IMG/VR virus record: IMGVR_UViG_2740892444_000003
Location: 1 to 45,219 of that record
Length of the DNA: 45,219 nucleotides
Origin: a virus
Taxonomy: Duplodnaviria; Heunggongvirae; Uroviricota; Caudoviricetes
Strand: one strand, 5' to 3'
Part shown: piece by piece, positions 1 to 45,219 of the stretch
How the letters are laid out: each line of letters starts with the position of its first letter
Numbering within the stretch: the stretch's first letter is position 1
Program-made: the position numbers and the translations under genes
Notes under the pieces: model-generated
The model's database searches: none
What the model was told of the DNA's origin: nothing
Seen by the model: the letters and a program-made list of their open reading frames with translations, nothing else

Positions 1-933
1 ATGGACAACGACAAAATTGATCAACACAGCGACGAAATTGAAGTTGAGAGCGAAGAAAAAGAGCGCGGCAAAAAAATAGAAATAGATGAAGACCGACTCC
101 CCTCCCGGGCGATGGCAATTCATGAGCATATCCGCCAGGATGGTGAAAAAGAGCTGGAACGCGACGCAATGGCGCTACTGTGGTCAGCCATTGCGGCGGG
201 TCTGTCGATGGGCGCTTCGTTACTGGCAAAAGGGATATTTCATGTCGAACTGGAAGGTGTGCCGGGCAGCTTCTTACTGGAGAATCTCGGTTATACCTTT
301 GGTTTTATTATCGTCATTATGGCCCGCCAGCAATTATTTACCGAAAACACCGTGACTGCGGTACTACCCGTCATGCAAAAACCGACAATGAGCAACGTCG
401 GCTTACTTATGCGATTATGGGGCGTCGTGCTGCTGGGTAATATTCTCGGGACAGGTATTGCTGCATGGGCATTTGAATATATGCCTATCTTCAATGAAGA
501 AACTCGCGATGCATTTGTCAAAATCGGCATGGATGTGATGAAGAACACCCCCAGCGAGATGTTTGCCAACGCGATCATTTCCGGCTGGCTGATCGCCACT
601 ATGGTATGGATGTTTCCTGCAGCAGGTGCGGCAAAGATTGTGGTGATTATATTGATGACCTGGCTTATTGCCCTGGGTGACACCACCCATATCGTGGTCG
701 GTTCTGTTGAAATCCTCTATCTGGTGTTTAACGGTACGCTGCACTGGAGCGATTTCATCTGGCCCTTCGCACTACCTACTTTAGCGGGGAACATCTGCGG
801 CGGCACCTTTATCTTCGCGTTAATGAGTCATGCACAGATTCGTAACGACATGAGCAACAAGCGTAAAGCAGAAGCACGCCAAAAAGCAGAACGTGCGGAA
901 AACATTAAGAAAAATGATAAAAACCCGGCATAA
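1..933 (+). CDS. yfdC: Inner-membrane formate/nitrite-transporter-family protein YfdC (310 aa)
   Basis: Full-length ORF from the track; hydrophobic multi-helix protein recognised as E. coli YfdC, the gene that precedes argW in K-12. Confidence 0.8.
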   Translation: MDNDKIDQHSDEIEVESEEKERGKKIEIDEDRLPSRAMAIHEHIRQDGEKELERDAMALLWSAIAAGLSMGASLLAKGIFHVELEGVPGSFLLENLGYTFGFIIVIMARQQLFTENTVTAVLPVMQKPTMSNVGLLMRLWGVVLLGNILGTGIAAWAFEYMPIFNEETRDAFVKIGMDVMKNTPSEMFANAIISGWLIATMVWMFPAAGAAKIVVIILMTWLIALGDTTHIVVGSVEILYLVFNGTLHWSDFIWPFALPTLAGNICGGTFIFALMSHAQIRNDMSNKRKAEARQKAERAENIKKNDKNPA

Positions 934-1008
934 ATGGCGAGGGTTTAAGCAATCGAGCGGCAGCGTACTTACCCCGCACTCCATTAGCGGGTATACTCAT
1001 GCCGCATT

Positions 1009-1083
1009 GTCCTCTTAGTTAAATGGATATAACGAGCCCCTCCTAAGGGCTAATTGCAGGTTCGATTCCTGCAGGGGACACCA
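1009..1083 (+). tRNA. argW: tRNA-Arg (anticodon CCU), attachment site of the prophage
   Basis: 75-nt sequence GTCCTCTTAGTTAAATGGATATAACGAGCCCCTCCTAAGGGCTAATTGCAGGTTCGATTCCTGCAGGGGACACCA read directly; cloverleaf-compatible with anticodon loop CTCCTAA (CCU), T-arm GGTTCGATTCC and CCA end. Confidence 0.9.
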
Positions 1084-1244
1084 TTTATCAGTTCGCTCCC
1101 ATCCGTACCAGTCCGCAAAATTCCCTGAATATCAAGCCTTCCGTAGATTCACAGTTCGTCATGGTTCGCGTCAGATCGTTGACAGCCGCACTCCATGACG
1201 GGTAAAAAGTGGATAAAATAATTTTACCCACCGGATTTTTACCC

Positions 1245-2402
1245 ATGCTCACCGTTAAGCAGATTGAAGCAGCAAAGCCGAAAGAAAAACCATACCGCCT
1301 ACTCGATGGTAATGGACTGTACCTTTATGTCCCTGTATCCGGGAAAAAGGTATGGCAGCTTCGCTACAAGATTGACGGTAAGGAGAAAGTCCTAACCGTA
1401 GGAAAATATCCGCTAATGACTTTGCAGGAGGCAAGGGATAAGGCATGGACTGCGAGGAAAGACATCTCGGTTGGCATCGATCCGGTAAAAGCGAAAAAGG
1501 CTTCGTCTAACAACAATTCCTTTAGCGCCATTTACAAGGAATGGTACGAGCACAAGAAGCAAGTCTGGTCAGTAGGCTATGCAAATGAACTTGCCAAAAT
1601 GTTTGATGACGACATTTTACCCATCATCGGCGGCCTTGAGATTCAGGATATTGAGCCGATGCAACTGCTGGAAGTAATCCGCAGATTCGAAGATCGCGGT
1701 GCAATGGAGCGAGCCAACAAAGCCCGCAGAAGATGTGGCGAGGTTTTCCGTTACGCTATTGTCACCGGAAGGGCTAAATATAACCCAGCACCTGACCTTG
1801 CTGACGCCATGAAGGGATACCGCAAGAAGAACTTCCCGTTTCTTCCTGCAGACCAGATCCCGGCATTCAACAAAGCACTGGCAACATTTTCAGGAAGTAT
1901 CGTATCGCTCATTGCCACCAAGGTTTTGCGCTATACAGCCCTAAGAACGAAAGAGCTTCGTTCCATGCAATGGAAGAACGTCGATTTTGAAAACAGGATT
2001 ATCACCATCGACGCCAATGTGATGAAGGGACGCAAAATTCATGTGGTTCCTATGTCAGACCAGGTGGTTGAACTTCTCACTACGCTAAGCTCAATCACCA
2101 AACCAGTATCAGAGTTTGTTTTTGCCGGGCGCAACGATAAGAAGAAGCCAATCTGCGAGAATGCGGTATTGCTTGTGATCAAACAAATCGGCTATGAGGG
2201 TCTGGAAAGCGGTCACGGATTCAGGCATGAATTCAGCACGATTATGAACGAGCACGAATGGCCTGCTGATGCTATTGAAGTGCAACTGGCACATGCCAAC
2301 GGCGGATCTGTGCGCGGTATTTACAACCATGCTCAGTATCTAGATAAGCGCAGAGAAATGATGCAGTGGTGGGCGGACTGGATTGATGAAAAGGTGGAGT
2401 GA
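1245..2402 (+). CDS. intS: Tyrosine-recombinase integrase (P4-type)
   Basis: ORF immediately downstream of the tRNA; track ORF begins at a GTG at 1209, likely ATG start at 1245 (MLTVKQIEAAKP...); integrase-like C-terminal region; matches K-12 IntS from memory. Confidence 0.85.
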   Translation: MLTVKQIEAAKPKEKPYRLLDGNGLYLYVPVSGKKVWQLRYKIDGKEKVLTVGKYPLMTLQEARDKAWTARKDISVGIDPVKAKKASSNNNSFSAIYKEWYEHKKQVWSVGYANELAKMFDDDILPIIGGLEIQDIEPMQLLEVIRRFEDRGAMERANKARRRCGEVFRYAIVTGRAKYNPAPDLADAMKGYRKKNFPFLPADQIPAFNKALATFSGSIVSLIATKVLRYTALRTKELRSMQWKNVDFENRIITIDANVMKGRKIHVVPMSDQVVELLTTLSSITKPVSEFVFAGRNDKKKPICENAVLLVIKQIGYEGLESGHGFRHEFSTIMNEHEWPADAIEVQLAHANGGSVRGIYNHAQYLDKRREMMQWWADWIDEKVE

Positions 2403-2551
2403 TCCACCTTAACTATCGAAGAGCACAAAGTCTTGCAATCCAGTGCAAAGCTTTGCGTACCAGAGTTTTTCCTCATCAACTACCGCAAGTATCGATCGAT
2501 TGAGACTTGGATGATAGACTTCATGTCTTTCAGAACTCATTGATTAAATAA

Positions 2552-2914
2552 ATGTTAAAGCTATTTGCAAAGTACACCTCGATTGGTGTGCTGAACACAC
2601 TTATACACTGGGTGGTTTTTGGTGTATGTATCTATGCCGCGCATACCAATCAGGCTCTGGCAAACTTCGCAGGTTTCGTTGTGGCTGTGAGCTTTAGCTT
2701 CTTCGCGAATGCAAAATTCACATTCAAAGCATCGACTACAACGATGCGCTACATGTTATATGTCGGGTTCATGGGAACACTGAGTGCTACTGTTGGATGG
2801 GCTGCTGATAAGTGCTCGCTTCCTCCAATTATCACTCTTATCACCTTCTCCGCCATCAGCCTGGTGTGCGGTTTCGTCTATTCAAAGTTCATTGTCTTTA
2901 GGGATGCGAAATGA
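2552..2914 (+). CDS. gtrA: GtrA flippase-like bactoprenol-glucose translocase (120 aa)
   Basis: Small four-helix hydrophobic protein directly upstream of and overlapping (ATGA) the GtrB gene; canonical gtrABC organisation. Confidence 0.8.
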
Positions 2915-3840
2915 AAATTTCTTTAGTCGTTCCGGTCTTTAACGAAGAGGCCACGATACCTATTTTTTATAAAGCCGTGCGCGAATTTGAAGGGCTTCAG
3001 CAGCATGAAGTCGAGATAGTCTTCATAAACGATGGCAGCAAAGACGCTACAGAATCAATTATCAACGAGCTTGCTGTTGCCGACCCGCTTGTGGTTTCGC
3101 TGTCGTTCACACGTAACTTCGGCAAAGAACCTGCCCTGTTCGCAGGTCTGGACCATGCTACCGGGGAGGCAATTATCCCGATTGACGTTGATCTGCAAGA
3201 CCCTATCGAAGTTATTCCTCACTTGATAGAGAAATGGCAGGCCGGTGCAGATATGGTTCTGGCTAAACGCTCTGACCGCTCCACTGACAGCAGGCTGAAG
3301 CGTAAATCTGCTGAGTGGTTCTATAAACTTCATAACAAAATCAGCAACCCTCAGATAGAAGAGAATGTTGGCGACTTCCGGCTCATGTCTCGCGAAGTAG
3401 TAGAAAACATTAAGCTCATGCCAGAACGAAACCTGTTTATGAAGGGGATACTATCCTGGGTAGGTGGTAAGACAGATGTGGTTGAATACGTAAGAGCCGA
3501 AAGAGCCGCAGGAAAAAGTAAGTTTAATGGCTGGAAGCTTTGGAATCTGGCGCTTGAAGGGATAACGAGTTTTTCTACCTTCCCGCTGAGAATGTGGACG
3601 TATATCGGTCTCTTCGTAGCCGGTTGCTCATTTTTTTATGGGGCATACATGATTGTGGATACCCTTTGTTTTGGCAATCCGGTGAAGGGATATACATCGA
3701 TAATGGTATCGATGCTATTCCTTGGCGGCGTTCAGCTGATAGGTATTGGAGTGCTCGGCGAATACATTGGCCGCATTTACATCGAAACAAAGAACAGACC
3801 AAGATACATTACGAAAAGGGATAATGTTGAACATGAGTGA
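2911..3840 (+). CDS. gtrB: GtrB bactoprenol glucosyltransferase (GT2 family, 309 aa)
   Basis: N-terminal GT2 fold (VPVFNEE...DGSKD...DxD region) with C-terminal membrane helices; follows gtrA. Confidence 0.85.
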
Positions 3841-5317
3841 TTCAGCGTTAAAAAACGATAAATTCCAGCGAATTTTTAGAATTGTTTTGCCATTGTCCAT
3901 TTTATACATATCTTGGATTGTTTTTACTGGCAGACTTTACATTGATGACTTAGGCCGTTCTCTTTACGGTTATACATCGTGGGGACAGGACGGCAGGCCA
4001 GCCTCTGATCTATTAATGTCAGCCTTGAGTTTTGGCACGCCAATCCTAGACATTACACCCCTTCCCCAGATTTTATCTGTCATTGCCTTAAGTGCAGTTC
4101 TGTCACTTTGGGGGGTAAAGTATCTGCCAAGAAAAGGCACAACCTCTTCTGCTGTATGTGTTTTATATTTTATTCTATCACCATTTTTCCTTGAGAATAT
4201 CTCATATCGTTATGACTCACTACCTATGTCTTTGAGTCTTGTTGCACTATTATTGCCATATGCATTGAAGAAAAAACCTTGGTCTCCTTTTCTACATTTC
4301 ATTTCTGTTATCGCTTCCCTGTCTTTTTATCAGGCATCAATATCGTTATTCATATTACTTATGATTATTGATGTAATTCATCTTTATTTTTCTAAAAAAG
4401 ATGATTTAAGACATCTAGAAATAATCAAGTCAATTGCAATTAACACGCTTGCCTTTGCTGCTGGATTTGTTTTTTATAAGGTATTAATTGCTAGCTCCTT
4501 TGCGTCAGGCTCTTATTCTGATGAGCACTCAAAAATTATAAACGTTGACCACACCTTTTTTGATGTACTGTATAATAATACAGTTGTCATATTTACGTGG
4601 CTTTTAAACCCGCTTTATAAGTGCTCACCTTTTCTCTTTAAGGGGTGCGCATTGATCTTGCTAGTTAGCATCATAAAGATATCAATGACATCCAAAGATG
4701 TGAAATCCAGAGTTATTAACTTATTTTTACTTTCCGCCTTGATTACTGCGGGCTTTTTCTCTTGCTTTGCACACATTGCACTTCTTAAAACCCCTGTGCT
4801 AGCGCCTAGAGTATTAATATCTTTCACAGGATTCTTCCTGCTTTTTGCATACCTAGTAGTCCAAGCCTTTGAAAGTAAAAAAATTCAGCTGATACTTTTG
4901 GCCCCTGTTGTTTTTTTTAGTTTCATACTTTCATTTTCTTATGCAAACGCATCAAGCTCCCAAAAGGAGCTAGATAAATTAATTTCCACCTCAATTTATA
5001 ACGACATTTCTCATCAAGATTTGAGTTTTAAAAATGTTTTCATTCATGGCGTTATGCCAACATCGAAGCAGAGGGCATTGATAGTCGAGAGACTTCCGAT
5101 AATGAATTCTCTGATACCTATTTATTTAAATAACAATTGGTCTTGGGGGGCTATGATTCTTAAGCATTACCTTCTCGACTACAATGTGGACGCAACAATT
5201 ACAGATCCAAAAAAGGAAATCTGCTCCTTAACACCATTCTCCAGGTCTAAGGATTATTCACTATACAGCAAAGGTGATACCTTAATAGTATCATTTGATA
5301 AGACTGGATGCCGCTGA
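3824..5317 (+). CDS. Serotype-specific O-antigen glucosyltransferase (GtrC-type polytopic membrane protein)
   Basis: Long very AT-rich ORF encoding a multi-pass membrane protein directly after gtrB; the track ORF starts upstream inside gtrB, most plausible start is ATG 3824 (or 3833) with an AAGGG RBS. Confidence 0.7.
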
Positions 5318-5325
5318 TTAAAGTC

Positions 5326-5355
5326 TAGGCCGCCATGCGGCCTACTTTATTTTGG
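5326..5355 (+). terminator. Intrinsic terminator between convergent glucosyltransferase and tail fibre assembly genes
   Basis: Perfect inverted repeat TAGGCCGC-CAT-GCGGCCTA followed by CTTTATTTTGG. Confidence 0.5.
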
Positions 5356-5748
5356 CCAGTCAATATCAGGTGCCTTGGAAGTATCAACCCGGCTTAAAAG
5401 CACGCGATATTTTTTCAGTGTAGTTAACTGTGTTCTTTCTTCATCTGTCGCCATGTCTAGGTCGACCGCATCCTGTAGCACGTCGATGCGCTGGCTGGCG
5501 TCATCCATTAGCATCTTCTTCATTGCTACGTTTGACTGGATTTTTGCCTGGGTTAGATCTTCCTGCTGCTGCTCGGTCAAAGGTGGGCGCGAAAAATTAG
5601 CGCCGTCATACAGATAGCCAGGCCCGGCAATGTTGCTTTCATCGTATTCAACAACAATCGTCCCAGCATCATGCTGGTATTCTCCTTCCCCATCCCAAAG
5701 GAAAGTATTTTCCACTACTCCATCACGAACTAATGCCCATGTTTTCAT
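5347..5748 (-). CDS. Tail fibre assembly chaperone (Tfa)
   Basis: Small ORF immediately downstream of the tail fibre gene with start overlapping its stop; start taken at internal ATG (MKTWALV...). Confidence 0.65.
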
Positions 5749-6758
5749 TACGCATACTCCCAAATAATAACCAGCCCAGGTGCGCCATCACCACCAGCCA
5801 CAGCAGCATTGCCCGCTGTAACGGATGATGGGCCGCCGCCAGAACCGTAACCCGAACCATTGATGCCATGAGCATTGTTGGCTGTAATGTATCCTCCTGC
5901 GCCGAAGCGAGACGATCCACCAGGGGCGTCGACAATTATTGAAGAACTGATAACGACGGAGGAGCTGGCGCCTTCACCTGGAGTGCTAATTATGTTCGCC
6001 CCGGTAGCACCGCCTGAAACTACCGCCGCCACGGTAGAAAAAGGGAAATTGTTAGTTGGCCCTGCTGGTTCCCCTGAACTGCCACCTGCCGCCGTCATCA
6101 GGCTGCCGAAAGATGATGTGCCGCCGACAGAAGGATATACATCGGAAACCGTTCCACCCAAACCCTTGCCGCCAACAGTAACCTGAACCCCACTAAATCC
6201 AGAAGTGAACTGCCCTTTAGCGTAAGATCCAGCGCCACCGGCACCACCAACGGATACCTGGCCAGGTCCTGCGGCGCGCGCTCCAGCGCCCCCCCCTCCC
6301 CCGCCAACCATTTCAACAATTACTTTTTTCGTGCCGGGAGTAGCATTATAAATACCGGAACTGTAGAAAACCCGCACGTTCAGCAGGCGACCAACGTATC
6401 CGCTCTCATCTCCCAAACCGAGGTTTTCGAGAGCCGTTTTCACCGTGCCATCCGATTTGATATCGCCAAACGGATTCTTGCGGCTCAGGTATTCAACAGC
6501 AAATCCCGATCCCAGCAATTCAACAAAACCGGGCAGATCACCATTATCAAGCACATCCCGTTGCGTTTTGTCACTTACAAACTGGGCCAGAGCTGCAGCA
6601 ATAAAGCTGGCCTGCCGAATAACCTTATTGACTTGCGCACTGGATGCTTTCCCTGCTGTAAATCCGGATAAAAGCGCAGGCAACGCTTCCCATTCCTCCT
6701 GCGACATAACATTGGCATTCCGATCAGTTGCAAACGCTTTAAAGTCATTTTTCGCCAT
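5748..6758 (-). CDS. Tail fibre protein with glycine-rich repeat region
   Basis: ORF with long Gly/Ala/Ser-rich tracts ([25 protein letters not shown]...) between baseplate genes and Tfa; start taken at ATG overlapping the upstream stop. Confidence 0.65.
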
Positions 6759-7438
6759 CAGAGTAATACTCCCCATGCCCCTACATCAAAACCACTGATG
6801 AATTCGTTATCCATATCAAAACCAAAAAATTTTGAGCCTTCCGATGGAGTTTCCACCGAAGGTGTTTCAATGCCCCCCGCCCATACCCCGGCGGCTTTTA
6901 CTGTTAGATACCCCTGTTTAATTGCCGCAATTAACTCACGCGATACATCTGAAATATCAGTATCAGGAAAGACCCAGACCGATATCGTCATGTCCTGGTT
7001 ATCGACTATCTGCATTCGCAGCCCGGATCCTGCTGTTGCAGCGTCAAGAATTGCTGGAAGCGAATCATTCCGTCCGTCCCAGTTATTAATCGCAATCTTC
7101 GCTTTAAGGATGACACGATAAGTTTCATCGCTGAGGTACATGTATCCGGAATCAGGATCGTATGGCCCCTGCCATACACCCTGATCATATCCAAGCCCGT
7201 CGGTATCCCAGCTGAAATAGACACCTGAGATAGGCTGGCTGACAACACGGCTACGCCCGATCCACAATCCCAGAATGTCAAGTTGCACACCAACGGCAGA
7301 GTCAATATCAAATGCAGTAATCAGCCCTCTGGTGGCAGCCGCAACATCAATAAGCGGCCGGGTCATCAGATCAACATGTGCAAGAAATTTAGGTTTGGTG
7401 GCGTGGTAGTTCGTGATTAGTTCGGTGTATTTGCTCAT
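6758..7438 (-). CDS. Baseplate protein (P2 gpI-like)
   Basis: Position between baseplate J-like and tail fibre genes in a V-W-J-I-H-G gene order; 226 aa. Confidence 0.5.
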   Translation of the reverse strand: MSKYTELITNYHATKPKFLAHVDLMTRPLIDVAAATRGLITAFDIDSAVGVQLDILGLWIGRSRVVSQPISGVYFSWDTDGLGYDQGVWQGPYDPDSGYMYLSDETYRVILKAKIAINNWDGRNDSLPAILDAATAGSGLRMQIVDNQDMTISVWVFPDTDISDVSRELIAAIKQGYLTVKAAGVWAGGIETPSVETPSEGSKFFGFDMDNEFISGFDVGAWGVLL

Positions 7439-8634
7439 GACTCCACCGTTATAACGATATTTTCCGGGGTACAGGACGCAGATTCGTTGTATCTGATATC
7501 AATGTTTGATGACGACAAAGCCCCCGGGGATTTCCCAATCGTCAGTTCCTGAATATCGTAATAGCGTGCATTCCCGCCACTCACCACGCCAAGATTCGCC
7601 GGTGAGTAAATGCGACTTAAAAGGACCGAATCACCGATCGTCAGACTATTGATATAGTCGGAAATAGCCTGCTGGATCTGCTGCCCTATCTGTGAGGTAT
7701 AACCCGTAAAAACTTTTAATTTAATCCGGGCATAAACAGGCACATCACTGGAACGCGAGAATTTGATTACATGGGGATTGCCGTATTTATCCGGAACCGT
7801 AACGGATGTTGTACCGTGAGTGGCTGTACCCTGGCCTTTATTCCCTCTGATAGCCTGAGCAATATCCGTCACATCACCGCCATCCACAATTACAGCAACA
7901 GAGTGTGGCGGTAACCCGTTACCGTCCTCCGAACCAGTATCGTTTTCATAGAGTTTGTGGCGGGTTACACCGGTAACATTAGAAACAGCACCATCCAGTG
8001 CTTCAAATGGGGTTATTGATGGCAACGCAACACTTTGCGACTGGCGGATACGTAACTCAGCATCATTTTCTGCCGGAGAGCCAACAGTAGCCGCAGCAGG
8101 ATTAGTTACCGAAACCCAGCCACGGGTTGGCGTATTAATTTCAGTGATAGTTCCAGCCAGCGCCGCCACTGCACCACTGACGGAACATGTTGCGGTCACC
8201 ATCACTGTACCATCCACGCCGACCACCACTGAAGCAGGCAAACGCCATATCACATTATTACTGTCTTTCACGCTGCCATTAATGATGGTTGTTCCGGCAG
8301 TTCCTGTAAGAAGCAAATCAACCGTAGAGTTCGTCGCGCCTTTACGTGAAATACCATTTATTTTCACGTTACTGGTCAGTGCAGCCCCATAGCCGGTTGC
8401 CGGTGAAAAACAGTTGTAGACAGTTATCGCCATATTATTGGTATCATGAATCGCCAGCGCCATCAGAGCCACCATCTGGCCGTCTTTGCTGTCCGGTTCG
8501 AGGTAGGCATCACTGCCATAAATCTGCTGAAAATAGCTAATCAGGGTGCTGAGTATCGTCTGATAATCAGGCGCACTGATCCCCTCCGCGGTTACCTTTG
8601 CAGATAAACCGAGAGAATCAAGGTTCAGAGCCAT
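7435..8634 (-). CDS. Baseplate J-like protein
   Basis: 399-aa ORF in the conserved position after the gpW-like gene; size and order typical of baseplate J/gp47. Confidence 0.55.
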   Translation of the reverse strand: MALNLDSLGLSAKVTAEGISAPDYQTILSTLISYFQQIYGSDAYLEPDSKDGQMVALMALAIHDTNNMAITVYNCFSPATGYGAALTSNVKINGISRKGATNSTVDLLLTGTAGTTIINGSVKDSNNVIWRLPASVVVGVDGTVMVTATCSVSGAVAALAGTITEINTPTRGWVSVTNPAAATVGSPAENDAELRIRQSQSVALPSITPFEALDGAVSNVTGVTRHKLYENDTGSEDGNGLPPHSVAVIVDGGDVTDIAQAIRGNKGQGTATHGTTSVTVPDKYGNPHVIKFSRSSDVPVYARIKLKVFTGYTSQIGQQIQQAISDYINSLTIGDSVLLSRIYSPANLGVVSGGNARYYDIQELTIGKSPGALSSSNIDIRYNESASCTPENIVITVES

Positions 8635-8987
8635 TACGCCTCCGATGTAACAGTCGTTATTCCATAAAGAGTGTCGATTTCAGCGGAAAACATGACACGT
8701 CGGGTCGTGGTATCCACCGTCGTATTGAAAGAGAGGATTGATTTAACGCCCCGCGTTTCGAGGATGCGCTTACGGATCGCCAGGTTGTAGGTTTCCGGCT
8801 TCTGCTTACCGAGTACGGACTGGATCCACGGAGTCCCCTCGGTGGTGTCGAGAAACCATTGCCCATACCACAATTCGAATCGCGTTTTTACCGCCTGCGC
8901 CACGGCCTCCGGTGAGTTAATCAGCCAGGTATCATCGCCGCTGCCAAAGGTGTAATCGCCATCGGCGTCTTCACGTCTGTATCGCAT
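8634..8987 (-). CDS. Baseplate protein (gpW/gp25-like)
   Basis: 117-aa ORF between spike and J-like genes; overlapping start/stop coupling. Confidence 0.5.
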   Translation of the reverse strand: MRYRREDADGDYTFGSGDDTWLINSPEAVAQAVKTRFELWYGQWFLDTTEGTPWIQSVLGKQKPETYNLAIRKRILETRGVKSILSFNTTVDTTTRRVMFSAEIDTLYGITTVTSEA

Positions 8988-9742
8988 CAGTTAGGCGCTC
9001 CTGTGTTACCGCCGCCGGTCTGTACTCCGCCGTGCGTGTGCGTCATCAGGCTCTTACCACCAGCTTTTACATCGTTAGTCACCGTGACAGGGCCAAGCAT
9101 CGTCGCGGTGCCGCCGCTTTCGCCCATCCCCTGAGAGAGATTCCCGTTTATTGTCACGTTGCCGTTTAGCGTGATGGTGGGTGATGTGATCGTGGTTCCT
9201 CCTTCTGCTGTCGCCGTCAGCGCGCCGGGGGTTTTAACCGTGATGTTATGGCCTGCGGCCACTTCCACAAACGCAGCGCCATCATCAGTACGCAGTTGCG
9301 CGGCGCTGGTGCTGATTCCGCTGATTTTCTGCGCCTGAGACTGCGGACCGACGATACAGAACGCATCCGATAAATCATGCATTCTGTCATCAACCGTCTC
9401 CTGTATCCCGCCGCTCTGCCACCAGAAATCAATACAACGATCGGCAAAAACGACAAGACACTCATCCCCAGCCTTTACCGGAAAAGTCAACGTACAGCCT
9501 CCGCCGCGTGGGAATACCACCGGCACATCCACCAGCAGCGGGTAATTTTTGGTAACGCGATTGCCGTCGTTATCCGTTTCAACCGAACGGATAGAAGGCT
9601 GCACAACCGCCGTCACAGCGTCAGGATCGAATGACTGGACGATGCCAGGCAAAGCGACTCGGATCTGGTTCTTTGTTGTTTCCCGTTCAGATTTGAATGT
9701 TTCAGCAAGGTCGCCGCTGCGGGTCTGGTCAGATACTGCCAT
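8987..9742 (-). CDS. Baseplate assembly/spike protein (gpV-like)
   Basis: 251-aa ORF with Gly/Thr-rich C-terminal beta-repeat region typical of spike proteins; position before gpW-like gene. Confidence 0.55.
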   Translation of the reverse strand: MAVSDQTRSGDLAETFKSERETTKNQIRVALPGIVQSFDPDAVTAVVQPSIRSVETDNDGNRVTKNYPLLVDVPVVFPRGGGCTLTFPVKAGDECLVVFADRCIDFWWQSGGIQETVDDRMHDLSDAFCIVGPQSQAQKISGISTSAAQLRTDDGAAFVEVAAGHNITVKTPGALTATAEGGTTITSPTITLNGNVTINGNLSQGMGESGGTATMLGPVTVTNDVKAGGKSLMTHTHGGVQTGGGNTGAPN

Positions 9743-9761
9743 TTAGTAGGCTCCAGAAAGC

Positions 9762-9786
9762 AAAAAACCCGCCGGGTGGCGGGTTT
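9762..9786 (-). terminator. Rho-independent terminator ending the two-gene moron cassette
   Basis: On the minus strand, stem CCCGCC/GGCGGG with a 4-nt loop followed by TTTTTTG, directly after the stop of the 9785..10201 gene. Confidence 0.7.
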
Positions 9787-10201
9787 ATGAATCGTAGGTT
9801 TTCAATTTTTCGAGTTCATCAGGAGGAAGTTCTATGAAGGTTTCCTCTGCTAATTTTATCAGCCGGGGAAGCATCGAATCAGCTTGCTGATGAGCGTTTG
9901 GGCTGATGATTGCCAATATCTGATAGTGTTCATCGATATAAAGATGCTGAGCATATACCAAAAAATTATCACATGTCCGTTCACTCAGAGATGCTTCTGG
10001 AGGCCAGGGTTTATCGCCAGGTAGCTTTAAGTGAATTTTCCTGATGTTGGCAGCCATCGCATCATAGTTACGTTCAAAACCGCCTAACGAACCAAAACAC
10101 CAGAACTGGGAACCCTTTGAAATATAATCGGCAAGCATTTGAGCATACTTATGTGCTGCAGCTAAATGACGCAATTCTCCCGTGATACTGACTTTTGCCA
10201 T
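9785..10201 (-). CDS. YafO-like toxin candidate (138 aa), moron gene
   Basis: Motifs FERNYD, KIHLKL, LVYAQH, LAIISPNAH resemble the conserved blocks I recall for E. coli YafO (FGRDALYDD, HIHL, HLVYCQG, LIAILKPEPH); lower GC than flanking tail genes; start overlaps the upstream gene stop. Confidence 0.45.
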   Translation of the reverse strand: MAKVSITGELRHLAAAHKYAQMLADYISKGSQFWCFGSLGGFERNYDAMAANIRKIHLKLPGDKPWPPEASLSERTCDNFLVYAQHLYIDEHYQILAIISPNAHQQADSMLPRLIKLAEETFIELPPDELEKLKTYDS

Positions 10202-10202
10202 G

Positions 10203-10775
10203 TCACATCCATTTAGGGGCGTTGGCTCCCAGCATCTTATGCGATGTTGAGATCAGTTCAATAGCCTCTTCACGGGTAACATTATCTGACAAGAGTTCAG
10301 CCTGGAAAGGCTGCGATTGCCTAACTTCAGCGGCCAACTGAGTTGCAGTGTTCTCGACGGCGGTCAACGCACGAACATATTTGCGTTTTAATGGGCGCAA
10401 CATTTGCAGATGGCCTTGCCACATAGGGGACCTTTCCGCTTCAGAGAACATATCCACTAAATGTCCTTTAGCATTTCGGCATGCCTTGGCAAGACCTTCG
10501 AGATGGGATAAAAACCCTTCCGGAAGCTCATCAACAATGATTCTCCCATTTCGAAAAGCTTCGAGATGAGACATGCCTTCCTTCGCGGTATTTTCGATTT
10601 CTTGAGCGCGTGCAGCAATCGCGGTACAACGACGAAATGCCTCTTCAGCATCTAATCGTTGTGGCAGTTCACAAGCATTAGAGATCAGGGGTTTGAAAGC
10701 ACCGTTAACAGCTTCCTGAACCTGATTCATTTGTTGTGTAATTGTTGCCAGCGCAAATGCGTAGCTAATCGCCAT
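10203..10775 (-). CDS. Hypothetical alpha-helical protein (190 aa), upstream partner of the YafO-like gene
   Basis: ORF with GAGGGA RBS before ATG at 10775 (track ORF begins 2 codons earlier at TTG); no recognisable domain; coupled to the downstream toxin-like gene. Confidence 0.5.
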   Translation of the reverse strand: MAISYAFALATITQQMNQVQEAVNGAFKPLISNACELPQRLDAEEAFRRCTAIAARAQEIENTAKEGMSHLEAFRNGRIIVDELPEGFLSHLEGLAKACRNAKGHLVDMFSEAERSPMWQGHLQMLRPLKRKYVRALTAVENTATQLAAEVRQSQPFQAELLSDNVTREEAIELISTSHKMLGANAPKWM

Positions 10776-10781
10776 ACCCAA

Positions 10782-10943
10782 TCCCTCTGTCGTTTTAAAC
10801 GACTATACACCACTTATTCAAAGTTAGCTGAGCGCTAAAAGTTCGCAAAGTTTAGTGATCATGCAACCACCTAGCAAGCGATAAAAAATCATTATTTAGT
10901 GAATGTGAACAAACTCAACACTATGCAGAAATGTAACTTTTGG
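10782..10943 (-). promoter_or_regulatory. AT-rich intergenic region, probable promoter of the moron cassette
   Basis: 162-bp AT-rich gap inside an otherwise tightly packed, translationally coupled tail operon, immediately upstream of the cassette. Confidence 0.35.
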
Positions 10944-11276
10944 TTAACCAGAAACCTTTTTGCATGGAAAGGAACCGATGATTTTCGGCGCATCCATGCT
11001 GTTCTGCAGCAGTTGGACATTCAGGAAAGCTTTTCCGTTACGTTTCACAAACTCAAAGCCGTAATTGTTACCATCACGGGAAGGCATCAGGCCCATGTCC
11101 ATTTTTATGTTTGAATAGTCACCATCTTTTCCCAGAAATTTTATCTTCTGTGATGTGACAGTTTCACCGTTAATAACAGTCATTCCGTCACCGGTCATCG
11201 TGTAGTTGCCGCACTGAATTGCAGCCATCGCCGGAGCAGTAACCATCATAACTAACGCCAAACATAACCGTTTCAT
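10944..11276 (-). CDS. Small secreted protein with Sec signal peptide (about 110 aa)
   Basis: N-terminus MKRLCLALVMMVTAPAMA followed by a soluble domain; start overlaps the stop of the gpD-like gene. Confidence 0.5.
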   Translation of the reverse strand: MKRLCLALVMMVTAPAMAAIQCGNYTMTGDGMTVINGETVTSQKIKFLGKDGDYSNIKMDMGLMPSRDGNNYGFEFVKRNGKAFLNVQLLQNSMDAPKIIGSFPCKKVSG

Positions 11277-12340
11277 TAAAGCCCTCTTTCCCTCGCTGAT
11301 GAGGAAACAAGATCCGCCGCGCCACGCGCTTCGCACATCATATCCATGTACCACGCCTGGCCCCTTGTATCGCCAGTGTACATAATCCCGCGCACAATAT
11401 AAACGCCATCCGTTGCGATGCTGGCAGGCTGCGATGTGGTGCCGCTTAGCGTGATATTTCCATCCGTGTTCTGGTCGGTGATCTGACCACCAGCCATCGC
11501 AATATCGTTGTTCGACAAGGCGGTACGATACACGGAAGCCTGATCCAGCTGAATAAGTCCGTTAACCCGGATGTTCGGATTAATAAGCGCGCGGACGTTT
11601 ACGCCGTTACCGATAGTCTGCTGCGGCATGCCAATAAGCCCGGTAGCGCTGTTGAGCACAATCGCTTCATGAACATATTCGTTATTCGCCACCATCTGGC
11701 GCTGACCGTCCACGAATTGCCATGTTGCGCCACATTGCCCGGCTACGTTATCCATTAGATGCCGCGTCATGCCAAAGAGTACCCGCCCCCGGGGGAATAC
11801 AGTAGCAGGCATTTCAGGCGTCAGGCCTTCGGTCGCGCCTTTGGCTTCGAAGTCTTTCATCAGCGCACGGTTTACATCAGCGACCGTGTAACCGGCAGCC
11901 AGCGTCTGTGAGGTTATACTGGTGGCAAAAGCCAGATCAGTATCTGCTGCCTGAATCAGGACGTAGGAATCAACCGGACTGTCTTTTCCTGTGACCGAGT
12001 AGCGAATTTCACCGCTGAAAATCAGTCCGTAGTTGCGGCCATCACTCTGACCCACGTCCGCCGCGTCAACTTCCCGCACGGTCCCGACGTCGCTTGCCGA
12101 CACCTCCGGCGCGATACCGTCGTAACCGGCAATCAGACGCACTTTCGAAAACTCCTGCCCGGTGATTCGGTTCACAGTATCTGCCGAGAGGTTATAAATT
12201 TTGATAGTCCCTACCCGGGACGCGCTGCTGATGTTGAACCAGTCGATCGTAAAGGTGACTTTAAAATCACTTAGCTCAATTCCCTGACCGTTCCCGTCCA
12301 CAAGCTGCAGCTCGAAATGTCTCATCCAGTTCTGTGACAT
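11276..12340 (-). CDS. Tail protein (P2 gpD-like)
   Basis: 354-aa ORF in the T-U-X-D order after the tape measure gene. Confidence 0.5.
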   Translation of the reverse strand: MSQNWMRHFELQLVDGNGQGIELSDFKVTFTIDWFNISSASRVGTIKIYNLSADTVNRITGQEFSKVRLIAGYDGIAPEVSASDVGTVREVDAADVGQSDGRNYGLIFSGEIRYSVTGKDSPVDSYVLIQAADTDLAFATSITSQTLAAGYTVADVNRALMKDFEAKGATEGLTPEMPATVFPRGRVLFGMTRHLMDNVAGQCGATWQFVDGQRQMVANNEYVHEAIVLNSATGLIGMPQQTIGNGVNVRALINPNIRVNGLIQLDQASVYRTALSNNDIAMAGGQITDQNTDGNITLSGTTSQPASIATDGVYIVRGIMYTGDTRGQAWYMDMMCEARGAADLVSSSARERGL

Positions 12341-12342
12341 GC

Positions 12343-12645
12343 TTACTCCGTTGATACCAGTAAATGGCTGCGACCGCCTAGGTCAGTTTTTGTGGGGTAA
12401 TCCTGTGTGTTGTCATCACAGACCACCACCAGCTTAAAACCAAGCCCCATACAGGCGTACTGCGCCAGCAGGTCAGCACCGGTGACGAGAGGAATACCGG
12501 AGATTACCGGCTCCCCTCTGTCGTTCTGCAGGTCCATAATCCAGTAAAGATCGCGCCATATGATGTTAATCCGCCAGGTGACACCACCCAGGACGATACT
12601 GAACTGCTGGTTATCCGCTGTCAGCGGAATTTCCTGAATTGTCAT
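12343..12645 (-). CDS. Small tail protein (gpX-like)
   Basis: 100-aa ORF between gpU-like and gpD-like genes. Confidence 0.4.
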   Translation of the reverse strand: MTIQEIPLTADNQQFSIVLGGVTWRINIIWRDLYWIMDLQNDRGEPVISGIPLVTGADLLAQYACMGLGFKLVVVCDDNTQDYPTKTDLGGRSHLLVSTE

Positions 12646-13232
12646 TATCCGCCTCCCAGTAATGACGCCACGTTACCCGTGATGCTTTTCAGCAGTGAAG
12701 TATCTGGAGGCTTTGTGGTTTTGTTGCCGCTATTCTGTACCGCCGACGTGCTGGCCCCTTCCTTCATGTTGGTTTTATCCGCGACGGTAATCTGCTGTGT
12801 CCGGGAGATAATGACCTCCCTCAGGGTGAGGACGGCGGACAGGACGTTTTCGGTTGTCTTGTCCGTCGTCACTTCCAGCGCCCGGATCAACATGTTGCTG
12901 TACAGCCGTTTACCGGTTACCACATCGAAGGGGATACGGCTTTCCTGCAGATCCAGTAGCTCCTGATACGTCTGCTGAGGACTCAGGCCGAGCAGGCTGG
13001 TAGCCGTCAGATTACTGGCAAAATCCAGCAATGCGCCGCCACCGGCGAAACCAACCTCCATCACCACTTCTGACGGTTTTTTATAGGCATGATCAGCGAC
13101 AGCGGCCCCAACCTCTACCGGATGCTCTGTTATTTCAAGCATATCTGTATGCTTCTCTGAAATAACAACACTGGGAACAATCATTCCTATTTTTCTGCTC
13201 TGCTGATGAAAAAGTGTAGAGAGAATATCCAC
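12645..13232 (-). CDS. Tail protein (gpU-like)
   Basis: 195-aa ORF immediately after the tape measure gene; apparent GTG start. Confidence 0.4.
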   Translation of the reverse strand: MDILSTLFHQQSRKIGMIVPSVVISEKHTDMLEITEHPVEVGAAVADHAYKKPSEVVMEVGFAGGGALLDFASNLTATSLLGLSPQQTYQELLDLQESRIPFDVVTGKRLYSNMLIRALEVTTDKTTENVLSAVLTLREVIISRTQQITVADKTNMKEGASTSAVQNSGNKTTKPPDTSLLKSITGNVASLLGGG

Positions 13233-15220
13233 TAACCCACCCTCACCTGATTACTTCGCATGACCTGAGCATTTGCAGACTGTTGCCGACGTGCAACCTC
13301 ATTACCGACAGCGTGCGGATCTCCGCCACCGTAAATGTGGTAAGTATTTTGCTGGTTAACCTCTGTCATTTTGCCACTAATTCCCGCCACGGCAGCCTTA
13401 TTAATCAGCTCTCGAGAATAGATATTTCTTCCATTTTCATGCTGGATAATGCTGCTCATCAATGCTGACATGGTTTGCGGATCGCTCATATTCAGGGCAG
13501 CCCGGGGATCCACTCCCAGTCGTTGCGATACAGCCCTGATATACGCAGTTGTGTTGTTATTATCAGACGCAGGTGCCCAGGTAGAGATAATTTTCTCCAC
13601 GCTGTTTATTCCCCGTCCGGCGTACAACATTAACTGACGAGCAAGAGCCCGTAATCCATCAAAAGCAGTTTCAAATCTGGCAAATCGCCCGCCCGGGCGT
13701 TCAAGAGAAGCCCCTGCCTGACCAGCAAAATTAAGGTTTCCCGGATTGTTATTCCGTTCTCCTCGTTTCGTAGCCTGTGCATATTGTTCCGGCTCATCAT
13801 CACCAAACCAGCCGCGTACCGTCCGGCCCACACTGCGGGGATCGAATCCCCAGTGCTCTTTAATCCAGTCGGCAGTACTGTTAGCGCTGTCTGTAACCAT
13901 CGGCATCGCTGACGGATTTTCGCTGCCCTGATTAAGTATCTGTTTGCCGATGCTGACGGCATCAGCCCAGCGGCCATCTTTGATAGCGTTGAGCAGGTCG
14001 GCGATCATGTTCAGCATTTTGCTGAATTCGCCCATCTGGTCGATGAAGTTGCTGAAATCCCACTTCAGGGACCATGATTTGGGGTCAATATTGAGCAGTT
14101 TCGCCAGCGCTTTCGCCAGTTCATTAACAGACCCTTTCAGGTCACGAACCATCTTCAGCGCGGCATCGACCTCCGGCTTCCACTTGCCCCAGTCAATCAG
14201 GCTGTCGCCGCCTTCCTTCCAGGTCTGATAGTCCTCCCACAGAAGGGCAATCCCCGCCGCCAGCGCGGTAATGAGGCCAATCGGCGACATCCAGAACGTA
14301 CTGTTCAGAATGCGCAGCGCAATCGTCAGCGCGCCAAACAGCGAGATGAGCTCCCGCGTTTGCTTATCCAGCGATTGCCACCAGGTGATGAGGCCTGATG
14401 TTCCTTCAATCAGTCTGAAGAACAGCCGCCCGATAATATCCCCGAGCGCCAGAATGCCTTTTATGGCTTTCGTCAGGGTCTGCTCGATACGCGGGAGGTT
14501 GTCCAGGATATGGCGGCGCAGAGTGTCCAGCGAACCCGCAAGCCCACCCGCAAGATTAGAGCCGATTTTGTCACGGGCCATGCCTGCCATCGCGCCAAAC
14601 TCACGCAGGGAGGTCATAAATTTGTTGGAGCTTCTGGCCGCCTCGTCAGCATTGAAGCCGATAGCTTTCGCCATTGCGCTGTACTGCCCGGAGAAATCAC
14701 CCACACCCCGGCGCATCGCCATGAGGGTATTTTCGTCAATGCCCAGCATCTGCGCATACTGGTTAGCCCGGTAATACGGCATGCTGCTGAGCTTCTGTCC
14801 GACACCCGTAAAGATAGCGGCCATGTCACGCATGTTACCGCTGGCATCACGGGTCTGTACGCCCAGGCGATTCAGAAAGCCTTCTGCACCGGGATTGTTG
14901 CGAATAAACCGGGAGAGGCTTTCCAGAGAAGAGCGCGCAGCGTCCACGCTGCCGCCAACCTGCGAAACCGCATAGCCAATAGACTGAATCCCCTGAACCG
15001 TCGCGCCGGTGCGCTGTGACGCCCAGTAGAGATTATCCAGACCGGAGGCGATCTTAGCCGTGAAGGCCACCACGGACAGCGCAGCTCCTTCAACAGCCAG
15101 CCCCATTTTGATGACATTTGCAGTTGTACCGGCGAGGACAGAACCGAACTTTTTCGCTCCTGCATCATCCACACTGAAGCCAAGCGAGACGAGGAAATCT
15201 TTAATAGTTTCAGCGTTCAT
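13232..15220 (-). CDS. Tail tape measure protein
   Basis: Long ORF rich in Ala/Gly/Leu helical segments located after the chaperone gene; track start is TTG at 15241, ATG with GGAGAGAGG RBS at 15220. Confidence 0.75.
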   Translation of the reverse strand: MNAETIKDFLVSLGFSVDDAGAKKFGSVLAGTTANVIKMGLAVEGAALSVVAFTAKIASGLDNLYWASQRTGATVQGIQSIGYAVSQVGGSVDAARSSLESLSRFIRNNPGAEGFLNRLGVQTRDASGNMRDMAAIFTGVGQKLSSMPYYRANQYAQMLGIDENTLMAMRRGVGDFSGQYSAMAKAIGFNADEAARSSNKFMTSLREFGAMAGMARDKIGSNLAGGLAGSLDTLRRHILDNLPRIEQTLTKAIKGILALGDIIGRLFFRLIEGTSGLITWWQSLDKQTRELISLFGALTIALRILNSTFWMSPIGLITALAAGIALLWEDYQTWKEGGDSLIDWGKWKPEVDAALKMVRDLKGSVNELAKALAKLLNIDPKSWSLKWDFSNFIDQMGEFSKMLNMIADLLNAIKDGRWADAVSIGKQILNQGSENPSAMPMVTDSANSTADWIKEHWGFDPRSVGRTVRGWFGDDEPEQYAQATKRGERNNNPGNLNFAGQAGASLERPGGRFARFETAFDGLRALARQLMLYAGRGINSVEKIISTWAPASDNNNTTAYIRAVSQRLGVDPRAALNMSDPQTMSALMSSIIQHENGRNIYSRELINKAAVAGISGKMTEVNQQNTYHIYGGGDPHAVGNEVARRQQSANAQVMRSNQVRVG

Positions 15221-15397
15221 TATCCTCTCTCCATTTCTCAATGCGCCGCTGGTTATCCGCTTTTACCGCCAGATGGTCATTCAAGAGAGCAATGTCGTAC
15301 AAATCGACAGAGCCATCTTTAAGTGCTGTATAAGGAATTAACCCGGCGTCAACCGGATTGAGAAGGTAAGACAGCCCGTCCGGCAGGCTGTTAAACG

Positions 15398-15850
15398 TCA
15401 GCCCTGTTGCAGGCTCTGCGTCGTGCTGGTAAGGGGTGTAGGCAAAAAATTTCCCAGCGAATCGGCGACCACCCGCGCCACCAGATGCAGCATGACCAGC
15501 AAGTCAATATCATCAAACATCAGTTCGCCCTGGGTAAATACCGGAACCCATCCGTCCATATGACGCCGCGATACCACCGCAAGACAGGGATGAATAATCG
15601 CACTGGTGTCATCTTCGGTCAGGGAAGACAGTTCCTCAGCGATACGCGGGAGCATGGTTTCAAACACCGGTTTTAACTGCTCGAATTTCACGGTGTCGAT
15701 TTTGCCATCAGCAGGCAAACGGGAGCGAATGCTCCCGAAATCTGACATCATTCCTGCCAGCACCGGCAGAAGTTTGCGGGTCACTTTCAGCTGATCAAAA
15801 ACGCTGAGTTTTGCCGCGCGATATTTCACGCCTTTGATTTCGAATTCCAT
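15398..15850 (-). CDS. Tail assembly chaperone (probable -1 frameshift partner, extension to about 15215)
   Basis: 150-aa ORF between tail tube and tape measure; slippery T_TTT_TTG near its 3' end and an open -1 frame running to the tape measure start. Confidence 0.6.
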   Translation of the reverse strand: MEFEIKGVKYRAAKLSVFDQLKVTRKLLPVLAGMMSDFGSIRSRLPADGKIDTVKFEQLKPVFETMLPRIAEELSSLTEDDTSAIIHPCLAVVSRRHMDGWVPVFTQGELMFDDIDLLVMLHLVARVVADSLGNFLPTPLTSTTQSLQQG

Positions 15851-15853
15851 GTA

Positions 15854-16294
15854 TTAAAACTCCCCGAGAACCTGGTCAATCTTGCCGCAGTCAAACACCC
15901 ACGGCATCGTATTACCGGTTTTAGCGTTGGCATTATCCGGTTGTTTCTGGAACGCAACACTACGTGCCGTGATGATGTCGCCGCTGACCTTGTTTCGGAT
16001 CACAATAACGTTATTCCCCCATGTGGCAGAAGACTGGCTCTGTGCGTTATACGCCAGCGACAATTTTTTATTTGTCGGTGATGTCTTCAGAAGGTTAACG
16101 GTAATCGTCCCGCTTTTATCTGCATGGAGACTGTGCATCACTTCGCCATCAGCACCGATGGTCATGGTGTTTTTAGGACCGCCCATCGCAACCACAATCC
16201 CCTCTTCAGAACTTGCAGAACCGTACCCGAGGTCAATCGAACCGGTCGGGCCGGTCAGCGTCGCAGTGACATCCATAAAAGAATAGGTAGACAT
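15854..16294 (-). CDS. Tail tube protein
   Basis: 146-aa ORF immediately downstream of the sheath gene; conserved sheath-tube-chaperone-tape measure order. Confidence 0.6.
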   Translation of the reverse strand: MSTYSFMDVTATLTGPTGSIDLGYGSASSEEGIVVAMGGPKNTMTIGADGEVMHSLHADKSGTITVNLLKTSPTNKKLSLAYNAQSQSSATWGNNVIVIRNKVSGDIITARSVAFQKQPDNANAKTGNTMPWVFDCGKIDQVLGEF

Positions 16295-16304
16295 TCACTT
16301 CCCC

Positions 16305-17450
16305 TTAGCGAACAACGTTAATCTGTACGTCAGCGTAATGAACCGCGCCTGCAAGTTTTATTGCAGCCTGAATCACCGGAGCCTTACGGGCTTCACGTTC
16401 TGATTGTGCCTGTTCATCCAGCGGCTGGGCGTATACGTAATAACCTTTGGGCAGCGTGTCACCTGATGACAACTGACCAAGGTCGCCACCGTTCCATACG
16501 CCCGGAGCAATCAGTCCATTCTGAACGGCCTGATCCAGTGATTTTTCAACATTTGATAACAGTCGGGTAATACCGGCTTCAGTCTGGGGAACTTTCGTGG
16601 TGCTGGTATAAAGCAGGTTATAGAGGTTGGTCTGCACATAATTCTGTAACCAGTCCAGGCCGTGGCGTTCATCAAAGAAATCGCCGTTAGCCATCACTCC
16701 CTGCTGGAGGATAGCTGTATCATTCTGGTAGTACACGAACACATTGCAGTTTTTTGCATCAAGTGCCGATGCCTGGCTGACTGTCAGTGTTTCATACCCG
16801 ACACCAGGCTCCTGCTTAAACTTGAGCGTAATCGCGGTATTACTGCCATTGAAATTAACCGTGAATGCCCGGCCAAATGCAGATAACGCAGCGTATTTAT
16901 TACCAGATGAATACTGAATAAAACTGCGTGAATATCCGGCGGTTTTCAGTTTTGATGCCAAATCATCGCTGGATGCAGTCTGCAGGCATTTTTCATCGCT
17001 TGTCGTAATCGCCAGAATACGGCTTACAGAAGAGGATTCGATCGCCGCAGCCACTTTCAGCCAGTCTGCATCCGGAATATCTGCATCGTCTGCAATCCCC
17101 AGCCCATACCATGAAGTATAATCGAGCATGGCATTCACAGCCTGCTCCAGCGTCTCAGGCGTGGCCTGTTCGCTGTCTCCCTTCGTTTTCACCCAACGAC
17201 CAACAAAAACCTCCTGAGGTTTCGGTGATTGTGAGAAAAACACCTGCGCAGCCTTATATTCTGGTGATTCCACGCCAAAATCTTTTCCAATATCTTCCGC
17301 GGCAGAATAACGACGAATGCGCTCACTTACCGGAATGATTGTGGACGGGCCGAGAATGAGTAATGCACCAAAATTTCGCCCTGATGCTGCACGCGGCGAC
17401 ATGATCACATCAACATTAACAACGTTTGATACAGGCAAGCCCTGTGCCAT
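16305..17450 (-). CDS. Contractile tail sheath protein
   Basis: 381-aa ORF preceding the tube gene; size and position typical of myovirus sheath. Confidence 0.6.
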
Positions 17451-17453
17451 AGC

Positions 17454-18020
17454 TTAATCTCCGAAAAAGATGACTGGTGCTTCCACCAGCGATTTAATAC
17501 CGTACTCGCGCACAACCTTCCGGCGCAGACGCACCGTCATATCGTAGCGGCGGACCCATTGCTGATTAATAAGTTCAGGGAAGGGAGTCAGACCTGTGTA
17601 ATCGCCAAGAGACAGCCCCAGCGCATTCAGTGCTGCGTTGTTCTGTGGTACAGATATACCGTCACGAAACCGGGACGCATACACCATCCCCGCCGGACCA
17701 TAAAACGAAGCCATACACTCAATCGTTTCATGCCGCCAGAGCTGAGAGCCATCATCGGTCTGTCTGGTGAATGCCGGACTGTCATCACCTGACCATCCGA
17801 TAACCCCAAACGCACACCAGTTCGTTTCAACCGGTAGCAGTGGCGGCTGCTCTTTCTGCCAGCGCGGACGAACCATCCCGGCAGACAGACCGGAAACGTT
17901 ACGCATCCACTGGCTTAACAGCCTGTCGAGCGCTTCGTCATAATCCGGATCGCCACTGGTTGGTATTAACCATCCGCGCTCTGTACTGGTGTTATTGCTC
18001 AACCGGAGTTCCCCCATCAA
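17454..18020 (-). CDS. Phage structural protein (tail completion or head-tail joining candidate)
   Basis: 188-aa ORF in the head-tail joining region. Confidence 0.35.
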   Translation of the reverse strand: MMGELRLSNNTSTERGWLIPTSGDPDYDEALDRLLSQWMRNVSGLSAGMVRPRWQKEQPPLLPVETNWCAFGVIGWSGDDSPAFTRQTDDGSQLWRHETIECMASFYGPAGMVYASRFRDGISVPQNNAALNALGLSLGDYTGLTPFPELINQQWVRRYDMTVRLRRKVVREYGIKSLVEAPVIFFGD

Positions 18021-18381
18021 ACGGCATCAACTCACAATGCGCCTGAACGAATCCGGCCCCATAAGCTGTATACGGGTCGACGAAGGTCACACGATAATCA
18101 CGGCCCTGATACGTCACGATATCGGCATCACGGCCAGTCTGCCCCTGTGTCAGCCGCTCATTTGTCACGATAAGAATCGCGCCACTGATAACTTGCCCGG
18201 ACTGCATACGGCGGTTCTCCAGGGAGCGGTCAACGGTAACAACTCCGGCAAACTGCGTTTTAACTTCGCTGTCGCTGCCGATCCCGTCATCGTCCACCGT
18301 TTGCACGCGACGCGTTACCCACAGGTTGAAGTCGCAAAAATCGGGGTCAAAAAGCACGTCTGTTACATCAAGAGTCGGCAT
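17992..18381 (-). CDS. Phage structural protein
   Basis: 129-aa ORF, translationally coupled to neighbours. Confidence 0.35.
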   Translation of the reverse strand: MPTLDVTDVLFDPDFCDFNLWVTRRVQTVDDDGIGSDSEVKTQFAGVVTVDRSLENRRMQSGQVISGAILIVTNERLTQGQTGRDADIVTYQGRDYRVTFVDPYTAYGAGFVQAHCELMPFDGGTPVEQ

Positions 18382-18922
18382 CTTTATCCCTCACTACATG
18401 GGTAATAGCTCTGCGGTACTGTCCGGTGTCAATTAGCGGTTTCACCAGATCGGTTCCGGGTGACTCGCCAGCAGCGCGTCGGGCAAGCTCAGCTTTCGCC
18501 CCTTTGCGCCCTCGACGTGCACGGGCTTCAACAGTGCTGTCAGCAAGCGGCGTAAAGCCGGTAATAGTCATGTAACGCCTGACGCCATTAGCGGCCAGCG
18601 TTCCGGCGCGGTTGAGCGCTCTTTCCGCCCCCGCCGCATTTCCATCAAGCGCAGCCTGCGCCGCTGCTTTGAGCTGCGGCACTGTCTGTCCCTCTACCGA
18701 TTTAACGCCGGGGGTCAGGTGCGGGCGTGGGGGGATGTTTTGCGCTGGTGAGCCGTATTCGTTGACATAGCCGATCCCGGCATTACCAAACGGAACATCT
18801 TCACGCTCGCTGTCTTCCGAAGGGATGCCGACCAGCACATCCTTTTTGGTTAGCGACCTGAGCGCATCCAGAATGGCCTGAGCGTTATCCACCCTCGTTG
18901 TTACACCGCTTTTGAAGCTCAT
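18368..18922 (-). CDS. Phage head-tail joining / virion morphogenesis protein
   Basis: 184-aa ORF with basic C-terminal region, in the connector region. Confidence 0.35.
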
Positions 18923-19326
18923 AGCTGGCGACCGCCCGCACCGAACATCGTGATCAGCTGATAAAATTCAGCGCCATATCGGGTGTTATTCCAGAAACCT
19001 GCATCAGGATTCAGCGTCGCGCTGGTGTCATAACTGACGCTTACCTTATCCACGGACTTTGAGGACTGAACACCATTGGTTGAACCGCCAGGGCCGCCAA
19101 CCAGCATCGCCCGGCTGTCTGCCGCCCAGAGCGTCATGTAGTGTGCAACGAACAATCCGGCAAAGTACGGAAACAACTTTTTGCCGGTGACGTTTTCGCT
19201 CAGCAGTTCATCGGCCAGATTCAGACGAAACTGGATTTGCGCTTCGGGATATTTGGCAGGGTCAGCAAACTGCGGGAAGTCGCGGCGAAAATCACTTACC
19301 GCTGGCAGACTTTGATTCTTTGGCAT
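18919..19326 (-). CDS. Head-tail connector protein
   Basis: 135-aa ORF following the capsid-proximal small gene. Confidence 0.35.
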
Positions 19327-19513
19327 TTTTTACCTCGTTACGCGCGTCTGTAGCTTTGCCAACGGATACTTCCGCGTGCGCACGAGTGAACCAGTGCGTG
19401 GCAACGTCTTCCTCCACTGCATGACGGCCTTTAACAAACTCGCGCCGAGAACCGTCGGGAAGCGTGAGCACAAACGGGGTATGTACGTGTATTACTGCAT
19501 TATTTTTTGCCAT
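19292..19513 (-). CDS. Small phage protein (73 aa)
   Basis: Track ORF extends upstream into the capsid gene; plausible start is internal ATG at 19513 ([10 protein letters not shown]...). Confidence 0.3.
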
Positions 19514-19553
19514 CGGGTCATCCTTAATGGCCCCGCCAGGGGCCATGTGGCTG

Positions 19554-20495
19554 TTAAATGCCATCAACGTACGAAATGGTTTCTTTGTACACTGGCTCGA
19601 CTGCACCCAGCTTGCCGTAGTAGGTCGCAATCTGATACAGACCACGATACTGGATAGGAACGCTCTGCAACGGCACCAGCGGATAGCGCACGTATTTCTT
19701 GTCGTTGGTGTACGCAACCATGCGATCCTTATCCCCCACACCACGGCCTTTCAGCCATTTAACCGCGCGGATATTCAGCGGAACACCGTTCTGGTGATAG
19801 CTGATGGTGTTGGTCTGAAGATACGTCAACAGGGACTGGTTACCCGCAGATGAAACGATGATGCTGGACAACAGAGCAAACTGCTCAGGCGGGATCAGCA
19901 AATCACGCGGAACCACAGAGTAACCGGAAGCGGCCCACGCATCAGACAGCACCTGGTTAATGCTTGCGCGGATTTCGTCCGGTGTTGAGGTTGCCCACGT
20001 TTTGGCAGCGTTGTTGACAGGAACACCGTTCAGGGTAACAAGGCCTTTCAGGTTTAATGCGGAATCGCCAACATACACCTGTTCATCGTTATCCATCTGC
20101 CATTTCAGTTGCATCCCGTCATACTTCTGCGTATCAATCGGGCGTCCGACCTGCTGAGCAGCCTGCAATTCTATGACCGTCCAGCCAAGTTCCATCCCCC
20201 ACAGGTTCAGCGGGTTACCGGATTTGCCGATATCCACGTTTACGCCAGCAATAGCGGTTGAGTCTTTGCCTACCCAGTTTTTGCCATTCGGATTTGCGCC
20301 AGTACCCGCAGCGGCGAAGCTGGTATTCGTCCAGCTGGAAATGTCATCTGCGATAGAGACATCTTCACGCAACTGAATATCGCGGGTCCATGTGTACCCC
20401 ACCAGTGGCAGGTTCAGAGTCTGGTCGAGTCGCTCCAGCTCTCCGATGAGAAAGGCACCAGAGCTGTCAACGGTTGCCTGATCAAAAGTAATCAT
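19554..20495 (-). CDS. Major capsid protein
   Basis: 313-aa ORF after the scaffold/protease and small structural gene; size and position. Confidence 0.6.
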   Translation of the reverse strand: MITFDQATVDSSGAFLIGELERLDQTLNLPLVGYTWTRDIQLREDVSIADDISSWTNTSFAAAGTGANPNGKNWVGKDSTAIAGVNVDIGKSGNPLNLWGMELGWTVIELQAAQQVGRPIDTQKYDGMQLKWQMDNDEQVYVGDSALNLKGLVTLNGVPVNNAAKTWATSTPDEIRASINQVLSDAWAASGYSVVPRDLLIPPEQFALLSSIIVSSAGNQSLLTYLQTNTISYHQNGVPLNIRAVKWLKGRGVGDKDRMVAYTNDKKYVRYPLVPLQSVPIQYRGLYQIATYYGKLGAVEPVYKETISYVDGI

Positions 20496-20506
20496 TCGTC
20501 TGTTCC

Positions 20507-21010
20507 TTAAATCTTCCAGGAAATTTCTGCATTGCCGTTAGCATCACCGGCACCTGTGAATTCAGCGTTGGTCAGCACCACGTTTTTGCCACTGACTGAC
20601 GTGGCCATGAATCCACCCAGCGGCACTTTGATGGATCCATCAGTGGAGACGACAACGTATACCGGGTCGCCTTTTTTGATGGTGCTGGCATCAAAATCAG
20701 AACCGAGATTAACGGTCACGTAGCCACGCTTCATTGCGTCGCCCGGGAAGTTCTTGCCACTCCCCACCTGGCGAACCATGTCCGGCTGCGACGTGGTCGG
20801 ATAAGGGCGCACATAGATCCCCTTCACCTTGTCTGCGGTATCACCATCTGCCAGCGGTACGAAAAAACCGTCAGCATCGTATTTACCAGCCAGCCCATAG
20901 GCAGCAAAGGCGTTATCGGATTTAAGGACCACCGGTTCGACGGTTAAGTCCTGCGGGCGAGAGATAGCCCCGGCAATGCCAACAGGCATCCGGTACAGAT
21001 ATGCAGTCAT
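20507..21010 (-). CDS. Capsid-associated structural protein (decoration candidate)
   Basis: 167-aa ORF between scaffold/protease and capsid genes. Confidence 0.4.
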   Translation of the reverse strand: MTAYLYRMPVGIAGAISRPQDLTVEPVVLKSDNAFAAYGLAGKYDADGFFVPLADGDTADKVKGIYVRPYPTTSQPDMVRQVGSGKNFPGDAMKRGYVTVNLGSDFDASTIKKGDPVYVVVSTDGSIKVPLGGFMATSVSGKNVVLTNAEFTGAGDANGNAEISWKI

Positions 21011-21014
21011 TGTA

Positions 21015-22235
21015 TTATCCTTTGCGGTTAGACCAGAATTCGGCGTTTTGTTTGTTCAGGGAAGCGATGCTGGTCATGCCCATGTTTGGGCGCTGTGCAT
21101 CGCCGGTGGTGGCGCGGGTGTTTCGCCCTTTGGCAATCTCAGACACGGCATTAAACGCCATGTTGACCGATTGTTTCGGTAATTTGCGGATATCCGCATC
21201 ACCGACTATCTGGCGAACCAGCGTTTTATCTGCGGAAGCCAGAACCTCGCGTTTGAACGCGGTCGGTTTCATCTTACGGCTCAGATCGATACCCGGAACG
21301 ATAACTTCGGCACGCCAGGCTGAGTCACCAGTAATCGTGGTTTCCTCTTCATCGTCCTCGCCGTCACCGGTCGGATTATCGTCAGGCTTATTGTCGTTAT
21401 CGCCCGTCGCATTTCCTTCCAGCTTAGCCAGCAGGGCTTTCAGTAATGTTTTGAGGTCATCATCACTGTCGCCGGTTGGACCTCCACCCATCTCTGGTGC
21501 TTTGTCCGGTAGTGGTTGCTGCGGGGACAGGTTGATGTTGAGATTAACGCCCTGCGGCAAATCCCCCTCATCTCCTGTAACCGATGCGGGAGCCGACTCC
21601 ACCAGTTCGTTCATGGTGTCGGCATCTCCTGTCTTGATGGCTGCACGCATGCGGTTCCACCAGTTTTTCTTTTGATTTGCCATTGTGTCTCTGTCTCCAA
21701 TTGCACAACGATTTCCGGCTCTGCCTTTGGGGACAAGAGCCACATGGTTTCCGGTAATATCGACCTGCTCGGCTTTACCTGGCTCGGTCTGCTCGTACTC
21801 CGCGTCATAACCGCACGACACTTCACGCAGGCCATCTTCGATAAGCTGAATGGCGTTTTCGTCTTTGACGATAAGGTCAGCCAGCATCAAATCAGACTGC
21901 TCACCCGTCCCGCGCCGGACATTCTGGAGGTGCCCGACAGCAAGCTCTTTCCAGTTCTCGGGATTTACCAGCCGCACATTCCCGTTTTCATCTTCAGGAT
22001 GCAGGATCGTGATGCTCATCCCTTCGAATGATGCGAGCGTGGCCGGATGGAATACCTGCTCAGGAGAACGCGTTACGACTATCTCACCGAGCTTGTCGGG
22101 TTTGAGGTTTGGCAGATCGGCAGCGCCGTAGAGCTGCTTACCCGTTCGACCTATCGGCACGTCTTTGCACAGCAGCGAGCCGTCAGCCAGCTGATAGCGG
22201 GTTTCCCCCAGCCGGGTATTGAAAAAATATTTCAT
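21015..22235 (-). CDS. Prohead protease / scaffolding protein
   Basis: 406-aa ORF with an acidic low-complexity central region (DNDNKPDDNPTGDGEDDEEE) typical of scaffolds; follows the head morphogenesis gene. Confidence 0.55.
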   Translation of the reverse strand: MKYFFNTRLGETRYQLADGSLLCKDVPIGRTGKQLYGAADLPNLKPDKLGEIVVTRSPEQVFHPATLASFEGMSITILHPEDENGNVRLVNPENWKELAVGHLQNVRRGTGEQSDLMLADLIVKDENAIQLIEDGLREVSCGYDAEYEQTEPGKAEQVDITGNHVALVPKGRAGNRCAIGDRDTMANQKKNWWNRMRAAIKTGDADTMNELVESAPASVTGDEGDLPQGVNLNINLSPQQPLPDKAPEMGGGPTGDSDDDLKTLLKALLAKLEGNATGDNDNKPDDNPTGDGEDDEEETTITGDSAWRAEVIVPGIDLSRKMKPTAFKREVLASADKTLVRQIVGDADIRKLPKQSVNMAFNAVSEIAKGRNTRATTGDAQRPNMGMTSIASLNKQNAEFWSNRKG

Positions 22236-22249
22236 GGTTTACCTGCGAT

Positions 22250-22858
22250 TCAGGCGAGATAAGAATGAGGGTTGGGGAAGACGATTTCTTTGTAACAGCG
22301 GCAGTTCGGGAGTTCGCCAGCGTGACCGGTCATGCCATCAAGCGTTGGAGGTTTGCCCCATTCGACAAACTTACCTTCCATCTCCCGATGAGAATGCCGG
22401 ACGTCGCCATCTTCGGCTGTACGCCAGATATAACCATTCGAGCCGATTGACAGCGCACGCGCCTGATCGAGCGCGCCGGTTGCGCGTCCAAGCTCGGTAC
22501 GGGCGATAAGGTTCGCTCGTGAGCGTGACACGTCACCGGACGCAGCTATCTCTTTCGCGAATGGCTCAGCGCGGCCACCAGACACAACGGCCTCGATGGC
22601 CTTGTTCTGAATGTCATACACCCGATCGGCGGCCTCAAGAGGCAGTGACTTGATGTACTTAATTTGCTCGGCGACGATGGATTTCATCACCTGGCCTACC
22701 GGGGCGCGGTCGACCATGTTGCGCAGCTCTGCGCTGATGTTCCGGCTGTGCTGACGCCACTGCTTTTCATTCTGGCGTGCAATGTCGGCGGTAAAGTTCT
22801 CAGCAACCTTCGTCGCCCAGGGGGTGATGATTTCGCTGTAGCGCTCCAGCGCATCCAT
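22250..22858 (-). CDS. Head morphogenesis protein (Mu F / SPP1 gp7-like)
   Basis: C-terminal H-x-C..C motif (HSHREMEGK...NCRCY) typical of this family; track ORF extends to 23023 overlapping the portal by ~150 nt, so the internal ATG at 22858 is preferred. Confidence 0.6.
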   Translation of the reverse strand: MDALERYSEIITPWATKVAENFTADIARQNEKQWRQHSRNISAELRNMVDRAPVGQVMKSIVAEQIKYIKSLPLEAADRVYDIQNKAIEAVVSGGRAEPFAKEIAASGDVSRSRANLIARTELGRATGALDQARALSIGSNGYIWRTAEDGDVRHSHREMEGKFVEWGKPPTLDGMTGHAGELPNCRCYKEIVFPNPHSYLA

Positions 22859-22874
22859 TATTTCGGTGACACTG

Positions 22875-24341
22875 TCATTTGAACCATCGTAGCGACCATT
22901 TACGATATCCCCGACCGCCCGCGCTATCTGCCGTAGGCTCGTTCGATATCGGATCTCCGCCTGGCGACTCTGGCGGTTTGTCGCCAAGTTCGCCGATGCC
23001 TGGCGGCGCTTCGTCTTCGGCATTCTCTATGTCCTCGTCGGTAATTGACGCCCCGATGCCGGTTACGTCAGAATTTTCGCGCAAATCGGTCATAGCGGCT
23101 TTCAGTGTCATCAGACCATCACCCAGCGCCGTACTGATTGCGTTGGTAGTGTTTAACGCCACCGTTGAGCGATCGACATCAGACATTTGCCAGAGCGGGT
23201 TAAACTCAAACGTGAAATCGTCCGGCAGCGGCTTACCGAGTTCCGAGCGGTGCATAATGTCCAGTATCCGGCGCATCGGCATCCGTAAGCGGCGCTCCTG
23301 CAATGAGCTCACCCGGTCGTAATAGTTGGCAAGATCTGCATCACCGGTAGAAAATCCTTTCGGGGACTGTCCGAACAACCGCACCAGTGGGATACCAACA
23401 GCGCCACTAATCTGTTCTGCAAACTGTGAAAGGATGTCATCCAGACCACTGAAGCTGTACTGATGGGTTTCGAACTTATCCCGCGAGTCCATGAGCGTCA
23501 TGCCTTCATTGCTCTGGAACTGTCGAATCAGGTCGATATTCTTCAGCAACGCTTCATACGCAGGACCACCAAGTGCGATAAGCTCACGTAGCTTCTCCAC
23601 GCTGTAGGTACGCAGATGCGCCTTGTAGACCAGCTGCGCCGCACCGACAGTAGCGCTGTCGAACGCGGTAAGACGATCCCAGATACGCTCTACAACCGAC
23701 ATTCCCCATTCGTTCTCGGTCATCTTCTGCTGGAATGGCAGCGTCACCCCGTCGAAGCGAATCAGGCGACTGTGATGGATGCGCCAGGCCGGAATGCCCG
23801 TTGCGGTGGTCACCACGTCGTAAAACTCAGGCTTGCCGAGGTCCGGCCCCATCTCTTTAATGCGGCGTGTCAGCACCGGGTTAATCATCCAGCGGTCGAG
23901 CGGGAGAATGCCCTTAAACTTGCCCTCGCCAATGGTTTCGAGTCGCAGCGGGGTCATTGGTGCCTGCCCCTCGATCATGATGAAGCCAACCGCACCGCCA
24001 TAGAGACGAGACCATTTCAGCACGTCATTCAGCGCATCCCAGATTTGCAACTCATCCAGTTGTGATTCGAGAATGCCGCGATCTTTTGCATCAATTTCCG
24101 AAGTGATGCGAATGCCTTTGCGGGTCATATCATCCGGGATAGCATCGACCGCTTCGCCGATAACCCAGGATGAACGATAGGACCATTCCACCAGCATGCG
24201 GTTACGACTGGTGAAATTAGCCCGGTAGGTGGATGCTGAGTGCTGGTTAGGTGTCTGCATTCCCACGCGGGCGACAAAGTTCTCATAGCCATCAGCGGTG
24301 GCCTGTGCCGTTCGCCGCGTGGCTTGTTTGTTTCGTGCCAT
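22875..24341 (-). CDS. Portal protein
   Basis: 488-aa ORF immediately downstream of the terminase large subunit gene with ATGA-type coupling. Confidence 0.65.
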   Translation of the reverse strand: MARNKQATRRTAQATADGYENFVARVGMQTPNQHSASTYRANFTSRNRMLVEWSYRSSWVIGEAVDAIPDDMTRKGIRITSEIDAKDRGILESQLDELQIWDALNDVLKWSRLYGGAVGFIMIEGQAPMTPLRLETIGEGKFKGILPLDRWMINPVLTRRIKEMGPDLGKPEFYDVVTTATGIPAWRIHHSRLIRFDGVTLPFQQKMTENEWGMSVVERIWDRLTAFDSATVGAAQLVYKAHLRTYSVEKLRELIALGGPAYEALLKNIDLIRQFQSNEGMTLMDSRDKFETHQYSFSGLDDILSQFAEQISGAVGIPLVRLFGQSPKGFSTGDADLANYYDRVSSLQERRLRMPMRRILDIMHRSELGKPLPDDFTFEFNPLWQMSDVDRSTVALNTTNAISTALGDGLMTLKAAMTDLRENSDVTGIGASITDEDIENAEDEAPPGIGELGDKPPESPGGDPISNEPTADSAGGRGYRKWSLRWFK

Positions 24342-25963
24342 CAGGCCTGTCTCCCTAGCAGCTCCCAGATATTCAGGGCTGAATTCATTGGCGCATAGTT
24401 GATCATCACCGAGTCGGCAAGGTTTGGCGACCGGGTTCCATCAGGCTGTTTATCAATAACGATTTTTCCCACACCATTAATGGAATAGGTCGGCTGCGAA
24501 AGCTCGATGATGAGTTTATCTTTGAGTGCCATGCTACTGCTGATTGAGATGATTTCGTCCGGGTTGTAAGCCATACCTTCAACCACGGCACGCCAGGTGT
24601 TCTGAAAAAGTTTACGTAACCGCCACCAGCTCTGGGCTTTGGCGTTAGCGAAGAAGTCCTTGTTCAGGCGTGCGGCCTGTCCGTTGTCCCCGCGCACCGC
24701 TTCATCGTCCGGATCAAATACCGCGCCGCTACCACGAAACGGTGTGGCGAGTATTGACGGTCGGCGCGCTGCGTAACGCAGTTCGTTGATGGCGCGCGCA
24801 TCGCCGCGAACGCCAGCACCCAGGCCGTCCTCGTCGAAGCGAAACTCTTCGAGGTTGTCCTGTTCGCAAAAGCCGAAGACCTTCTCAACAGACTGGTAAA
24901 TGTCGCTGCCAACGCCGGACCATTCACGCACGTTCTCCAGAAGGAAGCCGTGACGGGTCGAAAAGGCATTTTTGTCCCGGCCTTCGTCGGCGACGTCCAT
25001 CGCGCCCAGTCGCTTGCCCGTTGGCTGAATACCAAGTTTGATATGCGCGTCGACGGCAGCCTGTACCCAGTCGGACGGGATCAGGACGCCTTCCGCAGAT
25101 GCGCTGTAGTTCAGGTCAAGTTCCTGCGCCACCACCACCGGATTGTCGATTTTCTCGCACTCCCTGCGATACCACTCTTCATCCTTGCGCGGGTCATCTC
25201 GCCAGTGGAACGTGAATACTGGTATTTTTCCGCCGTGGCGCTTCTGAGCGAACGGGTTCGCCATGCCGTTAACTGAACTCAGGTCAATACGGCAACGCGT
25301 CGTTTGTGACAACGCCGCATCAATCAGCAGAGGACGCTGAAGGAATGCAGCCTCATCCACCAGATAAAGCGTGGTACGGTCACCACGTCCGATATTGTCG
25401 CCAGCCTCGCCTTTGATAACCGCGCCAGTATCTGGAAACTCAACGCGCATATACGGCGCATGCTTCTTCTCGTCCCACGAACCACGAAACTCGATGGGCA
25501 GTGTTTCCACGAACTTTCGCGCCTTCCAGAACAGCGCCTTCGGGTCACCGGTGCTGTCGACGTATTCCTCTTTACGGGAGCCGAAACCGATAACCATTTC
25601 TTTGTTGAAGAGACAAAGCGAGCAGGCCAGCCCGATCGCGGTCCAACTGAGCCCCATTTCACGGGATTTTTCGGTAATACCATTCTCCCGATTACCCCAG
25701 CGTTCCATAATCCAGTGGATCCACTCCTCCTGCTTAGGGAAGAGTAAAAACGGAATGGTCACCGGCAGGCCATAATCAATATTACGCGGGTCCGTTGTCA
25801 TGCCCCAGTCGATGATGAACTGAGCCGGATTGGTTCGGTAAAACTGTTTTAGTGCAGGCAATATTTCAGGATTCTGGCGAATGCGCTGTAGGCGTTCCAT
25901 CCGCCATTCAAAAACCATCTGGTAATCAGGATGTTTAAAATCGAAGGGGAATGGTAACGGCAT
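24341..25963 (-). CDS. Terminase large subunit
   Basis: 540-aa ORF following the small terminase gene; size and position. Confidence 0.75.
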
Positions 25964-25965
25964 AC

Positions 25966-26517
25966 TTAGCCCATCATTTTTTTATACGCTTCTGCAGCCT
26001 GCTCCGGCGTTAAGTTGGTAATTTCTGTTCTGACTGGTCCTCCGTCAGCACCAGTCACTTCATTTTTGACGTTGTCTTTAAACGCCTGAACAGAAACATG
26101 ACGCCCGAGCAACTCAAGGTTTTTAACCTTATCAGGCCATTTGATTTTCTTCAGGAGAGCAGCACTATCTGCTGATGCCATCTCGACGACATCCATTCCT
26201 GATAGCGTTGTACGCCACACCTTAGGCCAGTCTTTAATGGGCTTCAGTTCGCCATTGGCAAGCAGAATGTCAAGCACGTCCATCTGATCGATTTCAATAA
26301 GGCGATTAAGTACATATTCTGCATTAATACTAACAAGATCATTGCGTTGCGCTTTCAGTTCGGCGATTCTTAACTTGATGTCAGGTTTTGACAGGTTTTC
26401 GGATGCGGTACGGTTAGCTGTCTTTGCGCTGTACCCCGCCCGAATAGCCGCTTGCGTGGCGTTTAAATCGATGAGGTACTCGCGACAGAACATTTCTTGC
26501 TTGTCGGTGAGTGCCAT
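25966..26517 (-). CDS. Terminase small subunit
   Basis: 183-aa ORF beginning [15 protein letters not shown]...[12 protein letters not shown], an HTH-containing N-terminus typical of small terminase subunits. Confidence 0.7.
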
Positions 26518-26541
26518 AGTTTTCTCTAGAGGATTTCTTTA

Positions 26542-26778
26542 ATGAACTCAAAGCAAATTTTTTACCGAAATACAGGTCATGATAATGAAACTTATATATT
26601 CCTGGACAAATTGGACAATGGCTCCTACCAAGTCAGGGCTGGTCATTCGTCACCTGTGAGCCATTTTGAATGGAAGGGTGATGAAACCATTCAGACAGTG
26701 GAAGAGTTTCTAGGTTCTAACCCATCATATACTGAACGTGTTCATCAACTAATTTCTGAGTTTGAAGCAGAATCGTAA
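26542..26778 (+). CDS. Hypothetical small protein (78 aa) encoded opposite to the late operon
   Basis: ORF with GAGGA RBS 9 nt upstream of ATG; lower GC than flanks; no recognisable family. Confidence 0.35.
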   Translation: MNSKQIFYRNTGHDNETYIFLDKLDNGSYQVRAGHSSPVSHFEWKGDETIQTVEEFLGSNPSYTERVHQLISEFEAES

Positions 26779-27199
26779 TCACCACCCAAGCGACTCAACT
26801 GATATCTAGTTCATCATTACTAGGACTAAAAGTAGATTCCTGACATTGAGAACCTCTTTATCCGCTTGTGGGGATATCAGTTAAGTTATCCCGTGTAGGG
26901 TATAAGCCATTGTCGAGACCACTCATTGAATGGCCTCTGCAATAACCGATGTCTTTCCATCAGTCCGCCACCACAAAGAATCTTTTTTGCCATAAGGCAG
27001 GAGGTTCATCTTTCAGTGGCTGCCAGTGTTATTTCCCCACTTACTGGCTTGGGTTGTTTCGCTGTACTGCCGTTAACTGGTGGCGCACAGATTTAGTTAA
27101 ATCCGTTCTCGCATGATCCAGCTTTTACATACCTGGATTGTGAGGGATGTAAATCACGGTTTCATTATCAAGCCCACCAGTAGATGGGCTTTGTAATGG

Positions 27200-27457
27200 C
27201 TACTTCGCTTTTGCTTCCGCTCGCTTACGCCGGCGCTCTTCTTTCCTCTCGGCTTTTGCCATGTCCATGAATGCCTGCATGATCGAGTTACGCATCATGT
27301 AGCTAACAAAGTGATGATTGACACAGCCGTTGAGGCGCAGCTGCTCGCCAAACTCATCCACCGAGGCCAATGCTTCCATCATGCCCTTCTCGCCTTTCAT
27401 GAACTCTGAGAAGTCGCGCCCCGCTCTGGAGGCGCATTCAATAACACGATCACTCAT
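27200..27457 (-). CDS. Hypothetical protein (85 aa) with basic C-terminus
   Basis: ORF coupled to the upstream KilA-N gene (start overlaps its stop); C-terminal KEERRRKRAEAKAK. Confidence 0.45.
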   Translation of the reverse strand: MSDRVIECASRAGRDFSEFMKGEKGMMEALASVDEFGEQLRLNGCVNHHFVSYMMRNSIMQAFMDMAKAERKEERRRKRAEAKAK

Positions 27458-27951
27458 CCCGGAAGCCCGGGGATCGTAATCTGCAGCTGGTTAGCCAGGG
27501 AGTTAATCTCAGCGACCAACACTGGCTTCGTATAGCGCCATGCTGCCAGCCCTTGTCCGCAGAAGCTCGCCATGTCTTTCTTCTGGTCAAACTCATGACA
27601 TTTCATGTTGAGCTGCGCACTTAAGCTGTTGCGATGCTGAAGTTCTCCGGTGAAGTAGTCATCGAGGACTTTATAGGCCGCGTACTTGAACCCGGGGTTT
27701 AACCAAGCCGCATAATCGTAAGCAACAAACTTCCCGCCATATGTTCCACCGTGTACACCGCGCTCAGTAAAAACCACAGATTCGTGGTTTTTCTCCAGCT
27801 CGGCTAAGAACTCTTTGGTCTGCTTGTTTCGCAGGTAGTGGTACGGAGATTCAGATTCACTTTTACCACTGGCTTTCCACATATCAGTGAGGCAGATCAT
27901 TCCTGATTCATCAACACGGATCGGTGTATTAAAAAGCGTGATTGCTTTCAT
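27454..27951 (-). CDS. KilA-N domain protein
   Basis: 166-aa ORF (ATG at 27951; track ORF extends to 27987) with sequence pattern recognised as a KilA-N DNA-binding domain. Confidence 0.5.
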   Translation of the reverse strand: MKAITLFNTPIRVDESGMICLTDMWKASGKSESESPYHYLRNKQTKEFLAELEKNHESVVFTERGVHGGTYGGKFVAYDYAAWLNPGFKYAAYKVLDDYFTGELQHRNSLSAQLNMKCHEFDQKKDMASFCGQGLAAWRYTKPVLVAEINSLANQLQITIPGLPG

Positions 27952-28093
27952 AGCGTCTTTACCTTTTAGAAAGTGAGCCTGTCTCACAGAAAAGCCGCCC
28001 GAGAGAGGTCGCCACCTATAACGGCATTTCTCAGGCTCGCTTACTGAAAGGCTCTCGTTAATATGCGCGTGAGATGCGCGTTTACTGCGGACA

Positions 28094-28120
28094 TAAAAAA
28101 GCCCCGCTTTTCGCGAGGCT
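28094..28120 (-). terminator. Probable intrinsic terminator downstream of the lysis cassette
   Basis: On the minus strand, AGCCTCGCG-AAAA-GCGGGGCT hairpin (one mismatch) followed by TTTTTT. Confidence 0.5.
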
Positions 28121-28151
28121 CATTAAATTGACTTTGTGATTTGCAAAAAAA

Positions 28152-28589
28152 TTATTTCAGGCACTGAGTCCTGATGTACTCCTGCAGGTAGTTAACCTGC
28201 GCGGTTATCCTGTCGATTCCACTTCGGAGACGGTAATAATTGAGTTCAGCATCTGCTGTAAGTCTTGGGCTTTCTCCATCGCCCATGCTGCTGGCTCCGG
28301 CCGTTGACTTTGCACAGGTGGCGGCGACTTGCAGGCGCTTACGACCAGCAGAAACATCAGCACGGAGACTTTCGATAGTAGCGTTAGCATCAGCAAGCTC
28401 CTTTGTGTATCTGGCGTCAAGTTCTGCTACATCACGTTGACGCTTCTGCATATCAGCGATGATGGACGTGGCTTTATCGCGCTGTTCTTTATAGGCGATG
28501 GCGTTATCACGGTAATGATTAACAGCCCATGACAGGCAGACGATGATGCAAATAACCAGAGCGGAGATAATCGCGGTTACTCTGCTCAT
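28152..28589 (-). CDS. Rz: Rz i-spanin
   Basis: 145-aa ORF with N-terminal TM helix and coiled-coil body, overlapping the endolysin stop; lambda-like. Confidence 0.8.
28205..28390 (-). CDS. Rz1: Rz1 o-spanin lipoprotein embedded in Rz (+1 frame)
   Basis: Embedded ORF with signal peptide and lipobox (LLVVSAC) followed by a proline-rich stretch ([13 protein letters not shown]); start at internal ATG chosen. Confidence 0.65.
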
Positions 28590-29062
28590 ACCTCAATCTC
28601 TCTGACCGTTCCGCCAGCCTCTTTGAATTTTGCAATCAGGCTGTCAGCCTTATGCTCGAACTGACCATAACCAGCGCCCGGAAGTGAAGCCCAGATATTG
28701 CTGCAACGGTCAATTGCCTGACGAATATCACCGCGATCAATCATTGGTAAAGCGCCACGCTCTTTAATCTGTTGCAGTGCCACAGCGTCCTGGCTTTTGG
28801 GGGAGAAGTCTTTCAGGCCAAGCTGCTTACGGTAGGCATCCCACCAACGTGAAAGAAGCTGATAGCGACCGGCGGCTGTTGATTTGAGTTTGGGGTTTAG
28901 CGTGACAAGTTTGCGAGGGTGATCTGAGTAATCAGTGAATAGCTCTCCGCCTACAATGACGTCATAACCATGATTTCTGGTTTTCTGACGTCCGTTATCA
29001 GTTCCCTCTGACCATGCCAGCATATCGAGGAACGCCTTACGTTGATTATTGATTCCCACCAT
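28586..29062 (-). CDS. R: Endolysin (lambda R-type lytic transglycosylase)
   Basis: 158-aa protein nearly identical over its length to lambda R as I recall it ([53 protein letters not shown]...). Confidence 0.9.
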
Positions 29063-29369
29063 CTTCTACTCCGGCTTTTTTAGCAGCGAAGCGTTTGATA
29101 AGCGAACCAATCGAGTCAGTACCGATGTAGCCGATGAACACGCTCGTTATATAAGCGAGATTGCTACTTAGTCCGGCGAAGCCGAGAAGGTCACGAATGA
29201 ACCAGGCGATAATGGCGCACATCGTTGCGTCGATTACTGTTTTTGTAAACGCACCACCATTATATCTGCCGCGAAGGTACGCCATTGCAAACGCAAGGAT
29301 TGCCCCGATGCCTTGTTCCTTTGCCGCGAGAATGGCGGCTAACAGGTCATTTTTTTCTGGCATCTTCAT
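29046..29369 (-). CDS. S: Holin (lambda S-type, dual-start MKM motif)
   Basis: 107-aa protein beginning MKMPEK with three TM segments; near-identical to lambda S as recalled. Confidence 0.9.
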
Positions 29370-29828
29370 GTCTTACCCCCAATAAGGGGATTTGCTCTAT
29401 TTAATTAGGAATATGGTCGGTTACTGATAGAACAAATCCAGGCTACTGTGTTTAGTAATCAGATTTGTTCGTGACCGATATGCACGGGCAAAACGGCAGG
29501 AGGTTGTTAGCGCAACCTCTTGCCACCCGCTTTCACGAAGGTCATGTGTAGAAGGCCGCAGCGTAACTATCACTGATGAATTCAGGATAGCCAGTGGCTA
29601 CGGCTCAGTTTGGGTTGTGGCGGCCGGAATCGAACCGGCTTCCATCGGTGCGCTGCCGATTGCAGTACGCGCGGCGGTCAGCTACATGACTAGTATTTCA
29701 CTGTCGCCTATCTGCTAGCTCGCCATTGAGCTTCACCACAACGATAAGAGCACTGCGCGGCACCTTTCACCAATTCCGCGAGGTCTGCGGGTTCAATGCT
29801 CTTACCTGTTGTGCAAACAAAAAAAGCC

Positions 29829-29860
29829 ACCGTTGCAACTTAAGAGTCACTAACGGCAGC
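29829..29860 (-). terminator. Possible terminator/hairpin just downstream of Q
   Basis: Minus-strand palindrome around GTTGCAACGGTGGC followed by TTTTTTTG about 45 nt after the Q stop. Confidence 0.3.
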
Positions 29861-29877
29861 TTACCTTCTAATTATGG

Positions 29878-30396
29878 CTAAATGGATAATTGCATGTCAA
29901 GGCTTTTAACAGCAACATGCTTAACTTTCTCAACACGTTTACGCATTTTGAAAGCATTTTGCATTGGCTGGTACAAAACAAATAACGACGCTTTCAGGAT
30001 GTCGTCAATTTCGTTTCTACAGGTTGCCAGTGAAGGTTTTCTCCATCCCTCGCCACCACGTCCACACATCTTGCGTGGCTTTGCAGTCGCGTGATAGTAG
30101 GATGCAATTGCTCGCTTAGATGAACCATGAGCGTAGTAGCTGAGGAGGATGCCAAAGGCTTTCTTGTCAATGTACATGACGGAATCGACGACCTGAGAAA
30201 TCAACATTCCATCATCATCATTGCACATTGGCCTTGTCATAACTCTTCCCGGCTCTACGCTCTCCATGAACTTCGCTATTACGCTGCTCATGCGCTTTTC
30301 CAGACGACCTGAATAAACCCATGCGCCCCACAGTTCAAGCCAGCAATTCAGCCAATCGTGCTGTTCTTTGGTGAGGTTTAGCTCTCTTATGCTCAT
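29878..30396 (-). CDS. Late-gene antiterminator Q (QuuD/phage 82 Q-like)
   Basis: 172-aa ORF upstream of the lysis cassette; sequence recognised as close to E. coli DLP12 QuuD. Confidence 0.75.
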   Translation of the reverse strand: MSIRELNLTKEQHDWLNCWLELWGAWVYSGRLEKRMSSVIAKFMESVEPGRVMTRPMCNDDDGMLISQVVDSVMYIDKKAFGILLSYYAHGSSKRAIASYYHATAKPRKMCGRGGEGWRKPSLATCRNEIDDILKASLFVLYQPMQNAFKMRKRVEKVKHVAVKSLDMQLSI

Positions 30397-30581
30397 CGTC
30401 TTCCCCTTTTGCCCTGTTTGACCATCAGGACGCCGTTAACTATTACGTGACGCTCGCCTTTTCTGTCTCGGTTGTACTTGAGCACTGTTCCTCTTGCGCA
30501 GGAAAGCATCCTCGCCACTTCGGTCTGATTGCCTCGCGTCTGGATAAGAAGCTCTGGTATCGTTTGAATTGTGGCATTCAT
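30393..30581 (-). CDS. ninH: NinH-like protein
   Basis: 62-aa ORF with motif GNQTEVARML.C.RGTV.KY resembling lambda NinH. Confidence 0.6.
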   Translation of the reverse strand: MNATIQTIPELLIQTRGNQTEVARMLSCARGTVLKYNRDRKGERHVIVNGVLMVKQGKRGRR

Positions 30582-30940
30582 ACGTTCTCCAGTTCGGTGA
30601 TTTTTATTCCAAGCCTTCCGCCTGGTACTTTCACGCCACGAATTACGCGAATGTCATCGAATTGCTCGTCGTCTTCCGCAAATCCGGCGTGGATAAGGGA
30701 GTCGAGTAAACCTTTCAGGATGTTGTCGAGGTCGCGGCGGCGGGAGTCTGGAACGTCTGCGATGACTTTGATGCGGAGTCGTGATTTGGTGAAAATGTCT
30801 AACTTAAGTTGGCGGATGATTTGCTGAACGTCTTTTCGGTATTTCTGGCCTTTATCGCTTATGTAATATTGGCTTCCCCGTCTTCGCCAGTAGGTGTTCA
30901 CCGACGGCGGGTATGGAAGCACAAACTGATATTCGTTCAT
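30578..30940 (-). CDS. rusA: Holliday-junction resolvase RusA
   Basis: 120-aa ORF with PDxRRRDLDN motif characteristic of RusA. Confidence 0.8.
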   Translation of the reverse strand: MNEYQFVLPYPPSVNTYWRRRGSQYYISDKGQKYRKDVQQIIRQLKLDIFTKSRLRIKVIADVPDSRRRDLDNILKGLLDSLIHAGFAEDDEQFDDIRVIRGVKVPGGRLGIKITELENV

Positions 30941-31227
30941 GACTTAATCTTCCCCTCCTTCAGCAGTATCGCCTGCGTCCTGATTACGCCTTCGAGGTGG
31001 TAAAGTCTGGCGTCTTTGTTGTCGAGATTATGGGTGCGTCGGTCGATCTCCGCGTGGCAGTCACTACAAGCCCATGCGCCGATCAGGTCGTCAGGCTTCA
31101 TTCCCGTTCCGCAAATTCCAGCCATCCGGTAATGTGCCAGAACTGTAGTTTCAGGGTTGCCATTGCATACGCCGTAAATACGTACCTGGCATTCTCTGCC
31201 GCGCGCTTCTTTGCGTAGGTTAGCCAT
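30937..31227 (-). CDS. DUF1364/YbcO-like Cys-rich putative nuclease
   Basis: 96-aa ORF with spaced Cys/His residues (C..C...CSDCH); located upstream of rusA as in DLP12. Confidence 0.5.
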   Translation of the reverse strand: MANLRKEARGRECQVRIYGVCNGNPETTVLAHYRMAGICGTGMKPDDLIGAWACSDCHAEIDRRTHNLDNKDARLYHLEGVIRTQAILLKEGKIKS

Positions 31228-31949
31228 TAAGCAGCCTCCCCTGTTACTTTCAGCATTCCGTTATCGAGCAGCTTTCTGGTCAGCCACTGTTGACCACGCC
31301 CGGTGATTTTTGTGGTGAACGATATCTGTATTCCGTGATTTGTGTTGACCGCTGTTTCTTTCACTGTGAAATAGCCGCGATCCATATATTCCTGCATTGG
31401 CACATTTCGCCGGGAACCTGAAGCAATAAGGATTTTGTGATCGCGCATCCATGCAAACAGTTTGTTTTGACCAATACCGACAACCTTTGCAAAGTTTCCA
31501 ATCAAAATTCCGCTGGCCTCGCCAACGCGATCGGCAAACTCAACTTTAGGTGCGGCAATTGCGAGCTGGTTTTCCAGTTGCATTTTCTGCTCAGCAAGAT
31601 CAGCAGCAAGGCGCAACGCTTCTGGTAGCGTTTTGGGGATATTAACCGCAGCTTCTTCAAGCTCTCGCCAACGGTCAACAAGACGAGCGGTGAATTCCGG
31701 CGACAACTGAGCGACGACAATAATGCTGTCTCGCTTACCTTGTTCGCCCTCAAAAACGTAAGCCTCTACGCCACGAAGTAATCCTAAGTTATTGATTTTT
31801 TCGAAAACCACCATTGGGGGATTTCGGATCACACCTCGAGCCGCCAGTCGTTCAATAGATTGTTTCACCTTGTCATGACGACTTCCCACCAACTCAGCGA
31901 TTTCAATGCTTGTCATTTTGATGGCATTGCCATTTATTAACTCATTCAT
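31227..31949 (-). CDS. Phage antirepressor (Rha/Ant family)
   Basis: 240-aa ORF with N-terminal HTH-like region and antirepressor-like C-terminal domain. Confidence 0.55.
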   Translation of the reverse strand: MNELINGNAIKMTSIEIAELVGSRHDKVKQSIERLAARGVIRNPPMVVFEKINNLGLLRGVEAYVFEGEQGKRDSIIVVAQLSPEFTARLVDRWRELEEAAVNIPKTLPEALRLAADLAEQKMQLENQLAIAAPKVEFADRVGEASGILIGNFAKVVGIGQNKLFAWMRDHKILIASGSRRNVPMQEYMDRGYFTVKETAVNTNHGIQISFTTKITGRGQQWLTRKLLDNGMLKVTGEAA

Positions 31950-32118
31950 CGTCTTCTTCCTCGTACATTGAGCTATTCGGATCGCTCATCAGTTCTGCGC
32001 AGCAATCTGAGCACACGTGAACTTCCAGCACATGCAGCTTCTGACCGCATTTAGCGCACGTTAAAGCTCGCTCGACGCTTTCTTTCTGGTATTGAAGGGA
32101 TTGGGATGGGCTAAGCAT
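31942..32118 (-). CDS. Small zinc-ribbon protein (58 aa)
   Basis: Hand-translated ORF (not in track, below 60 aa) MLSPSQSLQYQKESVERALTCAKCGQKLHVLEVHVCSDCCAEL...; CxxC...CxxCC motif; overlaps neighbours by a few nt. Confidence 0.35.
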   Translation of the reverse strand: MLSPSQSLQYQKESVERALTCAKCGQKLHVLEVHVCSDCCAELMSDPNSSMYEEEDDE

Positions 32119-32494
32119 TATTGGCGTCCTGCATCATGAGAAAGACAATCATGGCGGCACGGAGTGGATTGTCATATGCGACACCAACATTCGGTCCGGC
32201 ATCATCAAACAAGTCCCTTGCGTTGTCTGTAGCGCACGGCATTGAGGGATTGTCTAAAATTATGCTGATGTTGTTTTCAGTGATAATCGGCCATGCGTCT
32301 GCTGGGTTTGCGCATGGGTTAAAGGATCCGCGCTCAACCTCTACTTCAACTGCGTCTCCGTTTACAATGTCTCCCTCAAATGAGATAAACACCATCGCGC
32401 CATTCTCACCTTCTTTGTAATCCGGTGATCCGTTATGAATGGCTTCGAATACCGCCACGTTAATTTCAAAATCACTTAACTGTGAATAATCCAT
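32111..32494 (-). CDS. NinX-like phage protein
   Basis: ORF starting at internal ATG (MDYSQLSDFE...); nin-region position. Confidence 0.4.
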   Translation of the reverse strand: MDYSQLSDFEINVAVFEAIHNGSPDYKEGENGAMVFISFEGDIVNGDAVEVEVERGSFNPCANPADAWPIITENNISIILDNPSMPCATDNARDLFDDAGPNVGVAYDNPLRAAMIVFLMMQDANNA

Positions 32495-32496
32495 TG

Positions 32497-32673
32497 TCAC
32501 TTCCTCGCACGATGTCTTAGCCACCGGATATCCCACAGGTGAGCCGTGTAATTGAAGGTTTTTACGTCAGATTCTTTTGGGATTGGCTTGCGTTTATTTC
32601 TGGAGCGTTTCGTTGGAAGGTATTTGCAGTTTTCGCAGATGATGTCAGTGATGCTTCGTCGCTGTCGTCTCAT
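32497..32673 (-). CDS. ninE: NinE-like small protein
   Basis: 58-aa ORF from internal ATG ([23 protein letters not shown]...), recognised as NinE-like; overlaps the Dam gene stop by 4 nt. Confidence 0.4.
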
Positions 32674-33196
32674 GCAGCCCTCCTGACGCCCTGCCCGATC
32701 GCCATCAATGCCGCTTTGGATACGGTAGTAAACATCCGTCGAGGACTGATGAACGGTCGCCAAATCAGCAGCATGGAGCCTTTGCTGTTTCCCTTCTTCT
32801 CCAGCCCTGTCGATGGTTCGATAAAATTAATCCGTCCATCAGTGATGATGCGAACTTCGTCAACACTCTCCAGAGCCTTGCTGAACCATCCGACTGACAT
32901 ATCCTCTGGCACAAGCATAACTACCGTCTGTCGCTGTTGTATGCACTGCTCAGCGGCTTTTTCCACCCACGGCCTGATATTGCTGTACGGTGGGTTATTC
33001 CAGATTGCACCGTGGCTTATCCACTCAGAATTTAGCGCGTCGTCGGCCTCAGTTAACCAGTGAGCGCACAGAGCATTTTTGTCGCTCGCTGCCGAATCCA
33101 GCCAGAATCCAAACTCAATATCCAGTGCATCAAAAAGCCAAAGCGGCGTTTGCCAGCAGTCCTTGTCGTGTGCTGGCGTATTTGATTTGATAGTCA
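32670..33196 (-). CDS. Phage DNA N6-adenine methyltransferase
   Basis: ORF from ATG (MTIKSN...) containing the catalytic NPPY motif (WNNPPYSN). Confidence 0.65.
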
Positions 33197-33634
33197 TGCA
33201 GCCCGATCTCCCCATCTCGCTTTCCATTCCAGAGCCAGTCGCGCTTCGTCTGACCACTTAACGCCACGCTCTGTACCGAATGCCTGTATAAGCTCTAATA
33301 GCTCCGCAAATTCGCCTACACGCATCCTGCTGGTTGACTGGCCTATTACCACAAAGCCATTCCCGGCAAGGTTAGGAACAACATCCTGCTGCTTTAATGC
33401 TGCGGTAAACACACACTTCCAGCTTTCTGCATCCAGCCAGCGACCATGCCATTCAACCTGACGAGAGACGTCACCAAGGCAAGCCCAAAGCTTTCGATTC
33501 TGGTCTAAGCTGCGGTTGCGTTCCTGAATGGTTACTACGATTGGTTTGGTTGGGTCTGGAAGAATTTGCTGTACCGCGTGAATAGCGTTTTGCTGATGTG
33601 CCGGAGATCGAATTTCAAAGGTTAGTTTTTTCAT
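33194..33634 (-). CDS. ninB: NinB recombination protein
   Basis: 146-aa protein from ATG (MKKLTFEIRSPAHQQNAIHAVQQILPDPTKPIVV...), essentially lambda NinB as recalled. Confidence 0.85.
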   Translation of the reverse strand: MKKLTFEIRSPAHQQNAIHAVQQILPDPTKPIVVTIQERNRSLDQNRKLWACLGDVSRQVEWHGRWLDAESWKCVFTAALKQQDVVPNLAGNGFVVIGQSTSRMRVGEFAELLELIQAFGTERGVKWSDEARLALEWKARWGDRAA

Positions 33635-33710
33635 GACTTCCCTCTCCCCCAAATAAAAAGGCCTGCGATTACCAGCAGGCCTGTTATTAGCTCAGTGATG
33701 TAGATGGTCA

Positions 33711-35147
33711 TCAGAATCCTCCTTTCTTCTTGGACTGCGGCTCCTCGCGTTCACGGCGGCGCATTTCAGCAGACTGTTGGTCTGTGTCATAAATAGCGCC
33801 ATTTGCCTGAATGCAATACACCGTGCCGGTATTGCCATGACGATTGAGACGAAGGATTAGTTCAGTTTCACCAGGTGGAACACTGTCATCAAAAGCGCCT
33901 TCACGATGGATCCCGACCCAATAATCGCAATCCTGTTCAATCTGCCCTGTATCCCGTGAGTCACTTGGTAATGGGCGTTTATTGGTTCGGCTTTCCAGTG
34001 CGCGGTTAAGCTGCGTCAGAAGCACAACAACGCAATCAAGCTCTTTGGCAAGGTTCTTCAGTCCTTTGGTGATCATGCCGTAGGCAAGGTCGTTGCGATC
34101 GGCCTTCTCAGCGGTCATTAGTGTCAGGTAATCGACCAGAATCATGCCAACGCATCCTTTTTCTCGCTTGATTCGACGGCTTTCGCTGACGATTTGAGCC
34201 AGAGATAATCCCGGCGTGTCGTCGATGTAAAGCAGGTCGATTTCACTCAAACGATTAGCTGTTTCGATCGCCCTGTTGAAGTCACCATCGTAATCACCCT
34301 GATAGCCGTCATCAGCGTCATTTGTCGCCGGAAGGTAAAAAATATTCGGGTTAACACCTGACTTCTGTCCCACCAGTTTTTCCAGTATCTGGTCACCTGG
34401 CATTTCAAGGCTGAACATCAGAGCGGGCTTTTTCTCATGCACTGCGCAGTTGATTGCCATCTGGCTGTATAGCGTCGTTTTCCCCATCTTAGGGCGAGCG
34501 CCAATGACAAACAGAGAGCCTTTCACCAGACCTTTCGGTGACAGCATCCTGTCCAGCGATGGGATCCCCGTGCTCATTCCTCGTTGTTCGCCTGACGGGT
34601 CAAATCGCTTCTCAAGGTCGCTAACCCAGTCTTCCATGACCTCACCAAATGAGCGAAGGCCGCGACGCGATCCGGTTTTTGCATGGTCTGTCAGTTGCGT
34701 GAAAATCGCCTGAATAGCTTCGTACTTCTGCGTTGCAGTCATTCCGTTGCGGGAATAGAGCAATTCCGTCGCTTCAGTCATGCGGTTTATGGCGTAGCGT
34801 TCCATTGCGGTTTCACGAACCTGCATTGCATAGGCAACGATGTTTGCTGCGCTTGGCGTGTTTTTTGCGATCTCAGCGATATAAGCAAAACCGCCAACAG
34901 ACGCCGTTAACGATTTACGCTCCAGTTCATCGAAAAGCGTCAGGCCATCTACTGGCTTTTGCTCCCGGTGCATTCTGGTTATTTCTTCGAAAAGGATTTT
35001 GTGTGGTCGGCCGTAAAATGAATCAGGCTTCAGCATCGCCAGAACTTTCTGGACGCGCTCACTGCTGTCATCATCCAGAAGCAATCCACCAATCACCGCC
35101 TGCTCTGCCTCGATGCTATGGGGCGGCGCATAAAAATTATCGGTCAT
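33711..35147 (-). CDS. Replicative DNA helicase (DnaB family)
   Basis: Helicase signatures: Walker A GARPKMGKT and conserved DnaB-type blocks; ATG start chosen at MTDNFY (track ORF starts at a GTG at 35162). Confidence 0.8.
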   Translation of the reverse strand: MTDNFYAPPHSIEAEQAVIGGLLLDDDSSERVQKVLAMLKPDSFYGRPHKILFEEITRMHREQKPVDGLTLFDELERKSLTASVGGFAYIAEIAKNTPSAANIVAYAMQVRETAMERYAINRMTEATELLYSRNGMTATQKYEAIQAIFTQLTDHAKTGSRRGLRSFGEVMEDWVSDLEKRFDPSGEQRGMSTGIPSLDRMLSPKGLVKGSLFVIGARPKMGKTTLYSQMAINCAVHEKKPALMFSLEMPGDQILEKLVGQKSGVNPNIFYLPATNDADDGYQGDYDGDFNRAIETANRLSEIDLLYIDDTPGLSLAQIVSESRRIKREKGCVGMILVDYLTLMTAEKADRNDLAYGMITKGLKNLAKELDCVVVLLTQLNRALESRTNKRPLPSDSRDTGQIEQDCDYWVGIHREGAFDDSVPPGETELILRLNRHGNTGTVYCIQANGAIYDTDQQSAEMRRREREEPQSKKKGGF

Positions 35148-36036
35148 CGTGTTCACCCTCACGAACTTTCAGGTAGGTATTGTCGTTAAGCAGGAAATCA
35201 AATCCCTTTTTGTGCCAGACGGTTCCGCGTTGATGGTTTGGACGCTCTTCGAACATCCATCGGCAATTTTCGCCTACGTAGCTCAAATAATTTCTCCAGT
35301 CCTGCATCGTGAACCCATGCCCGTCAAGCTGGCGGGTTATCACTCCGGCTTTGCGCCAGAACGTTCGGATCTGGTTTTTACGCTTGTCATTCAGTGCGCG
35401 GATTCTTGGCGCTTCAGGAAGGATTTCGTGGTAAGCATCAACAACATCCTGACAGCTAACGGAAGGTTTTTTCTTGTCAGACTTTTTGTCTGCTGCGGTA
35501 CTCTCTAATACGTCAGTATTAGAGATAATATTATTATATTCTTTATCTGTGGTAATTTGCTGGTAATCTGCTGGTACAGTATTGCTTGCAGGCATTGGTA
35601 TTGCTGGCTTTGAGGTGGTAATTTGCTGGTAATCTGCTGGTACAAAATTTGACTGATAATCGTCATATTTCTCTACCGAGAAAACTGAGAATTTACCGTG
35701 TGAAACCCAGTCAATCATGCCGAGTTTTTTGAACTTTCTAAGCAGGTACTGAACGCGATCTGGTTTGAGTCCTGTTTCAAACGCCAGAGAGTTTCTACCG
35801 CCAAGTAGCTTCCCTCTGCCTACCAGAATTTCTCCTGCGTCAGTCATTACATACTCAGGCGTATGCTTTGCTTTGAGGATTAAGTGAACCCACAGATGCG
35901 CAGCTTCTGCGTCCTTGTAAAACGGCACATCCATAATTTTACGGTGCAGCAAGGCATACCCCTTACCGCTGCTTTGATGCGGTTGTTGTAGCCTTCTGGC
36001 CTCTCTGGCTTCGGCTAGATTAGATATGTTACTCAT
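35137..36036 (-). CDS. Replication initiation protein (lambda O-like) containing the origin iterons
   Basis: 299-aa ORF upstream of the helicase; encodes the duplicated peptide [10 protein letters not shown] corresponding to DNA iterons. Confidence 0.7.
35521..35644. repeat. Putative origin of replication: two ~30-bp direct repeats built from TGGTAAT(T/C)TGC iterons, adjacent to an AT-rich block
   Basis: GGTAATTTGCTGGTAATCTGCTGGTACA at 35548..35578 and 35614..35644; AT-rich AGAGATAATATTATTATATTCTTTATC at 35521..35547. Confidence 0.6.
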
Positions 36037-36207
36037 GACCTTTCTCCTTCTGCATCAGCTTCACTTTTTCCAACTCAGCCCGGAATCGACCAGGCTGCTT
36101 GAAGCTGGACAGGAAGCGATCACGTAGTATGTGTTTGTGAATTTTGTCCTGGTAAGGACTGAGTTGTTTTGTCATAATGACTCCTGTGGATTGATCCAGT
36201 AATTCCC

Positions 36208-36504
36208 TCAGAATTGCATATCAATTTGCTTAAAATCCTCGGTGGCGGCCGGGGATTTTTTCTTTGTGATTTCATCAAGCGCATACTTAAAAGCCCTGCT
36301 AATCGGACTGATGTCTGATGCCATTCCGAAAGCACACAAGACCGAAGCAATAAATCTCCAGTCCGTTCTGCTTATCTTCGATTCATGACAGCCAATCATC
36401 TTTGCCAGACCGCGCTGGGTAATAGCTGACAGATTGATAAGTAAATCTGTTTCTGCGCGATCAACGTCACGCTGTGATAGTTTGCTGTAACTTGTTCTTT
36501 CCAT
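36208..36504 (-). CDS. cII: CII-like transcriptional activator
   Basis: 98-aa ORF with HTH and C-terminal [18 protein letters not shown] resembling lambda CII (KKRPAATERSEQIQMEF). Confidence 0.7.
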
Positions 36505-36589
36505 TTCTTAAGATTTCCAATAGTGAATAGTTAGTTGAAAGGTATGCGTGGAAACGCATATGGCCTTAGTTGGTCAGATATCTTGGGGC

Positions 36590-36635
36590 TCGCTTTTCAG
36601 CGACGTAGGACGAATGTCCATTGTTACAAAGAGCG
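36590..36635 (-). promoter_or_regulatory. nutR-like site (boxA CGCTCTTTG and boxB hairpin TCGCT-GAAAA-AGCGA)
   Basis: Read on the minus strand between cro and cII; boxB has a 5-bp stem and GAAAA pentaloop like lambda boxB. Confidence 0.55.
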
Positions 36636-36642
36636 GGGTTAC

Positions 36643-36876
36643 TTATGCTGCTGATGCTCTACGCGATACGAACACCAGATTTTCCTTTTTCACAGGTTTA
36701 TAACCCGTGAAATTACGAGTGGCTTCTTCGATTGCATTCGCTTTATCTGGGGAAGCTCTTCGAAACCCATATGCAATCTGATCAAGATAGCCAACTGAAG
36801 TATTCGCTAATGCGGCGAGTCGCTTCCATTCCTCACTAGAAGCCTCTTTTCGCCAGCGTAGTAGTTCATTACTCAT
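36643..36876 (-). CDS. cro: Cro-like repressor (HTH)
   Basis: 77-aa ORF divergent from cI across the operator region; first gene of the rightward early operon. Confidence 0.6.
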   Translation of the reverse strand: MSNELLRWRKEASSEEWKRLAALANTSVGYLDQIAYGFRRASPDKANAIEEATRNFTGYKPVKKENLVFVSRRASAA

Positions 36877-36989
36877 TAGTGCCTCCGTTTATCACACAGA
36901 GCAACTTTACCATTTTGATAAATAAACTGCAATGGAGATTTATCAAAATGCGTATTTATCCATTTGCTAAATAGAGGGAGAATCGTGGG
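36877..36989. promoter_or_regulatory. Divergent immunity promoter/operator region (OR/PR/PRM analogue)
   Basis: 113-bp AT-rich gap between cro and cI with repeated TTTATC(A/C)/GATAAA half-sites, e.g. TTTACCATTTTGATAAA at 36906..36922. Confidence 0.55.
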
Positions 36990-37694
36990 ATGGAAAACAA
37001 AGATATTCGCAAATCGAATCTGGCGTTTTTGCTAGATGAGCATAAAAAAATCGCTGGTAACACTAATGCAAGCTTTGCCGATAAGCTTGGAGTTAGCCCT
37101 TCTCAACTCACGCAAGTCTCCGGTGAAAAAAGCACTCGAAACATAGGGGATAAACTAGCAAGAAAATTCGAAGCCGCACTTGGGTTACCTAATGGGTGGC
37201 TTGATTTGGTACATGATGTAACACCAATTGCATCATGCTCAGATTCTTTAACTTTTGTCGGTCAGGTAAGAAAAGGGTTAGTGCGCGTGGTTGGTGAGGC
37301 AATTCTTGGTGTTGATGGTGCCATCGAGATGACCGAAGAGCGCGATGGGTGGCTCAAGATTTATAGCGATGATCCAGATGCCTTTGGTCTTCGTGTGAAA
37401 GGAGACAGCATGTGGCCTAGAATAAAATCAGGAGAATATGTACTCATTGAGCCTAACACCAAAGTATTCCCGGGTGATGAGGTGTTTGTCAGAACCGTTG
37501 AAGGACACAACATGATCAAAGTTCTTGGCTATGACAGAGACGGAGAATACCAGTTTACAAGCATCAACCAGGACCATAGGCCAATAACGTTGCCTTATCA
37601 TCAAGTAGCAAAGGTGGAGTATGTGGCTGGTATTCTGAAGCAATCTCGCCATCTGGATGACATCGAGGCAAGGGAGTGGCTGAAAAGTTCGTGA
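36990..37694 (+). CDS. cI: CI-like repressor with LexA/S24 autopeptidase domain
   Basis: N-terminal HTH and C-terminal S24 domain (GDSMWPRIKSGEYVLIEP...), divergent from cro. Confidence 0.85.
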   Translation: MENKDIRKSNLAFLLDEHKKIAGNTNASFADKLGVSPSQLTQVSGEKSTRNIGDKLARKFEAALGLPNGWLDLVHDVTPIASCSDSLTFVGQVRKGLVRVVGEAILGVDGAIEMTEERDGWLKIYSDDPDAFGLRVKGDSMWPRIKSGEYVLIEPNTKVFPGDEVFVRTVEGHNMIKVLGYDRDGEYQFTSINQDHRPITLPYHQVAKVEYVAGILKQSRHLDDIEAREWLKSS

Positions 37695-37860
37695 CTTCAT
37701 CGTCACATAGCTGATAGCCAGTGGCCTGAAGAGACGTTTGGGTAATTCCAATTGTTATTTATGAACAGTCAATTCCGCCAGATTGGTGATGATGACAAGC
37801 CGCTATGGCTTAGCTTCAACATGAATACATTCATCGTAACCACAGCAGGGAGTTTAACGA

Positions 37861-38865
37861 ATGAATTCTATTGAAAATCATGATGTTTATGTGTATACAG
37901 GCGATATTCATCGTGATGGTTATCTTGATCTCACCAATGAAATCAAGAAACGTAAGTCACAACATGGATTAAAAGAAAATGTTATCTTCTGTGTTGCTAC
38001 TTATGGCGGTGATCCAAATGCAGGTTATCGTATAGGTAGAGCTCTACAGCACCATTATGAAACGGTAACACTTTTAGTTGTTGGACCATGCAAAAGTGCT
38101 GGTACACTAATAGCTATAGCAGCCAATAAACTTGTTATTGGCGACATGGGGGAGCTTGGACCATTAGATATCCAACTGAAAAAAAACGATGAAATAGGTG
38201 AAATGAGTTCTGGTTTAGCTATCATGACAGCTCTTGATGCTCTAAAGGAACGCTCTATTTCAGCGTTTAACTCACACCTTGTTAAGATAAGGTACGAAAA
38301 TCAGATCAGTACTAAAATGTCTGCTGATATCGCAACCAGACTTACAGAAGCGTTGATAGCACCTATGGCCGCACAGATAGATCCTATAAAGCTTGGTGAA
38401 CATCAGCGCGCAATGAGTATAGCTATCACTTATGGTCAACGATTAGCAGACAAACCAAGCAGCCTAAAAGAAGGGGCGTTAGGCAAACTAATAGCCTCAT
38501 ATCCTTCACATGGATTTGTTATCGACAGAAAAGAAGCCAAGGAACTTTTCAAGTGTGTTGAACATCCTGAAGGCATAACAGAAATACTCTATAATCTTTT
38601 CTGTGACAAAATTCATAGTGGTGAAATTCCAACATTTGGAAAGCCAAGAGTAATGGATTTCACTGTTTCCCAACAAGATAAAGAGGAATACACTAATGCC
38701 GAAGAATCTGCAACCGGAGATGGAAGTTCTCAACAGGATGCTGGAAAGCCAGATCCAGGAAGGTCGCGATCTGGCAAGAAAAGCGGAACAACACCTGAAC
38801 GAGATCAAGAAGGAATTGGAGCCGTATCAATTCAACCACCAGATGAACAGCAACCTAATGCGTGA
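37861..38865 (+). CDS. ClpP-fold serine peptidase (SDH/S49-like) in the rex position
   Basis: Motifs VATYGGDPNAGYRIGRAL and VVGPCKSAGTLIAIAA resemble the oxyanion/active-site Ser region of SDH/SppA/ClpP-clan peptidases; last ~55 codons are Gly/Ser/Pro-rich and overlap another ORF. Confidence 0.55.
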   Translation: MNSIENHDVYVYTGDIHRDGYLDLTNEIKKRKSQHGLKENVIFCVATYGGDPNAGYRIGRALQHHYETVTLLVVGPCKSAGTLIAIAANKLVIGDMGELGPLDIQLKKNDEIGEMSSGLAIMTALDALKERSISAFNSHLVKIRYENQISTKMSADIATRLTEALIAPMAAQIDPIKLGEHQRAMSIAITYGQRLADKPSSLKEGALGKLIASYPSHGFVIDRKEAKELFKCVEHPEGITEILYNLFCDKIHSGEIPTFGKPRVMDFTVSQQDKEEYTNAEESATGDGSSQQDAGKPDPGRSRSGKKSGTTPERDQEGIGAVSIQPPDEQQPNA

Positions 38866-38881
38866 TCTCTTTGCTCTGTAA
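38696..38881 (+). CDS. Small helical protein (61 aa) overlapping the 3' end of the peptidase gene in the +1 frame
   Basis: AAGAGGA RBS 8 nt upstream of ATG 38696; protein-like helical sequence; followed directly by a terminator. Confidence 0.4.
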   Translation: MPKNLQPEMEVLNRMLESQIQEGRDLARKAEQHLNEIKKELEPYQFNHQMNSNLMRDLFAL

Positions 38882-38895
38882 TTAATTCCTCACAT

Positions 38896-38922
38896 CCCGG
38901 CCTCAGCGCCGGGTTTTCTTTG
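38896..38922 (+). terminator. Intrinsic terminator after the cI-peptidase operon
   Basis: CCCGGC-loop-GCCGGG hairpin followed by TTTTCTTTG. Confidence 0.6.
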
Positions 38923-39089
38923 CCTCACGTTCGCCCCAAAACACATAACCAATTGTATTTATTTGAAAATTAACAGATACAACTCACTAAAACGCGCAAT
39001 TCTGATCCCCCTCAAGTCTCTTTATTCCTTCTGATAAATTCCTGCAATCAAATAAAAAACCATAATAATCAACAGGATATTTGAAAACA

Positions 39090-39140
39090 AAAACAATTTA
39101 TCATTTTGCTATTGCCATTAATTTATCATTTCGATAAAGT
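39090..39140 (+). promoter_or_regulatory. Leftward operator/promoter region (OL/PL analogue)
   Basis: 17-bp dyad ATTTATCATTTCGATAAAG (39121..39139) plus another TTTATCA at 39097, same half-site family as the cro-cI region. Confidence 0.5.
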
Positions 39141-39186
39141 TAACTCATCAGCAGGACGCTGGAAGCCAAACGGAACAGACTGGCAG

Positions 39187-39232
39187 GCTCTTTAAACAAC
39201 GTCGAACACTCGACTACGTGGCTGAAAAGCCA
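39187..39232 (+). promoter_or_regulatory. nutL-like site (boxA GCTCTTTAA and boxB hairpin TGGCT-GAAAA-AGCCA)
   Basis: Located ~100 nt upstream of the N-like gene; boxB stem-loop with GAAAA loop mirrors the nutR hairpin. Confidence 0.55.
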
Positions 39233-39330
39233 GATCACCCAACCACATAAGCTGTGGGATGCAATGCCGAAGCAACCGTCTCAGGAGGGGCTTCGAGATT
39301 GCATCGCCAAAGTTTATTCGGGAGGAATCT

Positions 39331-39603
39331 ATGTCCAGAAAAACAGAATTTAAAGGCACCTCAGCTTCTCGCCGTAGAGCTCGTCGCGCAAACCTGCAAA
39401 GTCAGGAGGCGATCAGCTCCGACAAGCTACACAGGCCAACCCCTTCACGAGTGGTCTTGCAATGCAAGCGCAAACCAGCAATGAGAGCAGAAGTGATAAC
39501 TCTGACAACGTTGACCAGAAAATATGAAGGTTCAACTTGTCTTCCGAACGTAGCCATTTACGCGGCAGGCTACAGGAAATCAAAACAACTGACAGCAAGG
39601 TGA
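39331..39603 (+). CDS. N: N-like transcription antiterminator with arginine-rich motif
   Basis: 90-aa basic protein with N-terminal ARM (TSASRRRARRANLQSQ) and GGAGGA RBS; first gene of the leftward operon after nutL. Confidence 0.6.
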   Translation: MSRKTEFKGTSASRRRARRANLQSQEAISSDKLHRPTPSRVVLQCKRKPAMRAEVITLTTLTRKYEGSTCLPNVAIYAAGYRKSKQLTAR

Positions 39604-39666
39604 CTTGTGTTGGTCGCCAGAAACAACGCGGAAAATCAATTCCAGCTTATTACGATTGAGGTAGTC

Positions 39667-39831
39667 ATGCTCAAGAAAGTCAAACGCCGACTTTACAAAG
39701 AAGGTAGATATTCATGTCAATTGCCAAAATGCGACACAACAAAATGGAGTGTCGATGATTGGTGTAACTGGATAGATAGATACGGAACTTGGTGGGAGCG
39801 TATTTATTTTCGCAGCAAACCACTTATTTGA
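39667..39831 (+). CDS. Small Cys/Trp-rich hypothetical protein (54 aa)
   Basis: ATG with GAGG RBS; track ORF begins upstream at a GTG. Confidence 0.35.
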   Translation: MLKKVKRRLYKEGRYSCQLPKCDTTKWSVDDWCNWIDRYGTWWERIYFRSKPLI

Positions 39832-39839
39832 GGTGAGAT

Positions 39840-40091
39840 ATGGAGTTTCATGAAAGTGCGATTTGTGATTTTCGCGCTAACGCAAATTCAGTAAAACCAC
39901 AGCCAATTGCAGTTCTTTTTAAAACAATGGGTGCGTGGGCTGTTTTATGCTTCGCCTCTGATGACACTGACGCAAGAATGGCAATAGGCCAAGAGATGGA
40001 GATGGACCCGACAAACGATGAATTCATAATTTATGGCGCTCCATCTAATTACTTACTTGATACCTGCAACATTTACAACAAGGCTGCCTGA
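39840..40091 (+). CDS. Hypothetical protein (83 aa)
   Basis: ATG with GAGGTGAG RBS; early-left operon. Confidence 0.4.
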   Translation: MEFHESAICDFRANANSVKPQPIAVLFKTMGAWAVLCFASDDTDARMAIGQEMEMDPTNDEFIIYGAPSNYLLDTCNIYNKAA

Positions 40092-40227
40092 TGGTGGCCT
40101 TCATTTTTGGCATAAACAACAGAATAAACACTGCACTGTGTATTCATTCCAACGAGTGAATACACGGAGCAATGTCGCTCGTAACTAAACAGGAGCCGAC
40201 TTGTTCTGATTATTGGAAATCTTCTTT

Positions 40228-40252
40228 GCCCTCCAATGTGAGGGCTTTTTTA
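40228..40252 (+). terminator. Intrinsic terminator within the early-left operon (tL1-like)
   Basis: GCCCTC-CAATGT-GAGGGC hairpin followed by TTTTTT. Confidence 0.65.
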
Positions 40253-40317
40253 TATGCATACCAATAACGCTTCAATTGAGGCGTTTTCGTTATGCAATCA
40301 AACAGAAGGAGTTACCC

Positions 40318-40452
40318 ATGATGCACTTTCAGTTCGCGGGTAGCGGCGTCATGTCCGCTTTCTACCCGCACGAATCTGAATTATCACGCCGAGTTAAACA
40401 ATTAATCAGAGCAGCAAAGAAACAACTGGAGGCGTTATGCGCAATGAAATAG
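40318..40452 (+). CDS. cIII: CIII-like protein (44 aa)
   Basis: PHESELSRRVKQLIRAAKKQL resembles the amphipathic helix of lambda CIII (PSESLLERITRKLRDGWKRL). Confidence 0.5.
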   Translation: MMHFQFAGSGVMSAFYPHESELSRRVKQLIRAAKKQLEALCAMK

Positions 40453-40589
40453 CCATCAATCACCAGGTGCTTCGTGCAGCACAAAACAAAGCAGTAATAG
40501 CCAGATTTATTGGTGATTCCAAAATGTGGCTTGAAGCAAATAAAGCGATGAAATCAGCTATCAACCTTCCATGGTATCGCAGGAAATGA
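40437..40589 (+). CDS. Small hypothetical protein (50 aa)
   Basis: Hand-translated (below the track's 60-aa threshold): GGAGG RBS, ATG 40437, MRNEIAINHQVLRAAQNKAVIARF... Confidence 0.3.
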   Translation: MRNEIAINHQVLRAAQNKAVIARFIGDSKMWLEANKAMKSAINLPWYRRK

Positions 40590-40756
40590 GTTTTACAGAT
40601 AACTGGTCAGACGAAGAATTCATTCGTCAGATGAAAGAATTAATCGGTAACGAAGGAGATATTCATGTTACTTGCAACCACAGTGAAGGAGAGCAAGTTA
40701 CAGAGGCGCATGTACACGCAGCAGGCGTTAATGTATCGCCAGAAGGGAGATCGTGA
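40586..40756 (+). CDS. Small hypothetical protein (56 aa)
   Basis: ATG overlapping the upstream stop (ATGA); track ORF begins at 40571. Confidence 0.3.
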   Translation: MSFTDNWSDEEFIRQMKELIGNEGDIHVTCNHSEGEQVTEAHVHAAGVNVSPEGRS

Positions 40757-40845
40757 AGGTGTTCGCGTATTTTTAAATGCGGCAAAGACTGAAGTATTAA
40801 ATCAGCGTTATTTACTTGGGCCGTGTCCATTCTGAGAACAATCAT

Positions 40846-41451
40846 ATGAGCAAAGAATTTTACGCAAGACTGGCAGCTATTCAGGAGAATCTGAACGCGC
40901 CAAAGAATCAGTACAACTCATTCGGTAAATATAAATACAGAAGCTGCGAAGACATTCTTGAAGGCGTTAAGCCGTTACTGAATGGCCTGTTTTTATCAAT
41001 CAGCGATGAAGTTGTGTTGATTGGTGATCGGTATTACGTGAAAGCCACGGCAACTATTACCGATGGCGAAAACAGTCATACAGCAACCGCTCTTGCACGA
41101 GAGGAAGAAAGCAAGAAAGGAATGGATTCTGCACAAGTTACGGGCGCTACAAGCTCTTATGCACGCAAGTATTGCCTCAATGGTTTGTTCGGCATTGATG
41201 ATGCGAAAGATGCAGATACCGACGAGCATAAACATCAGCAGAACGCAGCAGCAAAGCAATCAAAACCATCACCTACACCTGAACAGGTTCTAAAAGCATT
41301 CACTGACGCAGCAATGCAGAAAAACACCGTAGAAGAGCTTAAACAGGCGTTCGCCAAAGCGTGGAAGATGCTCGAAGGCACACCGGAGCAGCACAAAGCG
41401 CAGGACGTTTACAACATCAGACGAGACGAATTAGAAGGGGCAACTGCTTAA
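40846..41451 (+). CDS. erf: Erf-family single-strand annealing recombinase
   Basis: N-terminus MSKEFYARLAAIQENLNAPKNQYNSFGKYKYRSCEDILEGVKPLL recognised as P22 Erf-like. Confidence 0.75.
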   Translation: MSKEFYARLAAIQENLNAPKNQYNSFGKYKYRSCEDILEGVKPLLNGLFLSISDEVVLIGDRYYVKATATITDGENSHTATALAREEESKKGMDSAQVTGATSSYARKYCLNGLFGIDDAKDADTDEHKHQQNAAAKQSKPSPTPEQVLKAFTDAAMQKNTVEELKQAFAKAWKMLEGTPEQHKAQDVYNIRRDELEGATA

Positions 41452-41834
41452 TGGCACATTCGATTACAGTAAGACTAAACAAACCCGCAAGAGAGTTTCA
41501 GGCCGGGGAAAATATCGGATTCAACATCCGTGCTGGCGTTCAGTATTACGATCGCCAGACAAAAAAGAAAGAATGGACAAACTACAGCGCCGTTGTATTT
41601 GCCAAGCCGGGAGCGCGAGCGGATTACTACCGTAGTGTTCTTGTTGAAGGTGGCATTGTGGAAATTACCGGAGAAAACATCAGGGTTGATGTTTATCAGG
41701 GGCAAAATGGTCAATCAATCACTCTTGAATTACTGAATGCAAAGATTGGATTTGCAACTTCAGGAAACAGCCAACAGCAGCAAAGTAGCAATCATCAAAA
41801 TCATCCTGTATACGACGATTCCATCCCATTCTGA
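41451..41834 (+). CDS. Phage single-stranded DNA-binding protein
   Basis: 127-aa OB-fold-like protein ending in the acidic tip DDSIPF (compare E. coli SSB DDDIPF) preceded by a Gln-rich linker; start overlaps the erf stop. Confidence 0.6.
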   Translation: MAHSITVRLNKPAREFQAGENIGFNIRAGVQYYDRQTKKKEWTNYSAVVFAKPGARADYYRSVLVEGGIVEITGENIRVDVYQGQNGQSITLELLNAKIGFATSGNSQQQQSSNHQNHPVYDDSIPF

Positions 41835-41857
41835 TTTAGAAAAATAAGGATTTAATT

Positions 41858-42151
41858 ATGCCAGCGCCTCTGTATGGTGCGGATGACGCGCGCCGCTGTT
41901 CCGGCAATTCCGTATCGGAGGTGCTGGATAAATTCAGAAAAAACTACGATCGGATAATGTCGCTACCGCAGGAAACGAAAGAGGAAAAGGAATTTCGCCA
42001 TTGTATATGGCTTGCAGAGAAAGAAGAACTCGAGCGAATTTACCAGACATCAATCCGACCATTCCGCAAAGCCACATATACCCACTTCCCTGAAATTGAC
42101 CCGCGCCTGCGTAATTACCGCTCACGCTATGGCGCTATCAGTAATGACTGA
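41858..42151 (+). CDS. abc2: Anti-RecBCD protein Abc2
   Basis: 97-aa protein ([31 protein letters not shown]...) recognised as P22 Abc2-like. Confidence 0.7.
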
Positions 42152-42161
42152 GGAATTTACC

Positions 42162-42329
42162 ATGAGAGGACTTGCATACAATCCCGGCATTCTTCCGGCA
42201 GAAATGATTATTCGCCAACGCGTAAAGCCAATGCCATCGAGAGAGGAATTGCTTAAAAGAAATAGTTTCGGTTCTGTTAATGACAACAAATATCTGAATG
42301 CGATGTTGCGCAAAGGAGGCAACCGGTGA
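42162..42329 (+). CDS. Small hypothetical protein (55 aa)
   Basis: ATG with GAGGAA RBS; track ORF extends upstream in another context. Confidence 0.35.
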
Positions 42330-42459
42330 CTGGACATGCAGCGATCCTCGACATGTGCTGTGGCAGCCGCATGTTCTGGTTAGATAAGAATGACGAACGG
42401 GCGAGATAAGCGATCGGTTAAGTGCTATAGTAATGCGCTTTTGTATTTATGGAGTGAAT

Positions 42460-43158
42460 ATGAAAAATATCATACTGGCATCATTGTTAGTGGCATCGCC
42501 GGGTGCATTTGCAGCCAGCTTTGACTGCCAAAAGGCTTCGACAGCAATCGAACATAAGATCTGCGATAACGAACGGCTGTCAAAATTAGACGAACAGCTT
42601 AGCTCTGCCTATTCTAGTGCCCTCAAAGAAAACCCAGAGAACGCAGACACCCTAAAAATGGTTCAACGTCAGTGGGTAAATATGCGTGGAAAACTCACTG
42701 ATAATAAGGCTCTGGAGCTGGCTTATCTTATCCAAATTAATGGCCTCAAAGGTTTGGGGAGTTCAGTCAGCGTAACAGCGGCCAATGAGATACCCACGTC
42801 GACGCAGAAACATTCTGAAGAGCAGGAAGAAACAAGTAAGGCAGAAGTTAAGTCGGTCAAGAACGGCAATAAGCTAACCTTAGAGTCATTCCGAGCTAAA
42901 TATGTAGAAGTAGATGGTGAGTATTACAGCACGACATCCATTCCTAGAGGCAGTTCGTTCTTGTTCACTTGCGCCAGTCGTATTGCTGATGACCAAGTGA
43001 ATGTTTGGAAGAAACATGCAGCCAAAGAGGGCAAAATCGACCTATTCTTTGAGGTTGAGAATCACTTACACACTGCTATGTTGAACGCCAATTTCCAGAA
43101 GTTGAATTCAGACCCTGCCAAAAGAGGTATTTGTAATCTGATTAACGCAGTGCCGTAA
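42460..43158 (+). CDS. Secreted DUF1311/LprI-like protein (lysozyme-inhibitor-like fold), moron
   Basis: Signal peptide MKNIILASLLVASPGAFA; mature N-terminus FDCQKASTAIEHKICDNERLSKLDEQLSSAY matches the LprI-type pattern (C-x-A-x-T...E..IC...L..LD..L...Y). Confidence 0.55.
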   Translation: MKNIILASLLVASPGAFAASFDCQKASTAIEHKICDNERLSKLDEQLSSAYSSALKENPENADTLKMVQRQWVNMRGKLTDNKALELAYLIQINGLKGLGSSVSVTAANEIPTSTQKHSEEQEETSKAEVKSVKNGNKLTLESFRAKYVEVDGEYYSTTSIPRGSSFLFTCASRIADDQVNVWKKHAAKEGKIDLFFEVENHLHTAMLNANFQKLNSDPAKRGICNLINAVP

Positions 43159-43167
43159 GTAAATTTA

Positions 43168-43197
43168 GGGCCACAGTTGTGGCCTTAAATATTTTTT
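43168..43197 (+). terminator. Intrinsic terminator after the LprI-like gene
   Basis: GGCCACA-loop-TGTGGCC hairpin followed by TTAAATATTTTTTC. Confidence 0.55.
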
Positions 43198-43394
43198 CAG
43201 CCTTTTCTTATTTGTAATAAGCAGTACTTAGTAGTGCTTATAAAACAGAATAAAAAACATATGACTTTGGCGATTACCCAGTAAAGATATTCGAAATAAA
43301 TGTAAATATCGGCAATGAATAACAATCCTCGCACTCGCGGGGATTTCTTTTATCTGAACTCGCTACGGCGAGTTTTGTTTTATGGAGATGATAA

Positions 43395-43562
43395 ATGCAC
43401 TTCCGAGTCACAGGTGAATGGAATGGAGAACCATTCAACAGAGTTATCGAAGCAGAGGACATCAACGACTGCTATGACCACTGGATGATATGGGCGCAGA
43501 TAGCACATGCAGACGTAACCAATATTCGAATTGAAGAACTGAAAGAACACCAAGCCGCCTGA
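43395..43562 (+). CDS. Small hypothetical protein (55 aa)
   Basis: Hand-translated MHFRVTGEWNGEPFNRVIEAEDINDCYDHWMIWAQIAHADVTNIRIEELKEHQAA; followed by a terminator. Confidence 0.35.
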   Translation: MHFRVTGEWNGEPFNRVIEAEDINDCYDHWMIWAQIAHADVTNIRIEELKEHQAA

Positions 43563-43577
43563 TGGCGGTTTTTTATT
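43553..43577 (+). terminator. Intrinsic terminator
   Basis: GCCGCC-TGAT-GGCGG hairpin followed by TTTTTTATT. Confidence 0.55.
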
Positions 43578-43619
43578 GCCTGATTTGCAGGTTCGATTCC
43601 CTATTCGGAGATAGCACTC

Positions 43620-43820
43620 ATGCAACACGAACTACAACCTGATTCACTGGTTGATTTGAAATTCATCATGGCTGATACTGGCTTCGGTAAAACCTTCATT
43701 TATGACCGGATTAAGTCCGGCGACCTGCCAAAAGCCAAAGTTATCCACGGGCGAGCAAGATGGTTATATCGTGACCATTGTGAATTCAAAAATAAGCTCT
43801 TAAGCCGCGCCAATGGGTAA
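43620..43820 (+). CDS. torI: Excisionase / recombination directionality factor (TorI/AlpA family)
   Basis: 66-aa protein (MQHELQPDSLVDLKFIMADTGFGKTFIYDRIKSGDLPKAKV...) recognised as KplE1 TorI; lies ~75 nt inside attR. Confidence 0.75.
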   Translation: MQHELQPDSLVDLKFIMADTGFGKTFIYDRIKSGDLPKAKVIHGRARWLYRDHCEFKNKLLSRANG

Positions 43821-44349
43821 AATAGCGGGTAAAATATTTCTCACATCTAAAAAATACCATTCCAATCAATCCCCTGCTGCCTCAAGTAGATGTCTGCAGG
43901 GGACACCAGATACCCTTCAAACGAAATCTACCTTCACCCCGTAAAAGATGGGTTTGGCAGCACACTTGCCTTATATCTACTCATTTTTACTGCAACAGGT
44001 TGAAATCTCAGCACTGTCAGAAAGCGCTGATGACTAAACAGCCCTGGGCCGGGCGATGTAACCATCACACAGAATCCTGATAGCGAAATATGGCGTGACT
44101 CGATACTTCACTCCGCAATGCATTCCTTGATGAATTCGCAGGACCGTGATACACGGGACAGGTCACTGAATGACGACAATGTCCTGGAAATCAGCGAACC
44201 GCGCATCTGAAGTACATTTGAGCGACTGTACCAGAACATGAATGAGGCGTTTGGATTAGGCGATTATTAGCAGGGCTAAGCATTTTACTATTATTATTTT
44301 CCGGTTGAGGGATATAGAGCTATCGACAACAACCGGAAAAAGTTTACGT

Positions 44350-45219
44350 CTATATTGCTGAAGGTACAGGCGTTTCCATAACTATTTGCTCGCGTTTTTT
44401 ACTCAAGAAGAAAATGCCAAATAGCAACATCAGGCAGACAATACCCGAAATTGCGAAGAAAACTGTCTGGTAGCCTGCGTGGTCAAAGAGTATCCCAGTC
44501 GGCGTTGAAAGCAGCACAATCCCAAGCGAACTGGCAATTTGAAAACCAATCAGAAAGATCGTCGACGACAGGCGCTTATCAAAATTTGCCACGCTGTATT
44601 TGAAGACGGATATGACACAAAGTGGAACCTCAATAGCATGTAACAGCTTCACTAATGAAATAATCCAGGGGTTAACGAACAGCGCGCAGGAAAGGATACG
44701 CAACGCCATAATCACAACACCGATAAGTAATGCATTTTTTGGCCCTACCCGATTCACAAAGAAAGGAATAATCGCCATGCATAGCGCTTCGAGTACCACC
44801 TGGAATGAGTTGAGATAACCATACAGGCGCGTTCCTACATCGTGTGATTCGAATAAACCTGCATAAAAGACAGGAAAAAGTTGTTGATCAAAAATGTTAT
44901 AGAAAGACCACGTCCCCACAATAAATATGACGAAAACCCAGAAGTTTCGATCCTTGAAAACTGCGATAAAATCCTCTTTTTTTACCCCTCCCGCATCCGC
45001 CGCTACGCACTGGTGATCCTTATCTTTAAAACACATGTTGATCATCATAAATACAGCGCCAAATAGCGAGACCAACCAGAAGTTGATATGGGGACTGATA
45101 CTAAAAAATATGCCGGCAAAGAACGCGCCAATAGCATAGCCAAAAGATCCCCAGGCGCGCGCTGTTCCATATTCGAAATGAAAATTTCGCGCCATTTTTT
45201 CGGTGAAGCTGTCAAGCAA
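44350..45219 (-). CDS. cscB: Sucrose:H+ symporter CscB (LacY-family MFS), 3' part; N-terminus lies beyond the window
   Basis: 289-aa C-terminal fragment recognised as CscB; ORF runs to the window edge. Confidence 0.8.
   Translation of the reverse strand: MLDSFTEKMARNFHFEYGTARAWGSFGYAIGAFFAGIFFSISPHINFWLVSLFGAVFMMINMCFKDKDHQCVAADAGGVKKEDFIAVFKDRNFWVFVIFIVGTWSFYNIFDQQLFPVFYAGLFESHDVGTRLYGYLNSFQVVLEALCMAIIPFFVNRVGPKNALLIGVVIMALRILSCALFVNPWIISLVKLLHAIEVPLCVISVFKYSVANFDKRLSSTIFLIGFQIASSLGIVLLSTPTGILFDHAGYQTVFFAISGIVCLMLLFGIFFLSKKREQIVMETPVPSAI

Follow-up and report, generated by a model that had tools for sequence, protein, structure and literature searches.

KplE1 (CPS-53) of Escherichia coli K-12 is a 10.2-kb remnant that excises in vivo and has a 16-nt core (PMC2951348), lacking repressor, structural, lysis and replication genes. 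HK620, CUS-3 and Sf6, which carry a recombination module of the same type, are P22-like podoviruses. Contractile tails are known from SEN34, a mitomycin-C-induced, plaque-forming Salmonella phage that is a myovirus by electron microscopy (PMC5261728), and from the urinary E. coli phage 923, isolated as a myovirus whose nearest neighbours are vB_EcoM-683R1 and SEN34 (PMC12945033). Here we describe an element in a 45,219-nucleotide stretch of viral DNA (the window; IMG/VR record IMGVR_UViG_2740892444_000003) that joins KplE1/HK620-type ends to SEN34-type head and tail genes. Judged from its genes and sites, the segment 1084-43908 (42,825 bp, one core copy counted) is very likely the complete genome of a temperate lambdoid contractile-tail phage integrated in E. 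coli at argW.

Integration at argW

The first-pass annotation had placed the element between two copies of a 15-bp direct repeat, one of them at the argW 3' end. Within the window this repeat, CTGCAGGGGACACCA, has exactly two copies (1069-1083 and 43894-43908), and a search tolerating one mismatch adds no other; sequence shuffles gave an expectation of 0 copies. It is exactly 15 bp long, the next base being T at attL and G at attR, compared with 16 nt in KplE1. The left copy forms the last 15 nt of argW (1009-1083, plus strand; tRNA-Arg(CCU) by ARAGORN, 63.4 bits with the Rfam tRNA model); it is identical to the annotated attP core of HK620 and covers all but one nt of the 16-nt core described for KplE1 (PMC2951348). 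The core of argW 3'-end integration, CTGCAGGGGACACCA(T), is present, with 15 of its 16 nt duplicated. The right copy, found by repeat search and by matching the excised junction, begins 73 nt after the torI stop codon, which fits the 75 nt originally given.

To the right of the left core, the attL arm (1084-1244, plus strand) overlaps the intS promoter, PintS, and contains five TorI pentamers, GTTCG and GTCCG followed by GTTCG, GTTCG and GATCG (site definitions from PMC2951348). All five are invariant in alignments with K-12 KplE1 attL and HK620 attP, the promoter region is kept as well, and attL as a whole is near-identical to that of KplE1. When the element was excised in silico by joining 584-1083 to 43909-44408, the 1000-bp product matched many E. 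coli genomes in one piece at 100% identity, in a region annotated there as yfdC, tRNA-Arg and an oligosaccharide MFS transporter (yfdC-argW-cscB); at least 80% of the junction sequence is covered in 1412 genomes. Joining the prophage ends instead rebuilt the attP/int/xis region of HK620, with 43515-43908 aligning to HK620 1762..1369 and 1069-2447 to 1383..1, so that the two segments overlap at the annotated attP core. The boundaries are thus confirmed by three independent tests, namely the empty junction, the HK620 attP mapping and the likeness to KplE1 attL, and insertion is shown to regenerate the tRNA 3' end.

The genes that would act on these sites lie at opposite ends of the prophage, as in KplE1 and HK620. 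intS (1245-2402, plus strand; PHROG integrase) encodes a 385-aa tyrosine integrase with 380 residues identical to K-12 IntS (99%) and 97.9% identity to HK620 Int, and torI (43620-43820, plus strand) encodes a 66-aa recombination directionality factor (excisionase) identical at all 66 positions to K-12 TorI and HK620 hkaC. As in these relatives, gtrA and gtrB adjoin int. The alignments show the predicted IntS/TorI and att module to be essentially the experimentally validated one of KplE1/HK620. K-12 CPS-53 as a whole is far less complete and has little in common with the element: only yfdC-argW-intS-gtrAB (91%), torI-attR (98%) and a 77-bp piece of tail fibre.

A second argW-derived segment, a T-arm 16-mer, was noticed at 43585-43600, 294 bp to the left of the attR core, and it is also found in HK620 and KplE1. 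Such a segment might mark two tandem elements, for example a prophage next to a satellite or an older remnant, instead of one phage. That arrangement is hardly credible, since a third core copy is absent even with one mismatch, KplE1 and HK620, the latter a phage with a single genome, have the same 16-mer, and the integrase and every other module are present just once. We therefore treat the element as one phage genome.

Head and contractile-tail genes

SEN34, of the 'temperate 26' lambda cluster, combines a lambdoid early region with a myovirus morphogenesis block, and the argW prophage does the same. By tblastn, 24 SEN34 structural proteins are collinear with the window from terL to the baseplate at 52-96% identity, 21 of them at full length. 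The exceptions are SEN34 gp8, the tape measure, whose middle part diverges, and the tail fibre, which matches at its N-terminus only. The whole module is on the minus strand. Its head block (17454-26517; tblastn against SEN34, Pfam including Terminase_2) encodes TerS (25966-26517, an exact sequence found in E. coli), TerL (24341-25963; SEN34 match), the portal (22875-24341; Phage_portal_3), the major capsid protein (19554-20495; Major_capside), and head morphogenesis, DUF2213, cement, neck and head-completion proteins, which align with SEN34 from the first residue to the last at 83-96% identity. The tail genes (10944-17450; collinear with SEN34, Pfam) follow with sheath (16305-17450), tube (15854-16294), chaperone (15398-15850), tape measure (13232-15220), a baseplate protein, plug, hub and a small protein. 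A -1 frameshift is predicted to extend the chaperone to 15210, the -1 frame being open across T TTT TTG at the gene end. The baseplate genes (6758-9742), for DUF2612, Baseplate_J, wedge and a spike with GpV apex motif, match SEN34 gp22-26 at full length (tblastn, Pfam) and precede the tail fibre (5748-6758) and its assembly protein (5347-5748). The SEN34-type collinear set was found in full from tblastn, Pfam and PGAP names: TerL, DUF1073 portal, DUF2213, DUF2184 capsid, DUF3383 sheath, DUF3277/KPP10 tube, tape measure, hub, spike, Baseplate_J and DUF2612.

The tail had initially been called a P2/Mu-type myovirus tail. Its contractile nature stands; its assignment does not. The sheath matches only DUF3383, the tube only KPP10_Orf10, and not P2 FI/FII or Mu L/M, and the hub is E217_GP41-like (Pfam), which makes the tail SEN34/Brunovirus-type, with only Baseplate_J and the GpV apex being P2-like. 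Because SEN34 and phage 923 were seen as myoviruses by electron microscopy, we infer a contractile-tail morphology here. Gene order is that of SEN34, including an accessory-gene slot between hub and spike. The two genomes differ in integrase and att, TerS, tail-fibre tip, lysis genes and immunity region, as well as in recombination genes (RecT/Exo in SEN34 vs Erf/Abc2) and O-antigen modification (an acetyltransferase in SEN34 vs gtrABC). Only 41.6% of the prophage, whose genome is 5% longer, aligned with SEN34, at an approximate intergenomic similarity of 0.35. Membership in the genus Brunovirus (ICTV), for which whole-genome nucleotide identity to SEN34 of at least 70% is the threshold, was rejected, only the structural module being in common.

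Two genes of this module bear on whether the prophage, though ORF-complete, is functionally defective (cryptic), through missense lesions, which would escape a reading of the sequence, an incompatible junction (TerS with pac, or tail fibre with its chaperone) or an SOS-unresponsive repressor; it could then only excise, or only contribute gtr and accessory genes. A mosaic junction lies inside terS, and the N-terminal part of TerS is unlike that of the closest structural relatives (65% identity to vB_EcoM-606R2 TerS), which puts the match between pac site and terminase in question. The tail fibre, 336 aa with a Gly-rich C-terminal part, matches SEN34 and vB_EcoM fibres over its N-terminal 90-129 aa, and among the 25 best of 45 matching phage records none extends beyond its N-terminal 45% (155 aa). 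Its allele is rare, in a cluster of 8 of which six are 336 aa long, and PGAP flags the L001 copy as partial. The reading frame is nevertheless open both here and in L001, and identical copies of TerS, of the tail fibre assembly protein and of cI turn up in many E. coli genomes. With every ORF open and full length and the regulatory sites matched, we think a defective prophage rather unlikely, even though isolated phages match at most about 41% of the genome; the bearing of the repressor on this is given below. The intact phage remains our preferred reading.

Lysis, late control and replication

The lysis cassette (28152-29369, minus strand) is complete and had been described as lambda-type. 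This holds for holin S (29046-29369), 97% identical to lambda S and starting MKM as a dual-start class I holin, and for the R transglycosylase (28586-29062), 98% identical to lambda R; Rz (28152-28589) is also present, yet only 58% identical to its lambda counterpart. Embedded in it in the +1 frame, Rz1 (28205-28390) is a 61-aa lipoprotein that has VSAC as its lipobox and a Pro-rich tract. Upstream, also on the minus strand, lie PR' (29900-29871, TTGACA-18-CATAAT; promoter scan 11/12), with qut and a terminator downstream, and the Q antiterminator (29878-30396; HK75 match). This Q-PR'-qut region is 99.1% identical over 1031 bp to HK75, in which Q, promoter and terminator are annotated.

The nin region (30393-33634, minus strand; PHROG, Pfam) encodes NinH, RusA, DUF1364, Roi/KilAC, NinF, NinX, NinE, an N6-adenine methyltransferase and the NinB seen at first reading, with full-length matches to HK620 and mEp506. 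It is followed, on the same strand, by a replication region (33711-36036) with 98.4% DNA identity to HK620, made up of P (33711-35147) and O (35137-36036). The ori iterons lie at 35549-35649 and map onto the annotated rep_origin of HK620. P is a DnaB-like helicase as in P22, HK022 and HK620, and was rejected as a lambda-type P.

Immunity region and inducibility

cI (36990-37694, plus strand) and cro (36643-36876, minus strand) diverge around OR (36904-36972), and cII also lies on the minus strand within 36208-39603 (PHROG, Pfam for cro and cII). Downstream of cI, an SDH/ClpP-like protease gene (37861-38865, plus strand; PHROG, Pfam) is followed by a terminator (38896-38913). OL and a PL-like promoter are at 39095-39141, and one operator family, TTTATCAnnnTGATAAA, is found at both OR and OL. 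An N-like protein (39331-39603, plus strand; PHROG) is accompanied by boxA and boxB of nutL (39190-39233) and nutR (about 36589-36640), whose boxB hairpins match each other. PL would drive an operon (39667-43158, plus strand; PHROG, 94% DNA identity to mEp506) of two small ORFs, cIII, kil, an Arf-like orf61, Erf (40846-41451), an Abc1-analogue/SSB-like protein (41451-41834), Abc2 (41858-42151) and a secreted LprI-like protein (42460-43158; Pfam LprI). The P22-type Erf/Abc2 of the earlier reading is borne out by these PHROG matches and by HK022 homologues annotated as P22 erf-like, Abc1 analogue and Abc2.

In the ORF map (PHROG, Pfam) these genes follow the lambda order: cI and cro diverge on either side of OR, PL has another set of operators, and cII, O/P, nin, Q, lysis and finally morphogenesis genes come in turn. 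Both antitermination systems are predicted from their parts, the N-like protein with matched boxA/boxB and Q with PR' and terminator. By gene order and antitermination features, the element is a lambdoid (lambda-supercluster) temperate phage. CII/N circuitry of lambda type had been proposed; cII, N and nut are all there, with N/nut and cI being of H-19B type and not lambda N.

SOS-inducible repressors of the LexA/cI type canonically have an S24 Ser/Lys dyad and a cleavable Ala-Gly or Cys-Gly. The cI protein conserves the S24 domain and the dyad; where the LexA/lambda cleavage site aligns it has VRKG, or AILG by spacing, without Ala-Gly, and this non-canonical motif is a further point for a defective prophage. 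Against it, the protein is 100% identical to the repressors of mEp506 and of the inducible Stx phages H-19B and ST2-8624, and its C-terminal 154 aa (protease domain) are 95% identical to the repressor of 933W, which reportedly undergoes autocleavage. On the strength of the identity to H-19B cI and the likeness to 933W, SOS induction appears plausible, and the prophage is probably able to wake up. That it may be inducible had been suggested from sequence alone, and the repressor shared with Stx phage H-19B gives this stronger support.

For the modules that a lytic cycle requires, we detected neither truncated nor frameshifted genes, either in the ORFs or in homologue alignments. As far as alignments show, the genes and sites for structure, lysis, replication and regulation are all intact and mutually matched (OL/OR, nutL/nutR, Q with PR'-qut, O with iterons). 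The view of an apparently intact prophage, unlike decayed K-12 CPS-53, is upheld: all named gene classes were found, each expected gene open and full length, and few segments are shared with CPS-53.

In a lysogen, H-19B-type cI would occupy three sites at OR and two at OL and be co-transcribed with the protease gene as far as the terminator, and gtrABC would glucosylate the O-antigen, which would convert the serotype and keep phages that use the antigen in its unmodified form from adsorbing. Upon DNA damage, active RecA would promote cI self-cleavage and allow PL and PR to fire. N would antiterminate at nutL/nutR, so that Erf/Abc2, O/P and Q are expressed, and TorI with IntS would excise the genome at the 15-bp core. 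Q would then read through from PR' into S-R-Rz/Rz1 and on into the SEN34-type head and contractile-tail genes, and TerS/TerL would package the DNA.

Mosaic composition and prevalence

The structural module is carried by 246 of 5426 complete E. coli genomes, and over its left 25,980 bp the element aligns gap-free with an annotated E. coli prophage (99.6%). Other E. coli versions of the module are present in vB_EcoM-606R2, -611R5 and -683R1, coliphage 923 and the MMC-J-0020 argW prophage, with DNA identities of 94-98% for 606R2 and 99.6% for MMC-J-0020. With the latter, the likeness extends to int, gtr, O/P, cI, cro, cII, N and the SDH protease; it differs in TerS, Q, part of nin and its recombination gene (Rad52-type vs Erf here). 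In 606R2, the early region is unrelated and encodes a DNA polymerase and a TIR-like protein; its record includes host genes.

Lambda, HK022, HK75, mEp506 and H-19B share the genome order int...N-cI-cro-cII-O-P-nin-Q-lysis-structural and individual modules: S and R at 97-98% (lambda), Q-PR'-qut (HK75), Erf, Abc2 and kil (mEp506 and HK022) and cI (H-19B and mEp506). They are siphoviruses that have different attachment sites and whose head and tail genes are unrelated, and the cargo next to their cI is rexAB, Nun or HicABC rather than an SDH-type protease. The element had been called highly mosaic, and alignments did trace its modules to SEN34, HK620, HK75, H-19B and mEp506 relatives, with junctions at about 25.98, 28.6, 29.6, 30.4, 33.7, 39.6 and 43.5 kb.

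The exact right arm (26-44 kb) is found in none of the 5426 complete E. coli genomes, the best of which covers 66-67% of it. As lambdoid repeats commonly break or mis-join short-read assemblies, this arm might be a chimera of several lambdoid prophages from one draft genome. We consider this very improbable: the breakpoints fall on classical module borders and leave every gene whole, right-arm proteins all match HK620, mEp506 or MMC-J-0020 homologues over their full length, and a single int, a single torI and one att pair delimit a plausible phage genome size. Moreover, both flanks are contiguous in empty-site genomes, and the exact tail-fibre protein occurs on a 296,660-bp NCBI contig. Taken as one genome, the prophage is of a common kind with viable isolates already, and a new mix of well-known phage modules.

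Accessory genes

The gtr serotype-conversion genes noted before are present, open and full length at 2552-5317 (plus strand), as gtrA (2552-2914), gtrB (2911-3840) and a type-specific gtrC-like gene (3833-5317). Their products are 100% identical to PGAP-annotated proteins in L001; the third is GtrC-like by PHROG (E=1.8e-88), and its exact sequence occurs on 43 contigs. The putative cassette of GtrA flippase, GtrB bactoprenol glucosyltransferase and type-specific GtrC is thus complete and adjoins int/att. SfV and SfX are gtr-carrying serotype-converting phages with int-gtrA-gtrB-gtrC next to att. Escherichia phage HF4s has the same order directly at att, with 88.9% DNA identity over int-gtrA-gtrB; the type-specific GtrC and the remaining genome differ.

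Between the packaging and lysis modules, 26542-27951 encodes orf78 (plus strand), orf85 and a KilA-N/ORF11CD3 protein (both minus strand; Pfam, PHROG), and the DNA is 97.9% identical to the hkbK-hkbL region of HK620. A moron pair within the tail operon, on the minus strand (9785-10775; PHROGs of unknown function), encodes a YafO-family toxin (9785-10201; Pfam YafO_toxin, E=4e-17) and a 190-aa partner (10203-10775; PHROG), for which tblastn found no counterpart in SEN34. Neither this pair nor the SDH/ClpP-like protease matched any PADLOC model. Both may be candidates for superinfection exclusion or abortive infection; the protease gene runs in the same direction as cI and occupies the rexAB/stk slot, and the toxin pair lies in the baseplate operon. 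That an accessory locus at such a classical moron position has an undescribed function of this kind is a speculative proposal that we hold doubtful. Separately, and with the same reserve, torI has the T-arm 16-mer on one side and the 15-bp core on the other, both derived from argW, and its position between them could record the capture of a recombination directionality factor gene into an ancestral attP, or form a TorI/cII-responsive control site.

Boundaries and integration module

The element, a mosaic lambdoid prophage inserted at argW, is complete and has precisely defined ends, and the first-pass annotation, which had proposed an intact prophage of this kind, was right in substance. The window has exactly two copies of a 15-mer, CTGCAGGGGACACCA (1069–1083 and 43894–43908), against none expected from shuffled sequences. 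The first copy forms the 3' end of the tRNA-Arg(CCU) gene (1009–1083), while the second starts 73 nt past the stop codon of the 66-aa TorI gene (43620–43820), at the two places where a repeat had been noted earlier (the argW 3' end and about 75 nt past a TorI-like gene). Identity between the copies is exactly 15 bp, since attL continues with T and attR with G. Deletion of the interval in silico produced a 1000-bp junction with a single-piece 100% match in many complete E. coli genomes, where it is annotated yfdC/tRNA-Arg/oligosaccharide MFS transporter; at least 80% of this junction was covered in 1412 genomes. When joined at the repeat, the prophage ends are collinear with one unbroken stretch of the P22-like podovirus HK620 (window 43515–43908 with HK620 1762–1369, window 1069–2447 with HK620 1383–1), and the two alignments overlap on HK620's annotated 'attP core'. 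Finally, the attL arm is near-identical to the experimentally dissected attL of KplE1 (CPS-53), the K-12 remnant at argW. These three independent tests (empty-site junction, HK620 collinearity and KplE1-like attL) confirm that the 15-bp repeats are the true att sites. To the right of attR (43909–45219), the chromosome runs into the csc sucrose locus with the oligosaccharide MFS transporter gene cscB, whereas the equivalent flank in K-12 is dsdC.

TorI is identical to K-12 TorI and to HK620 hkaC at 66/66 positions, and IntS matches K-12 IntS at 380/385. KplE1 is an argW prophage with a 16-nt core, CTGCAGGGGACACCAT, at both ends, and its excision in vivo has been reported (Panis et al., PMC2951348). 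Its attL overlaps the intS promoter, five TorI sites (GTTCG, GATCG, GTCCG) are arranged in two blocks, and the recombination module is common to HK620, CUS-3 and Sf6 (PMC2951348). In the window, none of the five TorI pentamers has changed, nor has the promoter region. Given this conservation and the TorI and IntS identity, integration and excision rest on a validated system, and we infer that it is active in the source strain.

We further noticed a second tRNA-derived direct repeat, TTGCAGGTTCGATTCC, again in two copies (1054–1069 and 43585–43600; 0 expected). The first is the argW T-arm and abuts the att core, and the second is found 20 nt before the torI start codon, so that torI sits between two argW-like segments, this copy and the att core. 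The TorI pentamer GTTCG lies within the repeat, which also overlaps the place (window 43576–43588) corresponding to the cII site TTGC-N6-TTGC annotated in HK620. The 16-mer near torI is kept in both KplE1 and HK620.

Virion genes

The structural block (about 5.3–26.5 kb, minus strand) encodes TerS, TerL, portal, capsid, neck, sheath, tube, chaperone, tape measure, hub, spike, baseplate, tail fibre and fibre chaperone. We compared it with Salmonella phage SEN34, which is induced by mitomycin C, forms plaques, is a myovirus by electron microscopy and is genetically lambda-like (PMC5261728). In tblastn searches with 28 SEN34 structural proteins, 24 were matched, all collinear and at 52–96% identity, and 21 of the 24 aligned over their full length. 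The tape measure aligned at both ends with a divergent middle, SEN34 gp8 over 84/133 aa, and the tail fibre over the N-terminal 90 aa only. The SEN34 queries for TerS, the fibre chaperone and two small ORFs gave no tblastn match in the window.

From its start to position 25,980, the window aligns without gaps, at 99.6% identity, to the annotated argW prophage of E. coli MMC-J-0020. This stretch spans the entire structural block up to terL, and all CDS lengths agree. The tail fibre is open to the same stop (336 aa) in both; full-length copies occur in several E. coli strains, the allele being rare (cluster of 8). PGAP labels the MMC-J-0020 gene (39232–40242 of that record) 'incomplete, missing C-terminus' ('partial'), yet its 336 codons are open, and the call looks like an annotation artefact from the unusual Gly-rich C-terminal part. 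The tail chaperone gene retains a −1 frame that runs on through a T TTT TTG site, without a stop, into the DUF6889 ORF, which is the usual arrangement for a programmed frameshift.

In Pfam, the sheath belongs to DUF3383, the tube to KPP10_Orf10 and the hub is E217_GP41-like; the P2-like parts are Baseplate_J and the GpV apex only. The earlier description of the tail as P2/Mu-type was therefore only loosely right, fitting the latter two components but not the sheath, tube or hub. The tail module is of SEN34 (Brunovirus) type.

Between the baseplate hub and spike genes, we found an inserted pair (9785–10775, minus strand) coding for a 138-aa YafO-family toxin and an upstream 190-aa protein without family assignment. 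SEN34 has different small genes at this spot. The pair is found together in Citrobacter, Enterobacter and Klebsiella genomes and had no PADLOC match.

Lysis, late control and replication

Relative to the lambda proteins, identity is 97% for S and 98% for R, and a 61-aa Rz1 lipoprotein is embedded in Rz. The label of lambda-type lysis genes suits S and R, but less so Rz, which is just 58% identical to lambda and 98% to mEp506. Over 1031 bp that take in Q, PR' (TTGACA-18-CATAAT), qut and the terminator, identity to phage HK75 is 99.1%, so Q was inherited jointly with its target. The nin region comprises NinB (as first annotated), a methyltransferase, NinE, NinX, NinF, Roi, DUF1364, RusA and NinH, and is adjoined by O and a DnaB-type P. 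O, P and the nin genes are full length compared with HK620/mEp506, and four iterons (35549–35649) coincide with HK620's annotated origin. NinX had no PADLOC match, and an Rfam scan of the window returned a tRNA as its sole match.

No truncation was found in the right-arm genes relative to their best homologues. The sole length difference concerns cro (window 36643–36876), with 77 aa in the window versus 61 aa in mEp506 (8060–8245 of its record). The mEp506 gene is 1 nt shorter than those of the window and E. coli MMC-J-0020, and its product is shorter because of this 1-nt deletion in the deposited mEp506 record. With the right-arm genes untruncated and 21/24 SEN34 proteins matched in full, the modules needed for a lytic cycle, all of which had been described as apparently present, appear intact.

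Immunity and inducibility

OR (three sites) and OL (two sites) belong to one operator family, TTTATCAnnnTGATAAA, and nutL and nutR have a common boxA and a GCTGAAAAGC boxB. A PL-like promoter overlaps OL, and a strong terminator lies downstream of the gene that trails cI. The PL-side genes are N, cIII, Kil, Erf, an Abc1-analogue and Abc2. HK022 annotates the homologues as P22-like, in line with the P22-type label first given to Erf/Abc2.

The cI gene (36990–37694, plus strand) encodes HTH and Peptidase_S24 domains with conserved catalytic Ser and Lys. Alignment with LexA, lambda cI and HK022 cI revealed no Ala-Gly at the position of the LexA/lambda cI cleavage site, which could be taken to argue against SOS induction. 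This argument is weakened by the relatives of the protein: Stx1 phage H-19B, Stx2 phage ST2-8624, mEp506 and many Stx1a phages have repressors with 100% identity to it, and identity to the 933W repressor is 95% over the C-terminal 154 aa. The C-terminal repressor domain is common to 933W and H-19B according to a review (PMC3202840), and 933W repressor 'autocleavage' is the subject of a cited paper. A PDB sequence search with cI matched only pseudoazurin, which is spurious. The 933W repressor is reportedly cleaved at Leu-Gly, a site that would fit AILG in the window cI. Judging from the H-19B/ST2-8624 identity and the 933W likeness, SOS induction is likely, and the prophage, first described as possibly inducible, is probably so. 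Because cI, the operators and N/nut are those of H-19B, the prophage is expected to have immunity against Stx phages of the H-19B immunity type and to be capable of recombining with them.

A LexA-box scan of the window for an SOS-controlled antirepressor gave a single near-consensus site, CTGTATAATAATACAG (4568–4583, plus strand), inside the gtrC coding region. With 0.56 such sites expected, it is at chance level, and we do not count it as a functional SOS site.

Two further genes in this region were noted. Directly downstream of cI and co-oriented with it, upstream of OL/PL, is a gene for a 334-aa SDH/ClpP-like serine protease (37861–38865, plus strand; terminator 38896–38913), in the slot held by rexAB in lambda, stk in 933W and hicABC in mEp506. 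The protein matches PHROG 21683 (annotated 'unknown function'), with a weak Pfam SDH_protease match below the family threshold; its exact sequence is present on 210 contigs, and PADLOC gave no match. Between abc2 and torI lies a gene for a secreted LprI/DUF1311-like protein (42460–43158, plus strand; 232 aa counted from the Met that follows the signal-peptide region), followed by several terminators (43163–43571), again with no PADLOC match.

Mosaicism and relatives

Approximate whole-genome similarity is 0.35 to SEN34, 0.41 to vB_EcoM-606R2, 0.22 to HK620 and 0.25 to mEp506, values at which the 70% rule places the element in none of the current genera. Breakpoints relative to the closest E. 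coli relative (about 25.98, 28.6, 29.5, 30.4, 32.1–33.2, 33.7, 39.6 and 43.5 kb) fall at module borders. The structural module is present at a coverage of at least 80% in 246/5426 complete E. coli genomes. The right arm in full is shared by none of the 5426, as would be the case had it been created by misassembly, but we regard such a chimera as a remote prospect. The element is a new combination of well-known modules from a common E. coli prophage family.

As such, it offers a clean example of lambdoid mosaicism, of modest importance and unsurprising to phage specialists. A virion module of myovirus type is combined with the immunity region of Shiga-toxin phages and with an integration system that has elsewhere been known from podoviruses and from the K-12 remnant. 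If active, the prophage would change the host O-antigen, and gtr and accessory genes could move between E. coli strains.

It also presents an apparently intact phage using the argW integration module of the decayed K-12 CPS-53. The contrast first drawn with CPS-53 was borne out by direct comparison: the int-gtrAB and torI ends are common to both, and besides these only 77 bp of the tail fibre match. We thus rejected the idea that CPS-53 is a deletion derivative of this phage type.

A literature search found no publication on vB_EcoM-606R2. Its record (ON470579.1) begins with host-like genes (1–2254; tRNA adenosine deaminase (tadA), phosphatidylglycerophosphatase C and a YfhH-like regulator), so this 'complete phage genome' looks more like a prophage prediction than like DNA taken from particles, and it was left out of the viability evidence. 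NC-SV/svsR was set aside as an unrelated siphovirus at icd. Among related phages, the plaque-forming myovirus phage 923 was released by a urinary E. coli isolate and is closest to vB_EcoM-683R1 and SEN34 (PMC12945033).

Follow-up and report, generated by a model that had tools for sequence, protein, structure and literature searches.

The locus described here raises two questions: does the cluster of three genes between the integrase and the tail fibre genes of an Escherichia coli prophage encode a complete system for glucosylating the host O-antigen, and does the AT-rich third gene of that cluster have an origin separate from that of its two neighbours? All positions refer to the window, that is the whole stretch of 45,219 nucleotides that was analysed. 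The prophage extends from 1069 to 43908 (about 42.8 kb) and sits at the E. coli argW site, with the argW tRNA-Arg(CCT) gene called by ARAGORN at 1009-1083 on the forward strand. The attL core is the last 15 nt of argW (CTGCAGGGGACACCA, 1069-1083, forward strand), and the one other exact copy of this 15-mer in the window, where none is expected by chance, is the attR core at 43894-43908 on the same strand, close to a torI-like excisionase ORF (43620-43820). The interval between attL and the gtr cassette is taken up by an intS-type tyrosine integrase gene (1245-2402, forward strand; PF00589, PF22022 and PF13356), which is about 96% identical in DNA to the integrases of HK620, Sf6 and CUS-3, and the integrase at the equivalent position in 30EVA2 is labelled by PGAP as prophage integrase IntS. 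The prophage has full structural, lysis and replication modules, the structural module being 95.5% identical to that of phage vB_EcoM-606R2, and the carrier is a myovirus-type prophage that is apparently full-length.

The prediction of a gtrA-gtrB-glucosyltransferase cassette on a prophage, made originally from the letters of the DNA, was borne out, with three genes at 2552-5317 that have both Pfam and PHROG matches. They are intact, co-oriented and overlapping, carried by a temperate phage beside its integration module, with int upstream and the tail fibre module downstream. At the stop and start codons gtrA shares 4 nt with gtrB, and gtrB shares 8 nt with the third gene, which suggests that translation of the three genes may be coupled. 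The first gene, gtrA (2552-2914, forward strand, 120 amino acids), matches PF04138 over residues 7-116 (E 6.4e-14) and phrog_2224 (E 9.8e-71), and its product is 96% identical to YfdG of E. coli K-12. It has the size and kind expected of this component, a membrane protein of about 120 amino acids in the GtrA/DPMS family, and such small four-helix membrane proteins are proposed to be the flippase for undecaprenyl-phosphate-glucose. The second gene, gtrB (2911-3840, forward strand, 309 amino acids), matches PF00535 (E 2.1e-30) and phrog_841 (E 1.4e-163), and residues 2-301, effectively the full length, match the solved structure of Synechocystis GtrB (5EKP, E 7.6e-86), with 86% identity to K-12 YfdH. 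It is a polyprenyl-phosphate glycosyltransferase of the GT2 family, anchored in the membrane by its C-terminus, and is taken to be a bactoprenol-phosphate glucosyltransferase, glucose being assumed as the donor sugar by homology to GtrB. Neither gtrA nor the third gene has a model in NCBIfam. The best NCBIfam matches of gtrB, PgfS and ArnC, both score under their cutoffs, and the sugar that gtrB uses is therefore not fixed by any equivalog.

The third gene (3833-5317, forward strand, 494 amino acids) is of the gtrC type, with matches to PF14264, which bears the name Glucosyl transferase GtrII (E 4.7e-27), and to phrog_4829, labelled GtrC-like (E 1.8e-88). PGAP places the start at 3833 in identical genomes, and a second ATG in the same frame lies at 3824. 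Structure prediction gives a confident model of a polytopic protein with the GT-C fold, and conserved acidic residues lie in the first extracytoplasmic loop, as is expected of the third component of a Gtr system. D38 and D39, in the first loop after TM1, are proposed as the catalytic acidic pair, with a soluble domain at the C-terminus, and it is this protein that should set the acceptor and the linkage. A sequence search of the PDB with it returned no match at E values up to 1.

The third protein aligns over its full length with GtrC of phage P22 (32% identity, E 3e-64), and both match PF14264; its identity to all GtrC proteins of P22-like phages is 30-32%. Orthologues within a Salmonella GtrC family are more than 96% identical in amino acids (PMC3688519), a level far above 32%, and hence membership of Salmonella GtrC family I was rejected and the acceptor and linkage made by P22 cannot be transferred to this protein. 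The original prediction had called for comparison with known GtrC and GtrS variants and had named close orthology to K-12 gtrS with no LPS phenotype as the outcome that would count against it; the best BLASTP match to YfdI/GtrS has an E value of 1.6 and K-12 orthology is rejected. YfdI is without a Pfam match and unrelated in sequence. BLASTP likewise detected no similarity between the third protein and GtrII or GtrV, although S. flexneri GtrII matches PF14264 as well. The third protein is thus a remote homologue of P22 GtrC that shares one Pfam family with it and stands outside GtrC family I.

In the rest of its anatomy the cassette resembles several known systems. It shares with the P22 gtrABC operon, which confers the O:1 factor, the order and overlaps of the three genes, the terminator and the convergent tail gene, but P22 is a podovirus and has its attP between int and gtrA, whereas here attL lies upstream of int. 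The yfdG-yfdH-yfdI (gtrABS) cassette of the cryptic K-12 prophage CPS-53 occupies the same chromosomal site in the order yfdC-argW-intS-gtrA-gtrB-third gene-tfa, although CPS-53 is a remnant of 10 kb. The serotype-converting Shigella flexneri phages SfII and SfV are contractile-tailed temperate phages in which conserved gtrA and gtrB genes and a type-specific third gene (gtrII or gtrV) lie beside the tail fibre and tfa genes (PMC3636060). In the Sf phages attP lies between gtrA and int and integration is at thrW (PMC3636060), in contrast to the prophage here, where int stays beside gtrA, the site is argW and the integration module is of the Sf6/HK620 type.

The closest relatives of the third gene are found in Pantoea prophages. 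Its product is 82% identical to the Pantoea prophage protein P0003 (GCA_913776085.1), and the cassette of that genome has the order gtrA-gtrB-third gene-tfa-fibre beside a yfdC-like formate/nitrite-transporter gene. The two loci are collinear, with 80% DNA identity, over a stretch that begins at the 3' end of gtrA and runs into the 3' part of tfa, but gtrA is only 63% identical in DNA and the Pantoea carrier has a Mu-like baseplate and tail. Among species-representative genomes, a related-locus search with the single protein found no relative of the third gene, and an alignment-based scan found only distant ones, the best being 45% identical in Candidatus Pantoea alvi.

It had been argued from its composition that the third gene was of separate horizontal origin. 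The composition itself is as described: gtrA and gtrB have GC contents of 0.455 and 0.459 (GC3 0.521 and 0.490), against 0.364 (GC3 0.343) for the third gene and 0.489 for the whole window. Over all 1485-bp windows the mean is 0.489 (sd 0.046), and the minimum, 0.362 at 3801, falls exactly on the third gene. As GC3 falls too, the synonymous sites being AT-rich, amino-acid content alone is not enough to explain the low GC. Taken by itself this lowest-GC stretch might be read as the mark of recent import from a low-GC donor organism, yet every one of the seven third genes examined lies between 28 and 38% GC: the value is 0.369 in a sister E. coli allele, 0.318 in P22, 0.380 in HF4s, 0.276 in K-12, and 0.374 and 0.335 in Pantoea loci that are themselves of 0.525 GC. 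Third genes are AT-rich in every host examined and the closest homologues of this one are in GC-rich Erwiniaceae, which makes a recent import of this kind highly unlikely. AT-richness is a long-standing trait of this class of gene and not a donor signature, and it is therefore poor evidence of recent foreign origin.

The separate ancestry of the third gene is instead shown directly, because near-identical sister prophages carry a different allele. In 23CRST013 and MB30 the identity to the window is 98-99.9% up to 3812-3815 and resumes at 5354; gtrA and gtrB are 98-99.9% identical and tfa is identical, but the third gene is a different one (WP_104773902.1), with 39% protein identity, which also matches PF14264. 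The exchangeable block (3813-5353, forward strand) opens within gtrB, of which it takes in the last 9 codons, continues through the third gene and the terminator belonging to it, and closes with the final codons of tfa. Its borders at 3812/3813 and 5353/5354 are sharp, and each allele comes with its own terminator. The third gene is thus a modular unit, a block of about 1.5 kb swapped between otherwise near-identical prophages, and the separate origin holds although the argument from composition does not. DNA of the third gene was found in 7 of 5426 complete E. coli genomes. These come from humans, pigs, wastewater and a frog, and all three ORFs are intact in them, with 99.9-100% conservation. 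The complete genomes nearest to the window are MMC-J-0020 (99.9%) and BY63/BY68 (99.8%), over 16.7 kb, and none is identical.

How the cassette might be expressed can be read from the spacer between int and gtrA. Just after the stop codon of int is an imperfect hairpin (2423-2458, forward strand; fold -15 kcal/mol, z -2.9) that is conserved with K-12 and P22 and may serve as the int terminator or bind a protein. Downstream of it, the core promoter and GATC4 region of P22 can be aligned without gaps to 2494-2527 (forward strand), and it is by this identity of about 60% that the promoter and start site are placed; a simple scan for the sigma-70 consensus called no promoter upstream of gtrA. The predicted promoter includes a GATC at 2494-2497, equivalent to GATC4 of P22, and an extended -10 element, TGaTAGACT, at 2512-2520, and transcription is predicted to begin near 2527. 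This leaves 25 nt to the ATG of gtrA, and the P22 start site likewise lies 25 bp upstream of its gtrA (PMC2909390). The spacer has GATC sites only at 2401 and 2494, whereas the P22 locus (L003) has them at 2085, 2098, 2149 and 2162. In the alignment the window lacks about 87 bp that in P22 hold OxyR(A), OxyR(B) and GATC1-2, the GATC3 position is substituted, and the regulatory region of K-12 CPS-53 is truncated alike. Dam/OxyR phase variation of the P22 type (that of P22, LT2_I and PT4_II) was accordingly rejected on the alignment and the GATC mapping. As both OxyR half-sites, (A) and (B), are missing and one Dam site out of four is retained, the cassette is predicted to be expressed constitutively, without phase variation, and a P22 construct with the promoter plus GATC4 was uniformly active at 349 Miller units (PMC2909390).

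At the other end, a terminator scan places the intrinsic terminator of the operon at 5326-5354 (forward strand), an 8-bp GC-rich stem followed by a T-run, the hairpin at 5326-5344 folding at -16.4 kcal/mol (z -3.5); P22 and SfV have an annotated terminator at the equivalent position. The interval first drawn for the cassette, which ended at 5355, includes this hairpin and the T-run.

The reading favoured here, to which we would give a probability of roughly three in four, is that of a complete three-component Gtr cassette on an argW prophage, the third protein of which glucosylates a lipid-linked glycan, most likely the O-antigen. On the model of the Gtr mechanism summarised for E. coli and Shigella (PMC7685785), the three genes would be transcribed from the P22-like core promoter as far as the hairpin at 5326-5344. 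At the cytoplasmic face GtrB would transfer glucose from UDP-glucose to undecaprenyl phosphate, GtrA would flip the Und-P-Glc to the periplasmic face, and the GT-C-fold third protein would pass the glucose to a specific sugar of the periplasmic lipid-linked glycan, which may change the serotype and the phage-receptor properties of the cell. The modification of O-antigen and the exclusion of superinfecting phages would both follow from the paradigm of the family.

Convergent with the operon are the gene for a tail fibre assembly chaperone, Tfa (5347-5748, reverse strand; PF02413, E 3.2e-26, so labelled by PGAP), and that for the tail fibre (5748-6776, reverse strand; phrog_11303 and phrog_863). 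The fibre has a conserved N-terminal 126 amino acids and a variable, glycine-rich C-terminal tip, and in most related prophages the match to the window begins only at 6409 or 6581; no depolymerase domain was detected in this short glycine-rich fibre. When third-gene alleles were compared with fibre tips, over two E. coli alleles and one Pantoea locus, the tip was 40% identical to the fibre of the Pantoea prophage, which carries PF21722 (Gly_rich_2), and the prophages with the sister allele had the tfa and tail module in common with this one. The 2953-bp cassette is found 100% identical, as is the end of the prophage, in hosts that carry four O-antigen gene clusters unrelated to one another, counted over the hosts other than ET120 and PEC411: O174, O2/O50, an untyped rfbBDAC-type (rhamnose-type) cluster and an O8/O9-type ABC-transporter cluster. 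It is therefore not possible to tie adsorption or glucosylation to a single O-antigen structure, and this weakens the suggestion of a fibre matched to the unmodified receptor.

With four host clusters it also follows that the acceptor may be absent, or may not be O-antigen, in some hosts. The cassette could accordingly be intact but a mismatched passenger in this host and in most others, the enzymes being made but the acceptor sugar or linkage missing, with no effect on serotype or phage adsorption. The closest relatives of the cassette are in Pantoea and not E. coli, wzzB is a pseudogene in one host, the galF-gnd region of another is disrupted by IS1, and in Salmonella the GtrC families II and IV, which are not confined to structurally similar serogroups, cause no detectable change of the O-antigen (PMC3688519). 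Against this stands the conservation of three intact ORFs in all seven genomes, and as all E. coli O units begin with GlcNAc or GalNAc (PMC7685785) a common acceptor is conceivable, so that an idle cassette appears rather unlikely, though it is the most serious of the alternatives. Alternatively, the third protein might decorate some other glycan, for which the LPS core, the enterobacterial common antigen and a capsule-like polymer would be candidates. The hosts differ in O-antigen genotype, but the LPS core and enterobacterial common antigen are expected to be common to them as E. coli. The sugar, too, might be one other than glucose, given that the gtrB matches to PgfS and ArnC are under cutoff and that three-component GT-C systems are known that act with other sugars and acceptors (PMC11127046, PMC8035078). 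But K-12 YfdH, to which GtrB is so similar, is annotated as a bactoprenol glucosyl transferase, the third protein shares its Pfam family with P22 GtrC and S. flexneri GtrII, the gtr clusters of which are described as glucosylating O-antigen (PMC3688519, PMC3636060), and the classical O-antigen-converting phages likewise have their cassette beside the tail-fibre genes; another glycan or sugar is thus improbable.

Glucosylation of O-antigen by a complete cassette remains the preferred reading, and the cassette is in most respects ordinary and intact, a gtr system of a well-understood kind that does not challenge the present understanding of such systems. What sets it apart is its third-gene allele, which is rare in E. 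coli and without a characterised close relative. More speculatively, and with only a slim chance of being right, this GtrC allele may recognise an acceptor that many O-antigens have in common, which could be the WecA-initiated reducing-end GlcNAc or some other common surface glycan, so that a constitutive cassette and a variable fibre tip would together form a broad-spectrum receptor-modifying and receptor-recognising module that moves between phages of E. coli and Pantoea. If this were true, one cassette could act in O174, O2/O50, O8-type and other backgrounds.

The sharply bounded swap of alleles provides a clean natural example of the exchange of a specificity gene. Gtr cassettes create O-antigen subtypes that are invisible to in-silico serotyping based on wzx and wzy, and can alter both phage susceptibility and recognition by antibodies. 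If the cassette is active, its third-gene allele would define a glucosylated variant, so far unrecorded, of the O-antigens of its E. coli hosts, among which there are at least four O-antigen genotypes.

The three genes of the cassette are all intact ORFs with overlapping stop and start codons: gtrA (2552-2914; PF04138, phrog_2224), gtrB (2911-3840; PF00535, phrog_841) and a third, presumably specificity-determining gene (3833-5317; PF14264, phrog_4829 'GtrC-like'), after which there is a terminator hairpin (5326-5344; -16.4 kcal/mol, z -3.5) and then a T-run. The family assignments are unambiguous, GtrB matches the solved Synechocystis GtrB (5EKP) over its full length (E 7.6e-86), and GtrA and GtrB have 96% and 86% protein identity to their counterparts in K-12, which shares the locus. 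The naming of a serotype-conversion-type cassette was largely correct, and the cassette is an ordinary one. The Gtr mechanism has been summarised for Shigella, Salmonella and E. coli (PMC7685785); by homology GtrB would make Und-P-Glc, GtrA would flip it to the periplasmic face and the third protein, as a GT-C enzyme, would move the glucose onto a specific O-unit residue.

Of 5426 complete E. coli genomes, 695 have the gtrA-gtrB DNA (2552-3780) at megablast level and only seven have the third gene, all at 99.9-100% identity; these seven are the only genomes in which at least 80% of the whole cassette is covered. Another seven are 98-99.9% identical to the window from the int-gtrA spacer as far as position 3812-3815 (query position 1410-1413), where the match ends. 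In the two of these that were inspected, 23CRST013 and MB30, the slot is filled by a different gene (WP_104773902.1; 490 aa, PF14264) with only 39% protein identity to the third protein of the window. Identity to these sister prophages picks up again at 5354, inside the last codons of the tail-fibre assembly gene tfa (5347-5748), thus the exchanged block is about 3813-5353. Besides the third gene and the terminator that belongs to it, the block takes in nine codons at the end of gtrB and the 3' tip of tfa. The original prediction had given the third gene an origin separate from that of gtrA-gtrB because it is AT-rich; a separate history is now shown directly by this sharply bounded allele swap, which agrees with the proposal of Davies et al. 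that non-congruent phylogenies of Salmonella gtrA, gtrB and gtrC reflect recombination (PMC3688519). At least three families, unrelated in sequence, occupy this slot in E. coli phages: YfdI without a Pfam hit, the DUF6056 protein of phage HF4s and the PF14264 protein of the window.

The AT-richness itself is real, with a GC of 0.364 (GC3 0.343) in the third gene against 0.455 (0.521) in gtrA, 0.459 (0.490) in gtrB and 0.489 in the whole window. A scan of all 1485-bp windows (mean 0.489, sd 0.046) reaches its lowest GC, 0.362, at 3801, exactly on the third gene, and as synonymous sites are AT-rich too, the low GC exceeds any effect of amino-acid content. It does not, however, serve as the signature of a donor. 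The third gene has a GC of 0.369 in the sister E. coli allele, 0.374 in a Pantoea prophage (locus 0.525, neighbouring yfdC-like gene 0.579), 0.335 in a Pantoea-like locus (0.525 overall), 0.318 in P22, 0.380 in HF4s and 0.276 in K-12, so that AT-richness is a trait of this class of gene.

Comparison with K-12 YfdI/GtrS found no detectable similarity (best E 1.6), thus the third gene is not an orthologue of K-12 gtrS. Nor did BLASTP relate the protein to S. flexneri GtrII or GtrV, although GtrII belongs to the same Pfam family, and the closest characterised relative is P22 GtrC, which aligns along the full length at 32% identity (E 3e-64). The alignment has seven invariant positions (D39, P76, D128, M132, Y166, Q167 and R326) and three that are nearly invariant (Y36, D38 and R42). 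The first transmembrane helix (residues 9-32) leads directly into a YIDDLGR motif, the position at which the catalytic acidic residues of GT-C enzymes sit; the sidedness of the motif is one that we infer. After the last helix there is a soluble alpha/beta C-terminal domain of ~100 residues. The nearest homologues, at 81-82% protein identity, are in Pantoea prophages which have the same order of gtrA-gtrB-third gene-tfa-fibre and adjoin a yfdC-like gene, but in a carrier with a Mu-like tail, unlike the prophage of the window; over a stretch that begins at the 3' end of gtrA and reaches into the 3' part of tfa, the DNA is collinear and 80% identical. Among species-representative genomes the nearest are Candidatus Pantoea alvi (45%) and Erwinia piriflorinigrans (36%), with the wider family reaching Acetobacteraceae, Bordetella/Achromobacter, Rhodanobacteraceae, Desulfovibrio and others. 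The third gene is an uncharacterised, rare, Erwiniaceae-related GtrC allele.

The prophage carrying the cassette lies beside chromosomal yfdC (1-933, the start of the window) in argW, a tRNA-Arg(CCT) gene (1009-1083). The last 15 nt of argW (1069-1083, CTGCAGGGGACACCA) are repeated exactly once elsewhere in the window, at 43894-43908, with none expected by chance; the repeats are the attL and attR of a prophage of 42.8 kb. An IntS-type integrase (1245-2402) lies directly inside attL, in an int module of the Sf6/HK620/CUS-3 type, and the structural genes share 95.5% identity with those of phage vB_EcoM-606R2 and ~83% with those of Salmonella phage SEN34. At the right end the 3' end of argW is apparently split (43585-43600 and 43894-43908; cf. 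1055-1083), with the T-arm 16-mer TTGCAGGTTCGATTCC just upstream of a torI-like excisionase gene (43620-43820) and the att core downstream of it; the 16-mer is also found upstream of torI in CPS-53, the cryptic prophage of K-12, and upstream of xis in free phage HF4s. The chromosomal flank beyond attR (44350-45219, - strand) has a gene for a LacY/CscB-type oligosaccharide MFS permease (TIGR00882, E 1.6e-121) where K-12 has dsdC, thus the argW-dsd region differs in this strain. A second low-GC patch (36850-38900, about 0.40-0.42) holds an S24-peptidase (cI/LexA-like) repressor gene (36990-37694) and, beside the immunity region, a ClpP/SDH-like serine protease gene (37861-38865), a candidate moron or defence gene. 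A possible lysogenic-conversion gene (42433-43158) lies near the right end of the prophage, immediately ahead of the excision module; its product is a secreted protein of 241 aa that has an LprI (lysozyme-inhibitor) domain.

The gtr operon of P22 and several of those in Salmonella are expressed phase-variably. Alignment with P22, whose GATC sites are at 2085, 2098, 2149 and 2162 of the compared locus (L003), shows that the 87-bp segment with OxyR(A)/(B) and GATC1-2 is absent from the window, CPS-53 and HF4s, and that the GATC3 position is substituted. All that is left of a P22-type switch is the GATC4 equivalent (2494) and the downstream promoter region, which align without gaps. A P22 construct stripped down to the promoter and GATC4 gave a uniform Lac+ phenotype, its 349 Miller units amounting to some 44% of the full ON level (PMC2909390). 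As the layout of the window matches this construct, constitutive, non-phase-variable expression is predicted by homology, starting near 2527, where a simple sigma-70 scan called no promoter. An imperfect hairpin (2423-2458; -15 kcal/mol, z -2.9), conserved in K-12 and P22 and partly deleted in HF4s, follows the stop codon of the integrase gene and precedes the gtr promoter; it could be an int terminator or a binding site. The Sf phages (PMC3636060) and P22 have attP between gtrA and int, whereas here attL is upstream of int, so that int and gtr remain adjacent in the prophage, as they are in CPS-53 and HF4s.

The tail-fibre gene (5748-6776) and tfa are convergent with the gtr genes. The fibre has 342 aa, a conserved N-terminus, a variable glycine-rich tip and its Tfa chaperone, and domain searches detected no depolymerase domain in it. 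Of the 229 E. coli genomes sharing the tail/head module, most lack the tip and tfa (5347-6408) at megablast level. In sister genomes (L002 22609-22959; L005 8006-8356) the fibre gene is annotated by PGAP as a truncated pseudogene, yet its ORF of 342-345 aa is intact.

The fibre had been thought to match the unmodified O-antigen, and this is weakened by the hosts of the cassette. Six genomes carry the 2953-bp cassette at 100% identity and a seventh at 99.3%; the six represent five independent strains, as BY63 and BY68 share size and coordinates. Four different O-antigen gene clusters are found in these hosts: O174-family wzx/wzy in 30EVA2, O2/O50-family wzx/wzy in BY68, an untyped cluster containing rfbBDAC in PEC145, and in MMC-J-0020, the genome nearest to the window (99.9%), an IS1-disrupted galF-gnd region with O8/O9-type ABC-transporter mannan genes beyond wzzB. 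O-antigen functions are damaged in two of the hosts, by an internal stop in wzzB of 30EVA2 (L012 8261-9238) and by the IS1 truncation of galF-gnd in MMC-J-0020 (L017 22032-25477). For the third-gene enzyme it may be that the acceptor is common to the differing O-antigen glycans of its hosts, that it is active only in some of them, or that it acts on another glycan. An identical cassette across four O-antigen genotypes shows that neither prophage nor cassette is tied to one O-antigen structure, and it is this distribution, together with the clean-edged allele swap and the missing phase-variation switch, that is worth keeping.

Follow-up and report, generated by a model that had tools for sequence, protein, structure and literature searches.

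A two-gene cassette sits in the baseplate operon of a lambdoid prophage of E. coli whose myovirus tail is SEN34-like. It is probably a horizontally mobile moron that is expressed in the lysogen and encodes a toxin-antitoxin pair of type II-like design, with an antitoxin from a new family. The cassette lies in a 45,219-nucleotide window of viral DNA, the whole stretch analysed here, and pairs a 138-aa YafO-family toxin candidate (9785..10201, minus strand) with a 190-aa partner, the candidate antitoxin (10203..10775, minus strand, ATG start). The pair is bicistronic, coupled and strictly co-inherited, with the candidate antitoxin upstream, which are generic traits of type II systems. We infer that the 138-aa protein would be toxic and that its partner would neutralise it. 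The most likely role of the pair would be abortive infection or exclusion of superinfecting phages, and a less favored role would be stabilisation of the cassette or prophage by addiction.

A variable slot between the hub and spike genes

Every gene of the region is encoded on the minus strand, in the order hub, 110-aa gene, AT-rich gap, 190-aa gene, 138-aa gene, terminator, spike. The baseplate hub gene (11276..12340, minus strand) forms the left flank of the slot, and the spike gene, which encodes a GpV apex motif (8987..9742, minus strand), forms the right flank. The first-pass annotation described a 162-bp AT-rich gap between a gpD-like tail gene and the gpV-like spike gene. The gap is real: the upstream gene's stop (10944) and a TTG codon are 162 bp apart, or 168 bp if the ATG is taken, and the GC content is 36.9%. 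The annotation did not mention the gene for a 110-aa signal-peptide protein (10944..11276, minus strand; phrog_3443), which lies between the hub gene and the gap. This gene is translationally coupled to the hub gene, its own ATG overlapping the hub stop codon, and PGAP names the copy in a relative 'STY1065/STY2022 family phage-derived protein'. The 110-aa protein is also found in relatives with other cargo, at 57-72% identity compared to 95-99% for the hub, and is the constant left neighbor of the variable slot, outside the cassette.

The cassette itself was initially described as a self-contained pair of overlapping genes at 9762-10943, more AT-rich than the tail genes around it. The difference in composition is borne out, with a GC content of 44.6% in the cassette versus 52.4% in the tail flanks. 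The GC3 values of the cassette genes are 37-42% versus ~58-63% in most neighboring tail genes, the gpJ-like gene being at 46.5%. The overlap is not seen, and the two genes are separated instead by a 1-nt spacer (TGA C ATG). The interval does contain a cassette, but with other boundaries: the horizontally shared unit is shorter and spans ~10877-9754 on the minus strand, ~1.1 kb. This unit is self-contained and of foreign composition, with a promoter footprint and a terminator. Most related tail modules lack it, and unrelated ones have it.

Searching the same tail position in related prophages places the hub-spike backbone in ~353 E. coli genomes, 37 of which carry the cassette. In the rest the slot holds a different cargo, such as an HEPN pair, DUF2335, DUF4282 or others. 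Conservation in related tail modules is therefore far from universal, in keeping with a moron. The 37 genomes with the cassette (0.7% of 5426 E. coli genomes) always carry it whole, and every copy is of full length, with an identity of 98.6% or more. Neither SEN34 nor vB_EcoM-606R2 has it. Five alternative slot cargos gave no match in PADLOC, so 'defence hot spot' is a label that we infer for this site.

Outside this lineage, the two genes travel together. They stand next to each other in each of the 57 partner-bearing loci that we analysed, as well as in L059 and L060, and adjacency persists down to 19-36% identity for the partner and 43-50% for the toxin. The spacer between them is 0-1 nt in all loci measured but one. 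Besides the hub-spike junction, we find the pair in four other phage contexts: in the slot from tail chaperone to tape measure, which is shared with the HK97 gp15 moron (PMC3594210); 3' of the tape measure gene; between lambda-like M and L; and, in L059, immediately after a same-strand gene for a cI-like repressor, with no tail genes nearby on the contig. Different Enterobacterales genera and different types of phage keep the two genes as one unit.

Juhala and Hendrix defined morons by deviant GC, an own promoter and terminator, and absence from related phages (PMC3594210), and the cassette agrees with this in its composition, its promoter footprint and terminator, and its distribution. Expression from the repressed prophage is a further moron trait, of which the place of the pair behind cI in L059 is an indirect hint. 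A close parallel is the HK97 gene 15 moron (Juhala/Hendrix; Cumby et al.), a tail-operon insertion that forms an independent transcription unit with deviant GC and has its own promoter and terminator (PMC3594210). However, that moron encodes a single inner-membrane exclusion protein, whereas the cassette encodes a toxin/partner pair. The slot also resembles the hot spots of P2-like phages and P4 satellites, in which a fixed position flanked by conserved phage genes takes many alternative, horizontally exchanged cargos that include TA-like pairs (Rousset et al., 2022; PMC9122126). It differs from them in lineage, in lying at the hub-spike junction of the baseplate operon rather than next to cos, and in having cargos without PADLOC matches.

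The toxin candidate and its orphan partner

The original assignment of the 138-aa protein to the YafO family is upheld. The protein matches Pfam PF13957 (YafO_toxin) with E = 4e-17 and 62.6 bits, against a cut-off of 25, over profile positions 12-98 of 101, and identical copies are labelled 'YafO family toxin' by PGAP. Among 41 YafO members, including the canonical 132-134-aa YafO proteins, His57 and Thr76 are invariant, and Arg75, Pro101 and His104 are at least 90% conserved. All of these residues are kept in the 138-aa protein, and they may have a catalytic role. A confident structure model has its best fold matches in HigB2, HigB, HigB1, YafQ and RelE, and the predicted fold is thus like that of the ribosome-dependent mRNA interferases RelE, HigB and YafQ (BECR fold). 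As judged from the profile match and the model, the 138-aa protein is a genuine YafO-family member with the RelE/BECR fold. It falls in a separate phage-borne clade of 136-138-aa proteins and has a ~15-aa C-terminal extension relative to YafO. With a pI of 5.8 it is acidic, unlike many RelE-type RNases.

Overall, the cassette shares several features with yafNO in the dinB operon of E. coli: a toxin in PF13957 with the His/Arg-Thr/His positions kept, an antitoxin that comes first, and tight coupling (PMC2814082, PMC11980606). Antitoxin-first order has been described for PF_YafO (PMC11980606). Unlike yafNO, the pair is phage-borne and lies outside the SOS dinB operon. Its toxin has 25% identity to E. 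coli YafO and does not reach the equivalog of the K-12 protein (NF007377, 31.4 bits versus a cut-off of 153). The partner, at 190 aa and all-alpha, shows no relation to the 97-aa antitoxin YafN, which autoregulates the yafNO promoter (PMC2814082).

The partner belongs to an orphan all-alpha family, phrog_35514. Its open reading frame runs from 10203 to a TTG at 10781, but the real start is the ATG at 10775, and the resulting length of 190 aa agrees with PGAP and with every homologue. When 1.84 billion protein representatives were searched exhaustively, only ~14 relatives (clusters) came up. The AF2 model (pLDDT 76.9) has four long helices, which form a four-helix bundle, plus a C-terminal helix. 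The C-terminal tail is conserved, and Trp119, Arg135, Ser178 and Trp189 are invariant even in relatives at 19% identity. The partner has no Pfam domain, DNA-binding or other, and no PDB or PADLOC match, which together with the all-alpha model bears out the early remark that it has no recognizable DNA-binding fold. As also remarked early, it is about twice the size of YafN. In PADLOC-DB v2, neither the toxin, the partner nor the 110-aa protein has a match at E <= 0.1.

Several candidate relationships of the partner were rejected. Kinship with YafN is ruled out by a best E of 0.44. A HEPN domain is suggested by the four-helix bundle and an R100-x4-H105 motif, but relatives do not conserve the R-x4-H, and neither profiles nor fold comparison give a match to HEPN. 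The weak matches to DUF3335 (E = 0.036) and PTS enzyme I (E = 0.5) are not repeated with family members or with the profile.

The partner is probably a new kind of antitoxin, and we suspect that it would neutralise the toxin by direct binding through the conserved C-terminal tail, residues ~166-190. There is a precedent for an antitoxin without a DNA-binding domain that acts on a toxin of the RelE/ParE superfamily, in the paaR2-paaA2-parE2 loci that prophages of E. coli O157 carry. The antitoxin there, PaaA2, is a small helical peptide with little fixed structure, and its locus has a separate regulator gene. The cassette partner, in contrast, is predicted to be a 190-aa folded bundle, and no regulator gene accompanies the pair.

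Predicted control of expression

Comparing upstream regions from different phage contexts reveals a footprint of the form TTGNNN, 17-18 nt, TA(A/C)ACT in 22 of 23 distinct sequences. In the window it consists of a -35-like hexamer, TTGCTA (10872..10877, minus strand), and a -10-like hexamer, TAAACT (10849..10854, minus strand), followed by a conserved TTGCG. The footprint lies ~100-107 nt 5' of the partner ATG (129 nt in L005), its spacer sequence is freely variable, and the one region that lacks it is that in which the pair follows cI. Cassettes in foreign contexts share nucleotide homology from the -10 region, 10854-10859, onward. The hexamers are weak matches to the consensus, at four of six positions each. 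A consensus scan proposed a different promoter, at 10918-10891, but what other contexts conserve is the footprint at 10877-10849 and not that site. On this comparative evidence, we propose that the cassette has a sigma-70-type promoter that would be active.

The leader contains two small hairpins. Hairpin 1 (UUAGC-gcuca-GCUAA; 10824..10838, minus strand) has five core pairs that form in nearly all of 15 aligned leaders, with both-sided changes at three pairs, for example GC to UA three times. Its covariation score is reached by none of 500 shuffles, and its folding energy is -4.5 kcal/mol (z = -2.8). Four leaders (L004, L010, L054 and L060) have other stems at this position. Hairpin 2 (GUCGUU-uaa-AACGAC; 10789..10803, minus strand) is directly 5' of the partner's Shine-Dalgarno sequence, AGAGGG (10783..10788, minus strand), and folds with -5.7 kcal/mol (z = -3.4). 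In the alignment 93% of its cells pair, and the only variation is from U-A to U-G, a tolerance of G.U that fits an RNA hairpin on the minus strand. L004, L005, L010 and L054 instead have a GC-rich hairpin and a T-run in its place. The Shine-Dalgarno sequence is kept as AGAGGG, GAGG or AAGGGG across the aligned leaders. Covariation support for the hairpins is modest. We rejected a single stable structure for the leader, as the whole-leader fold equals that of shuffles (z = -0.03) and only the two hairpins stand out. An Rfam search of 9600-11100 returned only sub-threshold matches, nearly all on the terminator hairpin.

At the other end, an intrinsic terminator abuts the toxin stop and is followed by a conserved GCUUUCUG (9754..9786, minus strand). 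Its hairpin (9786-9765) has a 9-bp stem with six GC pairs, then a U-run, and folds with -15.6 kcal/mol (z = -2.8). It ranks first among the terminator-like sites of the late region's minus strand, which matches its first description as strong. A terminator lies 3' of the toxin stop in most contexts, and those in siphovirus contexts are similar, with compensatory changes in the stem. The same description treated the terminator as part of the cassette, and in this respect it needs revision: the terminator stands, but in this phage lineage it is not specific to the cassette. Here the terminator plus GCTTTCTGGAGCCTAC precedes the spike gene whatever the slot cargo, and the terminator is therefore as much a slot boundary as a cassette part.

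We hypothesize that in the lysogen the pair would be transcribed from its own sigma-70-type promoter, with transcription stopping at the terminator, which leaves 22 nt to the spike gene. In lytic growth, RNA polymerase modified by Q would pass the terminator. A Q-family antiterminator gene (29878..30396, minus strand) was found by tblastn and confirmed by Pfam (PF06530, E = 1.3e-25). Its product is 98% identical to the PGAP 'antiterminator Q family protein' of E. coli BY63, a genome with which the window is collinear only over 1-26502. The location of this gene upstream and on the same strand makes read-through of the cassette terminator in lytic growth plausible, by analogy with lambdoid phages.

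Proposed mechanism and competing explanations

According to our model, the partner would be translated first and the toxin would be translationally coupled to it through the 1-nt spacer, so that the partner would never be in deficit. The 190-aa four-helix-bundle protein would be the cognate neutraliser and would replace YafN. The toxin would be an endoribonuclease that cuts mRNA and stops translation, by analogy with E. coli YafO. As a module, the cassette is a candidate for phage defence or addiction.

If the partner is confirmed as a neutraliser, it would represent a new antitoxin family, without a DNA-binding domain, for the RelE/ParE toxin network. It would also provide a handle on the YafO toxin family, of which we know no solved structure and in which dependence on the ribosome is a matter of dispute. 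Some of this is already known, in that the toxin half is named by the NCBI pipeline and tail-operon morons are textbook material (PMC3594210). The cassette extends the known moron and toxin-antitoxin themes and does not overturn current ideas. At the hub-spike junction, a terminator forms the fixed boundary of a cargo slot, and the many uncharacterised inserts there are ready candidates for phage-defence screening.

More tentatively, the partner could be a new antitoxin class that doubles as a phage sensor and frees the YafO-type RNase on contact with a component of the invading phage; we consider this possible but doubtful. If true, the cassette would be a prophage-borne Abi system new to defence catalogues, hopping between tail-operon slots of unrelated Enterobacterales phages.

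Selection and natural variants bear on the toxin-antitoxin reading in different ways. Both genes are under purifying selection (dN/dS ~0.05 for each), and in 13 of 15 comparisons the partner is the faster-diverging of the two. The variants are mixed. In L066, a complete E. coli genome, the toxin is frameshifted and the partner intact, and in L064, a Salmonella, both genes are deleted; these two fit a toxin-antitoxin pair. The third, L065, an automatic assembly of raw reads in which the partner is frameshifted and the toxin intact, does not obviously do so. If real, it is awkward for an essential antitoxin unless a C-terminal 73-aa ORF suffices. Other points also count against a toxin-antitoxin pair: a partner that lacks homology to known antitoxins and, as far as profiles tell, a DNA-binding domain for autoregulation; promoter hexamers at four of six positions; the lack of PADLOC matches; and the acidity of the toxin.

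An unlikely but coherent alternative accommodates L065. The YafO-fold RNase could be inert alone and the 190-aa protein could be its required sensor or activator, as for AriA/AriB of PARIS, where deletion of either gene is non-toxic and abolishes defence (PMC9122126). A broken partner with an intact toxin would then be harmless. Such a two-component effector would also suit a partner that is unlike any antitoxin and has a sizeable folded helical domain rather than a short disordered neutralising peptide, as well as the strict linkage of the two genes and the selection on both, and PARIS is a precedent in prophage hot spots (PMC9122126). However, an order with the antitoxin first, coupling through 1 nt and an upstream gene that evolves faster make up a classic type II signature. 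Furthermore, E. coli YafO is toxic alone (PMC2814082), the conserved residues are present in the 138-aa protein, and a complete genome combines an inactivated toxin with an intact partner.

We find it quite improbable that the pair is a functionless or decaying passenger, or that the YafO-fold protein lacks nuclease activity and serves an unrelated role. The decayed copies in L064 and L066, the rarity of the pair (0.7% of E. coli genomes) and the lack of defence-database matches point in that direction. These are countered by the low dN/dS of both genes, by the 37 of 37 full-length, nearly identical E. coli copies, by the family-invariant His, Arg-Thr and His residues, and by the retention of the pair as a unit across genera and phage types.

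Least probable of all is a virion-associated effector, in which the YafO-like protein would be loaded into or onto the tail and carried into the infected cell, and the 190-aa protein would serve it as chaperone or immunity protein. Such a role would account for the setting of four of the five contexts within tail clusters, beside spike, tape measure or M/L genes. In its favor, the partner model superposes, though only generically, on the secretion chaperones FlgN and FliT and on a pyocin baseplate helical protein, and cargo proteins of Pseudomonas tailocin clusters, one of which has a YafO-like gene, have been found particle-associated (PMC4684702). Against it, morons are known to occupy the slot from tail chaperone to tape measure (PMC3594210), sister phages hold unrelated cargo in the hub-spike slot, and the pair has its own promoter footprint and terminator, a foreign composition and, in one context, a place behind a cI-like repressor away from tail genes on the contig. 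Profile searches put neither protein in a virion family.

Organization of the cassette and its two proteins

The relevant genes all lie on the minus strand. In the direction of transcription, the tape measure gene (13232-15241) is followed by genes for a Dit-like baseplate protein, a plug protein and the baseplate hub (11276-12340), whose stop codon is overlapped by the ATG of a gene for a 110-aa signal-peptide protein (10944-11276). A non-coding gap then leads to the 190-aa partner gene (ATG at 10775, stop ending at 10203), which is separated by a single nucleotide from the 138-aa YafO-like gene (10201-9785). A hairpin-plus-U-run terminator (9786-9765) follows, and the spike gene (9742-8987) begins 22 nt past it. 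The first-pass annotation of a two-gene cassette with an AT-rich gap and a terminator at this tail position is borne out by the ORFs, the GC content and the terminator fold. GC is 44.6% in the cassette and 36.9% in the gap, compared to 52.4% in the adjoining tail genes; at third codon positions, it is 37-42% in the cassette versus about 58-63% in most adjoining tail genes, with 46.5% in the gpJ-like gene. Several details of that annotation required correction, however. There is no overlap between the two genes, which abut; the partner starts at the ATG and not at the TTG; and the 110-aa gene between the hub gene and the gap had gone unmentioned. The horizontally shared unit is also somewhat shorter than 9762-10943.

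The 138-aa protein scores 62.6 bits against the Pfam YafO_toxin model (threshold 25) and is already called a 'YafO family toxin' by the NCBI annotation pipeline. It was rejected as an orthologue of K-12 YafO, with 25% identity and 31 bits versus an equivalog cut-off of 153. Aligning 41 family members, canonical 132-134-aa YafO proteins among them, shows His57 and Thr76 to be invariant and Arg75, Pro101 and His104 to be nearly so; the phage clade carries an extra C-terminal extension of about 15 residues. No solved structure is detectable by sequence for any YafO-family member. E. coli YafO is toxic, cuts mRNA that is being translated and is neutralized by YafN (PMC2814082); its dependence on the ribosome has been called into question (PMC8546651).

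The 190-aa partner has no match in Pfam, NCBIfam or PADLOC, no sequence relative in the PDB and no similarity to YafN, and appears in PHROGs only as the function-unknown family phrog_35514. A word-indexed search of 5.8 billion proteins gave 35 clusters of relatives, all from Enterobacterales, and an exhaustive profile search of 1.84 billion representatives gave only 14 matches. Because searches of this size returned so few relatives, we regard the partner as a genuine orphan family. Trp119, Arg135, Ser178 and the penultimate Trp189 remain invariant down to relatives at 19-22% identity, and we infer that the conserved, poorly ordered C-terminal segment is the likeliest toxin-binding element.

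Linkage, mobility and selection

At all loci examined, the partner gene lies next to the YafO-like gene. These are 57 partner-bearing loci, drawn from public genomes and assemblies, viral contigs of IMG/VR and strain BY63, and two more distant ones. Partner identity across them ranges from 100% down to 19%, and with a single exception the loci measured have a spacer of 0-1 nt. The pair is found at the hub-spike junction of this myovirus lineage, in the slot between tail-chaperone and tape-measure genes that also holds the HK97 gp15 moron (PMC3594210), past the tape measure gene of the Flyfo siphovirus Tbat2_3, between lambda-like M and L genes in Sodalis, and, in one metagenomic contig, immediately behind a same-strand gene for a cI-like HTH repressor. 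This last, distant version (L059, 648-2142; 192 aa plus 136 aa) recalls the arrangement of rexAB behind cI in lambda. Within the myovirus lineage, cassettes at least 98% identical sit between spike genes that are only 60-98% identical and 110-aa genes that are only 57-72% identical, a sign of recent exchange. Cassettes in foreign contexts share nucleotide homology with this one from about 10857 to about 9754.

We consider it probable that the cassette is a mobile, lysogen-expressed moron with a type II-like toxin-antitoxin pair, in which the place of YafN beside a YafO-family RNase is taken by a candidate antitoxin of a new, all-alpha kind. Its role would most likely be abortive infection or exclusion, with addiction as the alternative. 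Neither the toxin, which has been annotated before, nor the presence of a moron in a tail operon, a classical finding, is new. The novelty lies in the partner family, in its strict yet mobile link to this clade of YafO proteins, and in the recognition of the hub-spike junction as a cargo slot.

Two adjacent genes of this kind might instead form a sensor/effector pair outside toxin-antitoxin logic, which we regard as unlikely. Two of three natural variants fit the toxin-antitoxin reading: in one complete E. coli genome (L066) the toxin is frameshifted and the partner intact, and in a Salmonella contig (L064) a deletion takes out most of both genes. A third variant, with the partner frameshifted and the toxin intact (L065, a contig that was assembled automatically from raw reads), is ambiguous, as it may reflect an assembly error or a C-terminal 73-aa ORF that is enough for neutralization. 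That the pair is an inert passenger seems quite improbable; measured against the closest informative relatives, the partner has a dN/dS of 0.05-0.06 and the toxin one of 0.04. Over larger distances, non-synonymous change is higher in the partner than in the toxin in 13 of 15 comparisons, and faster change of this type in the upstream gene is a common pattern for antitoxins. A virion-delivered effector with its chaperone is the least credible reading, even though in Pseudomonas, where one tailocin cluster carries a YafO-like gene, some tailocin cargo proteins have been found associated with particles (PMC4684702).

The hub-spike cargo slot and its boundaries

Among 5426 complete E. coli genomes, the hub-spike backbone occurs in about 353, and the cassette in only 37, where it is always complete and at least 98.6% identical. 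Other genomes carry different cargo in the slot. E. coli TL20 (L061, 828-1956) has a 258-aa protein and an overlapping HEPN-like 123-aa protein, another toxin-antitoxin-like pair. PI24 (L062, 1114-1686) has a DUF2335 membrane protein, vB_EcoM-606R2 (L002, 2979-3491) a 170-aa protein of unknown function, and SEN34 (L003, 3085-3501) a membrane-anchored 138-aa protein; DUF4282, DUF4236 and HMG-box proteins appear in the annotations of further genomes. Since none of the alternative cargos searched matches PADLOC, calling the slot a 'defence hot spot' would be only an analogy with the P2/P4 hot spots (PMC9122126).

The 110-aa gene (10944-11276, minus strand), translationally coupled to the hub gene, adjoins the variable slot in all relatives. 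Its product (phrog_3443) begins with the signal peptide MKRLCLALVMMVTAPAMA, and PGAP names a relative's copy 'STY1065/STY2022 family phage-derived protein'. The gene has a low GC content (43.8%) and is only 57-72% identical among relatives, compared to 95-99% for the hub; it may be an older moron or encode a diversifying periplasmic protein.

The pattern TTGNNN, 17-18 nt, TA(A/C)ACT recurs ahead of the partner ATG in 22 of 23 distinct sequences, and we read it as the phylogenetic footprint of a sigma-70-type promoter. The putative -35 and -10 elements lie at 10877-10872 and 10854-10849 on the minus strand. The motif stands about 100-107 nt from the ATG (129 in one case), the sequence of its 17-18-nt spacer is free to vary, and the only upstream region lacking the motif is the copy behind the repressor gene. 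A promoter from a consensus scan (10918-10891) is not conserved and was rejected. In PI24, the unrelated DUF2335 cargo is preceded by a motif of the same type, TTGTCT, 17 nt, TAAACT and then CTGCG (L062, ~1700-1800), which suggests a promoter module common to different morons of the slot. In the group of L004 (~4950-4990), L005, L054 and L010, the second hairpin of the leader is rich in GC and has a T-run after it, and therefore forms an intrinsic-terminator-like element between promoter and partner gene that could be an attenuator or the source of a short RNA. The same hairpin in the window's group is weak and AU-rich, without a T-run.

The terminator at 9786-9765 has a folding energy of -15.6 kcal/mol and is the strongest terminator-like site on the minus strand of the late region. 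In most contexts, a terminator with compensatory changes in its stem comes after the toxin stop codon. In this myovirus lineage, the terminator, followed by GCTTTCTGGAGCCTAC, stands ahead of the spike gene no matter which cargo fills the slot (9754-9786 compared with L002, L003, L061 and L062), and so acts here as the fixed right boundary of the slot; it may also be a homology patch for cargo exchange. Siphovirus contexts have similar ...GGCGGGTTTTTTGCTTTCTG terminators after the YafO-like gene. In some siphovirus contexts, the cassette has no terminator, and next come a promoter-like sequence and a gene for a small lipoprotein (e.g., MKKVILGVVAALLLSGC...), probably a second moron (L004, 6063-6359; L005, 6406-6738; also L041 and L054).

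Prophage background

The window is an E. coli prophage whose myovirus tail module is akin to Salmonella phage SEN34 (Brunovirus) and vB_EcoM-606R2-type Escherichia phages. Its early region is lambda-like and includes a Q-family antiterminator (29878-30396; PF06530, E = 1.3e-25). Q is the established basis for terminator read-through in lambdoid late transcription, and because this phage encodes Q, it is plausible that the cassette terminator would be read through in lytic growth, as the first-pass annotation had proposed.

Positions 9700-11400 are 100% identical in five complete genomes, including that of strain BY63. Collinearity with BY63, at 98.8% identity, covers only 1-26502, and in the early region (26500-45219) the match breaks up into a mosaic of shorter blocks. 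The window therefore derives from another strain, one with a recombinant prophage. The prophage end (1-5320), with genes named after the annotated 98.8%-identical region of BY63, holds a tRNA-Arg(CCT) at 1009-1083, an intS-type integrase and a three-gene bactoprenol glucosyl-transferase/glycosyltransferase cluster for O-antigen modification, another lysogenic-conversion cargo.

What the first reader, a model, noticed from the sequence alone, without database searches (positions are those of the whole stretch)
10944..11276. Secreted small protein encoded inside the tail operon, coupled to the gpD-like gene
A ~110-aa protein with a clear Sec signal peptide (MKRLCLALVMMVTAPAMA) starts exactly at the stop of the gpD-like tail gene. 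Virion tail proteins are assembled in the cytoplasm, so a periplasm-targeted product here is more consistent with a moron, for example an exclusion or envelope-modifying factor, than with a structural component.
Basis: inference. Interest (0 to 1): 0.55.

Follow-up and report, generated by a model that had tools for sequence, protein, structure and literature searches.

The report
Secreted accessory protein in tail operon
A real, strongly conserved gene for a small exported protein sits between two baseplate genes of an E. coli prophage; it is optional cargo in a gene-insertion hotspot, not a tail part, and its function is still unknown.

Summary
Window 10944-11276 (minus strand) encodes a 110-aa protein whose ATG overlaps the stop of the baseplate-hub gene (TAATG), with a GAGGG ribosome site and a canonical Sec/SPase-I signal peptide. 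The gene is real: more than 400 homologues and dN/dS 0.08. The signal peptide varies in sequence but keeps its signal character. The mature part carries two invariant cysteines and is predicted to form a small all-beta barrel.

It is not a core tail component. Phages with the same baseplate (Pam3, PSTCR3, Ab105-1phi) have hub directly followed by spike. Hafnia phage yong1 has replaced it with a different secreted protein, leaving a 3' remnant. Its divergence is decoupled from the flanking tail genes. Distant relatives are orphan chromosomal or plasmid genes.

It is not a classical self-transcribed moron either: it has no promoter or terminator of its own and is coupled to the hub in the Q-dependent late operon. 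The neighbouring YafO-type toxin cassette is the true moron.

The hub-spike junction is a cargo hotspot rich in envelope-targeted proteins and defence-like genes. The most likely role, inferred only, is an envelope-acting exclusion or protection factor. No known family matches, and MliC/PliC membership was tested and rejected.

The parts
10944..11276 (-). CDS of the 110-aa exported protein (stop TAA at 10944-10946, ATG at 11274-11276).
   Evidence: ORF list and sequence. PGAP calls the same CDS, WP_034169223.1. phrog_3443 at E 2.7e-53. 412 homologues. dN/dS 0.084.
11223..11276 (-). Signal peptide, residues 1-18 (MKRLCLALVMMVTAPAMA), with predicted SPase-I cleavage after Ala18.
   Evidence: The sequence shows n-, h- and c-regions with an A-x-A site. 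The region varies in sequence across the family (mean identity 0.64 against 0.87 for the mature part; dN/dS 0.26 against 0.054) but keeps signal-peptide character in 127-136 of 140 members.
10947..11222 (-). Mature domain, residues 19-110. Predicted small all-beta barrel with invariant Cys22 and Cys105, which probably form a disulfide between the first and last strands.
11282..11286 (-). Ribosome-binding site GAGGG, 5 nt upstream of the ATG and inside the 3' end of the hub gene.
   Evidence: Read directly from the sequence.
11276..12340 (-). Baseplate hub gene (E217 gp41 / Pam3 gp19 type). Its TAA stop overlaps the target ATG (TAATG), which implies translational coupling.
   Evidence: phrog_196 'baseplate hub' at E 4e-89; PF22759 at E 6e-5, below the Pfam cutoff. 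Overlap read from the sequence.
9765..10918 (-). Second cargo unit of the same hub-spike hotspot. It has a promoter-like site (10918..10891), a 190/192-aa protein of unknown family (10203..10781), a YafO-family toxin (9785..10201) and a strong terminator-like hairpin (9786..9765). This unit is the classical moron.
   Evidence: PF13957 YafO_toxin at E 4e-17. Promoter and terminator scan. Present in only 5 of about 80 related loci (L046, L074, L076, L082 and the window).
8987..9742 (-). Baseplate spike gene, the downstream boundary of the cargo hotspot.
   Evidence: Spike N-terminal domain PF18352 at E 1e-43 plus the GpV Apex motif. It is directly adjacent to the hub in Pam3, PSTCR3 and Ab105-1phi.

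Best explanation
The gene encodes a small Sec-exported periplasmic protein that is accessory cargo of a SEN34/Brunovirus-like lambdoid myovirus prophage, not a virion part.

Shown or strongly supported:
1. The precursor carries a canonical cleavable signal peptide, and the mature ~92-aa domain is a compact beta-barrel with one conserved Cys pair.
2. The gene occupies the first position of a cargo hotspot between the baseplate hub and spike genes, which are adjacent in the ancestral layout.
3. It has no transcription signals of its own, and its start is coupled to the hub stop. It is therefore made with the tail proteins from the Q-antiterminated late operon. Any expression in lysogens would need read-through or an undetected promoter.
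4. It is under purifying selection as strong as the hub, but it recombines independently of the tail genes.

Inferred:
- After export and DsbA-dependent disulfide formation, it binds a conserved envelope component.
- This makes the infected or lysogenic cell refractory to envelope penetration or DNA entry by further phages, or protects the envelope during late infection.
- That would make it a superinfection-exclusion or protection-type function, analogous to T4 Spackle, HK97 gp15, T5 Llp or P1 Sim.

Confidence by part: about 0.85 for 'exported, non-structural accessory protein expressed with the late operon', and about 0.35 for the exclusion/protection mechanism. The single confidence figure of 0.5 is a compromise between the two.
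For: - Signal-peptide features are conserved across the family while the sequence drifts.
- Distant homologues also start with signal peptides. A fused variant (P0137/P0156) is a lipoprotein (lipobox LSGC/LVSC) sitting in the same slot directly after the hub.
- Hub and spike are adjacent in Pam3, PSTCR3 and Ab105-1phi. The Pam3 baseplate is built from gp17-gp23 with no such protein (PMC9942802; summarised in PMC11633184).
- yong1 carries a different signal-peptide protein in the slot plus the remnant '...SSMDAPKLIGSFPCKKVPG*'.
- Other occupants of the junction are also envelope-targeted: two secreted proteins in EKP1, a reverse-strand secreted protein in Burkholderia phage Magia, clusters C5 and C32 (signal peptides), and C2, C16, C17 and C37 (N-terminal TM).
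- Defence-type cargo occurs in the same interval: YafO pairs, a T5orf172/MUG113 protein and an Mrr_cat nuclease.
- Coupling: TAATG overlap, an RBS, no promoter or terminator, and a start 1-3 nt after the hub in all 84 related loci carrying the gene.
- The prophage encodes a Q antiterminator upstream of the lysis, head and tail genes.
- dN/dS is 0.054 for the mature part.
- Divergence correlates only 0.29-0.54 with the tail genes, whereas tail genes correlate 0.73-0.90 with one another.
- Precedents for exclusion genes embedded in late or tail operons: HK97 gp15 (PMC3430355, cited) and the P2 hotspots (PMC9122126).
Against: - There is no experimental or literature evidence for any function.
- No PADLOC, Pfam or NCBIfam hit.
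- A lysogen-protecting exclusion factor is normally expressed from its own promoter, and none was found.
- Very strong purifying selection and the absence of diversifying evolution are atypical for proteins in an arms race with phage parts.
- Distant homologues are orphan chromosomal or plasmid genes with no phage context. That fits a general envelope-physiology role equally well.
- Signal-peptide cleavage was judged by rules, not by SignalP or experiment.
Confidence: 0.5

Rival explanations
1. Lysogenic-conversion or host-fitness factor unrelated to phage competition. On this reading it is a periplasmic ligand- or protein-binding beta-barrel (calycin/avidin/FABP-like) captured from a bacterial chromosome. 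It would alter envelope physiology, stress tolerance or host interaction, as Gifsy-2 SodCI, lambda Bor and Lom do.
For: - Distant homologues are orphan chromosomal genes (L097 between cls/yciY and yciI; L100 near tsx/yoaK) or plasmid-borne (L098).
- The best fold matches are ligand-binding barrels: avidins, the Tp0751 lipocalin, FABPs.
- The mature domain is highly conserved (mean pairwise distance 0.10) and independent of the tail genes.
- About 6% of complete E. coli genomes carry the gene, always on the chromosome.
Against: - No own promoter, and coupling to a late gene, argue against steady expression in lysogens.
- The close phage-borne homologues examined were all found directly after the hub.
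- No cofactor- or metal-binding residues are evident: the mature sequence has no His or Trp.
Confidence: 0.2
2. Periplasmic inhibitor of a peptidoglycan hydrolase, working like MliC/PliC/PhiA or T4 Spackle. It would neutralise the lytic-transglycosylase domain at the C-terminus of the tape-measure protein of incoming phages. Alternatively it would restrain the phage's own muralytic enzymes until lysis.
For: - The tape-measure gene carries a C-terminal muralytic domain, annotated 'lytic transglycosylase' (PF01464 SLT in relatives).
- The N- and C-terminal Cys pair resembles the arrangement in MliC (own reading of the MliC sequence from memory).
- One remote homologue lies near an orphan Hcp gene.
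Against: - hhalign of the family profile against E. coli MliC gives 1.7% probability, and no Pfam MliC hit was found.
- Divergence correlates least with the tape-measure C-terminal domain (Spearman 0.29).
- Relatives lacking the gene (yong1, EKP1, Ab105-1phi) still have the SLT/lysozyme-like tape measure, so there is no co-occurrence.
Confidence: 0.12
3. Genuine tail or baseplate assembly factor or minor virion protein. The hydrophobic N-terminus would be a membrane-interaction or assembly segment rather than a cleaved signal peptide.
For: - It is tightly coupled to the hub and conserved in position in 84 of 84 related loci carrying the gene.
- Purifying selection equals that on the hub.
- In some phages it is the only gene between hub and spike (L011, L012, L071, L075).
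Against: - It is absent from phages with the homologous baseplate, including the structurally solved Pam3.
- In yong1, which was deposited as an isolated phage (its propagation was not checked here), it is replaced by an unrelated secreted protein.
- The N-terminus has every feature of a cleaved Sec signal, and a lipoprotein variant exists.
- It is decoupled from the tail genes evolutionarily.
- Non-phage homologues exist.
Confidence: 0.05

Closest known systems
Phage morons embedded in late or tail operons (HK97 gp15, lambda lom/bor; concept of Juhala et al. 2000; HK97 gp15: PMC3430355)
   Same: It is an optional gene inserted between essential tail genes of a lambdoid temperate phage. It has lower G+C than its neighbours, an envelope-located product, and presence/absence and replacement polymorphism among relatives.
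   Different: It has no promoter or terminator of its own and is translationally coupled to the preceding structural gene. Its product is soluble and periplasmic, whereas HK97 gp15 is an inner-membrane protein and Lom/Bor are outer-membrane proteins. There is no sequence similarity.
T4 Spackle (gp61.3), a periplasmic superinfection-exclusion protein that inhibits the tail lysozyme gp5 (own knowledge)
   Same: It is a ~100-aa phage protein with a cleavable signal peptide that acts in the periplasm during infection. Its phage carries a tail-borne peptidoglycan hydrolase.
   Different: Spackle is helical and is expressed early. The present protein is an all-beta barrel made late. No inhibition has been shown, and it does not covary with the muralytic domain.
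MliC/PliC/PhiA periplasmic lysozyme or peptidoglycan-hydrolase inhibitors
   Different: There is no profile similarity (hhalign 1.7%) and no Pfam hit. Unrelated barrels score higher.
P2-like prophage cargo hotspots (Rousset et al. 2022, PMC9122126)
   Same: It lies at a fixed intergenic position inside the morphogenetic genes where unrelated accessory or defence genes are swapped between otherwise similar prophages.
   Different: The phage lineage and junction differ (hub-spike of an E217/Pam3-type baseplate). The first slot is nearly always this one secreted protein. Many occupants are envelope-targeted rather than cytoplasmic defence enzymes.
PHROG family phrog_3443 (function unknown)
   Same: Direct sequence membership at E 2.7e-53 over the full length.
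   Different: The family has no annotation, so membership gives no functional information.

Membership tests
Sec/SPase-I secreted proteins | Positively charged n-region, a 7-15 residue hydrophobic h-region, small residues at -3/-1, and no lipobox. | tested here: met
   The peptide is MKR / LCLALVMMVTA / PAMA|A. Family-wide, 136 of 140 members have K/R, the median h-region is 15 aa, and 127 of 140 have an [ASTV]-x-[AS] site.
Sec/SPase-I secreted proteins | Demonstrated export and cleavage. | not testable with these tools
   This needs PhoA/BlaM fusions, cell fractionation, and N-terminal sequencing or mass spectrometry.
Moron (autonomous accessory unit, sensu Juhala et al. 2000) | A promoter of its own upstream of the gene. 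| tested here: not met
   The ATG overlaps the hub stop. No sigma-70-like site was found on the minus strand in 11277-11500. A consensus scan is weak evidence.
Moron (autonomous accessory unit, sensu Juhala et al. 2000) | A terminator of its own downstream. | tested here: not met
   No terminator-like hairpin lies between 10944 and 10782. In L011, L012, L071 and L075 the spike gene follows within ~65 nt.
Moron (autonomous accessory unit, sensu Juhala et al. 2000) | Present in some and absent from other closely related phages, with deviant base composition. | tested here: met
   It is absent from PSTCR3, Ab105-1phi and Pam3 and replaced in yong1 and EKP1. G+C is 43.8% against 54.3% for the hub.
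Core baseplate/virion protein of E217/Pam3-type myoviruses | Conserved in all phages sharing the baseplate module. | tested here: not met
   Hub is directly followed by spike in Pam3, PSTCR3 and Ab105-1phi.
Core baseplate/virion protein of E217/Pam3-type myoviruses | Co-divergence with neighbouring structural genes. | tested here: not met
   Spearman correlation is 0.29-0.54 with the tail genes, against 0.73-0.90 among the tail genes (28 loci). Hubs 97-99% identical carry 68-72% identical alleles of this gene.
Core baseplate/virion protein of E217/Pam3-type myoviruses | Detected in purified virions. | not testable with these tools
   No virion proteomics were found for any phage carrying the gene.
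MliC/PliC lysozyme inhibitors (PF09864) | Sequence or profile similarity to the family. | tested here: not met
   No Pfam hit at E<=0.1.
MliC/PliC lysozyme inhibitors (PF09864) | Eight-stranded beta-barrel fold. | tested here: inconclusive
Superinfection-exclusion proteins (functional class) | Envelope location. | tested here: met
   Signal peptide in the family, and a lipoprotein variant in the same slot. This is a prediction only.
Superinfection-exclusion proteins (functional class) | Expression in the lysogen and an exclusion phenotype. | not testable with these tools
   No promoter was detected. No transcriptome or phenotype data are available.
PHROG phrog_3443 | Full-length profile match. 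| tested here: met
   E 2.7e-53, residues 3-109 against profile positions 6-114 of 115.

The most novel reading that the evidence does not exclude
The protein founds an uncharacterised family of periplasmic 'gatekeepers'. They would be encoded at the hub-spike junction of contractile-tail prophages and block the membrane-puncturing or DNA-entry step of incoming contractile injection machines (phages, tailocins, perhaps T6SS) by binding a conserved envelope component. More broadly, the hub-spike junction would be a dedicated hotspot where temperate myoviruses collect interchangeable secreted entry-blockers next to cytoplasmic defence cassettes.
Probability: 0.15. Interest if true: 0.7.

Novelty: new member of a known kind. 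Interest (0 to 1): 0.4.

Why it matters
About 6% of complete E. coli genomes carry this uncharacterised exported protein, as do many Klebsiella, Salmonella, Yersinia and other Enterobacterales prophages. It has no Pfam family and no literature.

If it blocks phage entry, it would be a compact, easily testable new exclusion factor relevant to phage-therapy host range. If it is a host-fitness factor, it would be a new lysogenic-conversion protein.

Independently of its function, the hub-spike junction of SEN34/Brunovirus-like prophages emerges as a cargo hotspot. It combines secreted proteins with toxin-antitoxin and nuclease-type defence genes, which makes it a practical place to mine for new systems.

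Tried and rejected
- **Protein family libraries.** Pfam, NCBIfam and PADLOC scans of the target gave no hits.
- **Solved structures by sequence.** A PDB sequence-profile search gave only a chance hit at E 1.9.
- **MliC/PliC membership.** Rejected by hhalign at 1.7% probability.
- **Covariation with tail proteins.** I tested for covariation with the tape-measure muralytic domain or the spike, which would have pointed to a physical partner. It was not found; the tape-measure C-terminus gave the lowest correlation.
- **Co-occurrence with an SLT-type tape measure.** Rejected, because relatives lacking the gene keep that domain.
- **Literature.** Searches by phage names, accession numbers, the PHROG id and keywords found nothing on the family.
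- **Best BFVD match.** The Serratia phage Scapp 'lipoprotein' has no functional description in its genome announcement.
- **N-terminal domain of the lipoprotein-fused variant, and other junction proteins.** No Pfam hits.
- **Internal promoter in the hub 3' end.** None found at the 9-of-12 consensus threshold.
- **Alternative start.** A longer GTG start at 11354 (136 aa) was rejected, because it overlaps the hub coding frame, lacks an RBS and is not conserved. PGAP and all homologues use the ATG.

Full report
**1. What is there**

The finding's coordinates correspond to a minus-strand ORF, 10944..11276, of 110 codons. Its ATG (11276-11274) shares one base with the TAA stop (11278-11276) of the preceding 354-aa gene, giving TAATG. 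A GAGGG ribosome-binding site lies 5 nt upstream, inside that gene's 3' end.

The window is 100% identical over 9700-12400 to a prophage in E. coli BY63, where PGAP annotates the same CDS as a hypothetical protein.

The prophage is lambdoid. It carries CI/Cro/CII, replication O/P-like genes, the nin region, a Q antiterminator, a lambda-type holin, a GH24 endolysin and Rz. Its tail is a contractile tail of the E217/Pam3 type. It lies at tRNA-Arg beside intS and gtrABC-like genes.

The gene order on the minus strand is:
- tape measure with a C-terminal muralytic domain (13232-15241);
- Dit-like protein (12645-13232);
- Pam3 gp18-like plug (12343-12645);
- baseplate hub (11276-12340);
- the target (10944-11276);
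- a 190/192-aa protein plus a YafO-family toxin (9785-10781);
- spike (8987-9742);
- a 117-aa gene at the gp25/sheath-initiator position (8634-8987), assigned by position and by annotation in relatives, with no Pfam hit here;
- baseplate J (7435-8634).

The 'gpD-like' label is right only in the functional sense. The gene is a baseplate hub (phrog_196 at E 4e-89, and a weak PF22759 hit). It is not a detectable Phage_GPD member.

**2. The gene is real and its product is exported**

The large protein database holds 412 homologues at E<=1e-3. All are called hypothetical or 'secreted protein', and they come from Escherichia, Klebsiella, Salmonella, Yersinia, Serratia, Edwardsiella, Photorhabdus and other Enterobacterales. 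PHROGs places the protein in phrog_3443, function unknown. Pfam, NCBIfam and PADLOC give nothing.

In a 40-sequence alignment (A1) the first ~20 residues are poorly conserved in sequence. They always show a basic n-region, a hydrophobic core and a small-x-small site. The rest is highly conserved, with invariant C22 and C105.

Quantified over 140 full-length members:
- 136 have K/R in the n-region;
- the h-region has a median of 15 residues and mean hydropathy 2.0;
- 127 have an [ASTV]-x-[AS] site, 118 of them exactly three residues before the invariant Cys.

Pairwise dN/dS is 0.084 for the whole gene, 0.26 for the signal peptide and 0.054 for the mature part. The hub gives 0.071. This pattern is the classical signature of a cleaved signal peptide on a functionally constrained mature protein.

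An exhaustive HMM search of 1.84 billion representatives found only 64 clusters at E<=1e-3. The distant full-length members inspected also begin with signal peptides and keep both cysteines. Two members (P0137, P0156) are lipoproteins with a lipobox and an extra ~190-aa N-terminal domain. P0137 was located and lies in the same slot immediately after the hub of similar prophages.

**3. Structure**

AlphaFold2 with alignment A1 gives mean pLDDT 80, and about 82-92 across residues 21-90. The model is all-beta with seven strands, and the N-terminal helix is the signal peptide.

A family-profile comparison with E. coli MliC gives 1.7% probability. The fold therefore says 'small periplasmic beta-barrel, probably closed by a disulfide' and nothing more specific.

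**4. It is accessory cargo, not a baseplate part**

Phages with a homologous hub but more distant lineage have the spike gene directly after the hub. These are the cyanophage Pam3, whose virion structure is solved and whose baseplate core is gp17-gp23 (PMC9942802), Providencia phage PSTCR3 and Acinetobacter phage Ab105-1phi.

In Hafnia phage yong1 the hub is 78% identical, but the slot holds an unrelated protein with its own signal peptide (MNKRTVFLILSLFVPIAVMA|AP...). A 3' remnant of the target follows it (...SSMDAPKLIGSFPCKKVPG*). The gene can therefore be lost from a phage that was deposited as an isolated phage; whether yong1 propagates lytically was not checked here.

EKP1 carries two other small secreted proteins there. 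Burkholderia phage Magia carries a secreted protein on the opposite strand.

I examined 80 IMG/VR loci and four sequenced phages that contain the target. In all of them it starts 1-3 nt after the hub. The distance from the target to the spike ranges from ~65 nt, with nothing in between (L011, L012, L071, L075), to ~1.5 kb of highly diverse second-slot cargo.

That second-slot cargo includes:
- YafO-type pairs;
- other two-gene cassettes;
- a membrane-anchored T5orf172/MUG113 protein;
- a membrane-anchored Mrr-type nuclease;
- further signal-peptide or TM proteins.

The target's G+C is 43.8% (GC3 49.5%), against 54.3% (60.6%) for the hub.

Alleles are shuffled. Hubs 97-99% identical carry targets 68-72% identical, and the reverse also occurs. 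Across 28 loci the target's distance matrix correlates only 0.29-0.54 with the tail genes, whereas the hub correlates 0.73-0.90 with the other tail genes.

Remote homologues occur as orphan chromosomal genes, on a Rep3 plasmid, and in an island near an orphan Hcp.

**5. It is not a classical moron**

No promoter-like or terminator-like site flanks the gene, and its start is coupled to the hub stop. Where it is followed directly by the spike, it must be transcribed as part of the late operon.

The adjacent YafO cassette does show the moron anatomy. It has a promoter-like site at 10918..10891 and a 9-bp, GC-rich hairpin with a T-run at 9786..9765, immediately before the spike. Q-modified late transcription would be expected to read through such a terminator (established lambdoid biology; the Q gene is present).

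**6. Mechanism**

Shown or strongly supported:
- an exported, disulfide-capable beta-barrel;
- synthesis coupled to the baseplate hub;
- dispensable for the tail architecture;
- strongly constrained in sequence;
- evolutionarily independent of the tail genes.

The last two points suggest that it binds a conserved host envelope component rather than a fast-evolving phage part.

Inferred: the protein acts in the envelope to exclude or impede further phage entry, or to protect the envelope late in infection. The grounds for this are as follows:
- the slot is repeatedly filled by interchangeable envelope-targeted proteins;
- it sits next to defence-type cassettes;
- it lies between the genes of the envelope-penetrating apparatus.

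Precedents are HK97 gp15 (PMC3430355), T4 Spackle, T5 Llp and P1 Sim (own knowledge), and the P2 cargo hotspots (PMC9122126).

I give about 0.85 to the 'exported accessory protein' part and about 0.35 to the exclusion mechanism.

Rivals:
- a host-fitness conversion factor (0.2);
- a peptidoglycan-hydrolase inhibitor (0.12). This is weakened by the failed MliC test, the lack of co-occurrence with the SLT-type tape measure, and the lowest covariation with that domain;
- a structural or assembly protein (0.05).

**7. Novelty and verdict**

Secreted accessory proteins inside phage late operons are a known kind. This particular family is uncharacterised: it has no Pfam family, its PHROG has unknown function, and no literature exists. 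It is fairly common, with matches in 316-333 of 5426 complete E. coli genomes.

It is best filed as a new member of a known kind. It is moderately interesting, and the more useful by-product is the hub-spike cargo hotspot.

Noticed in passing
window 9765-10918 (minus strand): This is a two-gene cassette: a 190/192-aa protein with no Pfam family (phrog_35514), overlapping by ATGA-type coupling with a YafO-family toxin (PF13957, E 4e-17). It is flanked by a promoter-like site and a strong terminator-like hairpin. The presumed antitoxin is about twice the size of canonical YafN and unrelated to it. The cassette is present in only a few related prophages (L046, L074, L076, L082).
   Followed up: partly
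hub-spike interval in L001-L090 (e.g. L013 5331-6706, L050 5331-6712, L047 5322-6327): The interval between the target and the spike is a hypervariable cargo hotspot. It holds many two-gene cassettes (240-276 aa plus 123-142 aa), a 409-411-aa N-terminally anchored T5orf172/MUG113 protein, a TM-anchored Mrr_cat nuclease, and several other secreted or TM proteins. These are candidate anti-phage systems, mostly without Pfam hits.
   Followed up: partly
L006 4622-5091 (Hafnia phage yong1); L007 4530-5122 (phage EKP1); L009 4457-4828 minus strand (Burkholderia phage Magia): Unrelated small proteins with signal peptides occupy the same post-hub slot in relatives lacking the target. yong1 keeps a 23-codon 3' remnant of the target gene. 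EKP1 is labelled an Elizabethkingia phage, but its tail module looks enterobacterial.
   Followed up: partly
L092 5001-5879, L093 4625-5503: This is a lipoprotein variant (P0137, 292 aa). It has a lipobox, a ~190-aa N-terminal domain of unknown family and a C-terminal domain homologous to the target. It sits in the same slot directly after the hub.
   Followed up: partly
window 1-5320 and 41400-45219: The prophage lies at tRNA-Arg next to intS and gtrABC-like O-antigen glucosylation genes (yfdG etc.). It therefore looks like an intact relative of the K-12 CPS-53/KpLE1 remnant. A second tyrosine integrase and IS100/IS30/IS3 fragments lie at the other end.
   Followed up: no
window 5748-6776 (minus strand): The tail-fibre gene downstream of DUF2612 is annotated in BY63 as a truncated pseudogene (missing its C-terminus), with an unannotated gap before the tail-fibre assembly gene. 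The prophage may be adsorption-defective.
   Followed up: no
L091 4396-7208: A remote homologue of the target (P0147) sits in a non-phage island. It lies beside a lipoprotein gene, two proteins of unknown function and an orphan T6SS Hcp gene.
   Followed up: partly

Follow-up and report, generated by a model that had tools for sequence, protein, structure and literature searches.

Does this phage's tail assembly chaperone gene encode one protein or two? In the window (the whole 45,219-nt stretch of DNA analysed here), the -1 frame of the chaperone ORF stays open beyond its stop and into the start of the tape measure gene, so that a ribosome slipping back by one nucleotide near the end of the ORF would make a longer product. 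What we observe is a slippery site that is in phase and exceptionally conserved, a -1 frame with coding status behind it, an extension that has no start codon of its own in the window, and homologues in which both parts lie in a single frame. We consider it probable, at roughly 85% and on the strength of comparative sequence analysis, that a programmed -1 ribosomal frameshift at T_TTT_TTG yields a chaperone–DUF6889 fusion of the G/GT type.

A chaperone gene between tube and tape measure

All features of the locus lie on the minus strand (Table 1). The chaperone ORF belongs to Pfam family PF21822 (Phage_TAC_15, E 1.4e-29) and to phrog_1688, a tail assembly chaperone family (E 1.7e-64). The AF2 model of its N-domain matches tail assembly chaperones in BFVD (Foldseek, E 5e-8); the Foldseek search of the PDB gave no meaningful match to any solved structure, and no NCBIfam model matched. 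The tail tube protein encoded directly upstream, named a DUF3277 family protein by PGAP, is of the KPP10_Orf10 family in a Pfam search. The tape measure gene carries the PGAP name 'lytic transglycosylase', with the same start, and the C-terminal part of its product is lytic transglycosylase-like, with matches to transglycosylase and endolysin PHROGs at residues ~442–649. The chaperone thus sits between tube and tape measure, as in G/GT-type modules, and the architecture claimed for it in the earlier note is borne out by the chaperone families, the gene order and the homologous DUF6889 extension.

Table 1. Features of the chaperone locus and its neighbours, in window coordinates
Feature	Position	Strand	Remarks
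Tail sheath gene	16305..17450	-	381 aa; PF11863 DUF3383, E 5e-101; phrog_205, E 1e-135
Tail tube gene	15854..16294	-	directly upstream of chaperone; 146 aa; PF11681, E 8.8e-61
Tail assembly chaperone ORF, zero frame	15398..15850	-	ATG 15850 to TGA 15400..15398; 150 aa, 16.7 kDa
Overlapping in-phase heptamers G_GGA_AAT and A_AAT_TTT	15449..15455	-	G_GGA_AAT 15455..15449; A_AAT_TTT 15452..15446; ~52/65 loci
Slippery heptamer T_TTT_TTG	15443..15449	-	P-site TTT, codon 135; A-site TTG, codon 136; proposed -1 shift site
-1 frame extension	15210..15443	-	77 codons + TGA 15212..15210; C-terminal part of predicted fusion
DUF6889 domain, presumed T-like	15219..15335	-	fusion residues 173–211; PF21829, E 8.9e-20 (fusion), 1.2e-20 (alone)
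Tape measure protein gene	13232..15220	-	662 aa from ATG 15220; phrog_2276, E 2.6e-282

The slippery site and the frame behind it

The zero frame reads ...CTG GGA AAT TTT TTG CCT..., which places T_TTT_TTG in the correct X_XXY_YYZ phase, its first T being the third base of codon 134. The earlier note had already pointed to this heptamer in the chaperone ORF, and its presence and phase hold up; its position was given as 15433..15439, 10 nt away from where it lies. Its nearness to the chaperone stop is also as described, although the distance is 14 sense codons after the A-site TTG, not some 20.

Related loci, gathered by a profile search built from a 10-sequence alignment, carry T_TTT_TT followed by G, T or C at the same place in 65 of 65 cases, 12–18 codons before the stop and over a range of 34–100% protein identity. 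When the 64 distinct coding sequences were put to a synonymous-constraint test, third-position entropy was zero in just two of the 135 degenerate columns, those of codons 134 and 135. At codon 134 the last base is T in all 64, with the amino acid varying among N, S, G and D; codon 135 is TTT in all 64, with other Phe columns split about 50:50; and codon 136 is TTG, TTT or TTC, never CTN. Every Leu codon at the heptamer is TTG (58/58), compared with 11% elsewhere in these genes, where TTT stands at 47% and AAT at 42%. The homopolymer is T6 in 59 of the 65 loci and T7 in the other 6 (5 of the 64 distinct coding sequences plus locus L056), and T6 is followed by G in 58 of the 64.

Neither element is striking within the window. 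TTTTTTG occurs there 17 times against 14.3 expected, which is not above chance, and at this background frequency the mere presence of the heptamer is no proof. Open -1 frames beyond stops are frequent in so compact a genome, since the gene that follows often sits in the -1 frame, and for the same reason a within-window null for the open frame is uninformative. Since heptamer and open frame are each unremarkable, the significance of the arrangement has to come from comparative and homology evidence.

That evidence extends well beyond the heptamer. The -1 frame is open from ~15503 to its TGA, 97 codons in total, with 18 codons open upstream of the site and 77 after the slip, and it overlaps the tape measure start by 11 nt (tape measure ATG at 15220..15218), in agreement with the earlier note. 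The predicted fusion has 213 aa and 23.9 kDa (...SLGNFL/AYTPYQ...EDNER). Its C-terminal part matches PF21829 with 73.4 bits against a cut-off of 23.9, over profile positions 2–40 of 40, and phrog_4364 with E 1.8e-23; in the AF2 model of the fusion, residues 160–212 form a helical C-domain (pLDDT ~88–92) that follows a disordered linker at 137–159. Downstream of the heptamer, the three codon positions of the -1 frame have entropies of 0.77/0.61/1.40, and one and the same stretch of nucleotides gives an amino-acid identity of 0.60 when read in the -1 frame and of 0.36 when read in the zero frame. This is the signature of purifying selection on the -1 frame, including the stretch where the zero and -1 frames overlap.

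Stops in the -1 frame of related phages, named in the earlier note as grounds for rejecting the frameshift, are rare: the -1 ORF is intact in 63 of 65 diverse loci and in 77 of 80 close IMG/VR loci. Among the close loci, two exceptions are cut by a contig end (L095 and L132), and in the third (L134) the chaperone ORF is broken early and the extension is intact. The extension is interrupted or out of register in L037 and L056 of the 65, and in E. coli IAI1. Such broken copies are to be expected in decaying prophages, and they show that persistence in a genome does not require the arrangement.

Distant relatives help to locate the shift. In six representatives at 29–34% identity a single ORF spans both chaperone and DUF6889, and they align without gaps over the junction (SLGNFL/AYTPY versus SLARFLAYEP, HGYFSYTP and ARFFTYAP), which pins the shift to codons 135–137. 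An HMM made from distant single-frame fusions only matched the -1 frame in 64 of the 65 loci (median E 1e-20) and the zero frame in none. Three distant, GC-rich loci (L006–L008) offer the same pair of product types, one a PF21822 chaperone that is short and the other a chaperone-like protein of ~200 aa with a DUF6889 C-terminus, but do so from two adjacent genes with separate ORFs and without frameshift; no close paralogy links the two N-domains (BLASTP E 0.31), and the gene neighbourhood of these loci is rearranged.

The earlier note had also proposed a search for a stimulatory structure downstream of the site, and none was found by folding, RNAalifold or Rfam. The 113 nt and 60 nt after the heptamer fold with z scores of -1.4 and -0.4, RNAalifold on 45 diverse sequences gave a consensus of -0.05 kcal/mol in which 2 pairs (columns 76–83) are invariant, and Rfam returned no match. 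No conserved stable structure is present 5–9 nt downstream of the heptamer, which sets the site apart from the dnaX- and IS-type class. A hairpin seen in close relatives, CAGCCUGCC...GGGCUG, was rejected as a stimulator: it starts ~60 nt downstream and is not conserved. On the upstream side, a candidate stimulator, the Shine–Dalgarno-like GGGUGG, coincides with a conserved Arg-Val-Val motif.

Immediately upstream of the universal heptamer lie two further in-phase heptamers (Table 1), of which G_GGA_AAT is absent in ~13 of the 65 loci. The rare Gly codon GGA occupies codon 133 in 56 of 64 coding sequences (88%), whereas in the rest of these genes it makes up 10% of the Gly codons. From this pattern, G_GGA_AAT and A_AAT_TTT may be auxiliary slip sites or context. 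A more ambitious version, which we think unlikely, is that the locus holds a structure-free multi-site frameshift cassette: the 13-nt G_GGA_AAT_TTT_TTG would offer three in-phase heptamers and a selected rare GGA, assisted by a GGUGG-like Shine–Dalgarno mimic 13 nt upstream of G_GGA_AAT, and would set an unusually high or tunable ratio of short to long product, in a family that would also interconvert frameshift and two-gene solutions to a single stoichiometry problem (L006–L008).

Proposed mechanism and rival explanations

In the mechanism we favour, most ribosomes would stay in the zero frame until the stop at 15400..15398 and so produce the 150-aa chaperone. A minority would slip one nucleotide back while tRNA-Phe occupies the P-site TTT and tRNA-Leu the A-site TTG, continue with GCC TAC ACC... 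and read 77 codons to the TGA at 15212..15210, giving 213 aa. The fusion would consist of a chaperone domain (1–136), a flexible linker (~137–159) and a helical DUF6889 domain (~160–212). We infer that the slip is ribosomal, and we likewise infer its efficiency and the binding partners of the products. By analogy with lambda and P2, the N-domain common to both products would cover the tape measure protein, whose gene comes just downstream, and the rarer C-terminal domain would bring in the tail tube protein; a fixed slip frequency would set the ratio of short to long form, and both products would be absent from the virion.

The same observations can be read in other ways. If there were no recoding, only the 150-aa chaperone would be functional, and the heptamer and the open -1 frame would be a relic or a coincidence, as the chance-level count of the heptamer, the commonness of open -1 frames and the interrupted copies (IAI1, L056 and L037) might suggest. 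Motif and frame are, however, kept over 34–100% identity, the periodicity of the -1 frame speaks for purifying selection, the extension matches a Pfam domain with E 1e-20, and single-frame homologues exist; the comparative data have effectively refuted this reading, which we regard as the least probable of all. DUF6889 could instead be an independent gene of ~54 aa with its own start between chaperone and tape measure. PGAP and many GenBank records do show a separate CDS of 50–63 aa, PHROGs has a 54-aa family (phrog_4364), and in roughly half of the relatives an in-frame ATG lies 27 codons into the extension, where initiation of its own would be possible; the missing start codon is a lineage-dependent feature. 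In the window, by contrast, the first ATG, GTG or TTG of the extension is codon 53 of 77, inside the DUF6889 domain, and the start chosen by PGAP is a CTG (15374) that no spacer separates from the nearest G-rich stretch before it. Coding constraint on the -1 frame and conservation of its amino acids begin at the heptamer, 25 codons upstream of that start, the distant homologues are single-frame fusions collinear over the junction, and an independent gene would leave the invariant heptamer and the wobble constraint unexplained, all of which makes it highly improbable.

Transcriptional slippage would reach the same fusion by another route: RNA polymerase would add a U on the T6 run, part of the mRNAs would become single-frame, and the product would read ...GNFFAYTPY.... 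The conserved element is indeed a homopolymer, with T7 in 6 of 65 loci, T7 DNA (P0001/L154) gives exactly the in-frame 213-aa fusion, and the sequence data are compatible with both ribosomal and transcriptional slip. Bacterial RNA polymerase slippage usually needs 8–9 or more U/A, and six are short for productive slip. The long homopolymer of conserved length that marks this class is not what the loci have (T6 in 59 and T7 in 6 of 65), and the exact T6 followed by G in 58 of 64 coding sequences shows no drift to longer runs; the phase part of the comparison is uninformative because phase is tied to the conserved protein. The conserved rare GGA and the in-phase G_GGA_AAT fit a ribosomal rather than a polymerase context, and the TTTTTTG of P2 is described as a -1 translational site (PMC3091744; P2 GenBank record). 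We judge transcriptional slippage improbable. The junction peptide would discriminate: ribosomal slip at T_TTT_TTG predicts ...SLGNFLAYTPYQHDAE, whereas ...SLGNFFAYTPYQHDAE would point either to one of the upstream heptamers as slip site or to transcriptional slippage, and the Leu-bearing junction GNFLAY should be possible only via ribosomal slip at T_TTT_TTG.

Known systems, annotation and meaning

The proposed ribosomal frameshift finds its nearest parallel in gpE and gpE+E' of P2 (described here after PMC3091744, PMC5009743 and its GenBank record), likewise a contractile-tailed temperate E. coli phage with the gene order sheath, tube, chaperone and tape measure. P2 frameshifts at the same TTTTTTG without a downstream structure (PMC3091744), its GenBank record notes the heptamer as a -1 translational frameshift site, and in both phages the end of the -1 extension overlaps the tape measure ATG and a hairpin is lacking. 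The products differ in size (91/142 aa in P2 versus 150/213 aa here), as does the distance from slip to stop (6 codons versus 14). Comparison of 61 fusions with P2 E+E' by hhalign gave a probability of 0.8%, and of the extension with E' 0.4%; Pfam Phage_E and P2_GpE were not found (fusion E up to 0.01, extension E up to 10), and only PF21822 and PF21829 matched. With hhalign probabilities below 1%, the resemblance to P2 E and E+E' is therefore one of analogy only.

The lambda gpG/gpGT pair offers a second comparison, sharing a common N-terminus, a low-frequency -1 slip at X_XXY_YYZ and a gene placed between the major tail and tape measure genes; in the lambda model, G serves to bind the tape measure protein and T to recruit the tube protein, with a critical ratio between the two products (PMC5009743). 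Most relatives here even have a lambda-like G_GGA_AAT just upstream of T_TTT_TTN. Lambda, however, is a siphovirus with its slip at G_GGA_AAG, no sequence homology links the two systems, and the universal site here is T_TTT_TTN. A conserved -1 frameshift has also been proposed for the chaperone genes of Pakpunavirus/Vandenendeviridae and Andersonviridae in the phage Adele paper (PMC12846349), where the next ORF downstream, labelled 'hypothetical protein', in fact encodes the C-terminal portion of a long chaperone isoform; the KPP10_Orf10 family of the tube protein here is typical of that group. Those phages are lytic Pseudomonas and Acinetobacter myoviruses with a shorter motif (PMC12846349), and the likeness to the present locus lies in this situation and in the tube family.

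True homologues have been annotated in other phages of other hosts. Klebsiella phage Mulock (MN098327.1, CPT_Mulock_014/015; extension 64.5% identity by tblastn), with an in-phase TTTTTTG 16 codons before the stop, and Burkholderia phage Magia (MT701587.1, CPT_Magia_015/016; 42%) each have a joined CDS named 'tape measure chaperone frameshift product', in records that carry no comparative or experimental support. The frameshift goes unmentioned in the Mulock genome announcement, the word 'frameshift' occurs 0 times in the SEN34 paper, and we found no literature on DUF6889 or on the heptamer together with 'tail assembly chaperone'.

The practical value of the finding lies in annotation. PGAP and RefSeq show the region as two genes, the chaperone and a 'DUF6889 family protein' of 54 aa with a CTG start, which older records call 'NTP pyrophosphohydrolase'; the 54-aa DUF6889 CDS is spurious, and the frameshift is missing from the public annotations of this E. 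coli prophage. The prophage locus is present in 315 of 5,426 complete E. coli genomes, plus many prophages of Enterobacterales; E. coli EH08-18-36 has it in identical form. What we describe is a new lineage for the G/GT paradigm, of a known kind, and it leaves the understanding of the mechanism unchanged. The heptamer of P2 would here be reused in an unrelated protein family, and broken copies, such as that of E. coli IAI1, would become recognisable as likely tail-defective. With the frameshift recognised, DUF6889 would have a function, that of the C-terminal, T-like domain in a long chaperone isoform.

The proposed slip site and its conservation

Around codons 132-137 of the tail assembly chaperone ORF the zero frame reads CTG GGA AAT TTT TTG CCT, so its T_TTT_TTG heptamer has the X_XXY_YYZ phasing that a simultaneous -1 slip requires. 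An earlier note, made from sequence alone, was right about this heptamer and its strand, although not about its position, which is ten bases from the 15433..15439 proposed there (see table). The heptamer's A-site codon is followed by 14 sense codons before the chaperone stop. Beginning at about 15503, the -1 frame has no stop until a TGA at 15212..15210, which overlaps the tape measure ATG (15220) by 11 nt, bearing out the note's claim of an open frame across to that start. Taken singly, neither the heptamer nor the open frame is remarkable: the window contains 17 copies of TTTTTTG where 14.3 would be expected, and open -1 frames past stop codons are common there because adjacent genes often use the -1 frame.

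A prophage of E. coli EH08-18-36 matches the locus at 100% identity. The locus is found in 315 of 5,426 complete E. coli genomes and shares 98% identity with four vB_EcoM phages, 84% with Yersinia phage YP3 and 79% with Salmonella phage SEN34 (Brunovirus). In its tape measure gene, C-terminal residues about 442-649 match endolysin and tail-injection transglycosylase PHROGs, and PGAP names the entire gene 'lytic transglycosylase'.

Features of the chaperone locus (window coordinates unless a related locus is named)
Feature	Position	Strand	Details
Tail sheath	17450..16305	-	PF11863; phrog_205
Tail tube	16294..15854	-	PF11681
Chaperone ORF	ATG 15850 to TGA 15400..15398	-	150 aa; PF21822 Phage_TAC_15 E 1.4e-29; phrog_1688 'tail assembly chaperone' E 1.7e-64
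Three overlapping in-phase slippery heptamers	15455..15443	-	G_GGA_AAT_TTT_TTG, 13 nt
Slippery heptamer T_TTT_TTG	15449..15443	-	in-phase
Tape measure	15220..13232	-	phrog_2276; transglycosylase-like C-terminal part
Dit-like, plug and hub baseplate proteins			after tape measure
Two-gene locus L006	3489..4630		distant GC-rich relative
Two-gene locus L007	577..1718		distant GC-rich relative
Two-gene locus L008	108..1238		distant GC-rich relative

Comparison with relatives argues that selection acts on the heptamer itself. We gathered 63 loci, one genome per species and almost all from Enterobacterales assemblies, at 34-83% chaperone identity; with YP3 and SEN34 added, T_TTT_TT[G/T/C] stands at the homologous place in 65 of 65. 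When 64 distinct chaperone coding sequences were aligned by codon, only codons 134 and 135, among 135 degenerate columns, had zero third-position entropy. Codon 134 ends in T in all 64 despite a variable residue (Asn 57, Ser 4, Gly 2, Asp 1; AAT makes up 42% of Asn codons in the background), Phe135 is TTT in all 64 (47% of Phe codons in the rest of these genes), and codon 136 is TTG in 58, TTT in 5 and TTC in 1, never CTN (TTG is 11% of Leu codons in the background).

Two more in-phase heptamers, G_GGA_AAT and A_AAT_TTT, overlap just upstream. Gly133 is GGA in 56/64 sequences (88%), against 10% of Gly codons elsewhere in these genes, which suggests selection on upstream context or on auxiliary slip sites; G_GGA_AAT occurs in only about 52 of the 65 loci, so T_TTT_TTN is the universal element and the upstream heptamers are auxiliary at most. 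A Shine-Dalgarno-like GGGUGG stretch (about 15474..15468, minus strand; codons 126-128, CGG GTG GTC) precedes G_GGA_AAT by 13 nt and T_TTT_TTG by 19 nt, and Val127 is GTG in 59 of 64 relatives. Its role as a stimulator is speculative, since these codons also encode a conserved Arg-Val-Val motif.

The search for a downstream stimulatory structure, which the earlier note had proposed, came back negative: neither the 113 nt nor the 60 nt following the site is more stable than shuffled sequence (z -1.4 and -0.4 respectively), the RNAalifold consensus of 45 diverse sequences is essentially absent (-0.05 kcal/mol), and Rfam gave no match. Phage P2 slips at TTTTTTG with no downstream hairpin, producing gpE (91 aa) and gpE+E' (142 aa) (PMC3091744; P2 record), so absent structure is no argument against frameshifting. 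A hairpin resembling a terminator, AAUCCGG UUGA CGCCGGGUU with a U-rich stretch after it, sits at 15359..15340 (minus strand) in the NPVDAGLIPY coding region of the extension; it is probably incidental because it lies inside an operon just ahead of the tape measure gene.

The -1 frame as coding sequence

Several lines of sequence evidence indicate that the -1 frame is genuinely coding. Its 77-codon extension is recognised by Pfam DUF6889 (E 1.2e-20; 73 bits against a cut-off of 24) and by phrog_4364. Across the chaperone stop, the -1 ORF runs 77-190 codons in 63 of 65 loci, while the +1 ORF is short and erratic, and a profile built only from distant single-frame chaperone-DUF6889 proteins matches the -1 translation in 64 of 65 (median E 1e-20) and the zero frame never. 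Entropy by -1-frame codon position over the extension (0.77/0.61/1.40) points to purifying selection on the -1 reading, and the first 16 codons, which overlap the zero-frame tail, follow the same pattern (0.91/0.75/1.34). Over the 12 codons past the slip site, the sequences agree more closely when translated in the -1 frame than in the zero frame (mean pairwise amino-acid identity 0.60 versus 0.36).

Close relatives do not bear out the stops in the -1 frame that the earlier note would have taken as contrary evidence: 77 of 80 close IMG/VR relatives are intact, two others (L095, L132) are cut off by the contig end, and the third (L134) breaks early within the chaperone ORF with its T6 run and 77-codon extension intact. 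Among the wider loci, an Arsenophonus MAG (L056) retains TTTTTTT but has a TAG in the -1 frame 9 codons on, and in Enterobacter sp. R1 (L037) DUF6889 is shifted to +1 with respect to the chaperone; both copies look like decaying prophages or assembly errors. E. coli IAI1 (L155, NC_011741.1) has a 1-nt deletion near locus position 873 (window about 15376), GACGGGCTG to GACGGCTG, which falls in the linker part of the extension and moves DUF6889 out of the -1 reading frame. Either the IAI1 copy has probably lost tail function or the base call is in error; PGAP's separate-ORF annotation masks the break. H13, one other of 25 sampled E. coli matches, also aligns 1 nt shorter than the query.

Searching 1.8 billion representatives exhaustively, without a profile, we retrieved six proteins of about 200 aa (29-34% identity) that join a chaperone-like N-half and DUF6889 in one frame. 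They align gap-free across the predicted junction, SLGNFL|AYTPYQ against SLARFLAYEPIE, HGYFSYTPVA and ARFFTYAPVP, placing the frame change between codon 135 and GCC 15443..15441, exactly at the heptamer. In the contigs of these long proteins, at the GC-rich loci L006-L008, a short PF21822 chaperone gene is followed directly by the separate chaperone-like plus DUF6889 protein of about 200 aa. Two genes here correspond to the short and long isoforms, an alternative to frameshifting. The two N-domains are not close paralogues, and the neighbourhood is rearranged, with plug and Dit-like genes upstream and no obvious tape measure adjoining.

Length variants of the T run also occur in public assemblies. 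A T7 variant, confirmed in DNA (L154 1896..1911, Logan SRR23924998), encodes an in-frame 213-aa fusion reading GNFFAY, represented by database protein P0001 (cluster of 16 sequences), and an apparent T5 variant is deduced from P0003 (24 sequences), whose tail is in the +1 frame; these may be homopolymer sequencing errors, real mutants or RNA-derived reads. Two chimeras, P0079 (unrelated PF06163 N-terminus, chaperone C-half) and P0126 (siroheme-synthase-like N-terminus, last 60 residues of the extension), are likely assembly or gene-calling artefacts.

Proposed mechanism and its alternatives

We put at roughly 0.85 the probability that a ribosomal -1 slip at T_TTT_TTG, yielding a fused chaperone-DUF6889 protein, is the complete account. 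The 65/65 heptamers, coding -1 frame and gap-free single-frame homologues support the G/GT-type frameshift first read from the sequence. The predicted products are 150 aa (16.7 kDa) and 213 aa (23.9 kDa). In an AlphaFold2 model of P0001, the in-frame variant at 98% identity (mean pLDDT 80), a confident chaperone domain ends in a helix (117-136) that stops at the slip site, followed by a disordered linker (137-159) and a confident helical C-domain (160-212). A search of BFVD pairs the modelled N-domain with viral tail assembly chaperones (E 5e-8); the PDB gave no structural match. By analogy with lambda gpG/gpGT (PMC5009743), the N-domain would coat the tape measure protein, the rare DUF6889 domain would recruit tube protein, and slip frequency would set the short/long ratio.

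Transcriptional slippage on the T6 run would give a near-identical product, GNFFAY instead of GNFLAY, but the run is short, is kept at T6+G with no lengthening, and has a conserved upstream codon context too; we consider this route improbable. Still less probable is that DUF6889 is an independent small gene, since the window has no canonical start early in the extension, the first ATG, GTG or TTG being codon 53 of 77. About half of the relatives have an ATG at extension codon 27, which explains the small ORF produced by gene callers. That the arrangement has no function is contradicted by the heptamer constraint and the -1-frame coding evidence, and we give it the least credence.

Ribosomal frameshifting of this kind is ordinary and well precedented. 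Lambda G/GT and P2 E/E+E' share its mechanism and architecture, with P2-type efficiency reportedly 2-3 times lambda's (PMC5009743), although homology to P2 E/E+E' is not demonstrable (hhalign probability <1%), so the window chaperone would work like P2's but outside its protein family. Homologous chaperones occur in Klebsiella phage Mulock and Burkholderia phage Magia, and Mulock has its own in-phase TTTTTTG 16 codons before the stop. A 2025 study made the same argument for overlooked poly-T -1 frameshifts in Pakpunavirus and Andersonviridae chaperones (PMC12846349).

Annotation of DUF6889

The Mulock and Magia GenBank records already hold a joined 'tape measure chaperone frameshift product' CDS; the Mulock genome announcement does not discuss the frameshift, and we found no mention of DUF6889 in the literature searched. 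PGAP/RefSeq annotates the distal extension, 15374..15210 on the minus strand (3577..3741 of related locus L003), as a separate 54-aa 'DUF6889 family protein' starting at a CTG (15374..15372). In older GenBank records the fragment is named 'NTP pyrophosphohydrolase', apparently a misnomer passed from record to record, and the YP3 and SEN34 records leave a 178-nt gap in its place. The value of the finding lies in correcting this annotation and in the role it would give to DUF6889.

Follow-up and report, generated by a model that had tools for sequence, protein, structure and literature searches.

A small antisense gene and a conserved non-coding block between the lysis and packaging genes of a lambdoid prophage

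The window analysed here was positions 1–45,219 of IMG/VR record IMGVR_UViG_2740892444_000003 (Caudoviricetes), in which the minus strand carries the late operon of a lambdoid prophage. From the list of open reading frames (ORFs) and their Pfam and PHROG assignments, the late transcript was seen to pass through the genes for holin (29046–29369), endolysin (28586–29062), Rz (28152–28589) and a KilA-N/ORF11CD3 protein (27454–27987), and then through an 85-aa gene (27200–27457) that is homologous to hkbL of HK620 (PHROG 875). The interval studied here (26518–27199) follows, and beyond it lie terS (25966–26517) and terL (24341–25963), which encode the small and large terminase subunits; all of these genes are on the minus strand. 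The product of terS was assigned to Terminase_2 (PF03592, Pfam E = 1.6e-39). A prophage of E. coli C1 (NZ_CP195942) that is 99.8% identical carried the same annotation, the plus-strand ORF of the interval being recorded as a hypothetical protein.

The interval consists of two unrelated modules, which meet at a recombination joint at approximately 26870/26871. Comparison with 50,697 phage records, using both megablast and blastn, returned matches from position 26871 rightwards only; the segment from 26518 to 26870 matched none of these records. The modules join at what is, on the late strand, the 3' foot of a GGGATA hairpin. Most of the layout that had been described in the sequence-only reading was reproduced: the flanking genes were those of the KilA-N operon and the small terminase gene; the 78-aa ORF was present on the plus strand (26542–26778), beginning with ATG and preceded at a distance of 8 nt by AGAGGA (26528–26533); the stretch thereafter (26779–27199, 421 bp) contained no ORF longer than 56 aa in any frame; and GGGATA (26870–26875) and TATCCC (26886–26891) formed a stem around a 10-nt loop. 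The ORF was also close to and divergent from terS, as had been noted, but the terS start codon is at 26517–26515 on the minus strand and so the gap between the two genes (26518–26541), which includes the ribosome binding site, measured 24 bp rather than 25.

The plus-strand ORF (orf78) is a real protein-coding gene under purifying selection, antisense to the late operon, and was also called by PGAP in the 99.8%-identical E. coli prophage (WP_023565728.1). When orf78 was compared with a homologue of 73% identity (locus L133), the differences were distributed 17, 9 and 41 across the first, second and third codon positions; there were 30 synonymous and 20 non-synonymous codon changes in frame, against between 1 and 9 synonymous changes when the frame was shifted. 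A predominance of third position changes was observed generally among homologues of 65–73% identity. The family is tiny, comprising twelve clusters at 90% identity (65–97% identical) and approximately 10 more distant small proteins, and its conserved motifs are E-x-YIFLD, VR-x-G and EFL...NP-x-Y. At two loci the homologue likewise runs antisense to a late operon: at L133 it is divergent from a Terminase_2 terS, while at L132 it is placed after a lysis cassette, with a terS start about 30 bp upstream. Both of these homologues were preceded by a purine-rich ribosome binding site, different in sequence from that of orf78 but with the same spacing.

Sequence searches of Pfam, PHROGs, PADLOC and the PDB produced no match for the orf78 protein, and neither a profile search of 1.84 billion representatives nor the neighbours of the gene at L132 and L133 gave a clue to its function. 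An AF2 model of the protein (pLDDT 81) displayed a four-strand-plus-helix topology, for which Foldseek reported a marginal resemblance to the PC4, Pur-alpha and Whirly-type fold (E = 0.07, TM approximately 0.46–0.5). There was no match to these proteins at the level of sequence, however, and orf78 is acidic, with a net charge of about -7 as counted from its sequence, which is unlike the surfaces that bind single strands.

The segment in which orf78 resides (26518–26870) was present in 12 of 5,426 complete E. coli genomes, in every case together with the window-type terS. The spacer that separates orf78 from the junction (26779–26870, plus strand), presumed to be the 3' UTR of the gene, was particular to this segment; it had no match in the 50,697 phage records, it accompanied orf78 in all 12 genomes, and the terminator scan recognized no intrinsic terminator within it. 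Among the window, L132 and L133, the non-coding flanks of orf78 (that is, the gap between terS and orf78, and the 3' flank) were not conserved. Base composition also set the gene apart, since its G+C content was 38.8%, compared with 46.6% for terS, 54.5% for terL and 48.9% for the window, making it AT-richer than the neighbouring genes of the operon. In close relatives, the segment was either absent or replaced at the same site. The orf78 region was interpreted as being, most likely, a rare, AT-rich accessory cassette of the moron type that is exchanged horizontally. One further element of the spacer was a 14-nt sequence (26793–26806; inverted repeat I3) that repeats the loop and 3' arm of the adjacent hairpin (26873–26886) in inverted orientation at 13 of 14 positions; the chance of such a repeat is roughly 1 in 500 for this neighbourhood, and it is possibly the footprint of recombination at the joint, or else an alternative pairing.

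The place that this cassette takes is already familiar from P22 and BTP1, where the opposite-strand pid gene is positioned directly beyond the shared block (Cenens et al. 2013, PMC3573128; Wolput et al. 2022, PMC8835761). Homology between the window and P22 stops at P22 position 40368, which corresponds to window position 26887, while the pid moron occupies 40357–40998; therefore, the points of insertion of pid and of the orf78 cassette agree to within about 15 bp. Related phages had no insert, or a different insert, at the pid site. Both pid and orf78 are small ORFans (86 and 78 aa respectively), antisense to the late operon and situated between lysis-accessory and packaging genes. They differ in that pid has a weak promoter, with a mapped transcription start site (TSS) 174 nt upstream and hence a 174-nt leader, and a functional Rho-independent terminator (Wolput et al. 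2022, PMC8835761), whereas a consensus scan found neither a promoter nor a terminator for orf78. This negative scan is weak evidence, because the pid promoter is itself eroded (AATCCT; PMC8835761). The two genes also differ in their distance from the packaging genes, in that only 24 bp lie between orf78 and terS, whereas orf80 and orf59c intervene between pid and gene 3, and the orf78 protein was not assignable to the Pid family, giving no BLASTP alignment with Pid of P22 or BTP1 at E ≤ 100. Another such gene is bor of lambda, which is expressed in lysogens from the strand opposite to the late genes, downstream of Rz. Like orf78, bor is an accessory gene flanked by the lysis genes on one side and by the packaging end of the late operon on the other; however, Bor is a lipoprotein of unrelated sequence, while the acidic orf78 protein has no apparent signal peptide or lipobox.

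Other phages have other occupants in the same region. In Sf6, gene 66 interrupts the shared block, as does its homologue in Huey, while hkbM and hkbN of HK620 come after the block. Cronobacter phage ES2 (locus L144) has a different antisense gene at 1046–1480, encoding 144 aa and annotated as a 'transcriptional regulator', only 20 bp from a terS of 70% identity, which indicates that an antisense gene abutting terS is a recurring arrangement. A phage with a terS of 65% identity has nothing in this position, terS beginning 61 bp after Rz. Against this background, orf78 most likely fills an established moron slot as a gene not described there before, unrelated to either pid or bor. The earlier suggestion of a moron expressed in lysogens was supported in that orf78 is coding, AT-rich, rare, antisense and in the pid slot; since the consensus scan detected neither a promoter nor a terminator, expression of orf78 in lysogens would be argued by analogy. 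A 126-aa gene of PHROG 322 was seen within the conserved block in Sf6 (gene 66, locus L007), in Huey (locus L006, 382–762 and 997–1497) and in phiKp_30. The Huey gene carries a putative annotation as an anti-CRISPR, which hints that this hot spot may gather anti-defence cargo.

The second module (26871–27199, minus strand) is a conserved non-coding block of the late transcript that is shared by many P22-like and HK97-like phages. Its identity was 93–99% to HK620, HK106, Sf6, HK97, HK022, the mEp phages, L/ST64T, P22, BTP1 and a Klebsiella phage. Scanning IMG/VR with a 22-mer from the block identified at least 120 loci, and these were combined with the loci of annotated phages to give 118 unique sequences. 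A core of 129 nt (26947–27075, minus strand), defined by conservation of at least 90% per column among the 118 sequences, was kept in every context. Six types of junction were distinguished downstream of the core and approximately six upstream, several of which were the starts or ends of unrelated genes. The core was present in 1,120 of 5,426 complete E. coli genomes, or about a fifth, and was unannotated among the matches listed. When one genome per species was scanned, it was confined to the Enterobacteriaceae, save for a few contigs with near-identical copies that had been binned in unrelated metagenome-assembled genomes. Divergent homologues, which might have supplied covariation, were sought by distant blastn, by tblastn with the peptide, with the IMG/VR 22-mer and with a degenerate 20-mer across one genome per species, but none was found, these searches returning only near-identical copies or the partial copies of ES18 and S137. 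No RNA annotation of the block existed in the records examined, although the entry for phage L includes an opposite-strand terminator, and the literature searched contained no prior description of the shared block, which does not prove that it is undescribed.

Blocks differed in an insert of around 60 nt, rich in hairpins (27085–27150, minus strand; inverted repeats I5, I7 and I14), that alignments showed to be present in blocks of the window/HK620 type and missing from those of the HK97, L and P22 types. This insert comprises two or three short hairpins (TTTACAT...ATGTAAA, CGGATTTA..TAAATCTG). At the upstream edge of the core, the plus strand reads ACTGGTGG (27076–27083), which is one mismatch from Chi (GCTGGTGG); this site varied among relatives, taking the forms ACTGGTTG and ATTAGTGA.

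The diversity of the neighbours of the block bears on the earlier proposal of a cos or pac site in this region, as far as the hairpin and the conserved part of about 330 bp are concerned. The block adjoins gene 3 of P22, the terminases of HK620 and Sf6, the HNH gene and cos of HK97, the terminase of phiKp_30 and, in the window, Terminase_2. The same DNA therefore stands beside several packaging modules and is not a cos or pac site specific to one terminase; on this comparison of sequences, 26871–27199 was excluded as the packaging site.

Folding showed that the block is more stable, and better paired, when read on the late (minus) strand. The z-score of the fold was -5.6 for the minus strand and -2.7 for the plus strand. 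A consensus structure from an alignment of 75 sequences contained 42 pairs, among them several invariant G-U pairs, and in one of the hairpins there were 39 one-sided changes without a single broken pair. With the terminal hairpin included, canonical pairs filled 99.1% of pair cells on the minus strand but 87.1% on the plus strand; similarly, 16 of 32 variant pair types were kept on the late strand, against 8 of 32 on the other. Directly behind the stop codon of the 85-aa gene, the block opens with a stem-loop (27163–27198, minus strand; inverted repeat I4) whose free energy was -19.9 kcal/mol (z = -4.6) for the minus strand and -16.4 kcal/mol for the plus strand. Its variants TGAGC and TAGGC were still paired on the minus strand only, by means of G-U pairs.

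Read along the late strand, the block closes with the GGGAUA...UAUCCC hairpin (26870–26891, minus strand). This hairpin is weak (approximately -9.4 kcal/mol; U4), and about one 6-bp stem would be expected by chance in 420 bp, so that the stem is not significant in itself; it acquires meaning because it recurs in relatives. TTTTAA followed the stem on the late strand in 72 of the 75 loci that had the hairpin, while CACAAG was found in this position only in the window and in one other locus. In relatives, therefore, the block ends on the late strand much as intrinsic terminators such as tR' of lambda do, with UUUU directly after a stem-loop. It differs from them in the modest proportions of the hairpin, with its 6-bp stem containing 3 G-C pairs, loop of 10 nt and free energy of about -9 kcal/mol, and in the window it differs also in the absence of the U-tract of an intrinsic terminator, the stem there running into CACAAG (minus strand) or GTGTAG (plus strand). 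The loss of the U-tract in the window is attributable to the cassette junction, which falls at the 3' foot of the hairpin.

No compensatory double change was found at any of the 42 pairs in the 75-sequence alignment; few would be expected, since divergence is too low. Among loci that share the 85-aa gene, diversity was 0.033 in the core, compared with 0.047 at third codon positions of that gene and 0.009 at first and second positions combined. The core therefore varies approximately as neutral, third-codon sites do, without excess constraint on its sequence. An initial impression of 'ultra-conservation' was rejected on this ground, diversity being about that of synonymous sites in the adjacent gene, and had been inflated in part by the selection of loci with an exact 22-mer. 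When stems were assigned by folding the window sequence by itself, variable columns were fewer within the stems of the core (3 of 69) than outside them (11 of 63), a difference with p = 0.02, or p = 0.08 when the ascertainment anchor was left out; across the whole block, stems were not depleted of variable columns.

The block is non-coding. Two candidate starts on the minus strand were rejected. The ATG at 26993 (35 aa) belongs to an over-extended N-terminus of orf118 in ST64T and L, and was mutated in 7 sequences; the over-extension is apparent because PHROG 571 aligns only from residue 27. The ATG at 27009 was mutated in 3 sequences, and 37 sequences carried a Leu-to-Gln change in the corresponding frame. 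As regards orf118 of phage L (locus L004, MW013502, 801–1157) and ST64T, the annotated start is probably too far upstream, since an internal Met39 with GGAG fits better; the additional N-terminus corresponds to the conserved non-coding block.

The explanation that we prefer, and to which we assign a probability of roughly 0.55, is that the interval comprises an exchangeable cassette bearing orf78 as a moron, joined to a block that serves as the 3' end, terminator or insulator of a late transcript. Under this explanation, a horizontally exchanged cassette (26518–26870) would fill the slot that separates the shared block from the packaging genes. As pid and bor of lambda suggest by analogy, orf78 would probably be expressed from a weak promoter of its own, independently of late transcription. 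In the late transcript, the block would contribute a strong stem-loop after the 85-aa gene, then the 129-nt core and, in most phages, the terminal GGGAUA...UAUCCC-UUUU hairpin, and these elements together may form the region in which the lysis-accessory segment has its 3' end, terminator or insulator. The tR' terminator of lambda is intrinsic and is read through by Q-modified polymerase; in a comparable manner, ordinary RNA polymerase might stop at the block while Q-modified polymerase would read through it. The block could also provide the shared flank of homology by which cassettes are swapped into the slot, and in the window the cassette was joined exactly at the foot of the hairpin, so removing the U-tract. 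We take as established the two modules with their boundaries, the coding nature of orf78, the non-coding nature and strand bias of the block, its occurrence beside different terminase types and its exclusion as a packaging site; the terminator or insulator role, like the expression of orf78 in lysogens, is what we infer.

Among the alternatives, two would give the block a product of its own. The proposal that the core encodes a small hydrophobic peptide (MAASVISPLTGLGCFAVLP...), translated on the plus strand from GTG 27016, is prompted by a perfect and conserved Shine-Dalgarno sequence (AGGAGG, 26999–27004), and by our own codon assignment three of the most frequent polymorphisms alter third positions without changing the amino acid. 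However, distinct variants were 18 non-synonymous to 7 synonymous, which is approximately the neutral expectation; the frame is shifted by +2 in P22 and by +1 in others; ES18 and S137 have neither the Shine-Dalgarno sequence nor the start, despite possessing the 3' half; and the spacing between Shine-Dalgarno and GTG is 11 nt. We regard the peptide as very improbable. An independent small RNA, transcribed from either strand and acting in trans or, as antisense RNA, regulating the late transcript, is a better prospect than the peptide but still improbable. It would account for the structure of the block, the bounding hairpins could form its 3' ends, a -10-like element (TATAAG, 26901–26906) is found on the plus strand, and the phage L record contains the antisense-strand terminator inside the core. 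Inspection gave no backing for that terminator, which is only a marginal match in the scan and is without a G+C stem directly before a T-run. The covariance-model and promoter searches that had been advised for this region provided no positive support for a small RNA, as no Rfam family reached its gathering threshold and the consensus scan identified no promoter. The only phage-related match was Proteo-phage-1 (RF03044; 27018–27053, minus strand), which scored 16.8 bits against a gathering threshold of 42 (E = 3.7); this family and the core share a 3' tail (GAAAUAACACUGGCAGCC), but the core has neither hairpin of the model and is not a member. AgvB, AsxR, Esr41, STnc100 and other small RNAs are represented by Rfam families, none of which matched the window, while the Pas small RNAs are located between esterase and holin genes, and so elsewhere than the interval. 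In the annotation table of the D23580/BTP1 lysogen, which covers at least 17 RNA-seq conditions, no ncRNA is listed between rha and pid, and no TSS at the homologous position of BTP1. Additionally, different upstream contexts directly abut the core, which leaves no room for a shared promoter.

The two remaining alternatives concern the DNA itself. A pac site for headful packaging might be located close to terS, within approximately 26518–26800, such that orf78 merely overlaps it. The G1P-type pac site of SPP1 is found about the 5' end of terS and immediately before it, and this position, together with the membership of terS in Terminase_2 and the constant association of the cassette with this terS (in 12 of 12 E. 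coli genomes, and in L133 and L132), speaks for such a site. But the non-coding gap and 3' flank of orf78 are not conserved among the window, L132 and L133, the phage with a 65%-identical terS manages without any such region, its terS starting 61 bp after Rz, and variation in orf78 tracks codon positions, as protein constraint would predict. We consider a pac site here quite improbable. The most serious alternative, although in our estimation an unlikely one, is that the block has no function and is ancestral intergenic DNA, which persists through the recent kinship of these phages and recombination between them. Such neutral DNA would be consistent with a core diversity near that of synonymous sites, with the absence of covariation and with the finding of near-identical copies only, and these only in Enterobacteriaceae. 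It is less easily reconciled with the retention of the block across at least six downstream and approximately six upstream contexts while its neighbours were replaced, with the strand-specific excess of pairing and stability, or with the near-constant presence of the hairpin and U-tract. Of the three roles put forward in the sequence-only reading, then, the moron suited orf78 best, while neither a cos/pac site nor a small RNA suited the block.

The core RNA might work as a terminator or insulator conditional on Q, or else as a module of processing or stability, that separates lysis-accessory from packaging genes. The slot between lysis and terminase genes of temperate enterobacterial phages is a home to host-acting cargo, pid and bor being examples. 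Given this cargo and the annotated anti-CRISPR of the Sf6/Huey type, orf78 may reasonably be suspected of modulating the host or countering defences, and might, as a prophage gene, act on the host or against competing phages. We entertain tentatively the fuller proposition that the core and its flanking hairpins are a functional cis-acting RNA of lambdoid late operons and that, separately, orf78 is a new small acidic protein of PC4/Pur-like type. An opposite-strand ORFan in this slot is of a known kind, as with pid and bor, but orf78 is a rare conserved small protein and the block is widespread, occurring both in the E. coli genomes counted above and in model phages (P22, HK97, HK022, HK620 and Sf6) in which it may be tested. 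Were the block to insulate the structural genes from Q-independent transcription, or to guide the exchange of cassettes, this would explain how the hot spot works.

Three observations were made elsewhere in the window. The KilA-N/ORF11CD3 protein (27454–27987, minus strand) matched a PADLOC candidate defence family, PDC-S22, weakly (E = 7e-9) and over its N-terminal 45 residues only. The holin gene is intact in the window (29046–29369, 107 aa) but is a pseudogene with an internal stop in the E. coli C1 prophage (locus L001, 5669–5992). Near the left end of the window there is a tRNA-Arg gene with anticodon CCT (1009–1083, plus strand), which may represent the attachment site or a phage-borne tRNA.
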